A DNA stretch of 64,000 bases from Macrostomum lignano. Lineage: Eukaryota. Positions 1-64,000 of the stretch are shown piece after piece; position 1 is the first letter of the stretch, and every line of letters starts with the position of its first letter. The DNA is taken from assembly GCA_002269645.1 (NCBI GenBank), contig NIVC01000094.1:1-64000 (forward strand). The letters run 5' to 3'. The notes below the pieces were generated by a model. It was not told the origin of the DNA and did no database searches. It saw nothing but the letters and a program-made list of their open reading frames with translations. The translations under genes were made by a program, and so were the position numbers.

Positions 1-841
1 AATGTTACGGCTGTGAGTGCATGTGTCACAGGTCCGAAGGTGATGAAGCTGCTTGCGACTCCAGCTTCCCTTTCTTGAGAACCGGAAACGTGAGCTTCGA
101 CTTGAACGGTGACGGATCGCCGGCCTACAAGATTCGTCAGGAGCAGCCAGACGGTCAGCTGGTGAAGGTCGGAACGTGGACGGAGTCAGCCGTCTTACGT
201 TGAGCGACCTCACACCTATTCGATGGTGGCAGAACTCGAGCTTCGATCGCATGCAGCTCAGTCGAACTGCCAAGTCATTCTGCAGTGCTCCGTGCAGTGC
301 TGGCGAGATTCAAGTTGGAACAGATGCTTGCTGCTTTACGTGCAAGCCGTGCTTCAAACAGGAGATCGTGTCCGATGATGGCAAGTCGTGTCTGTCGTGT
401 TCGAGTTCACTGGCCCAGTCAAGACCGGCTGAGCTGCGAGTCCGATACCGGTGTACGCGTGGAGAGACGGACTGCAGTTTCCTGTGCTGCTGGCATGTCT
501 CGCTCTACTCACGATCTTCCTGGTCGTCGTGCTCGCTCTGTTCATCAACCGTCGACACACAAGCTCATCAAGCCTCGTCGATAACTTGTCCGTCACGTGC
601 ATGTGTGGGAACCTTCTCGTCTAGCGTGTCTCGGTCTGTTCGTTGTAGACAGCTCGCACGTAATGTGCAATGCTTTGAACTGCGCATTCCAGCTCAGCCT
701 GACTGCTTGCTACGCGAGTCAGTTGGTGAAGACCCTTCGCGTCCATCTGATCTTCTCTGCATCGAGAGTGGTCGTCCGGTACCTTGGCTCGCGCGACAGA
801 AGCCGATGCTGATGATGCTGGCCGCAGTCATTTTCGGAATG
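1..841 (+). CDS. Metabotropic glutamate receptor-like class C GPCR, exon covering end of Venus flytrap, Cys-rich (NCD3G) domain and TM1-4; multiple frameshifts
   Basis: Motifs spread over several frames: TGNVSFDLNGDGSPAYKI...VKVGTW (ORF 21-203), SFCSAPCSAGE...CCFTCKPC...CLSC (ORF 176-871), WPSQDRLSCE (ORF 285-584), TM1 FPVLLACLALLTIFLVVVLALFI in a third frame, HKLIK, QKPMLMMLAAVIFGM. Ends at ATG|GTGAGG donor (intron 842-1188). At least 4 frame switches, so pseudogene or sequence error. Confidence 0.8.
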
Positions 842-844
842 GTG

Positions 845-1115
845 AGGAAATTCTGTAGGACAAATGCATGAGATGCTGTAGACAAATTCAGGACATGCTT
901 TAAAGACAAATGCAGAAATTCTGTAGGACAAATGTAGGACATACTGTAGGACAAATGCAGGACATGTTGTAGGACAAATGCAGGACATGCTGTAGGAAAA
1001 TTGCAAGACATACTGTAGGACGAATACAGGACATACTGTAGGACAAATGCAGGACATGTTGTAGGACAAATGCAGGACATGCTGTAGGAAAAATGCAGGA
1101 CATGCTGTAGGAAAA
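845..1115 (+). repeat. 23-bp minisatellite (GACATGCTGTAGGACAAATGCAG) filling the GPCR intron
   Basis: About 10 degenerate copies directly after the splice donor. Explains spurious minus-strand ORFs 694-1080, 719-1069 and 900-1166. Confidence 0.9.
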
Positions 1116-1188
1116 ATGTGTAGCTATGAATATATGACAGGCATCTGAAATGAGATTAGAACCCATCCATGCGGTGCATTTATTTCAG

Positions 1189-1659
1189 TGCCTGCTGCTT
1201 AGTGGAGTGACCGTGTTCCGACCACTGAGCTCGGAGCTCAAACAGCTTGTGACCGATCCTTCGGTCCGACCAGTCGTGGAGAAGAACTGCGCGATCGCGA
1301 CCACGGCGTTCTGGGCTCCGCTGTGCTGCAACCTGCTGATCCTGACTGTCACGTGCGGCCTGTCGCTGAAGACCCGATCGCTTCCAGACAACTTTCACGA
1401 CACCAAGTGCATCCTGGCTTGTGGAGTGTCCGGCCTCTTCTTGTGGTCGGCGTTCGTTCCGTCCGCTCTTTCGGCCAGCTCTCTGACTACCGCAATGTTG
1501 CTGCTTGCGTTCTCGTCCAGCATCACGCACGCGCTGCTGCTGTCGATCCTGTTCGCTCCGAAGCTGTACGCAGTGTACGCGAGGTCCGAGGCAGAGAACA
1601 ACATCCAGTTCTACACCAATAACCCTGCAACCATATCTACTACTCCAACTATGCAGTAG
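1189..1659 (+). CDS. Class C GPCR last exon (TM4 end to TM7, short tail)
   Basis: TTTCAG| acceptor at 1188, phase 0, joins FGM|CLLLSGVTVF. Contains LSLKTRSLPDNFHDTKCI (mGluR KTRxxPxNFNEAK-like) and LLLSILFAPKLYAVY (TM7). Stop at 1657-1659. Confidence 0.85.
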   Translation, partial: CLLLSGVTVFRPLSSELKQLVTDPSVRPVVEKNCAIATTAFWAPLCCNLLILTVTCGLSLKTRSLPDNFHDTKCILACGVSGLFLWSAFVPSALSASSLTTAMLLLAFSSSITHALLLSILFAPKLYAVYARSEAENNIQFYTNNPATISTTPTMQ

Positions 1660-1949
1660 GAATTTAATGTAAAGAATTCTTTGGATATGGATAAAAATAT
1701 GAATGTAAGGAAGCCGGTTTTTTAATTTGGTATTGCACTGTGCATGCAGAGTCAAGTACTGGTAGCGGAATTGTGTTCTTTTGCTGTTGTGTAATTGACA
1801 GTTTAAAATATCTTTCGCATCCATTGTTTCAGATATTAGTGTGTATCAATGCAAGTAATTCGTTACGAGAGTTAAATAGGAACGAAATATTTTAAGATTT
1901 CTTCTTGGGTCTTTGAGTTTATTTACCATTAGCTCTTTGAGTCCTACAT

Positions 1950-2690
1950 GTAAAATATGCTCACTTTTGCTCTAAGAGTTCATGTAACATCTGCTCTATG
2001 AGTCCCATGTAGCGCATGCTCGACAATGGGTCCTATGTACACGTAACACTTGCTCTACTATGAGTCCCTTGACTTAGCAACAGGGCTGTCCCGGAGGGGG
2101 ACACTATGAGTCCCATGTATCACTTGCTCTATGAGTCCCATGTAACACTGGCTCTACTATGAGTCCCATGTATCACCTGCTCTATGAATCTTATGTAACC
2201 CTTTCTCTATGAGTCCCATGTAACAGATGCTCTATGAGTCTCATGTAGCCCTTTCTCTATGAGTCCTATGTAACACTTGCTCTACTATGAGTCCCACGTA
2301 ACACTTGCTCTACTATAAGTCCCACGTAACACTTGCTCTACTATGAGTCCCACGTAACACTTGCTCTACTATGAGTCTAATGTAATACTTGCTCTACTAT
2401 GAGTCCCATGTATCACCTGCTCTATGAATCTTATGTAACCCTTTCTCTATGAGTCCCATGTAACAGATGCTCTATGAGTCTCATGTAGCACTTTCTCTAT
2501 GAGTCCTATGTAACACTTGCTCTACTATGAGTCCCACGTAACACTTGCTCTACCATGAGTCTCATGTAATACTTGCTCTACTATGAGTCCCATATATCAC
2601 CTGCTCTATGAGTCCTATGTAACACTTGCTCTACTATGAATCCCATGTAACACTTGCTCCATGAGTCCTATGTAACTATTGCTTTATGAA
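1950..2690 (+). repeat. Degenerate 27-30-bp minisatellite (CTATGAGTCCCATGTAACACTTGCTCTA)
   Basis: About 25 copies, with an internal near-exact block duplication at 240-bp offset (about 2152 vs 2392). Confidence 0.9.
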
Positions 2691-2971
2691 TTATATCTAA
2701 CACTAGTGTCAAGAGCTATATTTTTTTTGTACCTTGTATTTATGGACTAATTTGTATTTTTAGCATACTACCACGATCTAGTATCTGTAAACATAAAATG
2801 TACCGCTTATTGGAAACATAACCTCCACCAAGAACCAAAAAGTGTTGCAAAATACGTGGACAGCTCAGTCTGTTCATTCTAATCCGCTTCAGTTTTCCAT
2901 AGAAGAGAGTCTAATATCAGATAATGATGGGGCTAACAAGTACAACAATGACTACTGTGACAAGTGAGAAG

Positions 2972-4694
2972 TCAAATCCAATTCAAGTGAGAAGTGAGAA
3001 GTAGAGATGAAGATTCGTAACCGTCAAAAGCTGCCCACAATGACCCGTGCATCAGAGTCGCAGTTCTCCTCCGCTGGACTGTATGCGGGTTTTCCACGCC
3101 TCCATTGCTGGATGTTGTCTGGTCGGTTGGATGGATTGAGGATGGCGGCAGTGGCGCCGGTTGAGGCGGCGATCGCGGCGGCAGCGGCGGTGGCTCCGGC
3201 TGTTCGCCGCTCGCTGGCGAAGGTTGCTCCCTCCTGCGAAAGAAACGTCGAGCCCGAGTCGGTAGTGGCATCGGCGGGGGCTCGGTCAGCTCTTCGTAGG
3301 CGACCGTGCTGACTCCGCCGCTTGGACTGGCAGGGTTGGGCCTCTCGTACTCGGCATAAACTCGGTCTTTGTCGTGTCACTCGACACTGCTACAGAGAGG
3401 GCAGACAAGTTTGCAGCCATTCGGCGATAGTAAAGAAATACAGCAACGATGGCAATGGCAGCCATGACTGTCAGGCTTGTGACGACAGACGTAGCTATGA
3501 TGAGTCCAGTATGCGGCGGTTGAGATGGAGGCTGCTGTAGCTGCCGCGCCACTGTTGGTGTCGGTGTCGCCAGCTGACGCAGTGTCGGGCAGACATCCAC
3601 CTTCGCTAGCAGCTTTTCCTCCAGGCTGGCACAAGCAGCCCCGGAAATGCCAGACGGTAGAACGAACGTCGGCGGTGAGCAGATGCAGACAAACGGGTTC
3701 GCCACAAGGCTGAGCTCCTGTAGATCCGGCAGAAGTTCGCTCCCCAGACTGGGTGGCGCTTTTCGCACACAGTTACCGTCTAAGCTGAGGCGTTGCAGCA
3801 TCCGTAGCGGCCACACAGCCGGCCAAACGATGGAGTCCGTGAGTCCTCTCGCACCTCCGTCATCTTCGCTGCAGTTGAGCACATGAGGATCGGAGCCAAG
3901 CTGCAGCTCTTTTAAGTTTGGTAATCGGCGCAGAATCAGTTCCCAGCCTCCGCGTGACTCAGAGTCACCATCAACCACCAGCGTCTTGGCTAGAGTCGGG
4001 GCAGTAATCTCTAGCCGTCTAAGACTACCTCCTAGTTGATCAAATGCGGCAGCCTCAATTCTGTAGAGCTGCGTTCGAGTTAGCCGCAGTGATTCCAGGG
4101 CCTTTAAATTGTAGAAATCGCTCGCTCTGATTACAGATAGGCCACCGCCAGAGACGTCAAGCTCCTGAAGCATTTCCAAACCAGCAAGCTGGTTCGGTAA
4201 CGAGTCCAGCTGTCTTAGTCCAGCCATCCGGAGACGGCGCAGACGTCTCAAACCTTCCAGACCGTCGCAGGTGGAGTCGGACAGCCCCGTGCCACTGAGG
4301 TCGAGCTCCAGAAGAGTTTCTGCCGCGCCAGTCAGACTGTCTGCGGCCAGGCTCGCCAGACGGGCGTTAGCTGACAAGTCTAGCTGGCGTAGTCCGCTGG
4401 CATTGACGAATGCGCCGCGATTCAAGATGCGGATTTGATTGCCGGCCAACAGCAGAATATGCGGCCGGAGCTCCCGGTCTAGCAATGGCGGCAACGACAG
4501 ATCACAGTTGGTGCAGTCAACCTGTCGGGCGCCGGAAGACTCCTTCAGGCGCAGCATTGGCGACTGTCTCTAAGGTTTTCGAGTGTCAAGTAGACTGTCA
4601 CATCAGAGGGTTGCTGCTGCAGTTGCACAGTTGTAGCGCAGGTAACGCAAATGATGAGGATAAGAGCACTGCGATGAAAGTTCGACGACGGCAT
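2972..4694 (-). CDS. Leucine-rich-repeat type I membrane receptor (signal peptide, LRRNT, about 9-10 LRRs, LRRCT-like, TM, Tyr/Pro-rich tail); two inferred 1-nt frameshifts
   Basis: Core ORF 3286-4557 has LxxLxLxxN repeats, NPFVCIC (LRRCT) and TM IIATSVVTSLTVMAAIAIVAVFLYY. Signal peptide MPSSNFHRSALILIICVTCATT (ATG 4694) lies in the adjacent frame, and restoring one base near 4547 gives QCCACKESSGARQVDC. A second -1 shift near 3370 would join a tail RVYAEYER...AYEELTEPPPMP...PPPLPPR ending at 2972. Confidence 0.8.
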
Positions 4695-5693
4695 AGTGAG
4701 GGCTGGGCACTTTTTTGGACCCTCTATGTCTCTATTTTTTGCGGCTTGTTGGTCTGCCACTTTCTTTTTTTATTGGGTATCGAATTGCCTTTGCAGTTCG
4801 GGTTACCAGCAAAGTGTCACTAGGAGAGAGAAAATCCTTTCTAAATAGCGATGTCCAGCCAAAACAATGCAAATTAATGCTAAACATCCAATGCAAATCG
4901 ACCCACCCTGAGCCTTGTTTTTACTTTTTGGTTGTGCTCACTGCTTACCCCGAATGCTAATTGATGAAGCCGTTTTCCGTGTTGCTTCCCCTTTCTTCTT
5001 CCATCTGCTGCCCTGCTGCAGGAACTGTTCTACAAAGTGTACGTTTACTGGTTGTTCTTTGTTGACACTCATGGCCTCGCAGACTTTACATTCCTAGAAA
5101 ATACTGTAGTTGAGCCTGGAAAACCGTAAGAAGACAGGAAACACAAGAGGAGACAGAGAACACAGGGAGACGACAGGGAGGGAAGTAGACGAGGCCCCAA
5201 AATTATGCATGGTCCTTCTTGTATTAAGTTTTCTGACGATGTGAAATTTCGGTCTTGTAAAGTCAGGTGTCTTTCGGTCTTATGAAAGCGACCCATCATA
5301 TACTCTGTGTCAGTGCTTGGCAAGAAAAGCAAGCAGGGCTAATTTCTGACTAATTTCTTAAATTAAGTGTTGTATTCTCGCTTCCAGTCCAGTGATGCTA
5401 TTTCTAGAAGTCCCTGCTAGAGACGTCTCAAAGTTTTTTCAGCCAGTGGCCGGTTGCATGAGAGAGCATGCAGCCAATCAAACCCTGCCAGCACTTCGAT
5501 TTTTTCAAGCGTCGTGACTCAACAATTTTTATAAAACAATGCGTCCCTCTTTTTTAAACTTACTTCCTTAAGTTTTTATTAACTACTAAATATTTCGTAT
5601 TCCATAAATATCCTTTTACGTTTCCCTTTGGAACAAAGTTCCGGAGAAAACGACTAAAAACTGTTTCAATTACAACGCTAAAAAAGCAAGAAT

Positions 5694-6318
5694 ATGAACG
5701 CAAAACTGCTGGCGTATTTCCTCATTTTGTTCTGATCAGTGACGGCGAACGGGTGGCCGGTTTCGATGTGAACAACATCAATAGCGTCGATGTTGGCAGC
5801 GATGGAGTCAGCGTCACCTCGGACAATGGAAATCCGTTCTATTATGACGAGTGCAGCGGCTCGCTAAGCGGCTTGAGTATTCAAACTGGCTGTCACAGAC
5901 GGTGGAAGCCGCTGTTCTACGTGTGCGCAGTGGTTGGCGGAATTGCGGGACTCTTCCTCGTCACAGGCTGCTGTTGTTGCTGCTGCTGCACCTGCTGCAG
6001 ATCTAAGTCAGCGACGCCCGTGAGAACCATCAACAATGTGTCTGATGCAGGTTGACTTCGGAGCAGAAATTTCTGATCTAGGGGGAGCTGAGGGGTATAA
6101 GTGAAAAAGGCAAATGAGTGAGAAAGGTCCAGCTTATCTATCCAGCTTACTCATTGAGGTAGGCTGAGCTCCAATAATTTCACTCGTGCATGCAGCCTAA
6201 TCTTTCAAAATTCCAGGCAGCAGCCCAACCTCCAGTAGTGGTGATGAGCAGCGTTGCAGCTCCGTCGCAGCCTCATCTGCAGCAGCAGCAGCAGCCACCG
6301 CCTCCTCCAAAGTACTGA
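5694..6318 (+). CDS. Small single-pass membrane protein A (signal peptide, 2-Cys ectodomain, TM, poly-Cys, Pro-rich PPxY tail); 2 exons 5694-6019 and 6217-6318
   Basis: ATG 5694 MNAKLLAYFLILF joins ORF 5753 if one base is restored near 5732. GNPFYYDEC...TGCHRRWKPLFYVC-TM-CCCCCCC. Donor CCC|GTGAGA (6020), acceptor TTCCAG|GCA (6216), phase 0, giving the tail AAAQPPVVVMSSVAAPSQPHLQQQQQPPPPPKY*. Clear paralog of the 14.3-15.5 kb gene. Confidence 0.75.
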
Positions 6319-6512
6319 TTTGAACTGTTCTAAAAAAGCACTATTAGGCTATCCTGTGCAGCAGATATTAACGCTAAATTATAGCATGTACTTTAACCTA
6401 TTTATTTTAAAGCTGCAGATGAACTTTACTGCCGTATCGAAATCGAGTCGCATGCGTCACCGTGGTACTTGAGTGCATGCACATTTGGCACCTCAGTTTA
6501 TACAACCAAATA

Positions 6513-7122
6513 CTGGACACCCTTCCTCTGGACACAATCTCCTTGGACACCCTTCCTCTGGACACAATCTCCTTGGACACCCTTCCTCTGGACACAATCT
6601 CCTTGGACACCCTTCCTCTGGACACAATCTCCTTGGACACCCTTCCTCTGGACACAATCTCCTTGGACACCCTTCCTCTGGACACAATCTCCTTGGACAC
6701 CCTTCCTCTGGACACAATCTCCTTGGACACCCTTCCTCTGGACACAATCTCCTTGGACACCCTTCCTCTAGACACAATCTCCTTGGACACCCTTCCTCTG
6801 GACACAATCTCCTTGGACACCCTTCCTCTGGACACAATCTCCTTGGACACCCTTCCTCTAGACACAATCTCCTTGGACACCCTTCCTCTGGACACAATCT
6901 CCTTGGACACCCTTCCTCTGGACACAATCTCCTTGGACACCCTTCCTCTGGACACAATCTCCTTGGACACCCTTCCTCTGGACACAATCTCCTTGGACAC
7001 CCTTCCTCTGGACACAATCTCCTTGGACACCCTTCCTCTGGACACAATCTCCTTGGACACCCTTCCTCTGGACACAATCTCCTTGGACACCCTTCCTCTG
7101 GACACAATCTCCTTGGACACCC
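6513..7122 (+). repeat. 30-bp minisatellite (TTGGACACCCTTCCTCTGGACACAATCTCC), about 20 near-identical copies
   Basis: Perfect 30-nt periodicity visible line by line. Produces open frames on both strands. Confidence 0.97.
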
Positions 7123-7959
7123 ATCTTCCCTTTTCCGCCTTCTTTTGATTCCTGTGGTGGAAGTAGCTGGCACGATGTACGAGTATACCGAATCGCGATT
7201 TGCTAATGACTCTTTCTTCATTGAAAATCTTGAATGCTTTTCCTAGACAGAAAGCATACAAGTAACAGCCAATTTCATATTATCAGTTGTCAATTAGTTT
7301 CAAGGGCAAGGGCATGTATAATTATTGCTTATTAACAATCAGGAAAATGCAAAAACACTGCATGAGGTAATCGCTATAGTTGCCTTAGTAAAGTAGAGGT
7401 GAGATTCTGTCTGAGTTCACCCTTTCTCGTTCTGACGACTTTGAACAACTAACAGACTCCATACGGCGTGAATGCTTAGTGGAATCCGTTGGGTAGAAAA
7501 GAAAACTTTAGGCGAAATAGTGCGGTGCATATTTGAGGCTCAGTCCCAGTGAAACAAGCAGAGCCATTTCCAGGAAATTGAGTACGAGCGTACTGCAATA
7601 CTGCTGAGTACTGGATTTCTATTTCGCGATTTTTACAATGCCGTTGTATTCTAGTGCCACGCGCGTTGCAATACTAAATATTAAATATATCCGCGATATA
7701 TGCTTCGTATATTCTAAATACAGTAACTTAAATGCCCTGCAGGTTTTAAAACATTCTTGCTACCGAAATCTTCCATGGCAAAAGCTAAAAATACAAAGCA
7801 CAGGCAGTCAGACAGTTACAACCTTGCGTACTACCTTTGCTCCCTTTTATAAGATAGAATCAATAATACACCTATAAAGAACCACCGCGCCAGTTCAATT
7901 CGGATCCTTATAGATACTTACTGGCAGGTAGACTTTGCGGGACAAAACAATTCACAGTT

Positions 7960-8228
7960 GACAACACCTATTAGACAATTTACAGCCACACCCATTACGC
8001 AATTAACAGCCACACCCATTAGGCAATTTACAGCCACATCCATTACGCAATTTACAGCCACACCCATTAGGCAATTTACAGCCACATCCATTACGCAATT
8101 TACAGCCACACCCATTAGGCAATTTACAGCCACACCCATTCGGCAATTTACAGCCACACTCATTAGGCAATTTACAGCCACACCCATTCGGCAATTTACA
8201 GACAAACCTATTAGACAGTTTACAGCCA
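7960..8228 (+). repeat. 24-bp minisatellite (TTTACAGCCACACCCATTAGGCAA), about 11 copies, followed by CT-rich low complexity to about 8430
   Basis: Direct inspection of tandem copies. Confidence 0.92.
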
Positions 8229-9404
8229 AGCTATCTCCTGTGTCTCAGGCATCTCTTCTACTGATCAATTTGAGAATACTCCTATCCATCCGAGTCTCTC
8301 CTGTGCCTCAGGTCTCTCTCATTTTCTCCAGTTTCTTCAAATCTCTCCCAGTCTCTCCCGATCTCTCTTAATCTCCCCCAAGCTCTCCGCAGTCTCCCTC
8401 GCTTTCTCTAATTTTCTTCCAGTCTTTCCCAGTGTCTCAAGCCTAGCCCTAGCGGCTCTTCTTTTCAGAATTTTTCGCTTTGTCATTTAAAAAAATTCCA
8501 GCGAAGAAGCAGTTAGTAAAATCGAAAAGTAAAAAAAGTTATAGATAGACCATAGACAAAGCTGCTCTGACTCCGGGAAAAAGACACTAATTAGATAGGA
8601 GAAAAACATTTTTCACCTTTTTACGAGTCTACTTAAATCGTAGACGTTAATAAAATTAGCCATATAATCGCTGAAAAATTTCCAATCGAATGGTACAAAA
8701 ATGATGCCAAAATTAGTAGGCATTCAAGCTGTAGGTGAAATTTTTTATAAGGTACAGTTTTAGTTAGATTTGTTGGGCTCTACTGTATACAAACTTTAAA
8801 CTCTCGTTTCTGCAGCAGAAAATTTTTGGCAAGGACCACTGTAGTCTTTGATTTTTTGGTAGCTAGGCCTACTCACAAAAGCACTATAAAATTCGACATA
8901 AAAATGTTTCCACTAATACAATAAGACTCAAGAGCTCAGCAAGTAACATGCATTAAAGTCAACCTCATATTTAACTTTTTTCGAAATTGCATCTTAATCA
9001 ACTAAAAGGTGACATATATAACGGGGGTCTTTGTCTCAAATGCAGAGCATAAAATCAATCAACGCCACGTCACATGAGGTCTTTAAAAAATCTCAATTTC
9101 TACCAAAAATTTGCTGATAGACTATTGATAGAATATTGCGGAAACGGAGATGATACTCGTATATTAATATGCGATTGTTAAGCTATTGCAATAATATTCT
9201 GTTACTATCCATTCTCCTTGGATCTGAGAACTGCATTTCTAAACAATCGCGCAAAGGCCCTTCCAGATCCCCTTACGAGAACCCTCTATCAGGATAAGAG
9301 ATTCGACATAAAAGTTGGCGATAAAGTTTGCAGTGTATCTTCAAATTTTCGTTGATCCCCATGCGACACGTATTGACGATTTTGAGCGACGAACAGGCTG
9401 TAAG

Positions 9405-10166
9405 TTAGAACACGGACAGGCACTCGCAAATGTACTTCCGGTTGAAAGAGCATCCGGCATCATCGACGCCAATCTTGTGACTAGAGTGGACAGCAGCGCA
9501 GCCCTCACCAGGCAATCCGTTATTCGGCCTCCCGGGCTCCCAGACGTCGGCCCGGATGCTCTCGTTGCAGGCGTCCCAGATCCAGCCTTCCGTCTTGCCC
9601 GCAGAGCCCAGAATCTGGTGGCCACCCAGGTACAAACTCTCCACAGGAATGTTCGACACGTTCTTGATCCACATCAGGTGACGGGACTCGTCCGAGTCCA
9701 GAGCGTCCGCGAACTTCGACAGTCCGGCCTCCTGTCCGCACCGGGAGAGAGCGTCAGCCCAATTGGTCACCAGTGAGGCCGACACCTTGTATGAGGATCC
9801 GAACTGAGAGTAGTCGTATCCGGGTGGGCACAGGCGACCCGGAGCTACTCCAGGTAGCGATCTCACGTACACGGTTACTCGGTGAGTGCAGTTGGCCACT
9901 GACTGCACTCGGTGGCTGCACTTGTCGAACAGGAACAGCTTGCAGAGGCAGTCGCCATCCGGCAGCGAGAAGGCCCGGCAGTTCGGCATCTTGGCGCAGT
10001 GCAGGCTGCAGGACTGCGGATCGCACGAGCCCCACACGGTGTGGGTGAAGCTGGACGTCACGCAGTCAGCGCCAGAGATCGGGTGGAAAGTCGCTTTCAG
10101 AGAGCCGCAAGTTGGTTCACTTTTTACCACGACACTCAGCGTCAGCAGTAGCAGCAATAGCAGCAT
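9405..10166 (-). CDS. Secreted PAN/Apple domain + C-type lectin domain protein (253 aa)
   Basis: Single intact ORF. Signal MLLLLLLLTLSVVVKS, PAN-like CSLHCAKMPNCRAFSL...CLC, then CTLD hallmarks CPPGY, NWADALSRC, LYLGG, WIW, WEPGRPNN, EGCAAV, DDAGC, KYICE. Confidence 0.88.
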   Translation of the reverse strand: MLLLLLLLTLSVVVKSEPTCGSLKATFHPISGADCVTSSFTHTVWGSCDPQSCSLHCAKMPNCRAFSLPDGDCLCKLFLFDKCSHRVQSVANCTHRVTVYVRSLPGVAPGRLCPPGYDYSQFGSSYKVSASLVTNWADALSRCGQEAGLSKFADALDSDESRHLMWIKNVSNIPVESLYLGGHQILGSAGKTEGWIWDACNESIRADVWEPGRPNNGLPGEGCAAVHSSHKIGVDDAGCSFNRKYICECLSVF

Positions 10167-13100
10167 TTCAACTGGTTGTCTGGTGACAGGAAATTTAGTT
10201 TTCTGTCGTATTACTGAGTATGTACTCGCTATAGGTCTAATGCAATATGGAAAATATCAGGTTTGAGTCCGATCAGCAACTTACAATTCAGAGTAAATGA
10301 TCCAATTAGAGCCAGCAGATTCAGACACTATCCAGTGGAAAAGTATTTGTGCTTTTGTCTTCTGTAGAAAAGTGGTGGAGGAATCTTTCAAATTTTTGCT
10401 TCTAGAGCAAGAGCTAGTAGATTTGGCATTTATTGAGTTCTGAGATGAGCCCTCTCTGCGCCAGAGGCAGCAGAGGCTCCTGCGTCGCATTTCAAACAGC
10501 ATTAGTAGCGTGAAACAGGATGGGAAGAGAAAAACCAATTAATAATTTGCATTACCGTTCCAAGCTGATTCGGAGCAACTTGTGTTACCCGCTCGCATCA
10601 TATGGGCTTAGGGAGATGCTCTCGGATCCCTTTTGTTACGATGGCAACGGCGGGCTGGGAGGCGATTGGGAAAAAGCGGAGCATGAGTTTACATCCATTA
10701 TCCACGCAAACACCGGTGGCTCAGAAAATTGCAAATTTCTCACCGCTTTTCGGTGAGGTTGCTGCCAGCTCTTGGCATTGCCGTCTGTTTCACTTCTCTT
10801 TTCCCCATCTGAGAAGCAGAAGCCGCTCGCTCCCCTTTCTTGAAATTCTTGTTTTCCAACTTTATTCACTCTGCCTTCCATCCTCATCAATAGGCTTCTT
10901 TTAGAGCTAAATTTATTGCGGCTGGAACCAGTTTGCTTGCTTAATGATTAATTCAGCAAAGTAAGCACCTGAATCGCTAGTTTTTACAAGCGAAGCGCGC
11001 TAGATTCCGTGTAAGCAGTGTAGAGGCATGTCCCAAATGCAGAGAGCGATTTTAAATTAGCTAGCTACCAAAAATCAACTCTATTTTCTAAAAGTGACCT
11101 ACAAGCCGTCTATGATACTATAATACAAATGCGAAAATAACGATTTGGCAACAATTGGGTAAAATGAACAGCACAGAGCTCATTAGCTGACTCCGCGTTA
11201 ATTGAAGAAATAAGGCTTTGATCCTGAATAATGCGAGCCAATCATTTTTGCAGGAGGGCTGCGCGGGCACCCTGGCGAAACGCTTTCAGCGACAAAGTCT
11301 CAAGAGCGGCACTGAAGCAATTCCTCTGACTCCTGAGCTCATTAAAGCACGCACTCATACACACGCTCGCACAGGGTGGCACAGCGGGTGAACAGAACAT
11401 TTCTTTGAATAGTGTGAACTGAAGCAATGCAGAGTCAAGTCGGGCCACACACATCAATTACCGAATTCATTCAAAACCCAAAAATTTCAACCAGCTCATG
11501 CGCTTACATTTGGCCCTGGCCTAGCTCCTCGTAGTATGGCTAGCAAGCCCCAGTAGCCAAGCATTATCGTACTGACTGCGAATTGTCTTTGTTCCAACCT
11601 GCAGCCTCTCCCCCGCGTCTCTGCTTGTCCTCTGCTTGTTATCGCCACTGGAACCCAGCTTAGATTCTTTAGGCCCGAGGCTCTCGAACTCCTAGTAAAT
11701 ACATGCCACACATTCAATCCAACGTCTCGTCGCAGGGATTAGCCCACGCATTTTAAATGGTTGTCTGGAGGCCGTCGATAGCGTGCAGAGTGAATGTACT
11801 ATATTAATTTTAATTCTCGAATATTTTTACTTGTTTGTTTATAATAGGATGGTTGTGTCGCTGACCAAACAGAAAAAATGTAGCGGCAAAATCCTGGTTA
11901 TTACACAGGGAAACAGCGAATTCCAGCGCGCTGTTTTAGGTGGTCAATATGAAATCAGTTCCATGTCATTTTGTGACTTACCTTTGCCCGTCGAATTTGA
12001 TTCTGTGAGCTAGAAGGCGTGAGGGCACAAGGCAGGCCCAATCAAAGATTTGGTTGGATCAGGATCCATGGAGGAGGTGCTACACAAGTGGGCGCAAGTT
12101 TTTAATCCGGTTTCGCATCATCTGATATTGTTTTCAATTGCCTCTTGCTAGGCCTGATACAGTTTCCAACATACGAGCGTAATACTGCATGCACCTTAAC
12201 ATGTTCTTCATATCTAGCACTCCACTATCTAGGCTTAGAATAATCTTAAGAGTATGGAATGCTAAGGAATTAAGTGACTCGTACAGGGGCATTGTCCAAG
12301 TACCTTTGCTGCTTGCATTCAAGAACGTTTATTTACTGCCGTAAGATCAGGGGTAAATTCCAAGCTGATACTGTGTGAGCACAAATTGTCCACCGAAGCA
12401 GGGACATGAGCATGCAATTGCCAAGAGCGTACTCGTACTTTCAATTTAATTCTGATTTCTCATATTCTAAAAATCGAGTGAACCCCTAGAGATGCCAGCT
12501 GTTGCAGGAAGAACGGTTTATTATAGTTTAAACTAAGTTCAGTCTGAAGTTTCAGATCTTTAGAAACCGCATGTAGTACATGCATGTATAGTGCGTGCCA
12601 GTAGGCTGAGTCAAGAGAGTGCTGTTCACCTTTAAGGTGAAATATACAGTTAAAATGCTTCCCAAAATTATATCCCACAAAAAGATCTCGATTTTTATTG
12701 AAGAATCTGTTCGATTTTACTGAGGAGTGAGGACAGCCTAATCAGAGTTAATGAGATGGTGCCAACCATGGAGCATAAAATTGTCCTAGACTTTCCAGCC
12801 ATAAAAATACTCGTAATAGAGGATATAGATGTTGCAGAATCCTCGGGATAATATACTGCAGGCATGATTTCCAATGGCTTCAAAAAACCGGTCTATGACG
12901 CCCGGCCAGTGTCCCTGGGTTTTAGGTAGGGCAAAGCAGAGAATTCAGAAACAGTTGTGGTACCACAAGTTTAACCTCAACTTTGATCTCCCATAATCTC
13001 AACTTGCTTTTTGATGCCTATAGACATCGACAAAGAGGAAACAGCTGAGGGACATGACTGATCACACAGAATTAACAGGGAAGTAAATGTACTTTCGTAC

Positions 13101-13189
13101 AAGGAAATATAGAGATAGCAGGTGAGCACAAGGAGCGGATTGTAAAGGCCAAAAGATGAGAGAAGTACGAGCAACGTACGAAAGCTGCT

Positions 13190-13780
13190 GTGTCAACAAG
13201 GATGGCCTATCGCCAATCGGACTTCTTCGAGAGAACTCTTCGGGTGTTCCAGGGAGATACGCCGGTTGCTGCTTGTTCTGGTGCTCGACTGAATTCCGGA
13301 CAGGCTGATTGCTGTTGCTGCGAGCGTCGGCCTGGTGGTAAACACGCACAAGACCGTCGCACTGCGTGTCGGACAACATAGAGGCTGTACTATTGTGGTG
13401 AGGCGCTGACTGACAGGCGATGGAACTTCTGTGATGTCAACAGTTTGTCTACCTCGGTAGTCTGGTTCCCAACGTCTGCGAAGATCCGAGGCGTCCCATA
13501 GGCTGGCTTGCCTGGGCTGTTCTGCTAAGGTTGTCCTGCAGTCTGAAGCCCACCTAACCGCGGCGTTGTTCCGGAAGGTGGTCGAGACTGTCCTGCTGTA
13601 CAATGTTGAGACTTTAACGCTGACAGACTCGCTGGAACAGAAAGTTGATGCCACGCACGCACGCCACCTTCAAGATCGGCGACGAGCCAGCACTCTGACG
13701 CTGCGATACCTGCCGTCTGAGCGACCTTCTGCGCCGAAAACACGTACTAACCACAGCCAGTGCAGCTGATGCGTCGACTG
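13190..13780 (+). mobile_element. Decayed non-LTR retrotransposon (LINE, RTE-like) reverse transcriptase remnant
   Basis: Fragments across frames: DGL..SDFFE..GVFQGDT..LLLVLVLD (RT GVxQGD motif), VGLVVNTHKT, and FRKVVETVLLYNVETLTLTDSLEQKVDATHAR (typical post-RT segment). Many frameshifts and deletions. Confidence 0.75.
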
Positions 13781-14294
13781 CCTGCCTGCTGGCTAACACC
13801 GGCGTCTGCTGCATTTGCATAACAGACCTAAGTTGCACCCTGACACGCTGATCTTGTTTTATAAGCCATAAACGACAGCGCATTTTGTTGCTTTGTTGCA
13901 CAACAAAAACCAATCAATTATTAAGTTGGTAAAATAAAACAGATTGCGCTCGTAGAAAACAAAAACGCGCACTTGCAAAAGTTTGAAAACAACTTGGTTG
14001 TTTATTAAAATTTTCCTCAATTGTGACGTATTTTTAGCCGCTCGTCTACGTATAGAACGGTAAGGAATTCCGGTTATGCAAGACTGCACCAACCAATAAC
14101 AGTAAAATTCACGTTACAGATAAAAAATAATGTTTAACTACGGGCTTCCGAGTAACAAGGATTATACCGGTACATTATGTTTTAGCTTGAAAAAAAGTAC
14201 AATACGAGTATTTAATTAATTATAAACATTTTAAAGCTTGAATAAAGTGCAGTTGAGTAAAGTGCAGGATTCACCCAGTTCGGATGCCATCAAT

Positions 14295-14363
14295 TCAGGC
14301 CTGCAGCATCGGAGCATCATAGCTGGGCCGAGTGACCACGACATGGCTGGTCTGGTTCATCAC
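14295..14363 (-). CDS. Small single-pass membrane protein B, exon 2 (cytoplasmic tail VMNQTSHVVVTRPSYDAPMLQA*)
   Basis: TTCCAG|GTG acceptor at 14364, phase 0, and stop at 14295-14297. Splicing removes the 26-bp minisatellite. Inferred, no transcript evidence. Confidence 0.6.
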   Translation of the reverse strand: MMNQTSHVVVTRPSYDAPMLQA

Positions 14364-14409
14364 CTGGAATGAGGAGAGTGGAGCAGCCCGTTGTCTGACT
14401 GGTTCAGCA

Positions 14410-15120
14410 TGTGATTGAGCTGGGTCTGGCAGTGACTGAGCTGGGTCTGTTTAGACAGTGACTGAGTAGGATCTGGTCTGACAGTGACTGAGTAGGGTCT
14501 GGTCTGACAGTGACTGAGTAGGATCTGGTCTGACAGTGACTGAGTAGGGTCTGGTCTGACAGTGACTGAGTAGGATCTGGTCTGACAGTGACTGAGTAGG
14601 GTCTGGTCTGACAGTGACTGAGTAGGGTCTGGTCTGACTGACTGAGTAGGATCTGGTCTGGCAGTTATTGAGTAGGGTCTGGTCTGGCAGTGACTGAGTA
14701 TAGGGTCTGGTCTGACAGTGACTGAGTAGGGTCTGGTCTGGCAGTTATTGAGTAGGGCCTGGTCTGGCAGTGACTGAGTATAGGGTCTGGTCTGACAGTG
14801 ACTGAGTAGGATCTGGTCTGACAGTGACTGAGTAGGATCTGGTCTGGCAGTGACTGAGTAGGGTCTGGTCTGGCAGTGACTGAGTATAGGGTCTGGTCTG
14901 GCAGTGACTGAGTATAGGGTCTGGTCTGACAGTGACTGAGTAGGGTCTGGTCTGACAGTGACTGAGTAGGGTCTGGCAATGACTGAATAGGGTCTGGCAA
15001 TGACTGAATAGGGTCTGGCAATGACTGAATAGGGTCTGGCAATGATTGAGTAGGGTCTGGTCTGGCAATGACCTGAGTAATTGGGTCTGGAAGTGACTGA
15101 GTAGGGGTTGGCAGTGACTA
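14410..15120 (+). repeat. 26/28-bp minisatellite (GACTGAGTAGGGTCTGGTCTGACAGT) plus 21-bp derivative, in the inferred intron of protein B
   Basis: Unit is not a multiple of 3, so the 372-aa read-through ORF cycles through frames and is likely incidental. Confidence 0.92.
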
Positions 15121-15151
15121 AGCGGAGGGGTGAAGCACCCCAGAGGCGCAC

Positions 15152-15478
15152 CGGTCGGTAGACGGTGCGGTTCTTCCTGCAAGGCGCGCAGCAGCAGCAG
15201 CAGCAGCAGGAGAGCAGGAACAGGGCCAGGAGACCTCCGGCGGCGATGCACACGTAGAACAGCGCCTTCCAGACCCGACGGCAGCCGGTGTCGATGCCCT
15301 GCGTTGACACGCCGGCTTTGCACATCTCGTAATAAAACGGGTTGCCATCGTCTTTCTTAACCTCGATGCTGGCGCCGCTCTTGCCCATATTGAAGTTGAT
15401 GCCGCTGCCATCGCTGGCGACACCGCTGGCCAGCAGGGCCAGGACAGCCAGAGCGCAGATATTGAGGCGGCAGAGCAT
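15152..15478 (-). CDS. Small single-pass membrane protein B, exon 1 (signal peptide, 2-Cys ectodomain, TM, poly-Cys)
   Basis: MLCRLNICALAVLALLASGVAS signal, GNPFYYEMC...TGCRRVWKALFYVC, TM, CCCCCCC. Phase-0 donor CCG|GTGCGC after a Pro codon, the same position as in paralog A. Confidence 0.85.
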
Positions 15479-15740
15479 GGCGTTTCAGACTGCCAGATGC
15501 GGGAGCGGTTATGCAAATATTTTTAGAATTTCAAATCGATTTTGGGCCAAACACTTAGCAACATAAATAGAACTTGGTACTAGGGCTGTGCACACACATC
15601 CCTCCCTCTCTTGCCATTTGCCACTTTTATTAGCGAGCACAATTATTTTAACTCATTGATGCTATTTGGCTATTATGGTCTTGCTTTGCCACCAACCAGC
15701 GACAGACGAAATTATGCAGACTGTTATTAGGGGGGCCGTA

Positions 15741-15960
15741 GGCCCGTAGCCCAGTGGTCCAGCGCGGCGTCTGATGTGCCAGCGGCCCAGGCTCGATTTC
15801 AAGTGCAGTGTCACATTAATTTGGGGGATAAATTGGAATCTCAGCTGGATGCAATTAACGCCCCTGACTGACCCCAAGGCACAGGGTAGCGTACGGATCT
15901 GCCTCTTAAAGTGTGCCAGGGTGCGCACAGCACCGGCCTCTAAATAATGACGACTGTTAT
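15741..15960 (+). mobile_element. Possible degenerate tRNA-derived SINE
   Basis: A-box-like TAGCCCAGTGG and B-box-like GGCTCGATTTC at tRNA-like spacing, ending in an AAT-rich tail. Confidence 0.35.
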
Positions 15961-17252
15961 TAATGATAACGAGCAGGCTATACAGTTAAATAATGAATAA
16001 ATCAGTCAATGAGTTAATGATTTAATTCTAAACACAAACAAGTAAAAATGGACTATTTTATCAGGACTTACGGTGCTACAAAAGCAGGACAATTTGGTTG
16101 AACTTTTAACAGACGGTGCTGCGGCGCTAAGGGCGGTCCAAGTAATCCTTCCTTTCTTGCGACTGCGAGCTATTAATCTGCCTGCTGTTGCAACTCAATG
16201 CATTGTTGGGGGGGGGGGGCGGGGGTAAAGTGGAGCGCGGCCTTGGCCAGACCCCTTCAAAAGGGAAGGGTTAGAAAACGACGGGCGGGGAGTGTACATT
16301 GGCTAATGTACATTCTATTCCGCCTCTAGAGCCCAGACTTTGTCATAAAATTTCCTGGAAATCGTTAATGCGCATATCAGATACGCTCGTGTCTCTAGCA
16401 TAGAACAGACAGACACCCCTTTGCAATCCTTCCATAACGTCTCAACTATCGACCAAAACCGAGACTGCAGAGTCTGCGTTCGTTCGTACCATTGTCAATT
16501 TTCATTCCTTTTTCTACGAGTGTGCCTACATTCCTACATTTCTAACTGCCAATAGTGAGTGGCTCTAGGCCAGTGTCTGAGTCTACCGTCGCGTACAGTG
16601 TACAAATACATTTTTGATGCCTGCCTTCCAAACAAACAATACGAAAAAAGAATGTCTCTCTTTCGTGTTTTTGCTCTTCACCTCAAAAAATAGCTCGTAA
16701 CTCGCTAAAAAACAAAAAACAGTGCCGAACTAAATGCGAGACTAAATGCGAAATGGCAGACACTGAGCAGCGATGGCTGGCTGTATGCCTAGATCTTAGT
16801 TAATTTGAATGGCACACTCACTACTACTACTAAATAGTATCTAACGCGAAGCAATCATTGCATTGAATACAGATTGCATTTGAAAAATTAGAGAAATAAA
16901 ATTAAACACAACAACGCGAATTTTATGAATATATGCCTAATTACTTTCATGTAGACTTTAATCGCTCTTAAAAATAATAAATTTAGGTGAGCCATTACTA
17001 TACGCAGAATCGAAGTCTGCCGCCTATTAATTTTATTTATTTGACACGGAAACATATTTTAATGCTACTTCCACTTTTGGCCAGCTAAAACAAAAAATAG
17101 TTTGTGAATGTGACTACATATACTACTAACAACTCATAGCTTTTAAATTTAGCTACAGTAATCCTACAGAGAAAGACCGGTCTGCGCAATCTAGTTAAAC
17201 TAAAATACAACGCATTTCCCTAAAGCCTAAAAAAAGAAAAGATCGAACTAGC

Positions 17253-17629
17253 CTACTTATTAGAGTAGCATTGAAAGCGCGCCGGACCGGATGCAATTTC
17301 GTCATTCTTCATGTGCAGATAGAATGATATAATGTAGCGATGCGGACCGCGCGGCAGCTGGAGAGGCGACATGAACTCGCCCGACACGATCTGAGTTGGC
17401 GAGTCGCCCTCCCGGTCGGGTAGGTACACTTCGCAGCTCAGAGGCAAACTGCCGAACTTGCTGTGCGGCTCGACAAGGAGCTGCCTCTCGTTCAGGTGCA
17501 ATCGGAGCGCCTTGCGGCCATTCTCATTGCCGCTGGACGAGTTCCCAGTCAGCAGAGAGAAAGAAAAAGTTCCTGCCGATTGGGGACGGGAGAATGCCGA
17601 ATTATTGGCAGTTATGCAGTCATAAAGCT
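17253..17629 (-). CDS. Uncharacterised membrane protein, probable exon 3
   Basis: Open GC-rich frame (ORF 17253-17705). Phase-compatible acceptor CTCTACAG| at 17630. 5' boundary uncertain. Confidence 0.5.
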
Positions 17630-17699
17630 CTGTAGAGCTTTCAACTTGGTATACTTTGCCCTTATCTCTGATTATCCATTCTATTGTCCATTGTTCTCT

Positions 17700-17925
17700 G
17701 TTCATGATTCTCTGGTCTATTTTTCCCTGGTCATGATCCTGTGGTCCATTTTTCCCTGGTAATGATCCTCTGGTCCATTTTTCCCTGGTAATGATCCTCT
17801 GGTCTATTTTTCACTGGTCATGATCCTCTGGTCCATTTTTTCCTGGTCATGATCCTCTGGTCTGGTCATGATCCTCTGGTCCATTTTTCCCTGGTCATGA
17901 TCCTCTGGTCAATTTTTCCCTGATC
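17700..17925 (+). repeat. 29-30-bp minisatellite (ATGATCCTCTGGTCCATTTTTCCCTGGTC) in the inferred intron
   Basis: About 7-8 degenerate copies. Confidence 0.85.
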
Positions 17926-18010
17926 AATTGTCCTCAGGCCCATTGTTTCCTGATCCGCTGTGTCTACGGATCACCCCTTGCTCGTCAACTCTTGTCATGT
18001 TCCAACGCAC

Positions 18011-18234
18011 CATTGAGTGGCAAATCTTGCATCTCTCTGCTAAGACGCCGCTTGAGCGACTCGGATCTCTGGCGCACCACAACATGCATTGGCAGGCTGC
18101 TTTGGTTGACAGCCATTACTCGGTCTGGATGCACTCGCAGGGTGAGCAGACGGTGCCGTCTAGCCTCACTTGTGTTGCTCTGGCAGATGAAGGAGGCCAG
18201 GCGAGTTTGCGGTCCTCTGGTTGTTACCAAAAAC
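18011..18234 (-). CDS. Uncharacterised membrane protein, exon 2
   Basis: Acceptor CTTTAAAG|G (98-nt intron 18235-18332) restores the frame K|FLVTTRGPQTRLASFIC. Likely donor G|GTGCGT at 18010. Confidence 0.55.
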
Positions 18235-18332
18235 CTTTAAAGTCGAGAAAGTATTTCCCTTAGCAAGATAAAGTAAGTTTATTTCTGGAATTTGTTAAGA
18301 GCCACATCAAGAAAAAACAACAGAAGGCTCAC

Positions 18333-18892
18333 TTGAAATACTTTCCCTGCGAGCGTTCGAAGTGCACTGTCTTCTGAAGAAATCCGCAGAAGACCTGCCG
18401 CTCCGCTAGCTGAGACTCCGTCCGGACTGTATACGGCTTCATCTTCCAGATAATAATCTCCATTCGTTGTTTGAGAAACTTGAGCACTGGCTTCACCTCG
18501 ACAAATTCTGTTGACACTTTAATCTGCATAAACTGCTTGTCATCAGCTTCATCCTCGCCAGTTTCCATCGAATACATCCGGTACACGTTAACATCAGGCT
18601 GCAGAGTCAACTGCAGCTGGTCCTCAGTCACCAAGCGGAGTCCGCGGCCTAGGCCAGGTCCATCCAGCCGAATCTGCTGCTCATCCGTGTTGGTGATCTG
18701 CAGGTGGTCATCGAGGATCACAACCTCCACAGCGCAACTGAACGTTGGTACTTCCGCAGTTGAACCGTCGATTTGCGCGTCCGAGTTGCTGCTAAAGTAC
18801 TTTTCCGCGACGAGCATGTACACCACGGTGCCTAGCAGGAACAGGAAGATTCCCACCGAGGCAGCGAACACCGCTATGGTCAGTGCGGACAT
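18333..18892 (-). CDS. Uncharacterised N-terminally anchored membrane protein, exon 1
   Basis: ORF 18329-18892 with hydrophobic N-terminus (TIAVFAASVGIFLFLLGTVVYML) and a globular beta-rich region. Donor AA|GTGAGC, phase 2. Confidence 0.7.
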
Positions 18893-19404
18893 TCAGCTGG
18901 TGGCCGGCGGCCTGCAGCAGCGACCTGCTGACATGAGGTTGTCGTAGCTTCTTCCTTTCTTCTCCAACCTTCTCTAACCCCAAATTCGGTATGAAATGAA
19001 TAAAGCCAAAACTCTGTTGTTCATCACTTCCGTTTGTCAAGCAAGCCATCTTCTCAATTGAAGACTTGACAGCTAGTTGGCAAAGTCTATGGTAAAAAGC
19101 TGTGTTCTACGTTTTGACGTCTAAATCTTCTTGATCTGTTCCACCATTTACTATATAGAATAGAAAACACAAGCCAAGGCCCGTGTTTATGCAACCCAAG
19201 CCAAGGGCCCGTGTGCAGCCCTCATTGTTCCCTTTTGTCTATGGTTTCCGGCATTCATACTTGCGGTAACAATTTAATTGTTTGTCGGCTTTTTTCGATT
19301 GTTGCCGGATTTCAGACGAATGTATTTGGCTATCAAAACAAGGAACAACAATAGCAACACGGCGAAAGTGTTTCATAGTCACAAAAAGTTCTTAAGAACA
19401 AACC

Positions 19405-19632
19405 TCAGAAAAGCCTCAGATAATCGTTCAAAAATCGATCCGGAACACGCTCAAACTCCTGGCAGAGCCCCTTCTCGTTGAGGAACTGTCGGAACCTTGC
19501 CACGTGAAGCTTCCGTTGCGTCTCGGTCGATTTCGGCACTGAGTCACTCTCAAGTCGGTCCAACATTTCCAGATCTTCGCTACCTAGCTCAGGCAGCCCG
19601 TTGGAACTGGACGACGCATCCAGGTTGTCCAT
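19405..19632 (-). mobile_element. Crypton-like (DUF3504/KIAA1958-type tyrosine recombinase) N-terminal fragment
   Basis: MDNLD...LDRLESDSVPKSTETQRKLHVARFRQFLNEKGLCQEFERVPDRFLNDYLRLF resembles the (S/I)PKNT..T..AV..F..W/FL..RG...FE.L....LN..LR.F pattern. Truncated before the catalytic domain. Confidence 0.55.
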
Positions 19633-20329
19633 CTCCAGAACGTAGCGCGTGCTCGACTCTCGGGTGACAAAAGCCAACTCGTCCGTGGAGAGTCCACATA
19701 TTTCTCCGCCAGGAATGTTTGCGTAGCGAATCATAGCTAGTTTTCCTATTTGCACTCCGAATAGGAGAATTAATTCAAGCTCAAAATCAACTTGAGAATT
19801 AACTCATGGCAGCCAGGCTAGCTGTCTTCACTGTCCTTTAAATTTGCCATAAACGATTAATTATCTCTACAACCCTTTCATTTAGAGAGCAACTAAATTT
19901 GCCATAGACGATTGATTATCTCTACAACCCTTTCAAAGCGCATTCCGGCAACAATCGCATTTCATACTCAGCATCCGCACTATACATGTCTGGGCCATAA
20001 GACAGGGGAAGTCAAAAGGGTACAATAATGACATGTACCGATTTTTTTCGGCAGCAATTGCTCTACTAAGCTTCAGCCGCTACGCTACGTTACATTGTTT
20101 TCAAAAAGTTTTCTAGGCTGCCAGTGCAATACAAATGTTAGGTAATGTAATTATTAAGCATCAAGTACGCAACATCTAAGCTTGTGAAAATATGTTAGAA
20201 AGAAAGCAGAAAATTTTAGAGAAATAATAATAAAAACTGGTTGTTTCTTTGACTATATTTGGAATGCAAAGAAGTATCCCCGTAGCTGGAGAAAAACTTC
20301 ACGTCATGATCACAACTAAATATCATCTC

Positions 20330-20630
20330 AATCCCAACCACCTCACCTCTCTATCCCAGTATCATCACTCCCAACATCCTCAATCCCAGCATCCTCACTC
20401 CTAATGTCCTCACTCCCAACATCCTCACTCCCAAACATTCTCAATCCCAGCATCCTCTCACTCCCAACATCCTCAATCTCAGCATCCTCACTCCCAATCA
20501 ACTTCCTCACTCACAGCATCCTCTCTCCCAGCATCCTCAATCCCAGTATCCTCACTCCCAACATACTCAATCCAAGCATCCTCACTCCCAACATCCTCAA
20601 TCCAAGCATCCTCACTCCAATCCTCAATTC
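20330..20630 (+). repeat. About 30-bp C-rich minisatellite (CATCCTCAATCCCAGCATCCTCACTCCCAA)
   Basis: About 10 degenerate copies just downstream of the GT32 gene. Confidence 0.85.
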
Positions 20631-20673
20631 TTAAATTCTCACTGTCCCTCAGGTGGCACTAAAGTCGCTACTG

Positions 20674-21644
20674 TCAGACAAGGCGACCAGATTTCCACAC
20701 CTGAGTGTGGAACTGCAGCACGTAGGAGTGGCGATGCTTCCACTGGCAAAGTGCCTCCTCTTCGTCCGTCATCCGGTTGAGATCGCGGCACGGCCCAGCC
20801 GTGACATTGTCCACCACCCAGGAAAATGGATTAAACTCGCGGGCGGGGGCCAGGCAGATTCCGCTGGCTGGGTCCATGGCAGCTACCCTCAGTGCCCGCG
20901 TCAAAGCCACGGGGCCGCAGATCTCCTCGGGAATGCCGCCGCCGGCGCCAGCAGCCTCGGCAATCTCGGCGGCCATTACGTTCGCTTTGACGCCTCGCAG
21001 CAGGCGAAGCCAAAACGGATGTCCCGGCTCGGCAGAATAGAGGAACGAATTCTCGTAGTAGCCGAAGCTGTCGCCTGGCCCGCGCAGGGTGCGCATCCGG
21101 CCGACCAGAACTCGGCAGTCGGCGAGCCGGTGCTCGAAGCTTCTCAGGCACACGTTGTCCAGGTCGGTGTAGATGCCGCCGAATTTGTACATGTAGATAT
21201 ACCTGCGGCCATAGGGGGGGCACTCAAATTACGGTGTGGAGGTTGCATCCTACCTTGCTAAACAAGTCTACCTAACCTTGCAACATCGGCACGGCAAATC
21301 GGGTGCCGTCGCAGACCCCGGATGTAGGTGTCGAGGAACCAGGGTGCCGCCCGCCGCACCAGCGACTCATTCATTTCATCCGTCCACAGCAGATGGCGCC
21401 AGGTTGGAAAGCACTGGCGCCAACTGTTTCGCCAGCGATCAAAGCGAGGCGTCAGAGTTGAAGTTTTCCAGCTCTGATGCACGATGCGACTCCCGTCGTG
21501 ATGAGGAAACAGCGGCTGCTGAAGTTTTGGAGGCGCCGGCAGAGGGTTTCGCGTGGCGATGAAGGTCAGAACCCCGACCACGGCAAGCAGCTCGGCGAAA
21601 ACGCACGCAAACAGGCGCTGCCCAGAGACTTTCAGCAGTGCCAT
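20674..21644 (-). CDS. Glycosyltransferase family 32 (DXD sugar-binding; OCH1/SUR1-like), type II membrane, about 298 aa; exons 21277-21644 and 20674-21202
   Basis: N-terminal TM, IVHQSWKT, LLWTD, PWFLDTY. The 74-nt intron (AG|GTTAGG...CCGCAG|G) rebuilds RADVARYIYMYKFGGIYTDLD. Also NSFLYSAEPGHPFW and ICGPVALT. Confidence 0.9.
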
Positions 21645-21670
21645 GGCCAGAGCTGCGCCCGCGAACTCAG

Positions 21671-21701
<31 letters not shown>

Positions 21702-22477
21702 ATCCTTCTCGTGCTTTATGGCTGCAGATTTTAAAATTCATGAATTCCGGCCTCTCTGAAGAGTACCAGGGCCAGAAGAAACGCGGAAAGAAGGACGAAT
21801 GAAGAAAGCTCCGACCACCGCCCCTATGATTCGGGAACCAAATCCCAGCTCCCTCCAGTTTTCATCTCTTTCCCTTTTCATCTCGCCCTCTCCCATTTGC
21901 CTCGGCTTCATTTCTCTTCTGCACGCAAAGAGAATCGCATAAAAAGTAAGAGAAAGAGAGGGCGAGTGGCACAACCGCACTCAGTGAGAGATGAGCACTG
22001 AGGACGAACGAGTGAATGAGAGGGGCCGAGGAAGGAGCTGTCGCTCCTCCACCATTCCTATTCCATGCAGTTTTTGCGGGCTTCGACATCTATTGAGAGC
22101 AGGACAGGCCTGAGAGGATGCACCATTTCCCATCCATCCCATAGTGAATGCAGGCTCACAATATTTCCCCCGGAGACTGGGGATTTCGAGCTCGGAAGGA
22201 TTATTTCCCTGATCCCCATCCCGTTGCACTCCTTTTTGGAGTGAAAGCCTAGTCGGCATCTTCAATAACATCTGCCGCGATCTGTTCTTGAATGGCTGTC
22301 TGATGCTAATCTGGACTATTCTTCTATTTTTCACTATGATTTGAAAGAGAATGCTTCGAGGTATTTTTTCTCTGCTTGATGCATGGCAATTTGGATATTT
22401 TCCCTGATAGGATCTGTTCAAAGCGATGTTGAAATGTCTTCTAAAAATGAAAAATGATTTTTTTGCATGCTTTTACA

Positions 22478-24360
22478 GGGAGTACGAGATCTGCTAGCAG
22501 GAAATCTGCTAGCCGAAGTTTGCTAGCGAGAAATTTGCTTGCCGAAATCTGCTAGCCGAAGTTTGCTAGCCGAAATGTGCTAGCCGAAATCTGCTAGCCG
22601 AAGTTTGCTAGCCGAAATGTGCTAGCCGAAATCTGCTAGCCGAAGTTTGCTAGCCGAAATGTGCTAGCCGAAATGTGCTAGCCGAAATCTGCTAGCCGAA
22701 GTTTGCCAGCCGAAATCTGCTAGCCGAAATGTGCTAGCCGAAGTTTGCTAGCCGAAATGTGCTAGCCGAAATGTGCTAGCCGAAATCTGCTAGCCGAAGT
22801 TTGCCAGCCGAAATCTGCTAGCCGAAATGTGCTAGCCGAAGTTTGCTAGCCGAAGTTTGCCAGCCGAAATCTGCTAGCCGAAATGTGCTAGCCGAAGTTT
22901 GCTAGCCGAAGTTTGCCAGCCGAAATCTGCTAGCCGAAATGTGCTAGCCGAAGTTTGCTAGCCGAAATGTGCTAGCCGAAGTTTGCTAGCAGGAATTTTG
23001 CTAGCGAGGATTTTGCTAGCCGAAATCTGCTAGCAGGAATTTTGCTGGCAAGGATTTTGCTAGCTGCCTTGCTCTCGTAGCTGTTGCATGTTATTTGCTG
23101 TGTTTTGATTCCGATTTGAGCTGCTTTGATTCGTACGAGTAATTATATAACTTATATACCATATACTGCCATATACTTATATACTGCCACTACCAGCCAT
23201 TAAGACTGAAAGTTGTGTGTATAGATAAGTTTAAATTTAACTACCTGAACTACAGCTGCCTGAGCTACCTGAACTACGGCCTTACAGCTGATAATGCTAA
23301 AACATTATCAAATGTCAAATATCAAAGTGCAAACGTTTTTTTGCAACCCATGTCAATAGATTGACTTGTTTCCAGGCAATGGTATTGCATGGTTTTGGCT
23401 AAAAATGGTCAAGAGAAGTGGTTAAAAATCCCAAATCTTTTTATAACTAAAAACCATATCTGATAAATAATTGCTGTAAAAAGCCAAAATGTCTACATTT
23501 TATGATTGCATTGTTGGGCACACTTATAATTTTATTTTAGCCCGCGATCGGCCTCTTTCTAAACACTTAAAAAAGAAAATCGGTCATTTATCTTGACCAA
23601 AGTAGCCACATTTTAAAAGGTGTTAAGAAGAATAGAATTAACAAGCACATTTTGTATATAAATTACATTCAGATTCTTGTCATACGAGTGCTAGCTACAA
23701 GGAAATTTCTGATTTAGTAATTTCTAATTGCATTATATTACGATACAACAATGCAGGCTGCAATTAGTATTATATATTGCAATTTGAAGATCACTGCTAA
23801 TAAGCACGATAAAGAGAGTCATTAGAGCGAAAAACGCAAATTTATTTGTCCTGCATGATAAGTCCTGCAAAGTTTCTTGCGAAATTGGGCAAGAAAAAAT
23901 GTCTCTAGCAAATTACAACTTCGTAAATTGCTGTTCGCCGGTTTTGGTTATATTATCGCTAGCAGATTTCGGCTAGCAAAATCCTCGCTAGCAAAATTCC
24001 TGCTAGCAAACTTCGGCTAGCAGATTTCGGCTAGCAGATTTCGGCTAGCACATTTCGGCTAGCACACTTCGGCTAGCAAACTTCGGCTAGCAGATTTCGG
24101 CTAGCACATTTCGGCTAGCACACTTCGGCTAGCACACTTCGGCTAGCAAACTTCGGCTAGCAGATTTCGGCTAGCACATTTCGGCTAGCAAACTTCGGCT
24201 AGCAGATTTCGGCTAGCACACTTCGGCTAGCAAACTTCGGCTAGCAGATTTCGGCTAGCACATTTCGGCTAGCAAACTTCGGCTAGCAGATTTCGGCAAG
24301 CAAATTTCTCGCTAGCAAACTTCGGCTAGCAGATTTCCTGCTAGCAAATTTCATAGACCC
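22478..24360. mobile_element. Foldback-type non-autonomous DNA transposon (1883 bp), long TIRs built from a 14-bp tandem unit, 9-bp TSD
   Basis: Left arm 22478 to about 23034 and right arm about 23959-24360 are reverse complements (GCTAGCCGAAATCT arrays, GGG...CCC termini). Identical GCTTTTACA flanks at 22469-22477 and 24361-24369. About 0.9 kb AT-rich core. Confidence 0.92.
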
Positions 24361-24886
24361 GCTTTTACAATTACGGAGCGTCATACCAAAACCGAAAGAT
24401 ATTTTTTATCAAAGCGCAAAATAAAATGCGCCTGTTTTAAAATTTCTACTGCAAGTAAAACACCCGGCATATTTTTCTTCAAGTTTCAGATAGGAAAGAG
24501 CGGAGATGAAAGCAGATAGAGTATTTTTTAAACTCTGCCCCAGGTAACGGGCCTTTTTGAGTACTCTTTTGAATGGCCGAGTGGATTGGACAGACAGAAG
24601 TGTAGGGTGTTTGGGCTACAGGGTAAGGATAGGGTTAGGGAGGTATAGAAAAATTGTACTAGAAAGTGAACGAGGAGGTTGGGTTGTAAGAAAAGCAAGT
24701 TCGTTTTGTGTACCAAGAGGCTGAACATACAAGCGCTAATAAGGCGTTGCATGGCAACTGAGAGGGGGAGATAGTACAGCGATGCAGGCCAAGAGAGTAT
24801 TTTTGCTTGCCCTCGACCAGCTCAGACCAGCTCAGACTAGCCACACATCGGAACTATTCCTAGGCTTTTCTAATCAACAGTAAAAT

Positions 24887-26398
24887 ATGCTTTGTTTCCG
24901 GCTTATATTGTCGTTAGCCCTGCTTGCCACTTGGTTCGGATCTGGAAATGCAGCAAACAAACTCGAAATACTGCGCCAGAGGATTCGCAACGATGAGCGA
25001 CGGCTGAGCAAGGACTTCAACGCGCTGCAGGCAATGATGCTTTCAGGGACCATCAAAAATGCACCTGTGAGAAACTGGGGTCCCAGAGCGACTCAGCGAC
25101 CTTATTACAGGCCGCAGCCTGTCCTGCCGGCAAATGCACCTGTGAGAAATTGGGGTCCCAGAGCGACTCAGCGTCCTTATTACAGGCGGCACCCAGCTGT
25201 TCTACCGACAAATGCACCTGTGAGAAACTGGGGTCCCAGAGCGACTCAGCGTCCTTATTACAGGCCGCAGCCTGTCCTGCCGACAAATGCACCTGTGAGA
25301 AATTGGGGTCCCAGAGCGACTCAGCGTCCTTATTACAGGCCGCAGCCTGTCCTGCCGACAAATGCACCTGTGAGAAATTGGGGTCCCAGAGCGACTCAGC
25401 GTCCTTATTACAGGCCGCACCCTGTCCTGCCGACAAATGCACCTGTGAGAAATTGGGGTCCCAGAGCGACTCAGCGTCCTTATTACAGGCCGCACCCTGT
25501 CCTGCCGACAAATGCACCTGTGAGAAACTGGGGTCCCAGAGCGACTCAGCGTCCTTATTACAGACCGCAGATTGCCATGCCGACAAATGCACCTGTGAGA
25601 AATTGGGGTCCCAGAGCGACTCAGCGTCCTTATTACAGACCGCAGATTGCCATGCCGACAAATGCACCTGTGAGAAATTGGGGTCCCAGAGCGACTCAGC
25701 GTCCTTATTACAGACCGCAGATTGCCATGCCGACAAATGCACCTGTGAGAAATTGGGGTCCCAGAGCGACTCAGCGTCCTTATTACAGACCGCAGATTGC
25801 CATGCCGACAAATGCACCTGTGAGAAATTGGGGTCCCAGAGCGACTCAGCGTCCTTATTACAGACCGCAGATTGCCATGCCGACAAATGCACCTGGCCCG
25901 TCCCAGCGAAAACCTAATTCTAATTGGCAGTCTCGAAACAGCCCGACTAAAATCACAAATACTATTGGACAAACCGACCGGAATGTCAATCGTGTCAAAG
26001 CAGGCCGACCAAATGTCGCCAGCACGCCGAGCAGCAAAATCTTCATTCAAAAAACATACAATGTGCACGGCCGTTACCAAGTGACCCAAATCGTTCGGAA
26101 TAGTACAAATACCAACAGCAGCATTTTTGTGCACTACGTCTGCAACAGTCGGGGCGTCTGCGTCCGTCACTACACCGTAGGCTTCTACTCCACTGTGTCC
26201 GTCGGTGGAGTTGTCCTGCTCATGCTCATTATCTGTGCTGCCGTCATCGTTCGCCGCAGGCGATTGGTTGTTCAGCAGTACTCTGTCCTGTCTGACACGG
26301 ATGCTCAGCACATGATGGGTGGCACTATGAGAGTTGGCCCCCTGCCCGGCCAGGGGCTGTCCGTGCAGAGCGACCCGGTGATCGTGGGCCAAGTCTGA
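24887..26398 (+). CDS. Type I membrane protein C with eleven 25-aa Arg/Tyr/Pro-rich repeats (503 aa)
   Basis: Signal peptide MLCFRLILSLALLATWFGSG, 11 x NAPVRNWGPRATQRPYYRP(Q/H)(PVL/IAM)PT, unique Ser/Thr/Asn region, C-x5-C, TM VSVGGVVLLMLIICAAVIV, RRRR stop-transfer, YSVL tail. Unique coherent flanks on both sides of the repeat support a real gene. Confidence 0.85.
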   Translation: MLCFRLILSLALLATWFGSGNAANKLEILRQRIRNDERRLSKDFNALQAMMLSGTIKNAPVRNWGPRATQRPYYRPQPVLPANAPVRNWGPRATQRPYYRRHPAVLPTNAPVRNWGPRATQRPYYRPQPVLPTNAPVRNWGPRATQRPYYRPQPVLPTNAPVRNWGPRATQRPYYRPHPVLPTNAPVRNWGPRATQRPYYRPHPVLPTNAPVRNWGPRATQRPYYRPQIAMPTNAPVRNWGPRATQRPYYRPQIAMPTNAPVRNWGPRATQRPYYRPQIAMPTNAPVRNWGPRATQRPYYRPQIAMPTNAPVRNWGPRATQRPYYRPQIAMPTNAPGPSQRKPNSNWQSRNSPTKITNTIGQTDRNVNRVKAGRPNVASTPSSKIFIQKTYNVHGRYQVTQIVRNSTNTNSSIFVHYVCNSRGVCVRHYTVGFYSTVSVGGVVLLMLIICAAVIVRRRRLVVQQYSVLSDTDAQHMMGGTMRVGPLPGQGLSVQSDPVIVGQV

Positions 26399-27467
26399 TG
26401 CAGCAGCTAGGCAGAGAAAGTGAGCCCCAAAATATTTTCCATCCTATTTATTAGAAAAAAAACTACATTACAATACACTCACCGTTCATGACACTTTTCT
26501 TACCTTGTACTGTTTCAGAAAAGCACTAAAGGCGCTGACCAGCATGTTGAATTGCGTTCAAAAAGTTCAACGCGATCAAGAAACTTTTTCACTCGAGTAT
26601 CTGATAGAGTTACGATTGGAGTTTTGAAGTAGACATGAGAGAATAACTATAACTATACTTTTTATATGTAGCTTTATTAGTACTTTGTGCACTCAAAATG
26701 TACTTTTAAACGAATTTCGATTCCACAATAACAAATAGTGAATCTTAGTTGATGACTCCAATTTTGTACCTGCCCCTGAAAGAAAATCTTTCCCTGATGA
26801 TGATGATAGCTTTTCCTGTTGCAGGCCTTGCCATACTTTCTAACAAGTTTGAAATGTACTTTTTATCATTCTACTGCTGGAGTAGAACTTGCCACCAACT
26901 TTTGAAAAAATAAATTAGTTAATTATCAAAATCAAAGCAAGCAAACCCTGAAATTGCGTCATTTATTTAAACTACTGTCCGCTATTTTTAGCTGCAACAT
27001 TGTGAGAACTATCTGAGTACGGCTAACGGCGCAGGTCAGGCACCGAAGTACGCACCACCTGCAATGCGCCCCCCTCCCACCCTATAGGGCTCAGAAATTC
27101 AGAGGAATAAACCTGCAAGGAAGCAAAGACTAATTAAGGGGCTGGAAGAGGTAAGGTAGAGGAAATTTGAGTAGGCACACGGGAAGAGCTAGAACAATCG
27201 AAGTAGGCTGAGCCTACAATTGCACACGCAGTGCATGGCAAAGCTACAGTAGCTCCCATCCATTTCAGTCAGAAATCAAAGGCGAGGTGACAATTTGACC
27301 TGGACGGCTGACAGGCGGAGAGGAGGCCCGCACAGGAGGACAGTAAACGAACGCAGAACTGCATTGAGCTCCCCCCAGATGCTCTAACGCAACCAGAGCA
27401 AATCCGCTAAGTCAAACCGTCTAGCCCTTGGTCGCCCACGTAGTTACGGGCATGTCCAGTGCTGTTT

Positions 27468-27630
27468 TGTGTTAGGGAAGCGGTTCTCCACCTCATTGTT
27501 AGGGAAGCGGTTCTCCACCTCATTGTTAGGGAAGCGGTTCTCCACCTCATTGTTAGGGAAGCGGTTCTCCACCTCATTGTTAGGGAAGCGGTTCTCCACC
27601 TCATTGTTAGGGAAGCGGTTCTCCACCTCA
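27468..27630 (+). repeat. 27-bp minisatellite (TGTTAGGGAAGCGGTTCTCCACCTCAT) x6
   Basis: Perfect tandem copies. Confidence 0.95.
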
Positions 27631-30035
27631 TCGGCGGCAGGGGATGAAATTGTAGGAAATCTATAAAGTGTACTGTTTTGAGCCCTATAAAGCGGCAAAT
27701 TCCCCGGCTTTGGTTAAGAGTTGCACTCAAAATCTTTCCGAGTGACTCAAGTTCTTTAAGGCGCTAGCAAAGACCAGCCTTAGGCGATCTCTATTTTAAG
27801 TCTCTATAAGACCTAGGCAGAACTGCATCGAGATCTTATAAGAAGACAGAGCTTACACACCCTTTACCATCGCCTGACAACAGTACAAGTACAAAGTTGA
27901 ATAGGCGAGTGAGAAAATCTTTCACACTTTTAAAGAGTGAAATAAAATGAATGATGCAGACAAGACACTCTTGCCCTTTATTAATCCTGCCCCGAGCTCG
28001 TCATGCAGCTGAGACCTGTTGCTGCAAGTGATGAAAGCCCATGCATGCAGTCAGAATTTGATACATGGGTCTTCTTCGAATTTAATTCATTGTTTTTTTC
28101 TTAGAGGGCAGAAGGTGATAATGTCACAAAATAATCTCTCGTATTTAGTGGTTTACTAAAATTGCAAAATGCATTATCAAATTTTTGTGCGTAAAGCTAG
28201 TTAATAGTGCTAAAAATAGTTTGGTGAGGGGAAAAGACAAACGAGTGTGGTGATTCCATTATTTTCACTAATTCGATTGTTTTAAAGAATCTGCTCTAGC
28301 TTTTTTGCCACAGAAGCTTTAAACATTTTTTCAATATTTGATCGTGCTATAGTTACGTCCTGATACATGTAAACTTTTAGATTTTCTAGGGTCCTTTTGA
28401 CGGTTTTTACGAAGGAAAAATAGTGCAAACGCTCGTTTACACTACAATCACACTATTGTATCTTGTACATCAATTTTGATTCCTTCATGCATTTCAAACG
28501 TCGTGAAATTATGTGGCTCATAGATGGCAGACGTGTGAATGAGCCCTAAACGCACTTGAAATACATGGAATTGCAATATAAAATTCATTTGTCTAAAGTA
28601 AATGACGTTGGATTTTTTTCAAATGTTTCTTTGTTTGTTGCAAAGGCTACAAAGACCGATTGTTTTTACTCTTTGATTTATTATAATTTTGCTAACGAAA
28701 TTTTAAATTGTTTGTTTCGAGGAAAACCAAATCACATTATTCTTATTCTTATTTACTCCGTCTGATTTATAGTTTAATAGCCTGATGGATTAGTAATTTA
28801 GTAAGGCCTAATAACTATAATTAATAACTGTAAATTATTACAATACTCTCTGTGCTAAGTACGCTTGCTTGCTTACTCTAACAAAATTTTGCGTTAATGC
28901 GTTCAGGATATCATAACATTCACGGGGTGCAAATGCATCCAAATCGAGAGAATTCTAGATTGGAGCGTTGGCCGTTGGGAGGGGGCAGAATTCTAAGAAT
29001 TCTACAATACAAATTTAGAGGCTATAACTAACTGAATTGGGGGTTGACCTATGGGGCATGGGCCCTGACCCGACACTTTTTTTCCAGATTGGCATTAACA
29101 TTCAACTAAATGAAGGTGCAAACTTGTGATTGTCTATCAGCATCACCTATCTTTTCTTGAGATATAATCCTGTTCCTATAAGCTATCCTAAAATAAAAAT
29201 GCATGCTTTGCCTAAGAAAAAATATTTTAATGAAAAATGGTTTTATTCCTAATTTTATTTCTAATCAGTGGCTGTGATCCCCAACCAGGGGATGGGGATG
29301 GTTGCCCCCTTTTAGGCAGAGACTGGAAAAAAATTAAAGGGGGGACCAAGCGAATTTTCCCCAAAAACAGAGCCACCCCTCTGCCCCCCCCTCCCAGGTC
29401 TTTACTCTCCAGAATCTGCCCCCTTAAAAATTTCTGGTTGTGTTACTATCTTATAAGTATAAGTTATATCTTTATCTTTTATATTTAATTTGTCTAAAAA
29501 ATTCTATTTGTCATTTAAAATTGAAGGTTATTAGGAAAATTTTTATTTATTTATTTCTTATTTATATTTAATTTAACCAACTCAATTTAATAAAAGCCTT
29601 TTTAATTATTTACAACATAATTATTATAAAAATGAGTAGTGCTAGGCTTTATTAAGCCGTATATATATATGTATATTAGGTCTGTGTTAGTTTTGTGTTA
29701 TGTGTATATATATTTATATTCTTATCTCTTAATGCTATAGGGCCTTTATTTATTTCCTATTTATAATTGAATTTTAATCAAAATTCTGAAATTATACAGA
29801 TACATCTTCAATTTTGTTATTTATCCTTTGTTTATTACAAGTTATACTAGCTAGATAAATATAGCAATCACCCAATATATAATTAAAAGAAGTAGATTTA
29901 AAGAATGAAGGTAAAATAATAAAACTTTGAACCAATTTTTGTTAGATTTGTTTCTTTATTAGTGCTTTCTACTAAAAAAGAAATTTGATAATTTTTAGAA
30001 TACATTTGAATTTTTTCTTAATTGCATGCAATGAA

Positions 30036-30238
30036 ATGCTTGCTCAACTTGTTGCACCAATGCTACGGCTTCAGTCTATCTGGAGTAGCCACACTATGAT
30101 GGCTGCTCTTCCCTTTGCCTCTACTTGTGCCACATCTTTTTACCAATCTGCACTCAGACAGAATTCACTTCTGTCTGCTGCGCCAGCATGTCTGAGCTTT
30201 GGGCACCAACAGATTAGAGGCCTTAAGTACTATGACAA
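30036..30238 (+). CDS. MRPL36: Mitochondrial ribosomal protein bL36m, exon 1 (targeting presequence)
   Basis: MLAQLVAPMLRLQ...QQIRGLKYYD: acid-poor presequence ending in RG. Donor AA|GTGAGT at 30239, phase 2. Confidence 0.85.
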
Positions 30239-30577
30239 GTGAGTTCGAAATTTGCAACTAATTAATTGCAGCAATATATACACTGAAATCTGCCAGAGAT
30301 TCACCCTGAGATCCACCTTCCCACCCCAGAGATTCACTCTGAGATCCGCCCTCCCCACCCCAGAGATTCACTTAGATCTACCCTCCCCACCCCAGAAATT
30401 CACTCTGAAATTCGCCCTCCATGCCCTAGAGATTCACTCTGAGATCCGCCCTCCCCACCCCAGAGATTCACCCTGAGATCCGCCCTCCACCCAGAGATTC
30501 ACCGCTGAGATTCACCCTCCCCACCCCAGAGATTCACTCTGAGATCCGCCCTCCCCACCCCAGAGATTCACCCTGAG

Positions 30578-31188
30578 CCCTATTGGAATAAATGTTGAAA
30601 ACCCGCGGACGCGCGCTTTAGAATAGAGTCAAATTATTTTCCCGCGCTTTAGGATAATTAGAGATGTCCCGAAAGAGCAGTTTCCTCGAAATCAAAATTC
30701 GTTAACTTTCCAAACTCAAAATTGAAATTTTCCGAAATCAAAACGCAGAAAAACAAAGTTTAGTATGACCAATACTCACTTTTTACATTCGATTTACTGC
30801 TTATGCAAAATGAAATACACGTAGATGTAGCAGAAATTACTGCTTTTTTAGCGATTTTTGACTTTTCGATTTTAGCTTCCAAATTTTGACTTCTAATTTT
30901 ATTCGAAATTGAAATTTGCTCTTAATAAAAATTCTAATTTTGGAAAATTCAAATTGAAATTTCGGAACATCTCTAAGCTTTATAAATTATAAGTGTATAG
31001 GCCCCTTCCACAGAGGTATTAGATGACCCCTTTCCATGCATATGTATTTGCTAGAGCAGCAGCCAGCAAGAAAAGGCAGCGCGCGCACGCCGCGCAGGCG
31101 CTGCGCGCCTGTGCGCGCGCCGCGCTTTAGAAAAATTTCAAAAGTGCGCCGGACGCCGTCCGCGGATTTACAACTTTTTCCTATAGGG
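30578..31188. mobile_element. MITE (611 bp) with about 33-bp imperfect TIRs and 8-bp TSD
   Basis: CCCTATTGGAATAAATGTTGAAAACCCGCGGACG vs reverse complement of the right end CCCTATAGGAAAAAGTTGTAAATCCGCGGACG. ACCCTGAG duplicated at 30570-30577 and 31189-31196. Confidence 0.85.
30659..30975. mobile_element. Nested hAT-like MITE (317 bp)
   Basis: 16-bp TIRs TAGAGATGT(C/T)CCGAAA with one mismatch. Flanks AGGATAAT/AGCTTTAT match 5 of 8. Confidence 0.55.
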
Positions 31189-32100
31189 ACCCTGAGATCC
31201 GCCCTCCCCACCCCAGAGATTCACCGCTGAGATTCACCCTCCCCACCCCAGAGATTCACTCTGAGATCCGCCCTCCCCACCCCAAAGATTTACTCTAAGA
31301 TCCGCCCTCCCCACCCCAGAGATTTACTCTGAGATTCACCCTCCCCACCCCAGAGATTTACTCTGAGATCCGCCCTCCCCACCCCAGAGATTTACCCTGA
31401 GATCCGCCCTCCCCACCCCAGAGATTTACTCTGAGATCCGCCCTCCCCACCCCAGAGATTTACTCTGAGATCCGCCCTCCCCACCCCAGAGATTCACTCT
31501 GAGATCCGCCCTCCCCACCCAGAGATTCACCGCTGAAATTCACCCTCCCCTCCCCAGAGATTCACTCTGAGATCCGCCCTCCCCACCCCAGAGATTTACT
31601 CTGAGATCCGCCCTCCCCACCCCAGAGATTTACTCTGAGATTCACCCTCCCCACCTTAGAGATTTACTCTGAGATCCGCCCTCCCCACCCCAGAGATTTA
31701 CTCTGAGATCCGCCCTCCCCACCCCAGAGATTTACCCTGAGATCCGCCCTCCCCACCCCAGAGATTTACTCTGAGATCCGCCCTCCCCACCCCAGAGATT
31801 CACTCTGAGATCCGCCCTCCCCACCCCAGAGATTCACCGCTGAAATTCACCCTCCCCACCCCAGAGATTCACTCTGAGATCCGCCCTCCCCACCCCAGAG
31901 ATTCACTCTGAGATCCGCCCTCCCCACCCCAGAGATTCACCGCTGAAATTCACCCTCCCCACCCCAGAGATTCACTCTGAGATCCGCCCTCCCCACCCCA
32001 GAGATTTACTCTGAGATCCGCCCTCCACCCAGAGATTCACCGCTGAGATTCACCCTCCCCACCCCAGAGATTCACTATGAGATCCGCCCTCCCCACCCAG

Positions 32101-32263
32101 GCTGCGCAAGCGCTGCCGGCACTGCTACTTCGAACGCAACCCGGCGGGCTTCCTGACCATCCAGTGCCCGATGCACCCGAGGCACAAGCAGCAGGAGAAG
32201 CCGCGGCCGCCCAGTCCCAAGTGGGCCTTCAAGCGGCACATTTACAAAAGCGTCAACTGGTGA
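32101..32263 (+). CDS. MRPL36: Mitochondrial ribosomal protein bL36m, exon 2
   Basis: CCCAG|G acceptor gives KLRKRCRHCYFERNPAGFLTIQCPMHPRHKQQEK...NW*, the L36 C-x2-C...C-x2-HPRHKQ zinc-ribbon signature. Total 121 aa. Confidence 0.93.
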
Positions 32264-32544
32264 CCGAATTGCAGGCATCTTAGTCATCGACTGCTCATGA
32301 TTATAACTGAATTCAGCTTGCAGTTCTAGTTTATCATTATTGTTATAAAAAACTTAAATATAAATCGTACGAAAATTTACGTTTCTCTTATAAATGCATT
32401 CGCGCCTGAAAGAAAGTTCCCGTTAGACTTTGATGACTTTTTTTTATTTCAAATTATTTATTATTGGCGAAACCGCCTCGTGTCTGTTTCTGTCATTGTC
32501 ATTTGAAATGTTTTCAATATGGCTAACATGGATAAGCTACATAA

Positions 32545-33488
32545 AACCAACACCACCACCAGCAGCCCATAGAGTGAACCCAACAACACCACAACTAACC
32601 CATAGAGTGAACCCAACACCACCACAACTAGCCCATCGAGTGAACCCAACACCACCACAACTAGCCCATCGAGTGAACCCAACACCACCACAACTAGCCC
32701 ATCGAGTGAACCCAACACCACCACAACTAGCCCATAGAGTGAACCCAACACCACCACAACTAGCCCATAGAGTGAACCCAACACCACCACAACTAGCCTA
32801 TAGAGTGAACCCAACACCACCACAACTAGCCCATAGAGTGAACCCAACACCACCACCAGAGTTCATAGAGTGAACCCAACACCAACCAGCAGCCAGTAGA
32901 GTGAACCCAACACCACCACCAGAAGTCCAACGAGTGAACCCAACACCACCACCAGAAGTCCAACGAGTGAACCCAACACCACCACAACTAGCTCATAGAG
33001 TGAACCCAACACCACCACCAGAGTTCATAGAGTGAACCCAACACCAACCAGCAGCCAGTAGAGTGAACCCAACACCACCACCAGAAGTCCAACGAGTGAA
33101 CCCAACACCACCACCAGAAGTCCAACGAGTGAACCCAACACCACCACCAGAAGTCCAACGAGTGAACCCAACACCACCACCAGAAGTCCAACGAGTGAAC
33201 CCAACACCACCAGATCAAGTCCAACGAGTGAACCCAACACCACCAGATCGTCCAGATCGAAGTCCATCGAGTGAACCCAGCAGCACCAAAAGTCCATCGA
33301 GTGAACCCAGCAGCACCAAAAGTCCATCGAGTGAACCCAGCAGCACCAAAAGTCCATCGAGTGAACCCAGCAGCACCAAAAGTCCATCGAGTGAACCCAG
33401 CAGCACCAAAAGTCCATCGAGTGAACCCAGCAGCACCAAAAGTCCATCGAGTGAACCCAGCAGCACCAAAAGTCCATCGAGTGAACCT
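32545..33488 (+). repeat. 33/30-bp minisatellite (AGAGTGAACCCAACACCACCACAACTAGCCCAT and variants)
   Basis: About 29 copies in successive variant blocks. Source of spurious ORFs. Confidence 0.95.
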
Positions 33489-34111
33489 AATGCCGTTCGT
33501 CATCTCTGCGTATCTCTCGGCCTTCTGTCGCTATCGCGGAGAGATCTTTAACTTGCTGATGCTTTTAGAATCGATTAAATTTTGTTAATTTGATTCAACT
33601 CCTATAAAAAAATAATGCACAGCAAAGCTCTAGATGTTGGCATTTTGGCATTTTTGTCAGACTCAGACTTTATACTGGCATTTAGCTGTTTTCCATAGAC
33701 AAAAAAGCTGTTCTCTGCTTTGAGTCAACTCTGTTCGTCCCCGTCTTTCTCGTCTCACTCGCAAGCCTAGTCGTGCATCAATTGATACTTACTTGCGTTC
33801 TAAACGATACGGACTTGAAAACGATTCAGGCTGTGGGAATAAAGACAAAACAGACTCACCGTCTCGAAGATGCGCTATTGCGAGATGTCAGGTAAAGTGC
33901 AATTTTTGTCTGAGCCTAATCATATTCTAAACATTAATAAAAATTTTGGCCGTTTTAGCGCCCCAGGTACGAGTATAGTACACAGAAAACATACTTAGCA
34001 AAAAACGCTTTGAAACTACTTCTGGGAGAAATCAGTCAGTAGTATAGAGATGGCCATAGACAATACATGTAAATACGGAGCCAGCCAGCTAAATATGGTT
34101 CACAAGGCACA

Positions 34112-34564
34112 ATGTTTCCCGCCGCAGCCGTCACTGGCCTCCTGATGACGCTGCTGTGGGCCCAGCTGGCCGCCGCTGCTCCCATCTCCATCGAGATCGA
34201 CAACCCGCCGCTGCTCTTGTCGCCCGGCAACAGCCAGCCGCTGAGTCCGAGCCGTCTGAAATCGTTGCGTCTGGTGCAGATGTACCGCAGCCGGGAAACG
34301 CTGTTCGTGAAGGAGATCTGCATCGGCTGCGGCCCCGACCGCATCTGCACCCGGCGCTTCCGGCCGGCCTTCTTCGGCCTGCTGGCCTCCACGTCCATAG
34401 CGGTGTTCGTCATCGTCAGTCTCGTGCTGGCCACCCTGGTGAAGCGGCGGCGCCTGCAGGCCAAGCAGTTCGCCAGACCCGCTGCGTCCAAGCAGGCAGC
34501 TGAGCTCGTCTGCGGCGATGCGGCTGCTCAGGACTGCCCGGTGAAACCCGCGCTGAACTGCTGA
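34112..34564 (+). CDS. Small type I membrane protein D (150 aa)
   Basis: Signal MFPAAAVTGLLMTLLWAQLAAA, ectodomain with CIGCGPDRIC, TM LLASTSIAVFVIVSLVLATLV, KRRRL. GC-rich coding-like codon use. Confidence 0.8.
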   Translation: MFPAAAVTGLLMTLLWAQLAAAAPISIEIDNPPLLLSPGNSQPLSPSRLKSLRLVQMYRSRETLFVKEICIGCGPDRICTRRFRPAFFGLLASTSIAVFVIVSLVLATLVKRRRLQAKQFARPAASKQAAELVCGDAAAQDCPVKPALNC

Positions 34565-34612
34565 GGCTGTCTGAGACTGGGACTGATTGGTGAGTTTGGT
34601 TTGACAGATTTG

Positions 34613-35765
<1,153 letters not shown>

Positions 35766-36204
35766 CTGATGGATTTCCCTTGATTTAATTTCAGACCGCA
35801 AAGCCGTGAATTACTCAGCAAATTCTTCGTTCAAACTGCATCGACTCGGGACCGGCAGATCTGCGGGCGCATGACACGAAATTGAGTTAAGAAACTGAGC
35901 AGCTCAGTCTGCCCCTATCGCAGCCCGTACTAACCATAAGCCTGTAACTACCCGCCCGAGACAAACCGCAAGCAGGCATTCCCGCGTTGTTTTTTCACTT
36001 TACTTTGCTTCCCAACCCGCGCCACCCGGCTGCTCTGAGCACTCAGAGCCTGGCCGTTCGACCTGACGTACTGAAGTAATGCAGACCAATACAAATATCC
36101 ATACGTGTAAATACATAAATATGCTGGATGAAACTGAGTTCGGCTTACACTTATCCGTTTGGGTCTTTGTTGTTTTTTTGCTACATATTGACATAGTGCA
36201 ATGT

Positions 36205-36442
36205 GACCAACCCTGTGCAGCCCTGTGCAACCCTGTGCAACCCTGTGCAGCCCTGTGCAACCCTGTGCAACCCTGTGCAACCCTGTGCAACCCTGTGCAG
36301 CCCTGTGCAACCCTGTGCAACCCTGTGCAACCCTGTGCAACCCTGTGCAACCCTGTGCAGCCCTGTGCAACCCTGTGCAACCCTGTGCAACCCTGTGCAA
36401 CCCTGTGCAACCCTGTGCAACCCTGTGCAACCCTGTGCAACC
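36205..36442 (+). repeat. 10-bp repeat (CCCTGTGCAA)n, about 23 copies
   Basis: Direct inspection. Confidence 0.97.
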
Positions 36443-36468
36443 ATGAGAAACTCTTTGCAAGCCTGGTA

Positions 36469-36757
36469 GGGGTTGTAGCCTAGTGGTTAGAGCGTCGGAC
36501 TCACAACTTGAAGGTCGGGGGTTCAATTCTCGATTCCACTCGGAAAAATTTGTGTCCTTGAGCAAGACACAACTCTGCATTGCTTCAGTTCATCCAGCTG
36601 TGCGTGGCGACTCCCCGGGCCCAGTCCTTGGACTGAACAGCCGTACGCAGCCTTCAGATTGCGCCGCGCAATAGCTGCGGCTGAGCTGTCGGTTGCACAT
36701 CTGACCATTGGGGAAAGTGTTACGAGCCGTATCAACTATCAATAATAATTATTATAA
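36469..36757 (+). mobile_element. tRNA-derived SINE with CORE-like central segment
   Basis: tRNA-like head GGGGTTGTAGCCTAGTGGTTAGAGCG...GGTTCAATTC (A and B boxes, CAC anticodon position, mispaired stems), followed by TGTGTCCTTGAGCAAGACAC...TTGCTTCAGTTCATCCAGCTGT and an (AAT)-rich tail. Confidence 0.75.
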
Positions 36758-37197
36758 AGCCAGTGCAACCCTGTACAAAACTTCGTAAGCAGTGACCCCC
36801 TGCACGCCCCTAGCACATCTGCAGACTTCACAGTATTTCGCACAACAGCCTACTGCCGGCCAAGTGAGTAGCATAATGAGTTGATAAAGCAGAAAGATCT
36901 CAAAGCCGATCAGCCCGAGTGTTTGGCCAACATCTGTCGCTCTCTCTGGGCGATGAAAACTTGCGATAAGCGGGAAATCCAACCACTGAGTGGCCGAGTT
37001 CAGCGTTTTTAAATGCCTGCTTGAGCACCTGAAGGAGATGGGAGCTGGGACTCCAGATTTCATTCAAAGATTTCCTACTATTGTTGGGAAATCTGTTTCT
37101 GGTTTTGTTGTTTGGTCCTGACCCTCGGCCTCAAGCTGGGCAAACTCACATTTGGGACTCAAAAACAAATAAAAATGGCCCTTTGCTCTTTGTAGAT

Positions 37198-38475
37198 CGT
37201 GCAGTGAGTAGATTGTGCAGTTTGTAGGCTGTGCAGTGAGTAGGTTGTGCAGTTTGTAGGCTGTGCAGTGAGTAGATTGTGCAGTTTGTAGGCTGTGCAG
37301 TGAGTAGATTGTGCAGTTTGTAGGCTGTGCAGTGAGTAGGTTGTGCAGTTTGTAGGCTGTGCAGTGAGTAGATTGTGCAGTTTGCAGGCTGTGCAGTGAG
37401 TAGGTTGTGCAGTTTGTAGGCTGTGCAGTGAGTAGATTGTGCAGTTTGTAGGCTGTGCAGTGAGTAGATTGTGCAGTTTGCAGGCTGTGCAGTGAGTAGA
37501 TTGTGCAGTTTGTAGGCTGTGCAGTGAGTAGATTGTGCAGTTTGCAGGCTGTGCAGTGAGTAGGTTGTGCAGTTTGTAGGCTGTGCAGTGAGTAGATTGT
37601 GCAGTTTGTAGGCTGTGCAGTGAGTAAATTGTGCAGTTTGCAGGCTGTGCAGTGAGTAGATTGTGCAGTTTGTAGGCTGTGCAGTGAGTAGATTGTGCAG
37701 TTTGTAGGCTGTGCAGTGAGTAGATTGTGCAGTTTGTAGGCTGTGCAGTGAGTAGGTTGTGCAGTTTGTAGGCTGTGCAGTGAGTAGATTGTGCAGTTTG
37801 TAGGCTGTGCAGTGAGTAGATTGTGCAGTTTGTAGGCTGTGCAGTGAGTAGGTTGTGCAGTTTGTAGGCTGTGCAGTGAGTAGATTGTGCAGTTTGCAGG
37901 CTGTGCAGTGAGTAGGTTGTGCAGTTTGTAGGCTGTGCAGTGAGTAGATTGTGCAGTTTGTAGGCTGTGCAGTGAGTAGATTGTGCAGTTTGCAGGCTGT
38001 GCAGTGAGTAGATTGTGCAGTTTGTAGGCTGTGCAGTGAGTAGATTGTGCAGTTTGCAGGCTGTGCAGTGAGTAGGTTGTGCAGTTTGTAGGCTGTGCAG
38101 TGAGTAGATTGTGCAGTTTGTAGGCTGTGCAGTGAGTAGGTTGTGCAGTTTGTAGGCTGTGCAGTGAGTAGATTGTGCAGTTTGTAGGCTGTGCAGTGAG
38201 TAGATTGTGCAGTTTGCAGGCTGTGCAGTGAGTAGATTGTGCAGTTTGTAGGCTGTGCAGTGAGTAGATTGTGCAGTTTGTAGGCTGTGCAGTGAGTAGA
38301 TTGTGCAGTTTGTAGGCTGTGCAGTGAGTAGATTGTGCAGTTTGTAGGCTGTGCAGTGAGTAGATTGTGCAGTTTGTAGGCTGTGCAGTGAGTAGGTTGT
38401 GCAGTTTGTAGGCTGTGCAGTGAGTAGATTGTGCAGTTTGTAGGCTGTGCAGTGAGTAGATTGTGTAGTTTGCAG
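37198..38475 (+). repeat. 32-bp minisatellite (GTGCAGTGAGTAGATTGTGCAGTTTGTAGGCT), about 40 copies
   Basis: Direct inspection. The 444- and 454-aa ORFs are artefacts. Confidence 0.97.
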
Positions 38476-39569
38476 CACATAAAAGCGCCTTCTTAAACAG
38501 TGTTCTGCGCAGTGAAATTTCAAGCTTGCAAAAGAAGCGCGGTCTGCTTTCCTGCTTTGAGTGCAGAATATTTTTATTAATGAAAAGCAGGTGCTAAAAT
38601 TCTGTGATTGAGTTCGCTACCTGCAGCGGGAAAAATCACAAAAATCACAAAAAATCGACCAATTTCTCTCGATATCAGCCCGCAGGCTGTGGCCGGGAAT
38701 TCTGAGCAGCCTTCTCCAACCCGGCCGACTCTTGAAGTGGCTCTGGTAGGTGGAGAGCAGGGCCGGTCTTTCGGCTCGCAGCTGGAAATTGAAACCAGCA
38801 TTGAGTTTCACCCTGAGCAGAGTGTCTTGACTGGCTTTTGTCTGCTGCTGCTGCTACCTGCTCACTTTTGCTAATTAAAATTTCCTCTTCTTCTCCCATT
38901 GAAAATTGGCAGCAGACACAAAGGCAAAAGATGAGTTGCTTTGTCAGTTTCAGCCATTGTCTGACTGCCAGAAGTGCCAATTTCTAAGAAACCACTTCCA
39001 ATCTCGAGCTCGAGAATGAGCCAGATTAGAATTTCGAATTTTTTATTTTGATAATTTAATAAATTAATAATTCCCTGTTGATTCATTCGAGACGGAAAAG
39101 GTGTGGGAAAAATTTGTAGTCATTCAAAGCCAATTCATTGCCGGACTGATAACAAAGGGCCGGACTAAGTCTGCCGCGACTCCTTGAGTAGGCTCGGATT
39201 TCCCGTGTCTGGCTGACAGCTCCAGCCAAAATCTGCCGCCTGTTTGCTGACTTGGATAACCCTCTGCGCCTGGACAGGACCAGCTCTCAAGCACTTGACA
39301 TTGTCTATCTGACGAATCTGTTTTAAAGAGACTCGATGGCCCTCGTTGCTGGCCTGATGGTCGTTCAATCATTTGGCTGGACATTCCGCTGAAGGTGTCT
39401 TGCGTTGACAATGCCACCCCAAGCCCGTGTTTGCAGAAGAGATTGCCTGGACTGATTTTAGATTCTGTTATAGCGATTTGTAATGAGCCTGCTCAATCAC
39501 AGCTCCGGCTAAGGCAAACTTGAAAGAAGATTCTCTCTTATCTCCTTGATGGAGATAGGGAGGAAGTGA

Positions 39570-40215
39570 AAGGAGAGAGAGGAGAGAGAGGCAGGAGCAG
39601 AGGCGGGAGAGAGACACGGAAGAGGGAGAGGCGGGAGAGAGGGGCGGGAGAGAGAGGCGGGAGAGGAAGAGGCGGGAGAGGAAGAGGCGGGAGAGAGAGG
39701 CGGTAGAGGGAGGCGGGAGATGGAGGCGGGAGATGGAGGCGGGAGAGGAAGAGGCGGTAGAGGGAGAGGCGGGAGAGAGAGGCGGGAGAGGAAGAGGTGG
39801 GAGAGGAAGAGGCGGGAGAGGGAGAGGCAGAAGAGAGAGGCGGGAGAGGGAGAGGCGGGAGAGGCAGAAGAGAGAGGCGGGAGAGGGAGAGGCGGGAGAG
39901 GGAGAGACGGGAGAGGGAGAGGCGGGAGAGAGAGGCGGAAGAGGAAGAGGCGGGAGAGAGAGAGGTATTAGAGGAAGAGGCGGGAGATGAAGAGACGGGA
40001 GAGAGAGGCGGGAGAGGGAGAGGCAGAAGAGAAAGGCGGGAGAGGGAGAGGCGATAGAGGGAGATGCGGGAGAGAGAGGCGGGAGAGGGAGAGGCAGAAG
40101 GGAGAGGCGGGAGAGGGAGAGGCGGGAGAGGGAGAGGCGGGAGAGGGAGAGGCGGGAGATGGAGAGGCGGGAAGAGAGACGGAAGAGAGAGAGAGGCGAG
40201 AGAAGGAGAGTGAGA
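39570..40215 (+). repeat. GA-rich degenerate repeat (GGGAGAGGCGGGAGA-like)
   Basis: Almost pure purine strand. Confidence 0.9.
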
Positions 40216-40884
40216 AAGGTAGATGCAGTGCAAGAGGCGCACATGTAGAAGCAGAGACTCAATTACGAAGCAAAAATATCCAGTGCGGGAGACTTCAAGC
40301 GCAGTTGGGTCCCCAGCAAAGTTGATTAAAAAGAGATTGACCGGGGCCGCCCCCAGAGTTGGTTGGCAGTTGAAATTGAGAATAATTGGATCTCTTGAGA
40401 GGGAAATAAGACAGAAAAATTTCTTATTAATCAACTTCTTCTCGCGCCGGCGCGGCCCCCCGCCCGCGGACCGCCCGCTGCTCGTTGAGTGGATGGCGGG
40501 AGGCTGCGGTGATGAAGCCGAGAGGCAGGCAGGCTGGGACAATGCGCGGCCAGTGACGGCTACGGGTCCCTGGCTGCTTCTCTCCCGCGCTCTCGAAAAG
40601 CAAATTGGGGGTATCGGTTCCACAGCCTCATTCCAGGCTGGCGGGGGTCCCTTGAAGAGCTTCTCCGGGCGGGGGGGGGCATCCTCCAGCTTGAGCAGCG
40701 GGCGAGCGAGCCCAGGACCTCAGGTGTCGCAACCTTGGCTGAAGAGGACCGGAACTGCATGGGCGAGGGGGAAGCCTCAGCTGTTGCCACCCCGGGGAAG
40801 TCAGTCAGTTGGGTTTTGTTGCTGTCAGTCACTTGTGCTCTGTGTCTCGGTTTTGAGCTGTGAATTTGACGGCAATAAAATCCG

Positions 40885-41015
40885 TGTCTGAGCGCCAAAC
40901 TGAGTGTCTGAGCGCCAAACTGAGTGTCTGAGCGCCAAACTGAGTGTCTGAGCGCCAAACTGAGTGTCTGAGCGCCAAACTGAATGTCTGAGCGCCAAAC
41001 TGAATGTCTGAGCGC
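40885..41015 (+). repeat. 20-bp repeat (CTGAGCGCCAAACTGAGTGT), about 6.5 copies
   Basis: Direct inspection. Abuts the large satellite. Confidence 0.95.
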
Positions 41016-41019
41016 CTGA

Positions 41020-44000
41020 GAGCTGCAGTAACAGTGAGAGTCTGAGAGCTGCAATGAGAGTCTGGGAGCTACAGTGAGAGTCTGAGAGCTACAATGAGAG
41101 TCTGAGAGCTACAGTGAGAGTCTGAGAGCTACAGTGAGAGTCTGAGAGCTACAATGAGAGTCTGGGAGCTACAGTGAGAGTCTGAGAGCTACAGTGAGAG
41201 TCTGAGAGCTACAATGAGAGTCTGAGAGCTACAATGAGAGTCTGAGAGCTACAATGAGAGTCTGAGAGCTACAATGAGAGTCTGAGAGCTACAGTGAGAG
41301 TCTGAGAGCTACAGTGAGAGTCTGGGAGCTGCCACAATGAGAGTCTGAGAGCTACAGTGAGAGTCTGAGAGCTACAGTGAGAGTCTGAGAGCTACAGTGA
41401 GAGTCTGAGAGCTACAGTGAGAGTCTGAGAGCTACAGTGAGAGTCTGGGAGCTACAGTGAGTGTCTGAGAGCTACAGTGAGAGTCTGAGAGCTACAGTGA
41501 GAGTCTGGGAGCTACAATGAGAGTCTGAGAGCTACAGTGAGAGTCTGAGAGCTGCAATGAGAGTCTGGGAGCTACAGTGAGAGTCTGAGAGCTACAGTGA
41601 GAGTCTGAGAGCTACAGTGAGAGTCTGAGAGCTACAGTGAGAGTCTGAGAGCTACAATGAGAGTCTGAGAGCTACAGTGAGAGTCTGAGAGCTACAGTGA
41701 GAGTCTGAGAGCTGCAATGAGAGTCTGAGAGCTACAGTGAGAGTCTGAGAGCTACAGTGAGAGTCTGAGAGCTACAGTGAGAGTCTGAGAGCTACAGTGA
41801 GAGTCTGAGAGCTACAGTGAGAGTCTGAGAGCTACAGTGAGAGTGTGAGGGCTACAATGAGAGTCTGAGAGCTACAATGAGAGTCTGAGAGCTACAGTGA
41901 GAGTCTGAGAGCTACAGTGAGAGTCTGAGAGCTACAATGAGAGTCTGAGAGCTACAGTGAGAGTCTGAGAGCTACAGTGAGAGTCTGAGAGCTGCAATGA
42001 GAGTCTGAGAGCTACAGTGAGAGTCTGAGAGCTACAATGAGAGTCTGAGAGCTACAATGAGAGTCTGAGAGCTGCAATGAGAGTCTGAGAGCTACAGTGA
42101 GAGTCTGAGAGCTACAGTGAGAGTCTGAGAGCTACAGTGAGAGTCTGAGAGCTACAATGAGAGTCTGAGAGCTACAGTGAGAGTCTGGGAGCTGCAATGA
42201 GAGTCTGAGAGCTACAGTGAGAGTCTGAGAGCTGCAATGAGAGTCTGAGAGCTACAGTGAGAGTCTGAGAGCTACAGTGAGAGTCTGAGAGCTACAATGA
42301 GAGTCTGAGAGCTACAGTGAGAGTCTGAGAGCTGCAATGAGAGTCTGGGAGCTACAGTGAGAGTCTGAGAGCTACAATGAGAGTCTGAGAGCTACAGTGA
42401 GAGTCTGAGAGCTACAATGAGAGTCTGAGAGCTACAATGAGAGTCTGAGAGCTACAGTGAGAGTCTGAGAGCTACAGTGAGAGTCTGAGAGCTACAATGA
42501 GAGTCTGAGAGCTACAGTGAGAGTCTGAGAGCTACAGTGAGAGTCTGAGAGCTACAGTGAGAGTCTGAGAGCTACAGTGAGAGTGTGAGGGCTACAATGA
42601 GAGTCTGAGAGCTACAGTGAGAGTCTGAGAGCTACAGTGAGAGTCTGAGAGCTACAGTGAGAGTCTGAGAGCTACAGTGAGAGTCTGAGAGCTACAATGA
42701 GAGTCTGAGAGCTACAATGAGAGTCTGAGAGCTACAGTGAGAGTCTGAGAGCTACAGTGAGAGTCTGAGAGCTGCAATGAGAGTCTGAGAGCTACAGTGA
42801 GAGTCTGAGAGCTACAGTGAGAGTCTGAGAGCTACAATGAGAGTCTGAGAGCTGCAATGAGAGTCTGAGAGCTACAGTGAGAGTCTGAGAGCTACAGTGA
42901 GAGTCTGAGAGCTACAGTGAGAGTCTGAGAGCTACAATGAGAGTCTGAGAGCTACAGTGAGAGTCTGGGAGCTGCAATGAGAGTCTGAGAGCTACAGTGA
43001 GAGTCTGAGAGCTGCAATGAGAGTCTGAGAGCTACAGTGAGAGTCTGGGAGCTACAGTGAGAGTCTGAGAGCTACAATGAGAGTCTGAGAGCTACAGTGA
43101 GAGTCTGGGAGCTACAGTGAGAGTCTGAGAGCTACAGTGAGAGTCTGGGAGCTACAGTGAGTGTCTGAGAGCTACAGTGAGAGTCTGGGAGCTACAATGA
43201 GAGTCTGAGAGCTGCAATGAGAGTCTGAGAGCTACAGTGAGAGTCTGAGAGCTACAGTGAGAGTCTGAGAGCTGCAATGAGAGTCTGAGAGCTACAGTGA
43301 GAGTCTGAGAGCTACAATGAGAGTCTGAGAGCTACAGTGAGAGTCTGAGAGCTACAGTGAGAGTCTGAGAGCTGCAATGAGAGTCTGAGAGCTACAGTGA
43401 GAGTCTGAGAGCTACAATGAGAGTCTGAGAGCTACAATGAGAGTCTGAGAGCTGCAATGAGAGTCTGAGAGCTACAGTGAGAGTCTGAGAGCTACAGTGA
43501 GAGTCTGAGAGCTACAGTGAGAGTCTGAGAGCTACAATGAGAGTCTGAGAGCTACAGTGAGAGTCTGGGAGCTGCAATGAGAGTCTGAGAGCTACAGTGA
43601 GAGTCTGAGAGCTGCAATGAGAGTCTGAGAGCTACAGTGAGAGTCTGAGAGCTACAGTGAGAGTCTGAGAGCTACAATGAGAGTCTGAGAGCTACAGTGA
43701 GAGTCTGAGAGCTGCAATGAGAGTCTGGGAGCTACAGTGAGAGTCTGAGAGCTACAATGAGAGTCTGAGAGCTACAGTGAGAGTCTGAGAGCTACAATGA
43801 GAGTCTGAGAGCTACAATGAGAGTCTGAGAGCTACAGTGAGAGTCTGAGAGCTACAGTGAGAGTCTGAGAGCTACAATGAGAGTCTGAGAGCTACAGTGA
43901 GAGTCTGAGAGCTACAGTGAGAGTCTGAGAGCTACAGTGAGAGTCTGAGAGCTACAGTGAGAGTGTGAGGGCTACAATGAGAGTCTGAGAGCTACAGTGA

Positions 44001-46490
44001 GAGTCTGAGAGCTACAGTGAGAGTCTGAGAGCTACAGTGAGAGTCTGAGAGCTACAGTGAGAGTCTGAGAGCTACAATGAGAGTCTGAGAGCTACAATGA
44101 GAGTCTGAGAGCTACAGTGAGAGTCTGAGAGCTACAGTGAGAGTCTGAGAGCTGCAATGAGAGTCTGAGAGCTACAGTGAGAGTCTGAGAGCTACAGTGA
44201 GAGTCTGAGAGCTACAATGAGAGTCTGAGAGCTGCAATGAGAGTCTGAGAGCTACAGTGAGAGTCTGAGAGCTACAGTGAGAGTCTGAGAGCTACAGTGA
44301 GAGTCTGAGAGCTACAATGAGAGTCTGAGAGCTACAGTGAGAGTCTGGGAGCTGCAATGAGAGTCTGAGAGCTACAGTGAGAGTCTGAGAGCTGCAATGA
44401 GAGTCTGAGAGCTACAGTGAGAGTCTGGGAGCTACAGTGAGAGTCTGAGAGCTACAATGAGAGTCTGAGAGCTACAGTGAGAGTCTGGGAGCTACAGTGA
44501 GAGTCTGAGAGCTACAGTGAGAGTCTGGGAGCTACAGTGAGTGTCTGAGAGCTACAGTGAGAGTCTGGGAGCTACAATGAGAGTCTGAGAGCTGCAATGA
44601 GAGTCTGAGAGCTACAGTGAGAGTCTGAGAGCTACAATGAGAGTCTGAGAGCTACAGTGAGAGTCTGAGAGCTACAATGAGAGTCTGAGAGCTACAGTGA
44701 GAGTCTGAGAGCTACAGTGAGAGTCTGAGAGCTACAGTGAGAGTCTGGGAGCTACAGTGAGTGTCTGAGAGCTACAGTGAGAGTCTGAGAGCTACAGTGA
44801 GAGTCTGAGAGCTACAGTGAGAGTCTGGGAGCTGCCACAATGAGAGTCTGAGAGCTACAGTGAGAGTCTGAGAGCTACAGTGAGAGTCTGAGAGCTACAG
44901 TGAGAGTCTGAGAGCTACAGTGAGAGTCGGAGAGCTACAGTGAGAGTCTGGGAGCTACAATGAGAGTCTGAGAGCTACAATGAGAGTCTGAGAGCTACAA
45001 TGAGAGTCTGAGAGCTACAATGAGAGTCTGAGAGCTACAGTGAGAGTCTGAGAGCTACAGTGAGAGTCTGGGAGCTGCCACAATGAGAGTCTGAGAGCTA
45101 CAGTGAGAGTCTGAGAGCTACAGTGAGAGTCTGAGAGCTACAGTGAGAGTCTGAGAGCTACAGTGAGAGTCTGAGAGCTACAGTGAGAGTCTGGGAGCTA
45201 CAGTGAGTGTCTGAGAGCTACAGTGAGAGTCTGAGAGCTACAGTGAGAGTCTGGGAGCTACAATGAGAGTCTGAGAGCTACAGTGAGAGTCTGAGAGCTG
45301 CAATGAGAGTCTGGGAGCTACAGTGAGAGTCTGAGAGCTACAGTGAGAGTCTGAGAGCTACAGTGAGAGTCTGAGAGCTACAGTGAGAGTCTGAGAGCTA
45401 CAATGAGAGTCTGAGAGCTACAGTGAGAGTCTGAGAGCTACAGTGAGAGTCTGAGAGCTGCAATGAGAGTCTGAGAGCTACAGTGAGAGTCTGAGAGCTA
45501 CAGTGAGAGTCTGAGAGCTACAGTGAGAGTCTGAGAGCTACAGTGAGAGTCTGAGAGCTACAGTGAGAGTCTGAGAGCTACAGTGAGAGTGTGAGGGCTA
45601 CAATGAGAGTCTGAGAGCTACAATGAGAGTCTGAGAGCTACAGTGAGAGTCTGAGAGCTACAGTGAGAGTCTGAGAGCTACAATGAGAGTCTGAGAGCTA
45701 CAGTGAGAGTCTGAGAGCTACAATGAGAGTCTGGGAGCTACAGTGAGAGTCTGAGAGCTACAATGAGAGTCTGAGAGCTACAGTGAGAGTCTGAGAGCTA
45801 CAGTGAGAGTCTGAGAGCTACAGTGAGAGTCTGAGAGCTACAGTGAGAGTCTGAGAGCTACAGTGAGAGTCTGAGAGCTACAGTGAGAGTCTGAGAGCTA
45901 CAGTGAGAGTCTGAGAGCTACAGTGAGAGTCTGAGAGCTACAGTGAGAGTCTGAGAGCTACAATGAGAGTCTGAGAGCTACAGTGAGAGTCTGAGAGCTA
46001 CAGTGAGAGTCTGAGAGCTACAATGAGAGTCTGAGAGCTACAGTGAGAGTCTGAGAGCTACAGTGAGAGTCTGGGAGCTGCCACAATGAGAGTCTGAGAG
46101 CTACAGTGAGATTCTGAGAGCTACAATGAGAGTCTGAGAGCTACAGTGAGAGTCTGAGAGCTACAGTGAGAGTCTGAGAGCTACAGTGAGAGTCTGAGAG
46201 CTACAGTGAGAGTCTGGGAGCTACAGTGAGAGTCTGAGAGCTACAATGAGAGTCTGAGAGCTACAGTGAGAGTCTGAGAGCTACAGTGAGAGTCTGAGAG
46301 CTGCAATGAGAGTCTGTGAGCTACAGTGAGAGTCTGAGAACTACAATGAGAGTCTGAGAGCTACAATGAGTGTCTGAGAGCTGCAATGAGAGTCTGTGAG
46401 CTACAGTGAGAGTCTGAGAACTACAATGAGAGTCTGAGAGCTACAATGAGAGTCTGAGAGCTACAGTGAGAGTCTGGGAGCTGCCACAAT
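41020..46490 (+). repeat. 5.5-kb 20-bp satellite (CTGAGAGCTACAGTGAGAGT), about 270 copies with higher-order structure
   Basis: Exact 20-nt periodicity. Variant patterns recur at 780- and 1380-bp offsets. Confidence 0.99.
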
Positions 46491-46959
46491 GAGTCTGTTT
46501 CACAGAAATGCCGTCACATAACCAAATGAATTTGTCTATTTAACGAGCGCTGTCTCAGCTTGAGGCGGGAATGGATGGGGATCTCAGCGGCGGATCTCAA
46601 TTACAAATTGCTCAAACTTTTTTGTTTCGCCCGCCTAACGACAATAAAATCGTTTTTTCCCCTTTCTCGATTCAGCAGAGCTTCAGCAGATCGAGTGAAG
46701 CAAGCGGAGGCCGCCTAGCAACCAGGTTGGGGACCCTTGCCGAGCCAGCGGGGCGCCCTCTTTGACCACCGACGAGGACGGGATCGCCTCACTGACCGGA
46801 TTGTTTCCGCCGTTGGCCTCGGGGGGTTTCTTTGCGCTGCGGGCGATCCCGAAGTTTCCCTCATCAAAAAAATATTTGCTTTTCAATGTGCGTTTTTGTC
46901 TGTCTGTCTTGTTTATGGGTGCTCTTGCTAGATCTGGGACGGCACTTTCACCTCGTGAG

Positions 46960-47290
46960 AGATCTCTAAATCCCAATGTCACTCCTAATGAGATCTCTAG
47001 ATCTCAATGTCACTCCTAATGAGATCTCTAGATCTCAATGTCACTCCTAATGAGATCTCCAAATCCCAATTTCACTCCTTATGAGATCTCTAAAGCCAAA
47101 TGTCACTCCTTTTACAAGATCTCTAAGTCCCGATTTCACTCCTTACAAGACCTCTAAATTCCAATGTCACTCGTTATGAGATCTCTAAATCCAAATGTCA
47201 CTCCTTACAAGACCTCTAAATTCCAATGTCACTCGTTATGAGATCTCTAAATCCAAATGTCACTCCTTACAAGATCTCCAAATCCCAATG
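46960..47290 (+). repeat. 31-bp minisatellite (GAGATCTCTAAATCCCAATGTCACTCCTAAT)
   Basis: About 10 degenerate copies. Confidence 0.9.
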
Positions 47291-47859
47291 TCACCCCGTG
47301 CGAGATCTCACACCAAGGCAGGGATTCAGTTCATCTGAATATTCAGCTCGGGCTGTCATTATTGACTTTATCCGTAAATAACTCGATCCGTGCCGCGACA
47401 AGGACGCCGCTCTCAAGTGTCCTTGGCGCCGGCAAACAAAATTGAATCAGCCGCCACTTCAGGAAAATTTTTTTGCCAAATCCGTCTCTCGGCTGCCGGG
47501 AAAATTTTTGCAGAAACTGGGCGCCATACTTTATGCTAACCGAATTTGCTGCAGCCACTTCACCAGCCGCTAGCGATTGACAGGTTCTGGCCGCGTCCAG
47601 ATCGAAAGTCGGGCTCGGCCGAGAAAAGCTTCGCCACAACAAGCCCCGTTCATTACGGAGCCAAACTCGATTTTCTGCCAACGCTTCATACTCGATGCTG
47701 TATCAGTCCCTCTGCTCATAATCCCCATCATGCTCTGCCTTAATGAGCTGCGAATACGGCATGCACTGGCTGGGTGGTCTTCTCTCTTCTCACTGATGCT
47801 GCTCACTTGGATTTTCTGCTTTTATCCGTGACTTTCTCTTGCTTTCTCTGCCTCTCCCT

Positions 47860-48340
47860 CTCTACCCCTGCCTCTCTACCCCTGCCTCTCTACCCCTGCC
47901 TCTCTACCCCTGCCTCTCTACCCCTGCCTCTCTACCCCTCCCTCTCTACCCTCCCTCTCTAACCCTCCCTCTCTACCCCTGACTCTCTACCTCTCCCTCT
48001 CTACCTCTCCCTCTCTAACCCTCCCTCTCTACCCCTGACTCTCTACCCCTCCCTCTCTACCTCTCCCTCTCTACCCCTCCCTCTCTACCCCTCCCTCTCT
48101 GTCCGTGCCTCTCTACCCCCTGCCTCTCTACCCCCTGCCTCTCTACCCCTGCCTCTCTACCCCTCCTTCTCTATCCTTCCCTCTCTACCCCCTGCCTCTC
48201 TACCCCTACCTCTCTACCCCTCCCTCTCCACCCCTCCTTCTCTATCCCTCCTCTCCACCCCTCCTTCTCTATCCCTCCCTCTCCACCCCTCCTTCTCTAC
48301 CCCTACCTCTCCACCCCTCCTTCTCTACCCCTCCCTCTCC
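47860..48340 (+). repeat. CT-rich degenerate repeat (CTCTCTACCCCTGC-like)
   Basis: Direct inspection. Confidence 0.9.
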
Positions 48341-49234
48341 ATCCCTCCTTTTTTACTCTCTTCATCAGCTTTGTGCTGCCCTATCTCCCCATTCTTATTC
48401 CTTATATCCCCAGTCTGCGCTCGCTGCACTCATTTAACTCCAATAAAAAAGCCATCAATACCTAGCAGTGAAGTTAACAAGGCAGCTCCATTTGGCAAAG
48501 GCGGATCTGCAGCGGGAACAAGCATCGCTCCATGTTTGCCGACTCAGCCCCTGCTCCTCTTGTCTTCAATGTTGCAGCTCGATTCTTCTCTTTTGCATCG
48601 AATTTTTTTCATTACAATGCAGCAAAATTGCATGCGAATTATTCTCCTCAAATTGCCTGGGTGAAGCCCCGCACTCCCCATCCCGCCCCAGCGTCTCCCC
48701 CCCCCCGGCCGCTGCGCAAACACTTCGGGAATGCAGTTTGTTTGAAATATATTTTTTCCAGCCTCCCCTCATCTGCAGAGTATCAGCAGCATCAGCAGCA
48801 GCAGCAGCAGCAGCAGCAGTATTCCCGTCTGTCATTAGCCAGGTAGCCACCTCGCAACTCCCCTCGGTGGCTCATCAGCTAAGGCAAACATTGCACCAAC
48901 GGGACGCTGCTCGAGGCCACTTCAGCTCGCCTCAATTCGGTCCAATTTTCCACCATCATCATCAGCATCCGGGGATTCCTCATCATCATGTTTACCTGGC
49001 GCACTTCAGCCAGAGCGCACTGGGGAGGCTGCGGGGATCTCATTTTGTCTTGTCTCGGCTCAGCCGGAACGCTGCTACTAGTAAACAGGCTTTGGGTAGC
49101 AGCTTGGCGGATACTTTTTCACCAGACCAGCTTCAATCCTTTTTCAATGTTTGATTATTCGGAGACAGCTGCCCTGAGAACTGCTCAAAATATTCTTGCG
49201 GACACCCATTTTGTTTCTGTTTATCTTCGTTAGT

Positions 49235-49830
49235 CTCCCTCTCTGTCTGACTCTCCCTCTCCATCTGACTCTCCCTCTCCATCTGACTCTCCCTCTCCAT
49301 CTGACTCTCCCTCTCCGCCTGACTCTCCCTCTCCATCTGACTCTCCCTCTCCATCTGACTCTCCCTCTCCATCTGATTCTCCCTCTCCATCTGACTCTCC
49401 CTCTCCGCCTGACTCTCCCTCTCTATCTGACTCTCCCTCTCCGCCTGACTCTCCCTCTCCATCTGACTCTCCCTCTCCATCTGACTCTCCCTCTCCATCT
49501 GATTCTCCCTCTCCATCTGACTCTCCCTCTCCATCTGACTCTCCCTCTCCGCCTGACTCTCCCTCTCCATCTTACTCCCCTTCTCCCTCTGACTCTCCCT
49601 TTCCGCCTGACTCTCCCTCTCCATCTGACTCTCCCTCTCCATCTGACTCTCCTTCTCCTTCTGACTTTCCCTCTCCTTCTGACTCTCCCTCTTTATCTGA
49701 TTCTCCCTCTCCATCTGACTCTCCCTCTTTATCTGATTCTCCCTCTCCATCTGACTCTCCCTCTCAATCTGACTCTCCCTCTCCATCTGATTCTCCCTCT
49801 CCATCTGACTCTCCCTCTCCATCTGACTCT
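49235..49830 (+). repeat. 18-bp minisatellite (CTCCCTCTCCATCTGACT), about 33 copies
   Basis: Direct inspection. Confidence 0.95.
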
Positions 49831-51494
49831 CCCTAACCTGCCCAAACCTTTCAGTTTATCCGCTCCTATCCCTCCGCCTTCCCCTCTTCCTCTCCTTTCC
49901 ACCAGCTCGGCACCCGGCAGCTTCAGCAGCTTCCGATCTCGGGTGCCCCGAGCTGTCGAGCTTGTGCGCTCCGAGCCGGCATTCGAAGCCTCTGGTCCGC
50001 GGTCTCTCGCACGTCATGCAGCGACCCTCAATTAGCAGCGGTGCGAGGATTTGCTCAGCGCGCAAGATGGAGCAAAGTTTGATGAGGGTAACACTTGAGC
50101 ACGCCTGAGCAGCCTCCCCGGTCTCCTGGTCCCGGCTAACTGGGTCTTTTAGCTTTTCAACTTTCTTTCAACGTTCAAAAAAACGGGAGGATGGCGCAGG
50201 CCGGGCCCGGCGGAGCGGAATGCCGAGCTGCCGCCCGCTGCGCCCAGCCAGAGCCGCTTCGTGACTTCCTTCGAGTTTTCTTGGCGCCCAGCATGGCAAC
50301 AATGGCAGCGGCCGTGCGTGCGTTAAGGAATTAATCATCGATTGAGCAGATTGACTTTTCAGCAATGAAATTGCTCAAATTTGCTTCTGGTTTTGCCAGG
50401 GACGTCTAGATAGGATCTATCTGGACCGGACGCCCAGACTCGTGAGCACAAACACCCAAACTGTCTAGCCATGGACCCTCCGGATTCTTGGACCGGTTGC
50501 GCAGCGCAGACCCGCAAGAATCCAAAATAACTGACCAGGGATCTCTAGATATCTGGACTGGACGCATAGACTCGCATCAAACATCAAACCCCAACACATC
50601 CAACTAGTCATGGATCTTTACTAGTAGATATCTGGACTGGACGCGCGGACCCAGACCCACCAACATAAAATATTTGACCACGGACCACTAGATATCTAGA
50701 CTGGACGCGCAGACCCAGACCCACCAACCTTCTGGCCAGGGACCACTAGATATCTGGATCGGACACTCGATAATTGTATCTAATTTTTTACAATTTAAAA
50801 CTTCTCTCTTTCTCTCAAAGGGGAGAATTCCCCAACCATGCAGGTTTTTGGATGCTTTGAAAAGTCTGCAGGAACTCTGTCGTGACTCTCGGTGGAACTT
50901 TTTATACAAGAAAGTCAAATTCGAAATTAGAAGCCAACCAGATTGACACCACTGAACACAGCAGGGGTTGCCAATCAGTTATCAACTTGATCCGGGCTGC
51001 CCCCCCCCTCTGTAACCGCGCATGAAAACCGGCGAGTCCTTTGTTGTGCCGGAGCGAACTGTGCTCAAGTGCGAGCTCGGCTTTAAGGAAGGAGAATTTA
51101 ATAAGACAGAATCGGGACTCGGGGGACCCCTCCGGCCACTTCAGGCCCGGCGGAACGGGTCTCAAGTGTCCTCGTTGTCAGCTTTGCCCCGTCCGCCATC
51201 GGCTGACTTCGGGCCTGCGGATATGGGGCAGTCAGCAGACAGTTGACTGGCGCCTGTTCACTCTCTGTACACTAATAGGTGTTAAGTATATCTGGCCATT
51301 GAGCTCTGCCGACAGATGGGGCTGCAGTTATGCAATTAAGAATTCTTCTACTTAGACACCGAGAGCATTCATTCTTACAGTTGCTTGTAATTATTGAATT
51401 CTTTTGGAGAATAAATATCCAGTTCGATTTAGCCGTCTGGAATGGCAGATTGAGAAGGAGGGTGAGAGGTGGTCTCCAGATCGAAGTAGGAGGT

Positions 51495-52170
51495 TGAGGA
51501 GGAGAGTAGGAGATGGGAGAGGAGAGTATGAGATGGGAGAGGAGAGTAGGAGACGGGAGAGGAGAGTAGGAGATGGGAGAGGAGAGTAGGAGATGGGAGA
51601 GGAGAGTAGGAGACAGGAGAGGAGAGTAGAAGACGGGAGAGGAGAGTAGGAGATGGGAGAGGAGAGTAGGAGATGGGAGAGGAGAGTAGGAGACAGGAGA
51701 GGAGAGTAGAAGATGGGAGAGGAGAGCAGGAGATGGGAGAGGAGAGTAGGAGATGGGAGAGGAGAGTAGGAGATGGGAGAGGAGAGTAGGAGACAGGAGA
51801 GGAGAGTAGAAGATGGGAGAGGAGAGCAGGAGATGGGAGAGGAGAGTAGGAGATGGGAGAGGAGAGTAGGAGATGGGAGAGGAGAGTAGGAGATGGGAGA
51901 GGAGAGCAGGAGATGGGAGAGGAGAGTAGAAGATGGGAGAGGAGAGTAGGAGATGGGATAGGAGAGTAGGAGATGGGATAGGAGAGTAGGAGACGGGAGA
52001 GGAGAGTAGGAGATGGGAGAGGAGAGTAGGAGACGGGAGAGGAGAGTAGGAGATGGGATAGGAGAGTAGGAGATGGGAGAGGAGAGTAGGAGACGGGAGA
52101 GGAGAGTAGGAGACGGGAGAGGAGAGTAGGAGACGGGAGAGGAGAGTAGGAGACGGGAGAGGAGAGTAGG
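51495..52170 (+). repeat. 20-bp purine-rich minisatellite (GGAGAGGAGAGTAGGAGATG), about 33 copies
   Basis: Direct inspection. Confidence 0.96.
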
Positions 52171-52639
52171 AGAATGAGCTTAGAACAGAGAAGGGGATGA
52201 GAAGTCAGTCATGCAGCTCCAAACTTCTCATAGGCAGGAAGCCGCCCCTGCCCTGGCAAATCCGAGCGGCGGGCCACCCACGGCGGCAACTTCGGGGGGA
52301 TGAGCGGCGAGTTCTGGTGAGGCGCCCGCTAATCCGCACCGGCTAATGGGCGGGCAAACTCGACCAGGTGGGTCCAGCTGGGAGGGGCGTTTGCCGAGGC
52401 AAGCGGCTCTGCGGTTTCAACCCGGAAGTCAGTCGTGGCCTCTACGAGACTCTCTTGCGGAAGCTGTTGAAGATTGCGTGTCCACGCGATTGTTGATCAG
52501 ACTCTGAGATGCTCCGCGATCAAGCGGAGTGGAAAGTTGCTGCGTGCAAATAATATACCGAGCCGGGCCTTTTATTGCCTTTATGAAACTGAAAGTCAAG
52601 GCCTTAAGGCTACAGAGTTTGGGTTGAGATTCTTAGGGA

Positions 52640-53590
52640 AAAAGTGACAGGGAGAGAGTGACAGGGAGAGAGTGATAGGGAGAGAGTGATAGGGAGAGAG
52701 TGATAGGGAGAGAGTGATAGGGAGAGAGTGATAGGGAGAGAGTGACAGGGAGAGAGTGATAGGGAGAGAGTGATAGGGAGAGAGTGACAGGGAGAGAGTG
52801 ATAGGGAGAGAGTGATAGGGAGAGAATGACAGGGAGAGAGTGATAGGGAGAGAGTGACAGGGAGAGAGTGACAGAGAGAGAGTGACAGGGAGAGAGTGAC
52901 AGGGAGAGAGTGACAGGGAGAGAGTGACAGGGAGAGAGTGATAAGGTCAATAGGGAGAGAGTGACAGGGAGAGAGTGACAGGGAGAGAGTGACAGGGAGA
53001 GAGTGACAGGGAGAGAGTGACAGGGAGAGAGTGACAGGGAGAGAGTGACAGGGAGAGAGTGACAGGGAGCGAGTGACAGGGAGAGAGTGACAGGGAGAGA
53101 GTGACAGGGAGAGAGTGACAGGGAGAGAGTGACAGGGAGAGAGTGACAGGGAGAGATTGACAGGGAGAGAGTGACAGGGAGAGAGTGACAGGGAGAGAGT
53201 GACAGGGAGAGAGTGACAGGGAGAGAGTGACAGGGAGAGAGTGACAGGGAGAGATTGACAGGGAGAGAGTGACAGGGAGAGAGTGACAGGGAGAGAGTGA
53301 CAGGGAGAGAGTGACAGGGAGAGAGTGACAGGGAGAGAGTGACAGGGAGAGAGTGATAGGGTCAATAGGGAGAGAGTGACAGGGAGAGAGTGATAGGGTC
53401 AATAGGGAGAGAGTGACAGGAAGAGAGTGACAGGGAGAGAGTGACAGGGAGAGAGTGACAGGGAGAGAGTGACAGGGAGAGAGTGACAGGGAGAGAGTGA
53501 TAGGGTCAATAGGGAGAGAGTGACAGGGAGAGAGTGACAGGGAGAGAGTGATAGGGTCAATAGGGAGAGAGTGACAGGGAGGGAGTGACA
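52640..53590 (+). repeat. 14-bp minisatellite (GTGACAGGGAGAGA), about 65 copies
   Basis: Direct inspection. Confidence 0.96.
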
Positions 53591-53605
53591 GGAACATTTG
53601 CGAGA

Positions 53606-53790
53606 GTGACGAGGACGGAGTGACGGGTTACGGGGTGACGTAGGGGTGACGAGGACGGAGTGACGGGTTACGGGGTGACGTAGGGGTGACGAGGACCGAG
53701 TGACGGGTTACGGGGTGACGTAGGGGTGACGAGGACGGAGTGACGGGTTACGGGGTGACGTAGGAGTGACGAGGACAGGGTGATGAGGAC
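53606..53790 (+). repeat. 40-bp minisatellite (GTGACGAGGACGGAGTGACGGGTTACGGGGTGACGTAGGG), about 4.5 copies
   Basis: Direct inspection. Confidence 0.92.
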
Positions 53791-54726
53791 AGAAATATAG
53801 CATTTGGAGATTAAAAGTGCAAGACAAACGAAGCAAGGCACATGGAGAAAAGTCTGCATAGTGCAATTGTTACCTTAAATCCCACAGAATGGGAAGAATG
53901 AAAAAGTTCCCATGCACACACATTAAAAATCGAAGATCTTTATCTAACAAAGCAGGCCTTCACAAAGGCTAAAATAACAAAGCATTAAAACAAAAAATAA
54001 AAGCATTTGTTCCCAGGGCGCCACAAAATAGATTTTAAAAAAGCCACAGAGAACGAAGTGTCTGAGATTTTTCAATTCTTGAAGGCTTTTGGCATCGAAG
54101 CAGCCCCTCTATACTGAGTCGAATTCAAGCAACTCCTCTGTCACTCAAGCAGCGACGCCTGAGCCACCCCCCCCCCCTAAAAAACCCCTGCAACCCTGCA
54201 GTTTTTGGCAGAGTTCAGGTCTTCATGCTTGCCTCTGCTCCACTGTCTCTGACTTGTACGAGCTGGTCTAGTCTCTGAATGGGTGATTGACAAGTGAGCA
54301 GCCGGCAGCCACCTCACCTCCGCCTGTCCCCGACCCGAGCAGCCTGTGGCATCGTGGCACCCGCCATCCCATTGTTCCACGGGGGTCTGCATCGTTTTCT
54401 TCTATCTGCAGTGCTTCTCCGCTGCCTGCCACCTGAGAGCTCTGCTTGGGGACTGGGGGGGGGGACTTAGGAGCGACGTCAGTGAGCTGAGCTGAGCTTT
54501 TCTGCTCGAAGAATTATTGTTATAACAGGACAGTGTCAAAGTCTAACGTAGCCACAGGAACCCATTGTGAATGCGAGTCACAATATATTTTGCGAGTAAA
54601 TATATTTTTGTCAGTTCTGGCGATTCCATTTTATTTAAGCCCAGAAGTCCCAACGTTGGTCTCAGTTCCCTGAGAGGACTTTTTGATTGAGCGTTATGAT
54701 TACTGCTTGATCACCTGGTATAGAGG

Positions 54727-54990
54727 CAATGCGCGCTTCTGCCAATGCAATGCGCGCTTCTGCCAATGCAATGCGCGCTTCTGCCAATGCAATGCGCGCT
54801 TCTGCCAATGCAATGCGCGCTTCTGCCAATGCAATGCGCGCTTCTGCCAATGCAATGCGCGCTTCTGCCAATGCAATGCGCGCTTCTGCCAATGCAATGC
54901 GCGCTTCTGCCAATGCAATGCGCACTTCTGCCAATGCAATGCGCGCTTCTGCCAATGCAATGCGCGCTTCTGCCAATGCAATGCGCGCTT
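54727..54990 (+). repeat. 21-bp minisatellite (GCAATGCGCGCTTCTGCCAAT), about 12.5 copies
   Basis: Direct inspection. Each unit contains CCAAT. Confidence 0.97.
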
Positions 54991-56457
54991 CCATGCCCTG
55001 CTCGGGCACAAAATTCGGTTTTTTTGCTCATCCTATCGATGGCTATGTTTTGATTTCATGTTGACATCCATGAAAGAACGAACCACGCATGCCCTAAAAG
55101 ACCTCAGCTGAGTCCAACAACTCCTGCTTCAATCCAACCCCCGCGTCTATGCTTCTGCAGTTGCAGCTCGAATTCTGCTCAATCTTTCTTTTCACGAGGC
55201 GCGCTCGGCCTGTGCCACTGTGCGGCCTGTGCGGCTGTCAATCAAACTAAATTTTGCTTTGCACCGAAGACACCCACTCTCCGGCCAGGACCCAGCGGCT
55301 GCGCAGCCTCCCGAGCCCTGCTCAGGGGGTGGAGCAGACGGGGAGACAGCAGCCGTCTCTCTTATTCCGTTCGAATCGGACAAAAGGCCTCACACCCCCG
55401 ATTTCATCTCAATTATTTCTTTTCGTTTCTTCTCTGCCTGTCCCCCGGCCACTGCAGCCTCTCCGAGAGTTGCATTCGCGGCTGCTGAAGTGGGCGGGGC
55501 GATGGCCGGGGGGGGGGGCTTGCTGGCTGCTGCATTCGCAAGGCATAATAGAGGAAAGTCCAAGACATACAGGCCGCTCTGCCATCATAATACACTGTAT
55601 TGCATTGTCAGCTGAGTAAGGCAGATGACAAGCTCGACCGGCCCCTGCAGTTTATTGCTGGCTACTTGCGACTCAAGTAGAAATCTTCTCTGTCGCTAAA
55701 ACTTAGGGCACTGCGATAATTTCACAGGTGCAAAATTGAGCTAGCTGCTTCTGATTGGAATTTGGGGACTTCTGCCGGTTCCAACCAATCCTGAATTGTT
55801 GGGGAATAGATCCCGCTCTGCCGGAGTGCCCGGCGCAGATACAGGGGGCTGCTTGATGCTCTCTCTCGGCTGGGAAGTGGCTCTCAAAGTGATTTTCATT
55901 CTCTTGTGCCTAAGAAATCCCACCTTGAGAGGAACTAAAGACAAGCCGTAGCCTCACTTTCCCCGGCTAATTTGGCTGAGCTGCCCGGGGTTGAGGAAGG
56001 CACCTTTGGGGTGGGCGATGCAGCTGGGATCCCATTGGCTCTGGGCGGGGATTTCTGCCCGGACAATGCCGCTGGGAAAGGGAGAAGGCGGAGGGACTCA
56101 GGGGGGGGGGGTGGCAGCTCTGCAGGGGTGGCGGGCCAAGTGCTCTGAATGGCGGTTCGAGGGCTGTTGGGCAGCGCTCGATTGCGCGCTGAGAGGCTCA
56201 AGCACTCCCATAGGCTGGGGCTTGACTCCCCGGCACCCCCAGTGCTCACGATTCGCTGCAGGGACAGCCCTAATGGGCCGCACAAGAGGAATTTAGGTGG
56301 CCCTCTCGGACCCTTTTCACACCCTCTCCGACTGCTCTAAGTCTCTGTCTAAGCGCCACTCCTCGCTCCGTGCTCAAACGGCCACTCGTGAGTCCCCTGT
56401 TCTCCATACACTGGTCCGGCCGCAGGCACTCGAAGCACCCCCGCGGCATCGCCTTGC

Positions 56458-56764
56458 ATGTCACTGAGCCCCTCTCAGCAGCAGCAGCAGCAGCAGCCAG
56501 CCAGCAGCTTTCGAGTCACTGATTTGCTCAACCAGCAGTCCGAGGAGGTTCCAGAACAGCAGCAGGGTCTGTACTACTCAGCCATGAACCCGTACGCGCC
56601 CAGCCCCTACATGCCGCAGGGCCCCCACCCGGGTGCGGCCTCCTTCACCTCGCAGTACTGCGCCGGCCCCGACCTCAGCCCGTACGCCGACCCCAGGCAC
56701 ACGGCGGCCGCAGCCAGCTGGTACGGAGCGACCTCGCCGACTGCCGACCCGCGCTTTGCCACCA
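56458..56764 (+). CDS. NKX2-1: NK2.1-class homeobox transcription factor, exon 1
   Basis: TN/eh1 motif SFRVTDLL and NK2.1 signatures SQYCAGPDLSPY and SWYGA...DPRF. Donor A|GTGAGT, phase 1. Confidence 0.92.
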
Positions 56765-56834
56765 GTGAGTGACAGTCATCGCTTTCATAAATAATAATGC
56801 ATTCTGTTTTGGGTGGGAACTTTTGCACTGAGTG

Positions 56835-57560
56835 GGGCTGTCTATCCTCTACATATCCTCTCTTATCTCCGCTGTCTACCCTCTACATATCCTCTCTTAT
56901 CTCCGCTGTCTACCCTCTACATATCCTCTCTTATCTCTGCTGTCTACCCCTACATATCCTCTCTTATCTCCGCTGTCTACCCTCTACATATCCTCTCTTA
57001 TCTCTGCTGTCTACCCCTACATATCCTCTCTTATCTCCGCTGTCTACCCTCTACATATCCTCTCTTATCTCTGCTGTCTACCCCTACATATCCTCTCTTA
57101 TCTCCGCTGTCTACCCTCTACATATCCTCTCTTATCTCCGCTGTCTACCCTCTACATATCCTCTCTTATCTCCGCTGTCTACCCCTACATATCCTCTCTT
57201 ATCTCCGCTGTCTACCCTCTACATATCCTCTCTTATCTCTGCTGTCTACCCCTACATATCCTCTCTTATCTCCGCTGTCTACATATCCTCTCTTATCTCC
57301 GCTGTCTACCCTCTACATATCCTCTCTTATCTCCGCTGTCTACCCCTACATATCCTCTCTTATCTCCGCTGTCTACCCTCTACATATCCTCTCTTATCTC
57401 TGCTGTCTACCCCTACATATCCTCTCTTATCTCCGCTGTCTACATATCCTCTCTTATCTCTGCTGTCTACCCCTACATATCCTCTCTTATCTCCGCTGTC
57501 TACCCTCTACATATCCTCTCTTATCTCCGCTGTCTATACCCTCTACATATCCTCTCTCAT
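56835..57560 (+). repeat. 32/34-bp minisatellite (CTCTACATATCCTCTCTTATCTCCGCTGTCTACC) in NKX2-1 intron 1
   Basis: About 22 copies. Confidence 0.96.
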
Positions 57561-59505
57561 CTCTGGTATGTTTTGAAGCTACTCAAACTCAACAGTTTAC
57601 TGTAACAGGGTAAATTTAGAATCATAATCTGTTTCAAAAATATTTTTAAAAAGCAGATTCACCACATGAGGTACTGGCAGCCACATCCACTGACGGATAG
57701 TCAGACAGACACAATTCCCTAATATTCTCTATTCTTAGAATAAAATTTTGGTGACATTGTGCAGCCCTGCATGGCCCAACATTCGGTTTCCATTGTGTCT
57801 GCAACGGGGAAAAACTCCCCAATCTCCAGTTCAACTGCAGGGGAGAATGAAGGGGAGCACAGGAAAAAAACATATTGGCCGTTACATTCCGGCAATTTGA
57901 AACTGGGGGACGGGGGTTGTTCGCAACTCAAATTGCAATGTTCTCTCTAACAGTCCCTCAGATCCACTTGAGACTTGACACAGCCTATGATGCTGGCTTA
58001 CCGCAGTTGCTGGGGGCCCGCGCTCCATCTCGTCTCCCTTGCTCAGCTCTGCCAGCTCCTCCCTTTTCCCTTGTATTCTCATATTTTGTTAAACTCAATA
58101 TTGCTCGAACTCCGAGCACCATGGAGGGCGATATAGGGGGGAGCTGTGTTAGATAAGAGCTGCTCCGGTCACACCGGGTGAAACGCATTGGTGCCCAGAA
58201 TAATGACATGTCATTTTTCACAATTCAGCTTTGCCAATGTATAGAAATGGTACAGGATATGGAGATTCGACAATGGAGATTTGCAGTGGGAGGAGCGAGT
58301 GCAGGACTGTTATTTCTGTGCCCTCTCTGGCGGCTTTTCTGTTCCCAAAGAAAAAACATATTTCGCCTGCGGCGATTTCCCACACAGCGCAAAGATAACG
58401 AGGGAATAATAGAAGAGAGGATTTGGTTGGTCGCACCGCGCAGGCGCTCCGCCCACCGCGCGCCAGTTCGCAACTGCGGCGGGCGCTTAAATCAACAATT
58501 GTTAAACTTAACGAAAGCCGCTAAAAGCTTTTGAAAGAAAAAAATCAACTTTACAGAATGGCTTCGAACTCGCACCAGCGAGCTCGGGTTTCGGGTTTCA
58601 GGGCCGCCAGTCCCGGGTCCCGCATGTCTGCTCGGCCTGGACTGGCATAGTCTATGGCCCGGAGAGTCACCAAGAGGGTGACGCAACGGGGGGGGCACCT
58701 CGAGGCGGCGACATGCAGAATCCCGGGCGCCATCAGCTCTGAAGCCTCTTATAGAAGCCTTGAGGCGCAAGCAGCAGATTTACTCAGATCATTAGGGACC
58801 CCTCGGGCCGGCGCATACGGTTTAAACCCCCCCCCCTGCTTAATTGGAATCGAATCTCTTTCTGGGTCGGTCAGCAATTAAGTGCATGAGGAAGAGGCTG
58901 GCGGCCCCATCTCACCCCCCCTTGCTCAAGCTCAGCTCAAACACCTGGGGGATGCCGGCCCATCCTGCTCCAATCTAATTTAAGTCTATATTAACTGCTC
59001 CGTGGATTTCAGTGATTGCGAAACCGCGCGGGGGAAGGGATTTGACGCGTTCTCAAGTGGGGATTTTTGCTTTTTACGAATCTTCGCCCGAAGGCATCTG
59101 CCGAGATCGCCGTGTTGGGGGGAGAAAGATAAAGAGCGCCGCGAATTAAAAGGGAAAGGAGGGAAAGGTGTCAATTGCACGCGCTCGAGGTTGGACTGAC
59201 CGCTCAATTGCTTGATTGCTGAGCTCCAATGCCGGTATTCAATATCCCATAATAATCGCAAGCCATGATGGGGGGTCTTTTATTTATCGTTTTGGAACTT
59301 TTAGCACCTATTTTAGAGCATAGGATTTTTATGCTAATTGTTTGCAGTCTGTCCGTGCGCTCTTTCATTGCTATTTGTACATATTGGGTCCAGTTCATAT
59401 GTGGGCAATTTAAAGCAATTTTTGTCACCTTCCCGCTGAGCTGAGCAAATATTTTTAGGCAGGGGGCTAACATCTTTGAACCCCCCTCCCCCGATGTCAT
59501 TGCAG

Positions 59506-59780
59506 TGTCCCGCCTGATGGGGTCGGCCGGGTCAGCCTCCATGGGCTCGTGCTACAGCTCCATGCCGAGCTCTCTGGGCATGGCTGCCAGCATGGGGCTG
59601 GGGGCCTACGACCAGAAGGCCGCCGGCATGCAGTTCCCCATGTCGCAGCGGCGCAAACGGCGGGTGCTGTTCACCCAGGCGCAGGTGTACGAGCTGGAGA
59701 GGCGCTTCAAGCAGCAGAAGTACCTGTCAGCTCCGGAGCGGGAGCAGCTGGCCCAGATGATCAACCTGACACCAACTCAG
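59506..59780 (+). CDS. NKX2-1: NK2.1-class homeobox transcription factor, exon 2 (homeodomain helices 1-2)
   Basis: TTGCAG| acceptor gives [56 protein letters not shown], then |GTGAGT donor, phase 0. Confidence 0.96.
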
Positions 59781-59809
59781 GTGAGTGAAGAGAGACTGAC
59801 GATGGGCAT

Positions 59810-60205
59810 GTTTTAGATCTGAGAGTGACGCCATGTTTTAGATCTGAGAGTGACGCCATGTTTTAGATCTGAGAGTGACACCATGTTTTAGATCTGAGAG
59901 TGACGGCATGTTTTAGATCTGAGAGTGACACCATGTTTTAGATCTGAGAGTGACGGCATGTTATAGATTTGAGAGTGACACCATGTTTTAGATCTGAGAG
60001 TGACGGCATGTTTTAGATCTGAGAGTGACGGCATGTTTCAGATCTGAGAGTGACGGCATGTTTTAGATCTGAGAGTGACGGCATGTTTCAGATCTGAGAG
60101 TGACGGCATGTTTTAGATCTGAGAGTGACACCATGTTTTAGATCTGAGAGTGACGGCATGTTATAGATCTGAGAGTGACAGCATGTTTTAGATCTGAGAG
60201 TGACA
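59810..60205 (+). repeat. 25-bp minisatellite (CATGTTTTAGATCTGAGAGTGACGG) in NKX2-1 intron 2
   Basis: About 16 copies starting about 30 nt after the donor. Confidence 0.96.
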
Positions 60206-62009
60206 CCATTTCTTAGGCCTAATATTATGGCGGCACTGTTTAGATCTGGGATTTCGATGTCGAAGGGTTAACACCACCTATTTTTCACTAGTTCACACAG
60301 TACCCCGGTATAAATGTAAAAGCAAAAAAATCCCCAAAGATGACAAAAATATTTATTTATCCCAAAGGTAGCTCAAAGCTATTCAAGGCTCCCCAGCTCA
60401 CACAGCCTGTTGAGCAGGAGACACTCCTGAAGTCAGGCAGGCGGGGAGAAGATGCAGCTTGAGTGACGCAGGGGTTTCAATAGAAAGTTGAGGCGTTTGT
60501 TGCCAGCCACCACTGCAGTTGATGGAGAGAGTCGGTAGGCGGGCAGAACAGTGTGAAAGTGAAATTGAGAACTGCAGGCAATTCCGTGGGGAGCCGTGCA
60601 GGTTATGCTTTTAAGGAGCTGCATGAAGCATTGTCTCAAGCACTGCACTGATCAGTCAGTCAGAACTGTGCTCAGCCTCTCTTCACCTGCTGCAGCTTCT
60701 CTCTCTCTTCTGCTCACTTCTGACCTCTTCAAAGCCAAACTCTTCATATCTGTGCTCGCCTTGTGAGGCTCGGAGTTTCTACCTCAGCAGTGAAAGCTGC
60801 TGGCTGAGTTGCGCAAATTCCGACTTTCTCTTCTCTCGCGCCTGCTTCCGCATGCTTGCAGAAGCAAACTGCCAGGCAATATCCCTTGCCCTGTTGTTGC
60901 AGTCTCCAGGCAGCTCCGCGGGCTGAGTCCAAAACCAGCCGCCCCCCCCCCTCCGACACTCGGTGAAACTCTGCATGGCTGCTATAGCCCCGTTTTTCAT
61001 TAATTCATTCTTTCTTTCTTTTACCTGTATGGCACATTGCTTTGTTGCTGTCTGCTACTAGGAGAGATGGGGCGGAGCTGCTAATTAATTAGTCAGCCCC
61101 CGGTCTGGCGGGAGCAAATGCGCCGCTCTCTGCAAAGTGGAAAGTGAGAGTATATGATGGGGTGCCACGGACTTCTTCCAGGAGATGTCGGAGGCCGCTC
61201 TTGGCACTGCGAGGCGCGGGGCTGAGAGGCCTGCATGCTGTGAGAGACAAGCGATGGAACAGGGGGGGGGGTTTAAACTAACAGAAATTCAATTGTGGCT
61301 GCCTGGCACGGAGCTGCAGCTATCAATAAGCTGCTACCCCGCCGCCATGCTAGCACGGAGGCAAGTGGGGCCCGGCAAGGATGGAGGGCCGGAAGAGTTC
61401 ACAATTTGGAAACAATTCGTCAGGAAGCTGTACAGAGAGGCTCACAGATGGGTTCTCACTGAATTCCGGAGCCCCCCCCCCAATTAGCCTGGCCCGTACC
61501 GTTACGGTCTCGCGTGAGCCGTCTGCAGGGCAAGCGGACGGACACCGCTCAGCGGAAGACAATGGCTGGGGGATAAGCGAGGCCCGGGCCGATCCAAGTG
61601 AAGCATCGGGGAAGCTTCATCAGAGTAGAGCGGAAACGGGAGAATCGCCAGCCATTGTTGCTTGGGCCGGCGCTTCCGATCCCATTTTGCTGCCTGCCCC
61701 CCCCCCCGCCTGGCTCTAATTGCTCTCGAATAAGCCGCACAGAACAGCAGCCCTTCTTGTCCGGGATTGGGATTGCTGAAAGAGATCAGATGGAGAGCTG
61801 AGGCTGCGGATCCCGCCAGTTCTGTTGGTGGATCTTGGAAGATGCGTCACGCGCCCGCCTCCCCCTCCGTGTCTCTTGCTGTTGATTGACAGCCGTCCGT
61901 GCTCCAGGGGCATTGTGAAAGAGTAGGCAGCTCTGAATCTGCCCCAGTGAGTGACTTTGCACCTTCTACGGCCTCAACTCATGCTCCCCCCTTGCCCGCC
62001 CGCTCCCAG

Positions 62010-62704
62010 GTGAAAATCTGGTTTCAGAACCATCGCTACAAGTGCAAGCGCGCCTCCAAGGACAAGAGCGGCGGCGGCGGCGGCGGCGGCGACACCAGCA
62101 GCCTGAACACGTCCAAGGACTCGAACTCCAGCTCGGGCGGCCACAACCACCGCTCGCCCAAGGCCGGCGGGCCGCACGTGAAAAGTGAAAAATCCGGCGG
62201 CGGACATCCGCAGCACCAGCTGCACCATCAGCACCAGCTGCAGCACCATCCCGGCTCTGCTTCGTCTATCGACCGGGCCGCGGCCGCTGCCGCTGCTGCA
62301 GCGGCTGCCGCGGCAGCTGCCGCCGCCTCTGGAGACCTCGCCGGCGGAGGAGCTGGAGGCGTCAGCGGCGCCGGCAGCGGCGGAGCCGGGCAGCTGGGCC
62401 TGGAGCACCATCACCTGCACCACCACCTGCACCACAAGCAGACGGGCGACGGCAAGCTGTCGGAGAACAGCGGCCTGTCCACCCCGCCGGAGTTCACTGC
62501 CACAACGTCGCCGCACTTCGGCCACCACCTGCAGCAGCAGCAGCAGTTGGCTCAGCAGCAGCAGCAGCAGCACCCCACGCGCAGCAGCTGATGCAGCAGC
62601 ACCAGATGCATCACCCGATGCACCACCCTGGAGCCGCGGCCGCCGCAGCCGCCGGCGCCGCCGCTTTCCCAATGCTCGGCGCCTCCAGGCAGGGCGTCTG
62701 GTAG
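62010..62704 (+). CDS. NKX2-1: NK2.1-class homeobox transcription factor, exon 3 (helix 3, Ala/Gly/His/Gln-rich tail); one inferred 1-nt deletion near 62575
   Basis: CCCAG|GTG AAA ATC TGG gives VKIWFQNHRYKCKR (NK2 Tyr54). As given, the frame stops at 62591. Restoring one C in CACCCCACG extends it to ...HHPGAAAAAAAGAAAFPMLGASRQGVW* (62704), matching the GRxW-type C-terminus of NK2.1 proteins. Confidence 0.9.
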
Positions 62705-64000
62705 GCGCCTGGTGCACCACGAAGGCTGCCGGCCGGCGCATCCAGCCGGGAGATTCCAATGCAAACCCCAATCAGCTCTCTTTCTGACTGAGCCGAACTC
62801 AACCGTTCTGTGTGCCCCGCACAGAGCCCCCTCTCTTGTTCTGTCATCGGCCTCCCAAACCTATATAAGCTTCATCAGTAGTTTTTATTTGATTTGCTTC
62901 ATTTGTCTGTCCGATTTCTGTAAAACTGGACACTGCAGTTGCACCCAATGCCCCCTACCTACGCGTCTCAATGCACACCTGCGGCCGGAGATCTACCTGT
63001 CCATGCTTATGCCTGTAAGTGTACATACCGCGGGCAGCGTCTGTCGTACGTAGATTATAAACACAACTATATATGCTAATCGAGCACCTGCAACGCCCAA
63101 TGCACATCTGTTTGAATTCAACCCTCAAGCCTGTTGCAGAAGAGAAATCCCACAGAACGAAAATATCCCCCTGTACCGCTTCTTGCTTGGAAAACTTTAT
63201 CCTTAATTGTTGCTATTGCTATTATGCTAAAAACCTGCTTCATTCTCAGTGTCTGTCCGTTGCCCTTCGCTGCGTGTTCTTGGAATATCCTGTCTAAATT
63301 ATACCAACTCGAACTAATACAAATCCTATCAATTCAAAATGCTTCAATGCCATCGTGGAAGTGTGCAAGTCTCCATCAAGTATGCGTTTGTTTCTGCTTT
63401 TTTTTAACTATGAAAAATTGAAGCAGATATAAAAGCAGCAAAACGGGTATATTTAAGCGAATTCAATTTGACAACTCAGACAGCACAATACAAATTGAGA
63501 TTAAGATAGTGAGCAGGCAGTTTGCTGAGTATAAAATGAATGCGGCACAGCCCCCAATGCCCCTACTGCTGCTTGCTTCTCTCAAGCTCTTCTTATCCAT
63601 GCTGAGCCAGTCTCAGACCTTTGCCGCCTTCGCGCACTCAACCCGACCTGCTCAGCAGCTCCCAGCGGGAGGTCCCTCTTATGCTCGATTGTCTCTGGCT
63701 CGAGAGTTCACCGCAGTTCACCAGGAGTGCCGCCCCCCCCCCCAGTTAGAGTCCCTATCTCAACAGCGAGCCCTGGCATGCTGGTATGGCAACCGCTGTT
63801 GTGCGCGGCGAGATGCTTTTCAGATACAGAGAGGGGGAGCGCGCAGAGGCTCTGGCTGTGGCTGCCTGCTCAACAATAACTAAGCATTGAGTTTGAGGCT
63901 TTGAGCAGCTCGGCCAGGGCCGGGGCCGAGCATCGAGTGACGTCACAGCAGGGGGAGGGGAGGAGCAGAGGCGGGAGAGAGGCAGGAGGGCACGCGCCCC

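Follow-up and report, generated by a model that had tools for sequence, protein, structure and literature searches.

CYYR1 and other STMC6 proteins are PPxY adaptors for WWP1/2 (PMC11399591), and an extended PY motif is present in Commissureless (Comm; GLPSYDEAL) and PRRG4 (PMC5578492). These PY adaptors, comprising the Shisa-like/STMC6 proteins (CYYR1, WBP1, WBP1L, VOPP1 and TMEM92), Commissureless and PRRG1-4, resemble two of the proteins described here, A and B, in several respects: they are small and either type-I or signal-anchored, their ectodomain is short and contains Cys, their single TM has Cys residues in or near it, and (L/P)PxY lies in a brief cytosolic tail. A similar succession of elements is found in the reovirus p10 FAST proteins, which consist of a cystine loop of 11 residues, an MPER of 13 residues, a TM, two TM-adjacent palmitoylated Cys residues and a polybasic motif (PMC3961370); putative p10-like FASTs have been accepted with nooses of 10–14 residues (PMC12945298).

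The window that we analysed, bases 1–64,000 of Macrostomum lignano contig NIVC01000094.1, contains four genes, A, B, C and D, that encode small single-pass membrane proteins and all lie inside 29 kb. We put at roughly one half the probability of the overall reading, namely four transcribed type-I proteins forming two pairs that are probably remotely related, with A/B as candidate PY adaptors.

Gene models and the juxtamembrane motif

The four proteins share a pattern that was derived post hoc from A, B, C and D themselves, F.{4}C.{5,12}C.R.[WYF].{3}F[YF]. A search with this expression through the six-frame translation of the window returned four matches only, at 5837–5920 (+; FYYDEC-x12-CHRRWKPLFY in A), 15254–15337 (−; FYYEMC-x12-CRRVWKALFY in B), 26126–26188 (+; FVHYVC-x5-CVRHYTVGFY in C) and 34304–34375 (+; FVKEIC-x2-C-x5-CTRRFRPAFF in D). 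Each match directly adjoins the best hydrophobic 19-mer, as expected from a preliminary description that had placed the motif just before the TM, and MAFFT independently recovered the same register, in which F, C, C, R and F do not vary. The GG reported at +15/+16 after the second Cys is present in A, B and C, and D has TS there. The two ectodomain Cys residues assigned to D proved to be three.

The Mlig_3_7 annotation, which has transcript evidence as its sole basis (PMC5730564), includes each of the four genes, and A, B, C and D are therefore transcribed; this includes C and D, the two genes for which the preliminary description had regarded a lack of transcription as fatal to its proposal. 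We consider the gene models and the transcription of the four genes nearly certain. Pfam holds no family for any of the four proteins, in agreement with their description as a candidate new family.

Gene A is encoded on the forward strand by two exons. Exon 1 (5694..6019; PAA91091.1, Mlig034499g7, annotated "partial") encodes the signal peptide, ectodomain, Cys-loop motif, TM (~5921–5977) and poly-Cys, with CCCCCCCTCC at 5969–5998. A GT..AG intron of phase 0 (6020..6216) follows a Pro codon nine residues beyond the poly-Cys, and exon 2 (6217..6318) encodes AAAQPPVVVMSSVAAPSQPHLQQQQQPPPPPKY, which ends PPPPPKY and contains a C-terminal PPxY (PPKY, 6304–6315). The distal part of A, for which nothing had been recorded previously, thus comprises the poly-Cys and a second exon. 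In the NIVC01000094.1 copy a T-run has lost 1 nt (TTTT, ~5731–5734), which leaves the ATG at 5694 out of frame, its reading frame closing at a TGA after 13 codons; a second assembly copy (L001) has TTTTT and encodes an intact protein of 142 aa.

Gene B lies on the reverse strand. Its exon 1 (15152..15478; PAA91092.1, Mlig019594) encodes the signal peptide, ectodomain, motif, TM (~15197–15253) and CCCCCCCAPC (15179–15208), and is followed by a GT..AG intron, again of phase 0 (14364..15151), and by exon 2 (14295..14363), which encodes VMNQTSHVVVTRPSYDAPMLQA* with a PY-like PSYD at 14316–14327. The spliced product of 131 aa is identical to GenBank PAA91092.1. The "PY tail" previously ascribed to B needs to be divided: the long tail is a non-coding minisatellite of 26-bp period and ~27 copies within the intron (14423–15106, reverse strand), open in all three frames, while a PY-type motif does occur in the true last exon.

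The A/B-type family

On sequence grounds A and B are certainly paralogues, with a Smith-Waterman z of 30 and a homologous position of the phase-0 intron. An exhaustive HMMER search with HMMs, covering 1.84 billion proteins, revealed two diverged A/B-type relatives, P0009 and P0010, on cDNA-like contigs from other samples. Between assembly copies the CDS of A differs at 0/428 positions versus 31/1386 in intron and flank (p=2e-4) and that of B at 2/396 versus 41/1921 (p=0.015), and the core of the A/B-type proteins shows pN of 0.16–0.30 versus pS of 0.43–0.80; the family is under purifying selection. That the A/B-type proteins form a real, constrained family is hardly in doubt.

The A/B-type tails read PPPKY* in A, PPPGYDVPML in P0009, RPSYDAPML in B and AKY in P0010. 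In the tail alignment the Tyr is invariant, with a canonical PPxY in only two of the four proteins, and C and D contain no canonical PPxY. The tail of B resembles the GLPSYDEAL of Comm (PMC5578492). The A/B-type proteins carry a run of 7–9 Cys residues where the TM meets the cytosol, a feature that STMC6 proteins do not share. These, in turn, have six ectodomain Cys residues in the arrangement C*C*CC*CC, compared with two in A, B and C and three in D. A Shisa-like identity of A–D was rejected, as none gave a Shisa, CYYR1 or WBP1 Pfam match even at E≤10.

The PFYYD/E ectodomain, TM GG and post-TM Cys/basic residues of A and B are superficially like what we take to be the signature of FXYD proteins. 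The FXYD family (PF02038) comprises Na,K-ATPase regulators; A and B differ from it in having FYYD and the TM glycines ~19 residues further apart, a stretch that takes in the Cys loop. FXYD identity was rejected for each of the four proteins, with no PF02038 match at E≤10 and no FXYD chain among PDB matches at E≤10.

A further reading takes the A/B-type proteins as cellular homologues or functional analogues of reovirus p10. In that case the cystine-noose loop, with the aromatic segment next to the membrane, would disturb the bilayer, whether the opposing one or the protein's own; the Gly-rich TM, together with the palmitoylated Cys and the basic residues, would promote the opening of pores; and the proteins would serve in membrane remodelling or the fusion of cells. 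For B, P0009 and P0010 the best Pfam match, and nearly the only one, is PF07204 (Orthoreo_P10; E 0.0034–0.024, 15–17.7 bits), although all these matches fall under the gathering score of 21.4 and A has no match; nor do C and D match in the PF07204 search. B is collinear with profile positions 21–94 of 98, and the match depends on residue order, because 0/10 segment-shuffled decoys match. The scoring core, however, is the TM, Cys and basic stretch (positions ~45–76), and the Cys loops are not mutually aligned. The layout of the A/B-type proteins, with C-x12/13-C, a 9–10-residue aromatic segment, a GG/GGG TM, poly-Cys and CRKxR, is like that of p10, but they have cleavable signal peptides, ectodomains ~25–35 residues longer, and loops that are Gly/Ser-rich and not clearly hydrophobic. 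Moreover, p10 is viral whereas A/B-type genes are cellular and contain introns, no match was found in BFVD (by fold) or IMG/VR (by sequence), and the PY-type tails suggest trafficking instead. The likeness to p10, as judged from sequence, is weak, and we regard this reading as improbable.

The C/D pair and its relation to A/B

Gene C (24887..26398, +; the called gene in assembly copy L002) is a single exon of 503 aa that encodes, in order, a signal peptide, 11 repeats of 25 aa, an S/T/N-rich stalk, the motif, the TM (26189–26251, +) and RRRRLVVQQY (26252–26281, +), with a YSVL sorting-type signal. The repeats form an in-frame VNTR of 75-bp units (25057–25895, +). The 11 repeats noted earlier are accurate for one copy only, since the count is 11, 6 and 3 across three assembly copies, the other two copies of C encoding 302 and 378 aa. 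Gene D (PAA91096.1, Mlig027048) begins with a 22-nt exon (33870..33891, +) that carries the annotated start and encodes MRYCEMS plus 1 nt. A GT..AG intron of phase 1 (33892..34127, +) lies inside the signal peptide, and exon 2 (34128..34564, +) encodes the remainder of the signal peptide, a P/L/S-rich ectodomain, the motif, the TM (34376–34441, +) and KRRRLQAKQF (34442–34471, +), followed by the tail.

C and D match with z=10.8 overall and in two separate segments, the ectodomain (p=0.0005) and the TM plus tail (p<0.0005). The upstream V/L-x-Q-h-x-R and post-TM RRRL-x3-Q-[YF] that had been described as common to them are both present. We conclude that C and D are probably paralogues. Their TM and K/RRRR-L-x3-Q-[YF] are weakly like the ErbB2 TM-JM (PF21314; E 0.05–1 in Pfam, 0.6 in PDB). 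Kinship with ErbB was rejected because the matches are non-significant, the basic composition is of a generic stop-transfer/lipid-binding kind, and C and D are without kinase or receptor domains.

C, and possibly D, might instead be an ORF that is transcribed yet has no function or is very young, the real family being only A/B; C would then be an ORF that TransDecoder called across a minisatellite, with a chance signal-peptide-like start and a hydrophobic stretch. The window is rich in minisatellite ORFs and the repeat block of C is open in several frames. The non-repeat C-terminal CDS of C is no poorer in substitutions than the flank, diverging from the L003 copy at 9/503 versus 14/1002 positions (17.9 versus 14.0 per kb, p=0.79); of its changes, 4 are synonymous and 5 non-synonymous. 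In addition, C has no Pfam match, and the searches, the exhaustive HMM search included, found C/D-type proteins in M. lignano alone. Against this, the single change in the 289 nt encoding the motif, TM and tail is synonymous, compared with 8 changes in the 215 nt upstream, and the ORF is intact in 3/3 assembly copies despite the VNTR changes. The topology of C is complete and ordered (signal peptide, ectodomain, TM, RRRR), its match to D falls in two segments, and the CDS of D differs between assembly copies at 0/459 positions versus 8/667 in intron and flank (p=0.015). We therefore consider it unlikely that C is such an ORF.

The preliminary description had united all four genes in an old, locally duplicated family. 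The two paralogous pairs stand; the link between them is suggestive, with marginal statistics. As A/B-type sequences were added, the hhalign probability between A/B and C/D rose from 38% to 62% (P 7e-5), with an alignment that covers precisely the motif columns. The profile-profile score of 32.9 was reached by 0/900 TM-preserving decoys (mean ~16, maximum 31.6). In an A/B-only HMM the copies of C (E 0.003–0.011) and D (E 0.05) rank directly behind the true members, with noise from E 0.2, E-values that are non-significant if scaled to a proteome. Cross-detection thus exceeds the shuffled background, as had been anticipated, but only marginally.

The alternative is that A/B and C/D are two unrelated small-TM families, neighbours by accident, whose common pattern arose by convergence or by chance. 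Short ectodomains with a Cys pair are common beside TM helices, as are interfacial aromatic/basic belts, and the pattern was chosen post hoc. Several ectodomain z values are at background (A-C 0.4, B-C 0.0, B-D 1.7; B-D 0.8 overall), the hhalign probabilities stay within the range given, and HMM cross-matches reach 10–14 bits. The loops have 5 and 8 residues in C/D versus 12–13 in the A/B-type proteins, intron positions differ between the pairs, and their cytosolic parts show no likeness. The exhaustive search found no sequences bridging A/B and C/D, and among its 1.84 billion proteins there was no metazoan-wide family of the kind that a search of other metazoans had been proposed to reveal. 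Accidental neighbourhood has to contend, however, with the decoys, the growth of the hhalign signal and the ranking of every C and D copy, and also with a register to the TM that is identical, including the GG of A, B and C, the proximity of the four genes and the similarity of the B and C signal peptides (p=0.011). Two unrelated families are a serious but less probable explanation, and we somewhat favour common ancestry of all four genes. An AlphaFold model of B contains a beta-hairpin (E49-58/E61-70) with C53 opposite C66 at low confidence (pLDDT ~50); in the predicted structure of D the motif is disordered (pLDDT ~50).

A putative ectodomain/TM module

Under common ancestry, the four small type-I (N-out) proteins would derive from old local duplications, with unrelated genes now interleaved. 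The shared module consists, from the outside, of an aromatic residue and a Cys...Cys loop of 5–13 residues, presumably disulfide-closed; a 9-residue basic/aromatic interfacial segment, C-x-R-x-Ar-x3-F-Ar; and a TM helix that contains small residues, which in A, B and C are GG/GGG. In the A/B-type proteins the poly-Cys run is predicted to be a likely site of multiple S-palmitoylation; after it come a few basic residues and then a short tail that terminates in the PY-type motif. This tail would bring in sorting machinery or ubiquitin ligases of the WW-domain (Nedd4-family) type, while the ectodomain/TM module would engage a partner membrane protein, the target of the recruited machinery. By analogy with the known adaptors, we tentatively propose that A/B may act as palmitoylated PY-motif adaptors. 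C and D would have kept the ectodomain/TM module, with the poly-Cys and PY tail replaced by a polybasic RRRR/KRRR stop-transfer, and C carries in addition YSVL and a cationic repeat stalk of variable copy number. The four-gene set represents a modest, lineage-restricted novelty, short of a major discovery.

Four transcribed genes with a common juxtamembrane motif

Four small genes, A, B, C and D, in 29 kb of the window encode single-pass membrane proteins, and the preliminary description reported that all four carry the pattern F-x4-C-x(5-12)-C-x-R-x-[WYF]-x3-F-[YF] just before the transmembrane segment (TM). In a six-frame translation this expression has exactly four matches, at the places reported, and each match adjoins the strongest hydrophobic 19-mer of its own protein. 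The further common features hold as well: A, B and C have GG at +15/+16 from the second Cys, and in C and D the motif is preceded by V/L-x-Q-h-x-R and the TM is followed by RRRL-x3-Q-[YF]. MAFFT, unaided, recovers the same motif register. The mature ectodomains of A, B and C contain two Cys residues and that of D contains three, where two had been described; P0009 and P0010, two diverged A/B-type relatives, also have two in the motif.

GenBank annotates each of the four as a gene, and its annotation was built from RNA-seq and transcriptome assemblies only, with ORFs called by TransDecoder (Wudarski et al. 2017, PMC5730564). Since this annotation is exclusively transcript-derived, A-D are all transcribed, including C and D, whose transcription had been in question. 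Their gene IDs, sought for expression information, were not found in the searchable literature text or in the supplements of three papers. The motif observation and the four genes are real; several details of the preliminary description are artefacts of repeats or of the assembly.

Assembly copies, repeats and gene models

Regions of the window recur as collinear second copies on two further contigs at roughly 96-98% identity, NIVC01000337.1 (L001; window 3785-26335) and NIVC01002623.1 (L003; window 25667 to about 50365). A third record, L002 (NIVC01000094.1 of GCA_002269645.1, Mlig_3_7), is 100% identical to the window and has the same coordinates. The second-copy contigs fit the redundancy of the neopolyploid M. 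lignano assembly that is already known (PMC5730564). The window sequence is eukaryotic and dense in minisatellites, with minisatellite or microsatellite arrays at 14423-15106, 6514-7122, 31192-32098, 32547-33487, 34614-35765, 37199-38472, 41031-46482 and elsewhere; examples include a 20-mer repeated 272 times over 5.4 kb and (TAGA)x288 immediately downstream of D. Many of these repeats are open in several frames and produce long spurious ORFs. One such case is a Pfam 'DAN domain' match at 52610-53365, which lies inside a 14-bp array, and gene predictions of the WormBase era (P0004-P0006) traverse such repeats. Two arrays of one 14-mer stand in opposite orientation at 22492-23042 and 23958-24352 (TGCTAGCCGAAATT and GCTAGCAAATTTCG), with ~0.9 kb between them, and could be a foldback or transposon-like structure.

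All four genes differ in some respect from the preliminary description. The PY-type repeat tail ascribed to B, a 372-aa ORF with PYSV-type repeats, is an artefact of an intronic minisatellite of 26-bp period that is open in all frames. The annotated product of B has 131 aa, is spliced from CCG|GT to AG|GTG (intron 15151-14364), and in this spliced form is identical to PAA91092.1. The practical lesson is that long ORFs through repeats, such as the B 'tail', are unreliable in this minisatellite-rich genome. Gene A had been read from an ATG at 5694, which in the window copy gives 13 codons and then TGA, the remainder lying in another frame. The T-run at 5731-5734 is TTTT in the window copy and TTTTT in L001, where A is intact and encodes a protein of 142 aa (P0007). 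This loss of 1 nt, which breaks the frame, is why the window copy is 'partial' in GenBank (PAA91091.1, 5'-partial); the break is confined to the window contig and is either a PacBio homopolymer or assembly error or a null allele. A 26-nt GT..AG 'mini-intron' that would restore the frame was dropped in favour of the T-run deletion, given the TTTTT of the second copy. Nor does A lack a distal part, as had been stated: a second exon lies at 6217-6318 and ends QQQQQPPPPPKY*. A phase-0 intron is common to A and B; it follows a Pro codon that lies 9-11 residues beyond the poly-Cys run. The start of D was misplaced, the real one lying in a 22-nt upstream exon at 33870-33891. The 11 repeats described for C are present in one copy, but their number is variable: the 25-aa/75-bp unit (NAPVRNWGPRATQRPYYRPQ..) forms an in-frame coding VNTR (25057-25895) with 11, 6 and 3 units in the three assembly copies, whose proteins are 503, 378 and 302 aa long.

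To assess constraint, differences between assembly copies were counted in the CDS and in introns plus non-repeat flanks. The CDS is depleted in A (0/428 vs 31/1386, p=2e-4), in B (2/396 vs 41/1921, p=0.015) and in D (0/459 vs 8/667, p=0.015). The non-repeat C-terminal CDS of C shows no depletion between the copies (9/503 vs 14/1002, p=0.79). Of these nine changes, eight are upstream of the motif; most changes are in an S/T/N-rich stalk just before it, outside the motif-TM-tail part, where a single, synonymous change is found in 289 nt. The pooled ratio of synonymous to non-synonymous changes between assembly copies, 5:6 on the true gene models, is uninformative.

Several other ORFs were observed around the four genes. 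Just upstream of A, 3286-4557 (-) encodes 423 aa with a leucine-rich-repeat ectodomain (LRR_8, E 1e-15) and a single TM, and is an unrelated type-I membrane protein. A 253-aa ORF between A and B (9405-10166, -) has a signal peptide and weak PAN and C-type lectin matches. Two neighbouring ORFs, at 20674-21192 and 21258-21644 (-), each cover a portion of the DXD glycosyltransferase sugar-binding region (PF04488); they probably belong to a single gene that an intron or a frameshift interrupts. At 61899-62591 (+), the C terminus of the homeodomain is weakly matched (PF00046, E 1.6e-4, slightly below threshold), which may mark a homeobox gene exon.

Two paralogous pairs and their proposed relationship

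An exhaustive HMMER search covered 1.84 billion representative proteins; its query was a profile of the motif from all four proteins (A3). Besides the M. lignano copies of A-D, this search returned two more A/B-type proteins, P0009 (158 aa) and P0010 (162 aa); they are encoded on cDNA-like Logan contigs of roughly 1 kb with UTRs and an uninterrupted ORF (L004, SRR28338165; L005, SRR30276815). L005 starts with an Illumina adapter remnant. The remaining matches, fish protocadherin-like multi-TM models and translated repeats, were set aside as TM/poly-Cys noise. Word-indexed homologue searches with B, D and the C tail gave M. lignano copies only, or nothing, and protein searches with B and D gave Macrostomum lignano proteins only. 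Neither these word-indexed searches (D and C tail) nor the exhaustive search found a C/D-type protein beyond M. lignano, and the window and the second-copy loci hold no fifth family member.

A and B are unambiguous paralogues, with a Smith-Waterman z of 30, 43% identity, a common intron position and phase, and the relatives P0009 and P0010. Across the four A/B-type coding sequences (Nei-Gojobori) synonymous sites are near-saturated (pS 0.43-0.80), and pN in the core, from DGNPF to CRKNR, is 0.16-0.30 vs 0.42-0.54 in the N-terminal part. This restraint of the core against near-saturated pS, together with the relatives found elsewhere, shows that the A/B-type is real, constrained and present beyond the M. 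lignano genome. C and D, separated by 9 kb on one strand, align with a z of 10.8; the ectodomain (p=0.0005) and the TM plus tail (p<0.0005) are each significant by themselves. On this alignment C and D are likely homologous, a confidence that we hold short of firm because identity is only 20%, and they are probably tandem paralogues.

The larger proposal had been that the two pairs form one family and detect each other above background. Such signals were obtained, but they are marginal, and the cross-HMM E-values would lose their significance under a proteome-wide correction. Two-sequence profiles of each pair are reciprocal best non-self matches, at E 0.09 and 0.18 among 1083 six-frame segments. 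Aligned to each other with hhalign they reach 38% probability; with P0009 and P0010 added to the A/B profile the figure becomes 62% (P 7e-5), and the 41 motif columns that align are the same. In decoys the C/D alignment columns were permuted within topological segments, which removes the trivial TM-TM contribution; the real profile-profile score is 32.9, the decoys score ~16 (maximum 31.6), and none of 900 reaches the real value. An HMM of the four A/B-type proteins alone, run against 2302 segments, places the three copies of C, at E 0.003-0.011, and the two of D, at E 0.05, immediately behind true A/B pieces, with noise from E 0.2. Moreover, B (15413-15478, MLCRLNICALAVLALLASG) and C (24887-24958, MLCFRLILSLALLATWFGSG) have signal peptides of unusual similarity (shuffle p=0.011), on a level with that between true A/B homologues. 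Against a link, several pairwise ectodomain comparisons are at background, and loop lengths and intron positions differ. AF2 models, of too low confidence for a comparison of folds (mean pLDDT 50 and 49), have a Cys-paired hairpin in B, with C53 opposite C66, and a disordered motif in D. We put the probability that all four genes share a common ancestor at about 0.6: there are two solid pairs, and a superfamily over both is plausible but unproven.

Adaptor and fusogen readings of the A/B-type proteins

No Pfam family matches any of A-D or their relatives at threshold. Shisa-like/STMC6 proteins, with which the four had been compared, are defined by six conserved ectodomain Cys residues in the pattern C*C*CC*CC (PMC5578492). 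With two or three Cys residues, and with no match of any protein to the Shisa, CYYR1 or WBP1 profiles even at E<=10, membership in Shisa-like/STMC6 is rejected, and the comparison is retained as a functional analogy. The analogy, closer than the preliminary description could have shown, lies in the tail. The (L/P)PxY motif of Shisa-like/STMC6 proteins is canonical in A (PPKY*) and P0009 (PPGY), has the forms RPSY in B and AKY in P0010, and is absent from C and D. In the last exon A reads PPPKY*, P0009 PPPGYDVPML, B RPSYDAPML and P0010 AKYDVPMI, with an invariant Tyr. These motifs recall the extended PY motif of Comm (GLPSYDEAL) and PRRG4 (PMC5578492) and the PPxY tail by which CYYR1 recruits WWP1/2 (PMC11399591).

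The A/B-type proteins also have a run of 7-9 Cys residues at the cytosolic membrane face, which is likely a palmitoylation cluster. Because of the PY-type tails and the Cys run, the mechanism that we prefer, tentatively, is that A/B-type proteins would act as palmitoylated PY-motif adaptors. An FXYD assignment, suggested by PFYYD, GG and the Cys/basic stretch, was dropped: PF02038 gave no Pfam match and a PDB search no FXYD chain, and the FXYD signature stands immediately before the TM, whereas the A/B spacing from FYYD to the TM Gly is ~19 residues too long.

The top Pfam match of B, P0009 and P0010 is Orthoreo_P10 (PF07204; E 0.003-0.024), at 15.0, 17.4 and 17.7 bits, respectively, all below the gathering threshold of 21.4; A, C and D have no match to it. 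Ten segment-shuffled decoys gave no PF07204 match, so the match depends on residue order. In the reovirus p10 FAST fusogen a cystine loop of 11 residues is followed by a membrane-proximal region of 13 residues, a TM, a pair of palmitoylated Cys residues and a polybasic motif (PMC3961370). Its ectodomain dicysteine noose forms an intramolecular disulfide (PMC3961370, PMC12945298), and nooses of 10-14 residues have been accepted in putative homologues (PMC12945298). The A/B-type layout mirrors this order, with C-x12-C (A, B, P0009) or C-x13-C (P0010) as the candidate noose counterpart and, after the TM, CCCCCCC(A/T)(P/C)C, predicted to be palmitoylated, followed by R-K/S-x-R/K. Were the two kin, they would have in common a cystine noose, an aromatic segment next to the membrane, a TM rich in Gly, palmitoylated Cys residues and a polybasic stretch; A/B-type proteins would be cellular relatives of p10, and C and D de-palmitoylated derivatives of the same module. 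We consider this genealogy improbable, and take the resemblance as analogy, real kinship or shared function being improbable too. It is the TM-Cys-basic stretch that carries the score, the two Cys loops are not brought together by the HMM, A has no match, and the flatworm proteins carry signal peptides. Viral comparisons were empty: the B model, compared with viral structures by Foldseek, yielded noise only, and a scan of IMG/VR with the A/B profile found nothing. The resemblance to p10 is weak and matters only if confirmed, in which case a viral fusogen family of unknown origin would have a source or counterpart in an animal genome, and a flatworm would have a candidate minimal cell-cell fusogen.

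The family is lineage-restricted and is, tentatively, best filed among short PY-motif or palmitoylated single-pass adaptors, and its wider significance is modest because nothing ties it to other phyla. If our reading is correct, minimal type-I membrane proteins with a disulfide-looped juxtamembrane module form a lineage-restricted family in Macrostomum; its A/B-type branch, conserved in at least three sources, is under purifying selection and joins a site of heavy palmitoylation to a tail of PY type. The adaptor prediction is testable in M. lignano itself, a regeneration model in which transgenesis is possible. On that reading the family would be a structurally distinct new entry among the short PY-motif adaptors, which include Comm, PRRG, Shisa-like and CYYR1 and control receptor surface levels.
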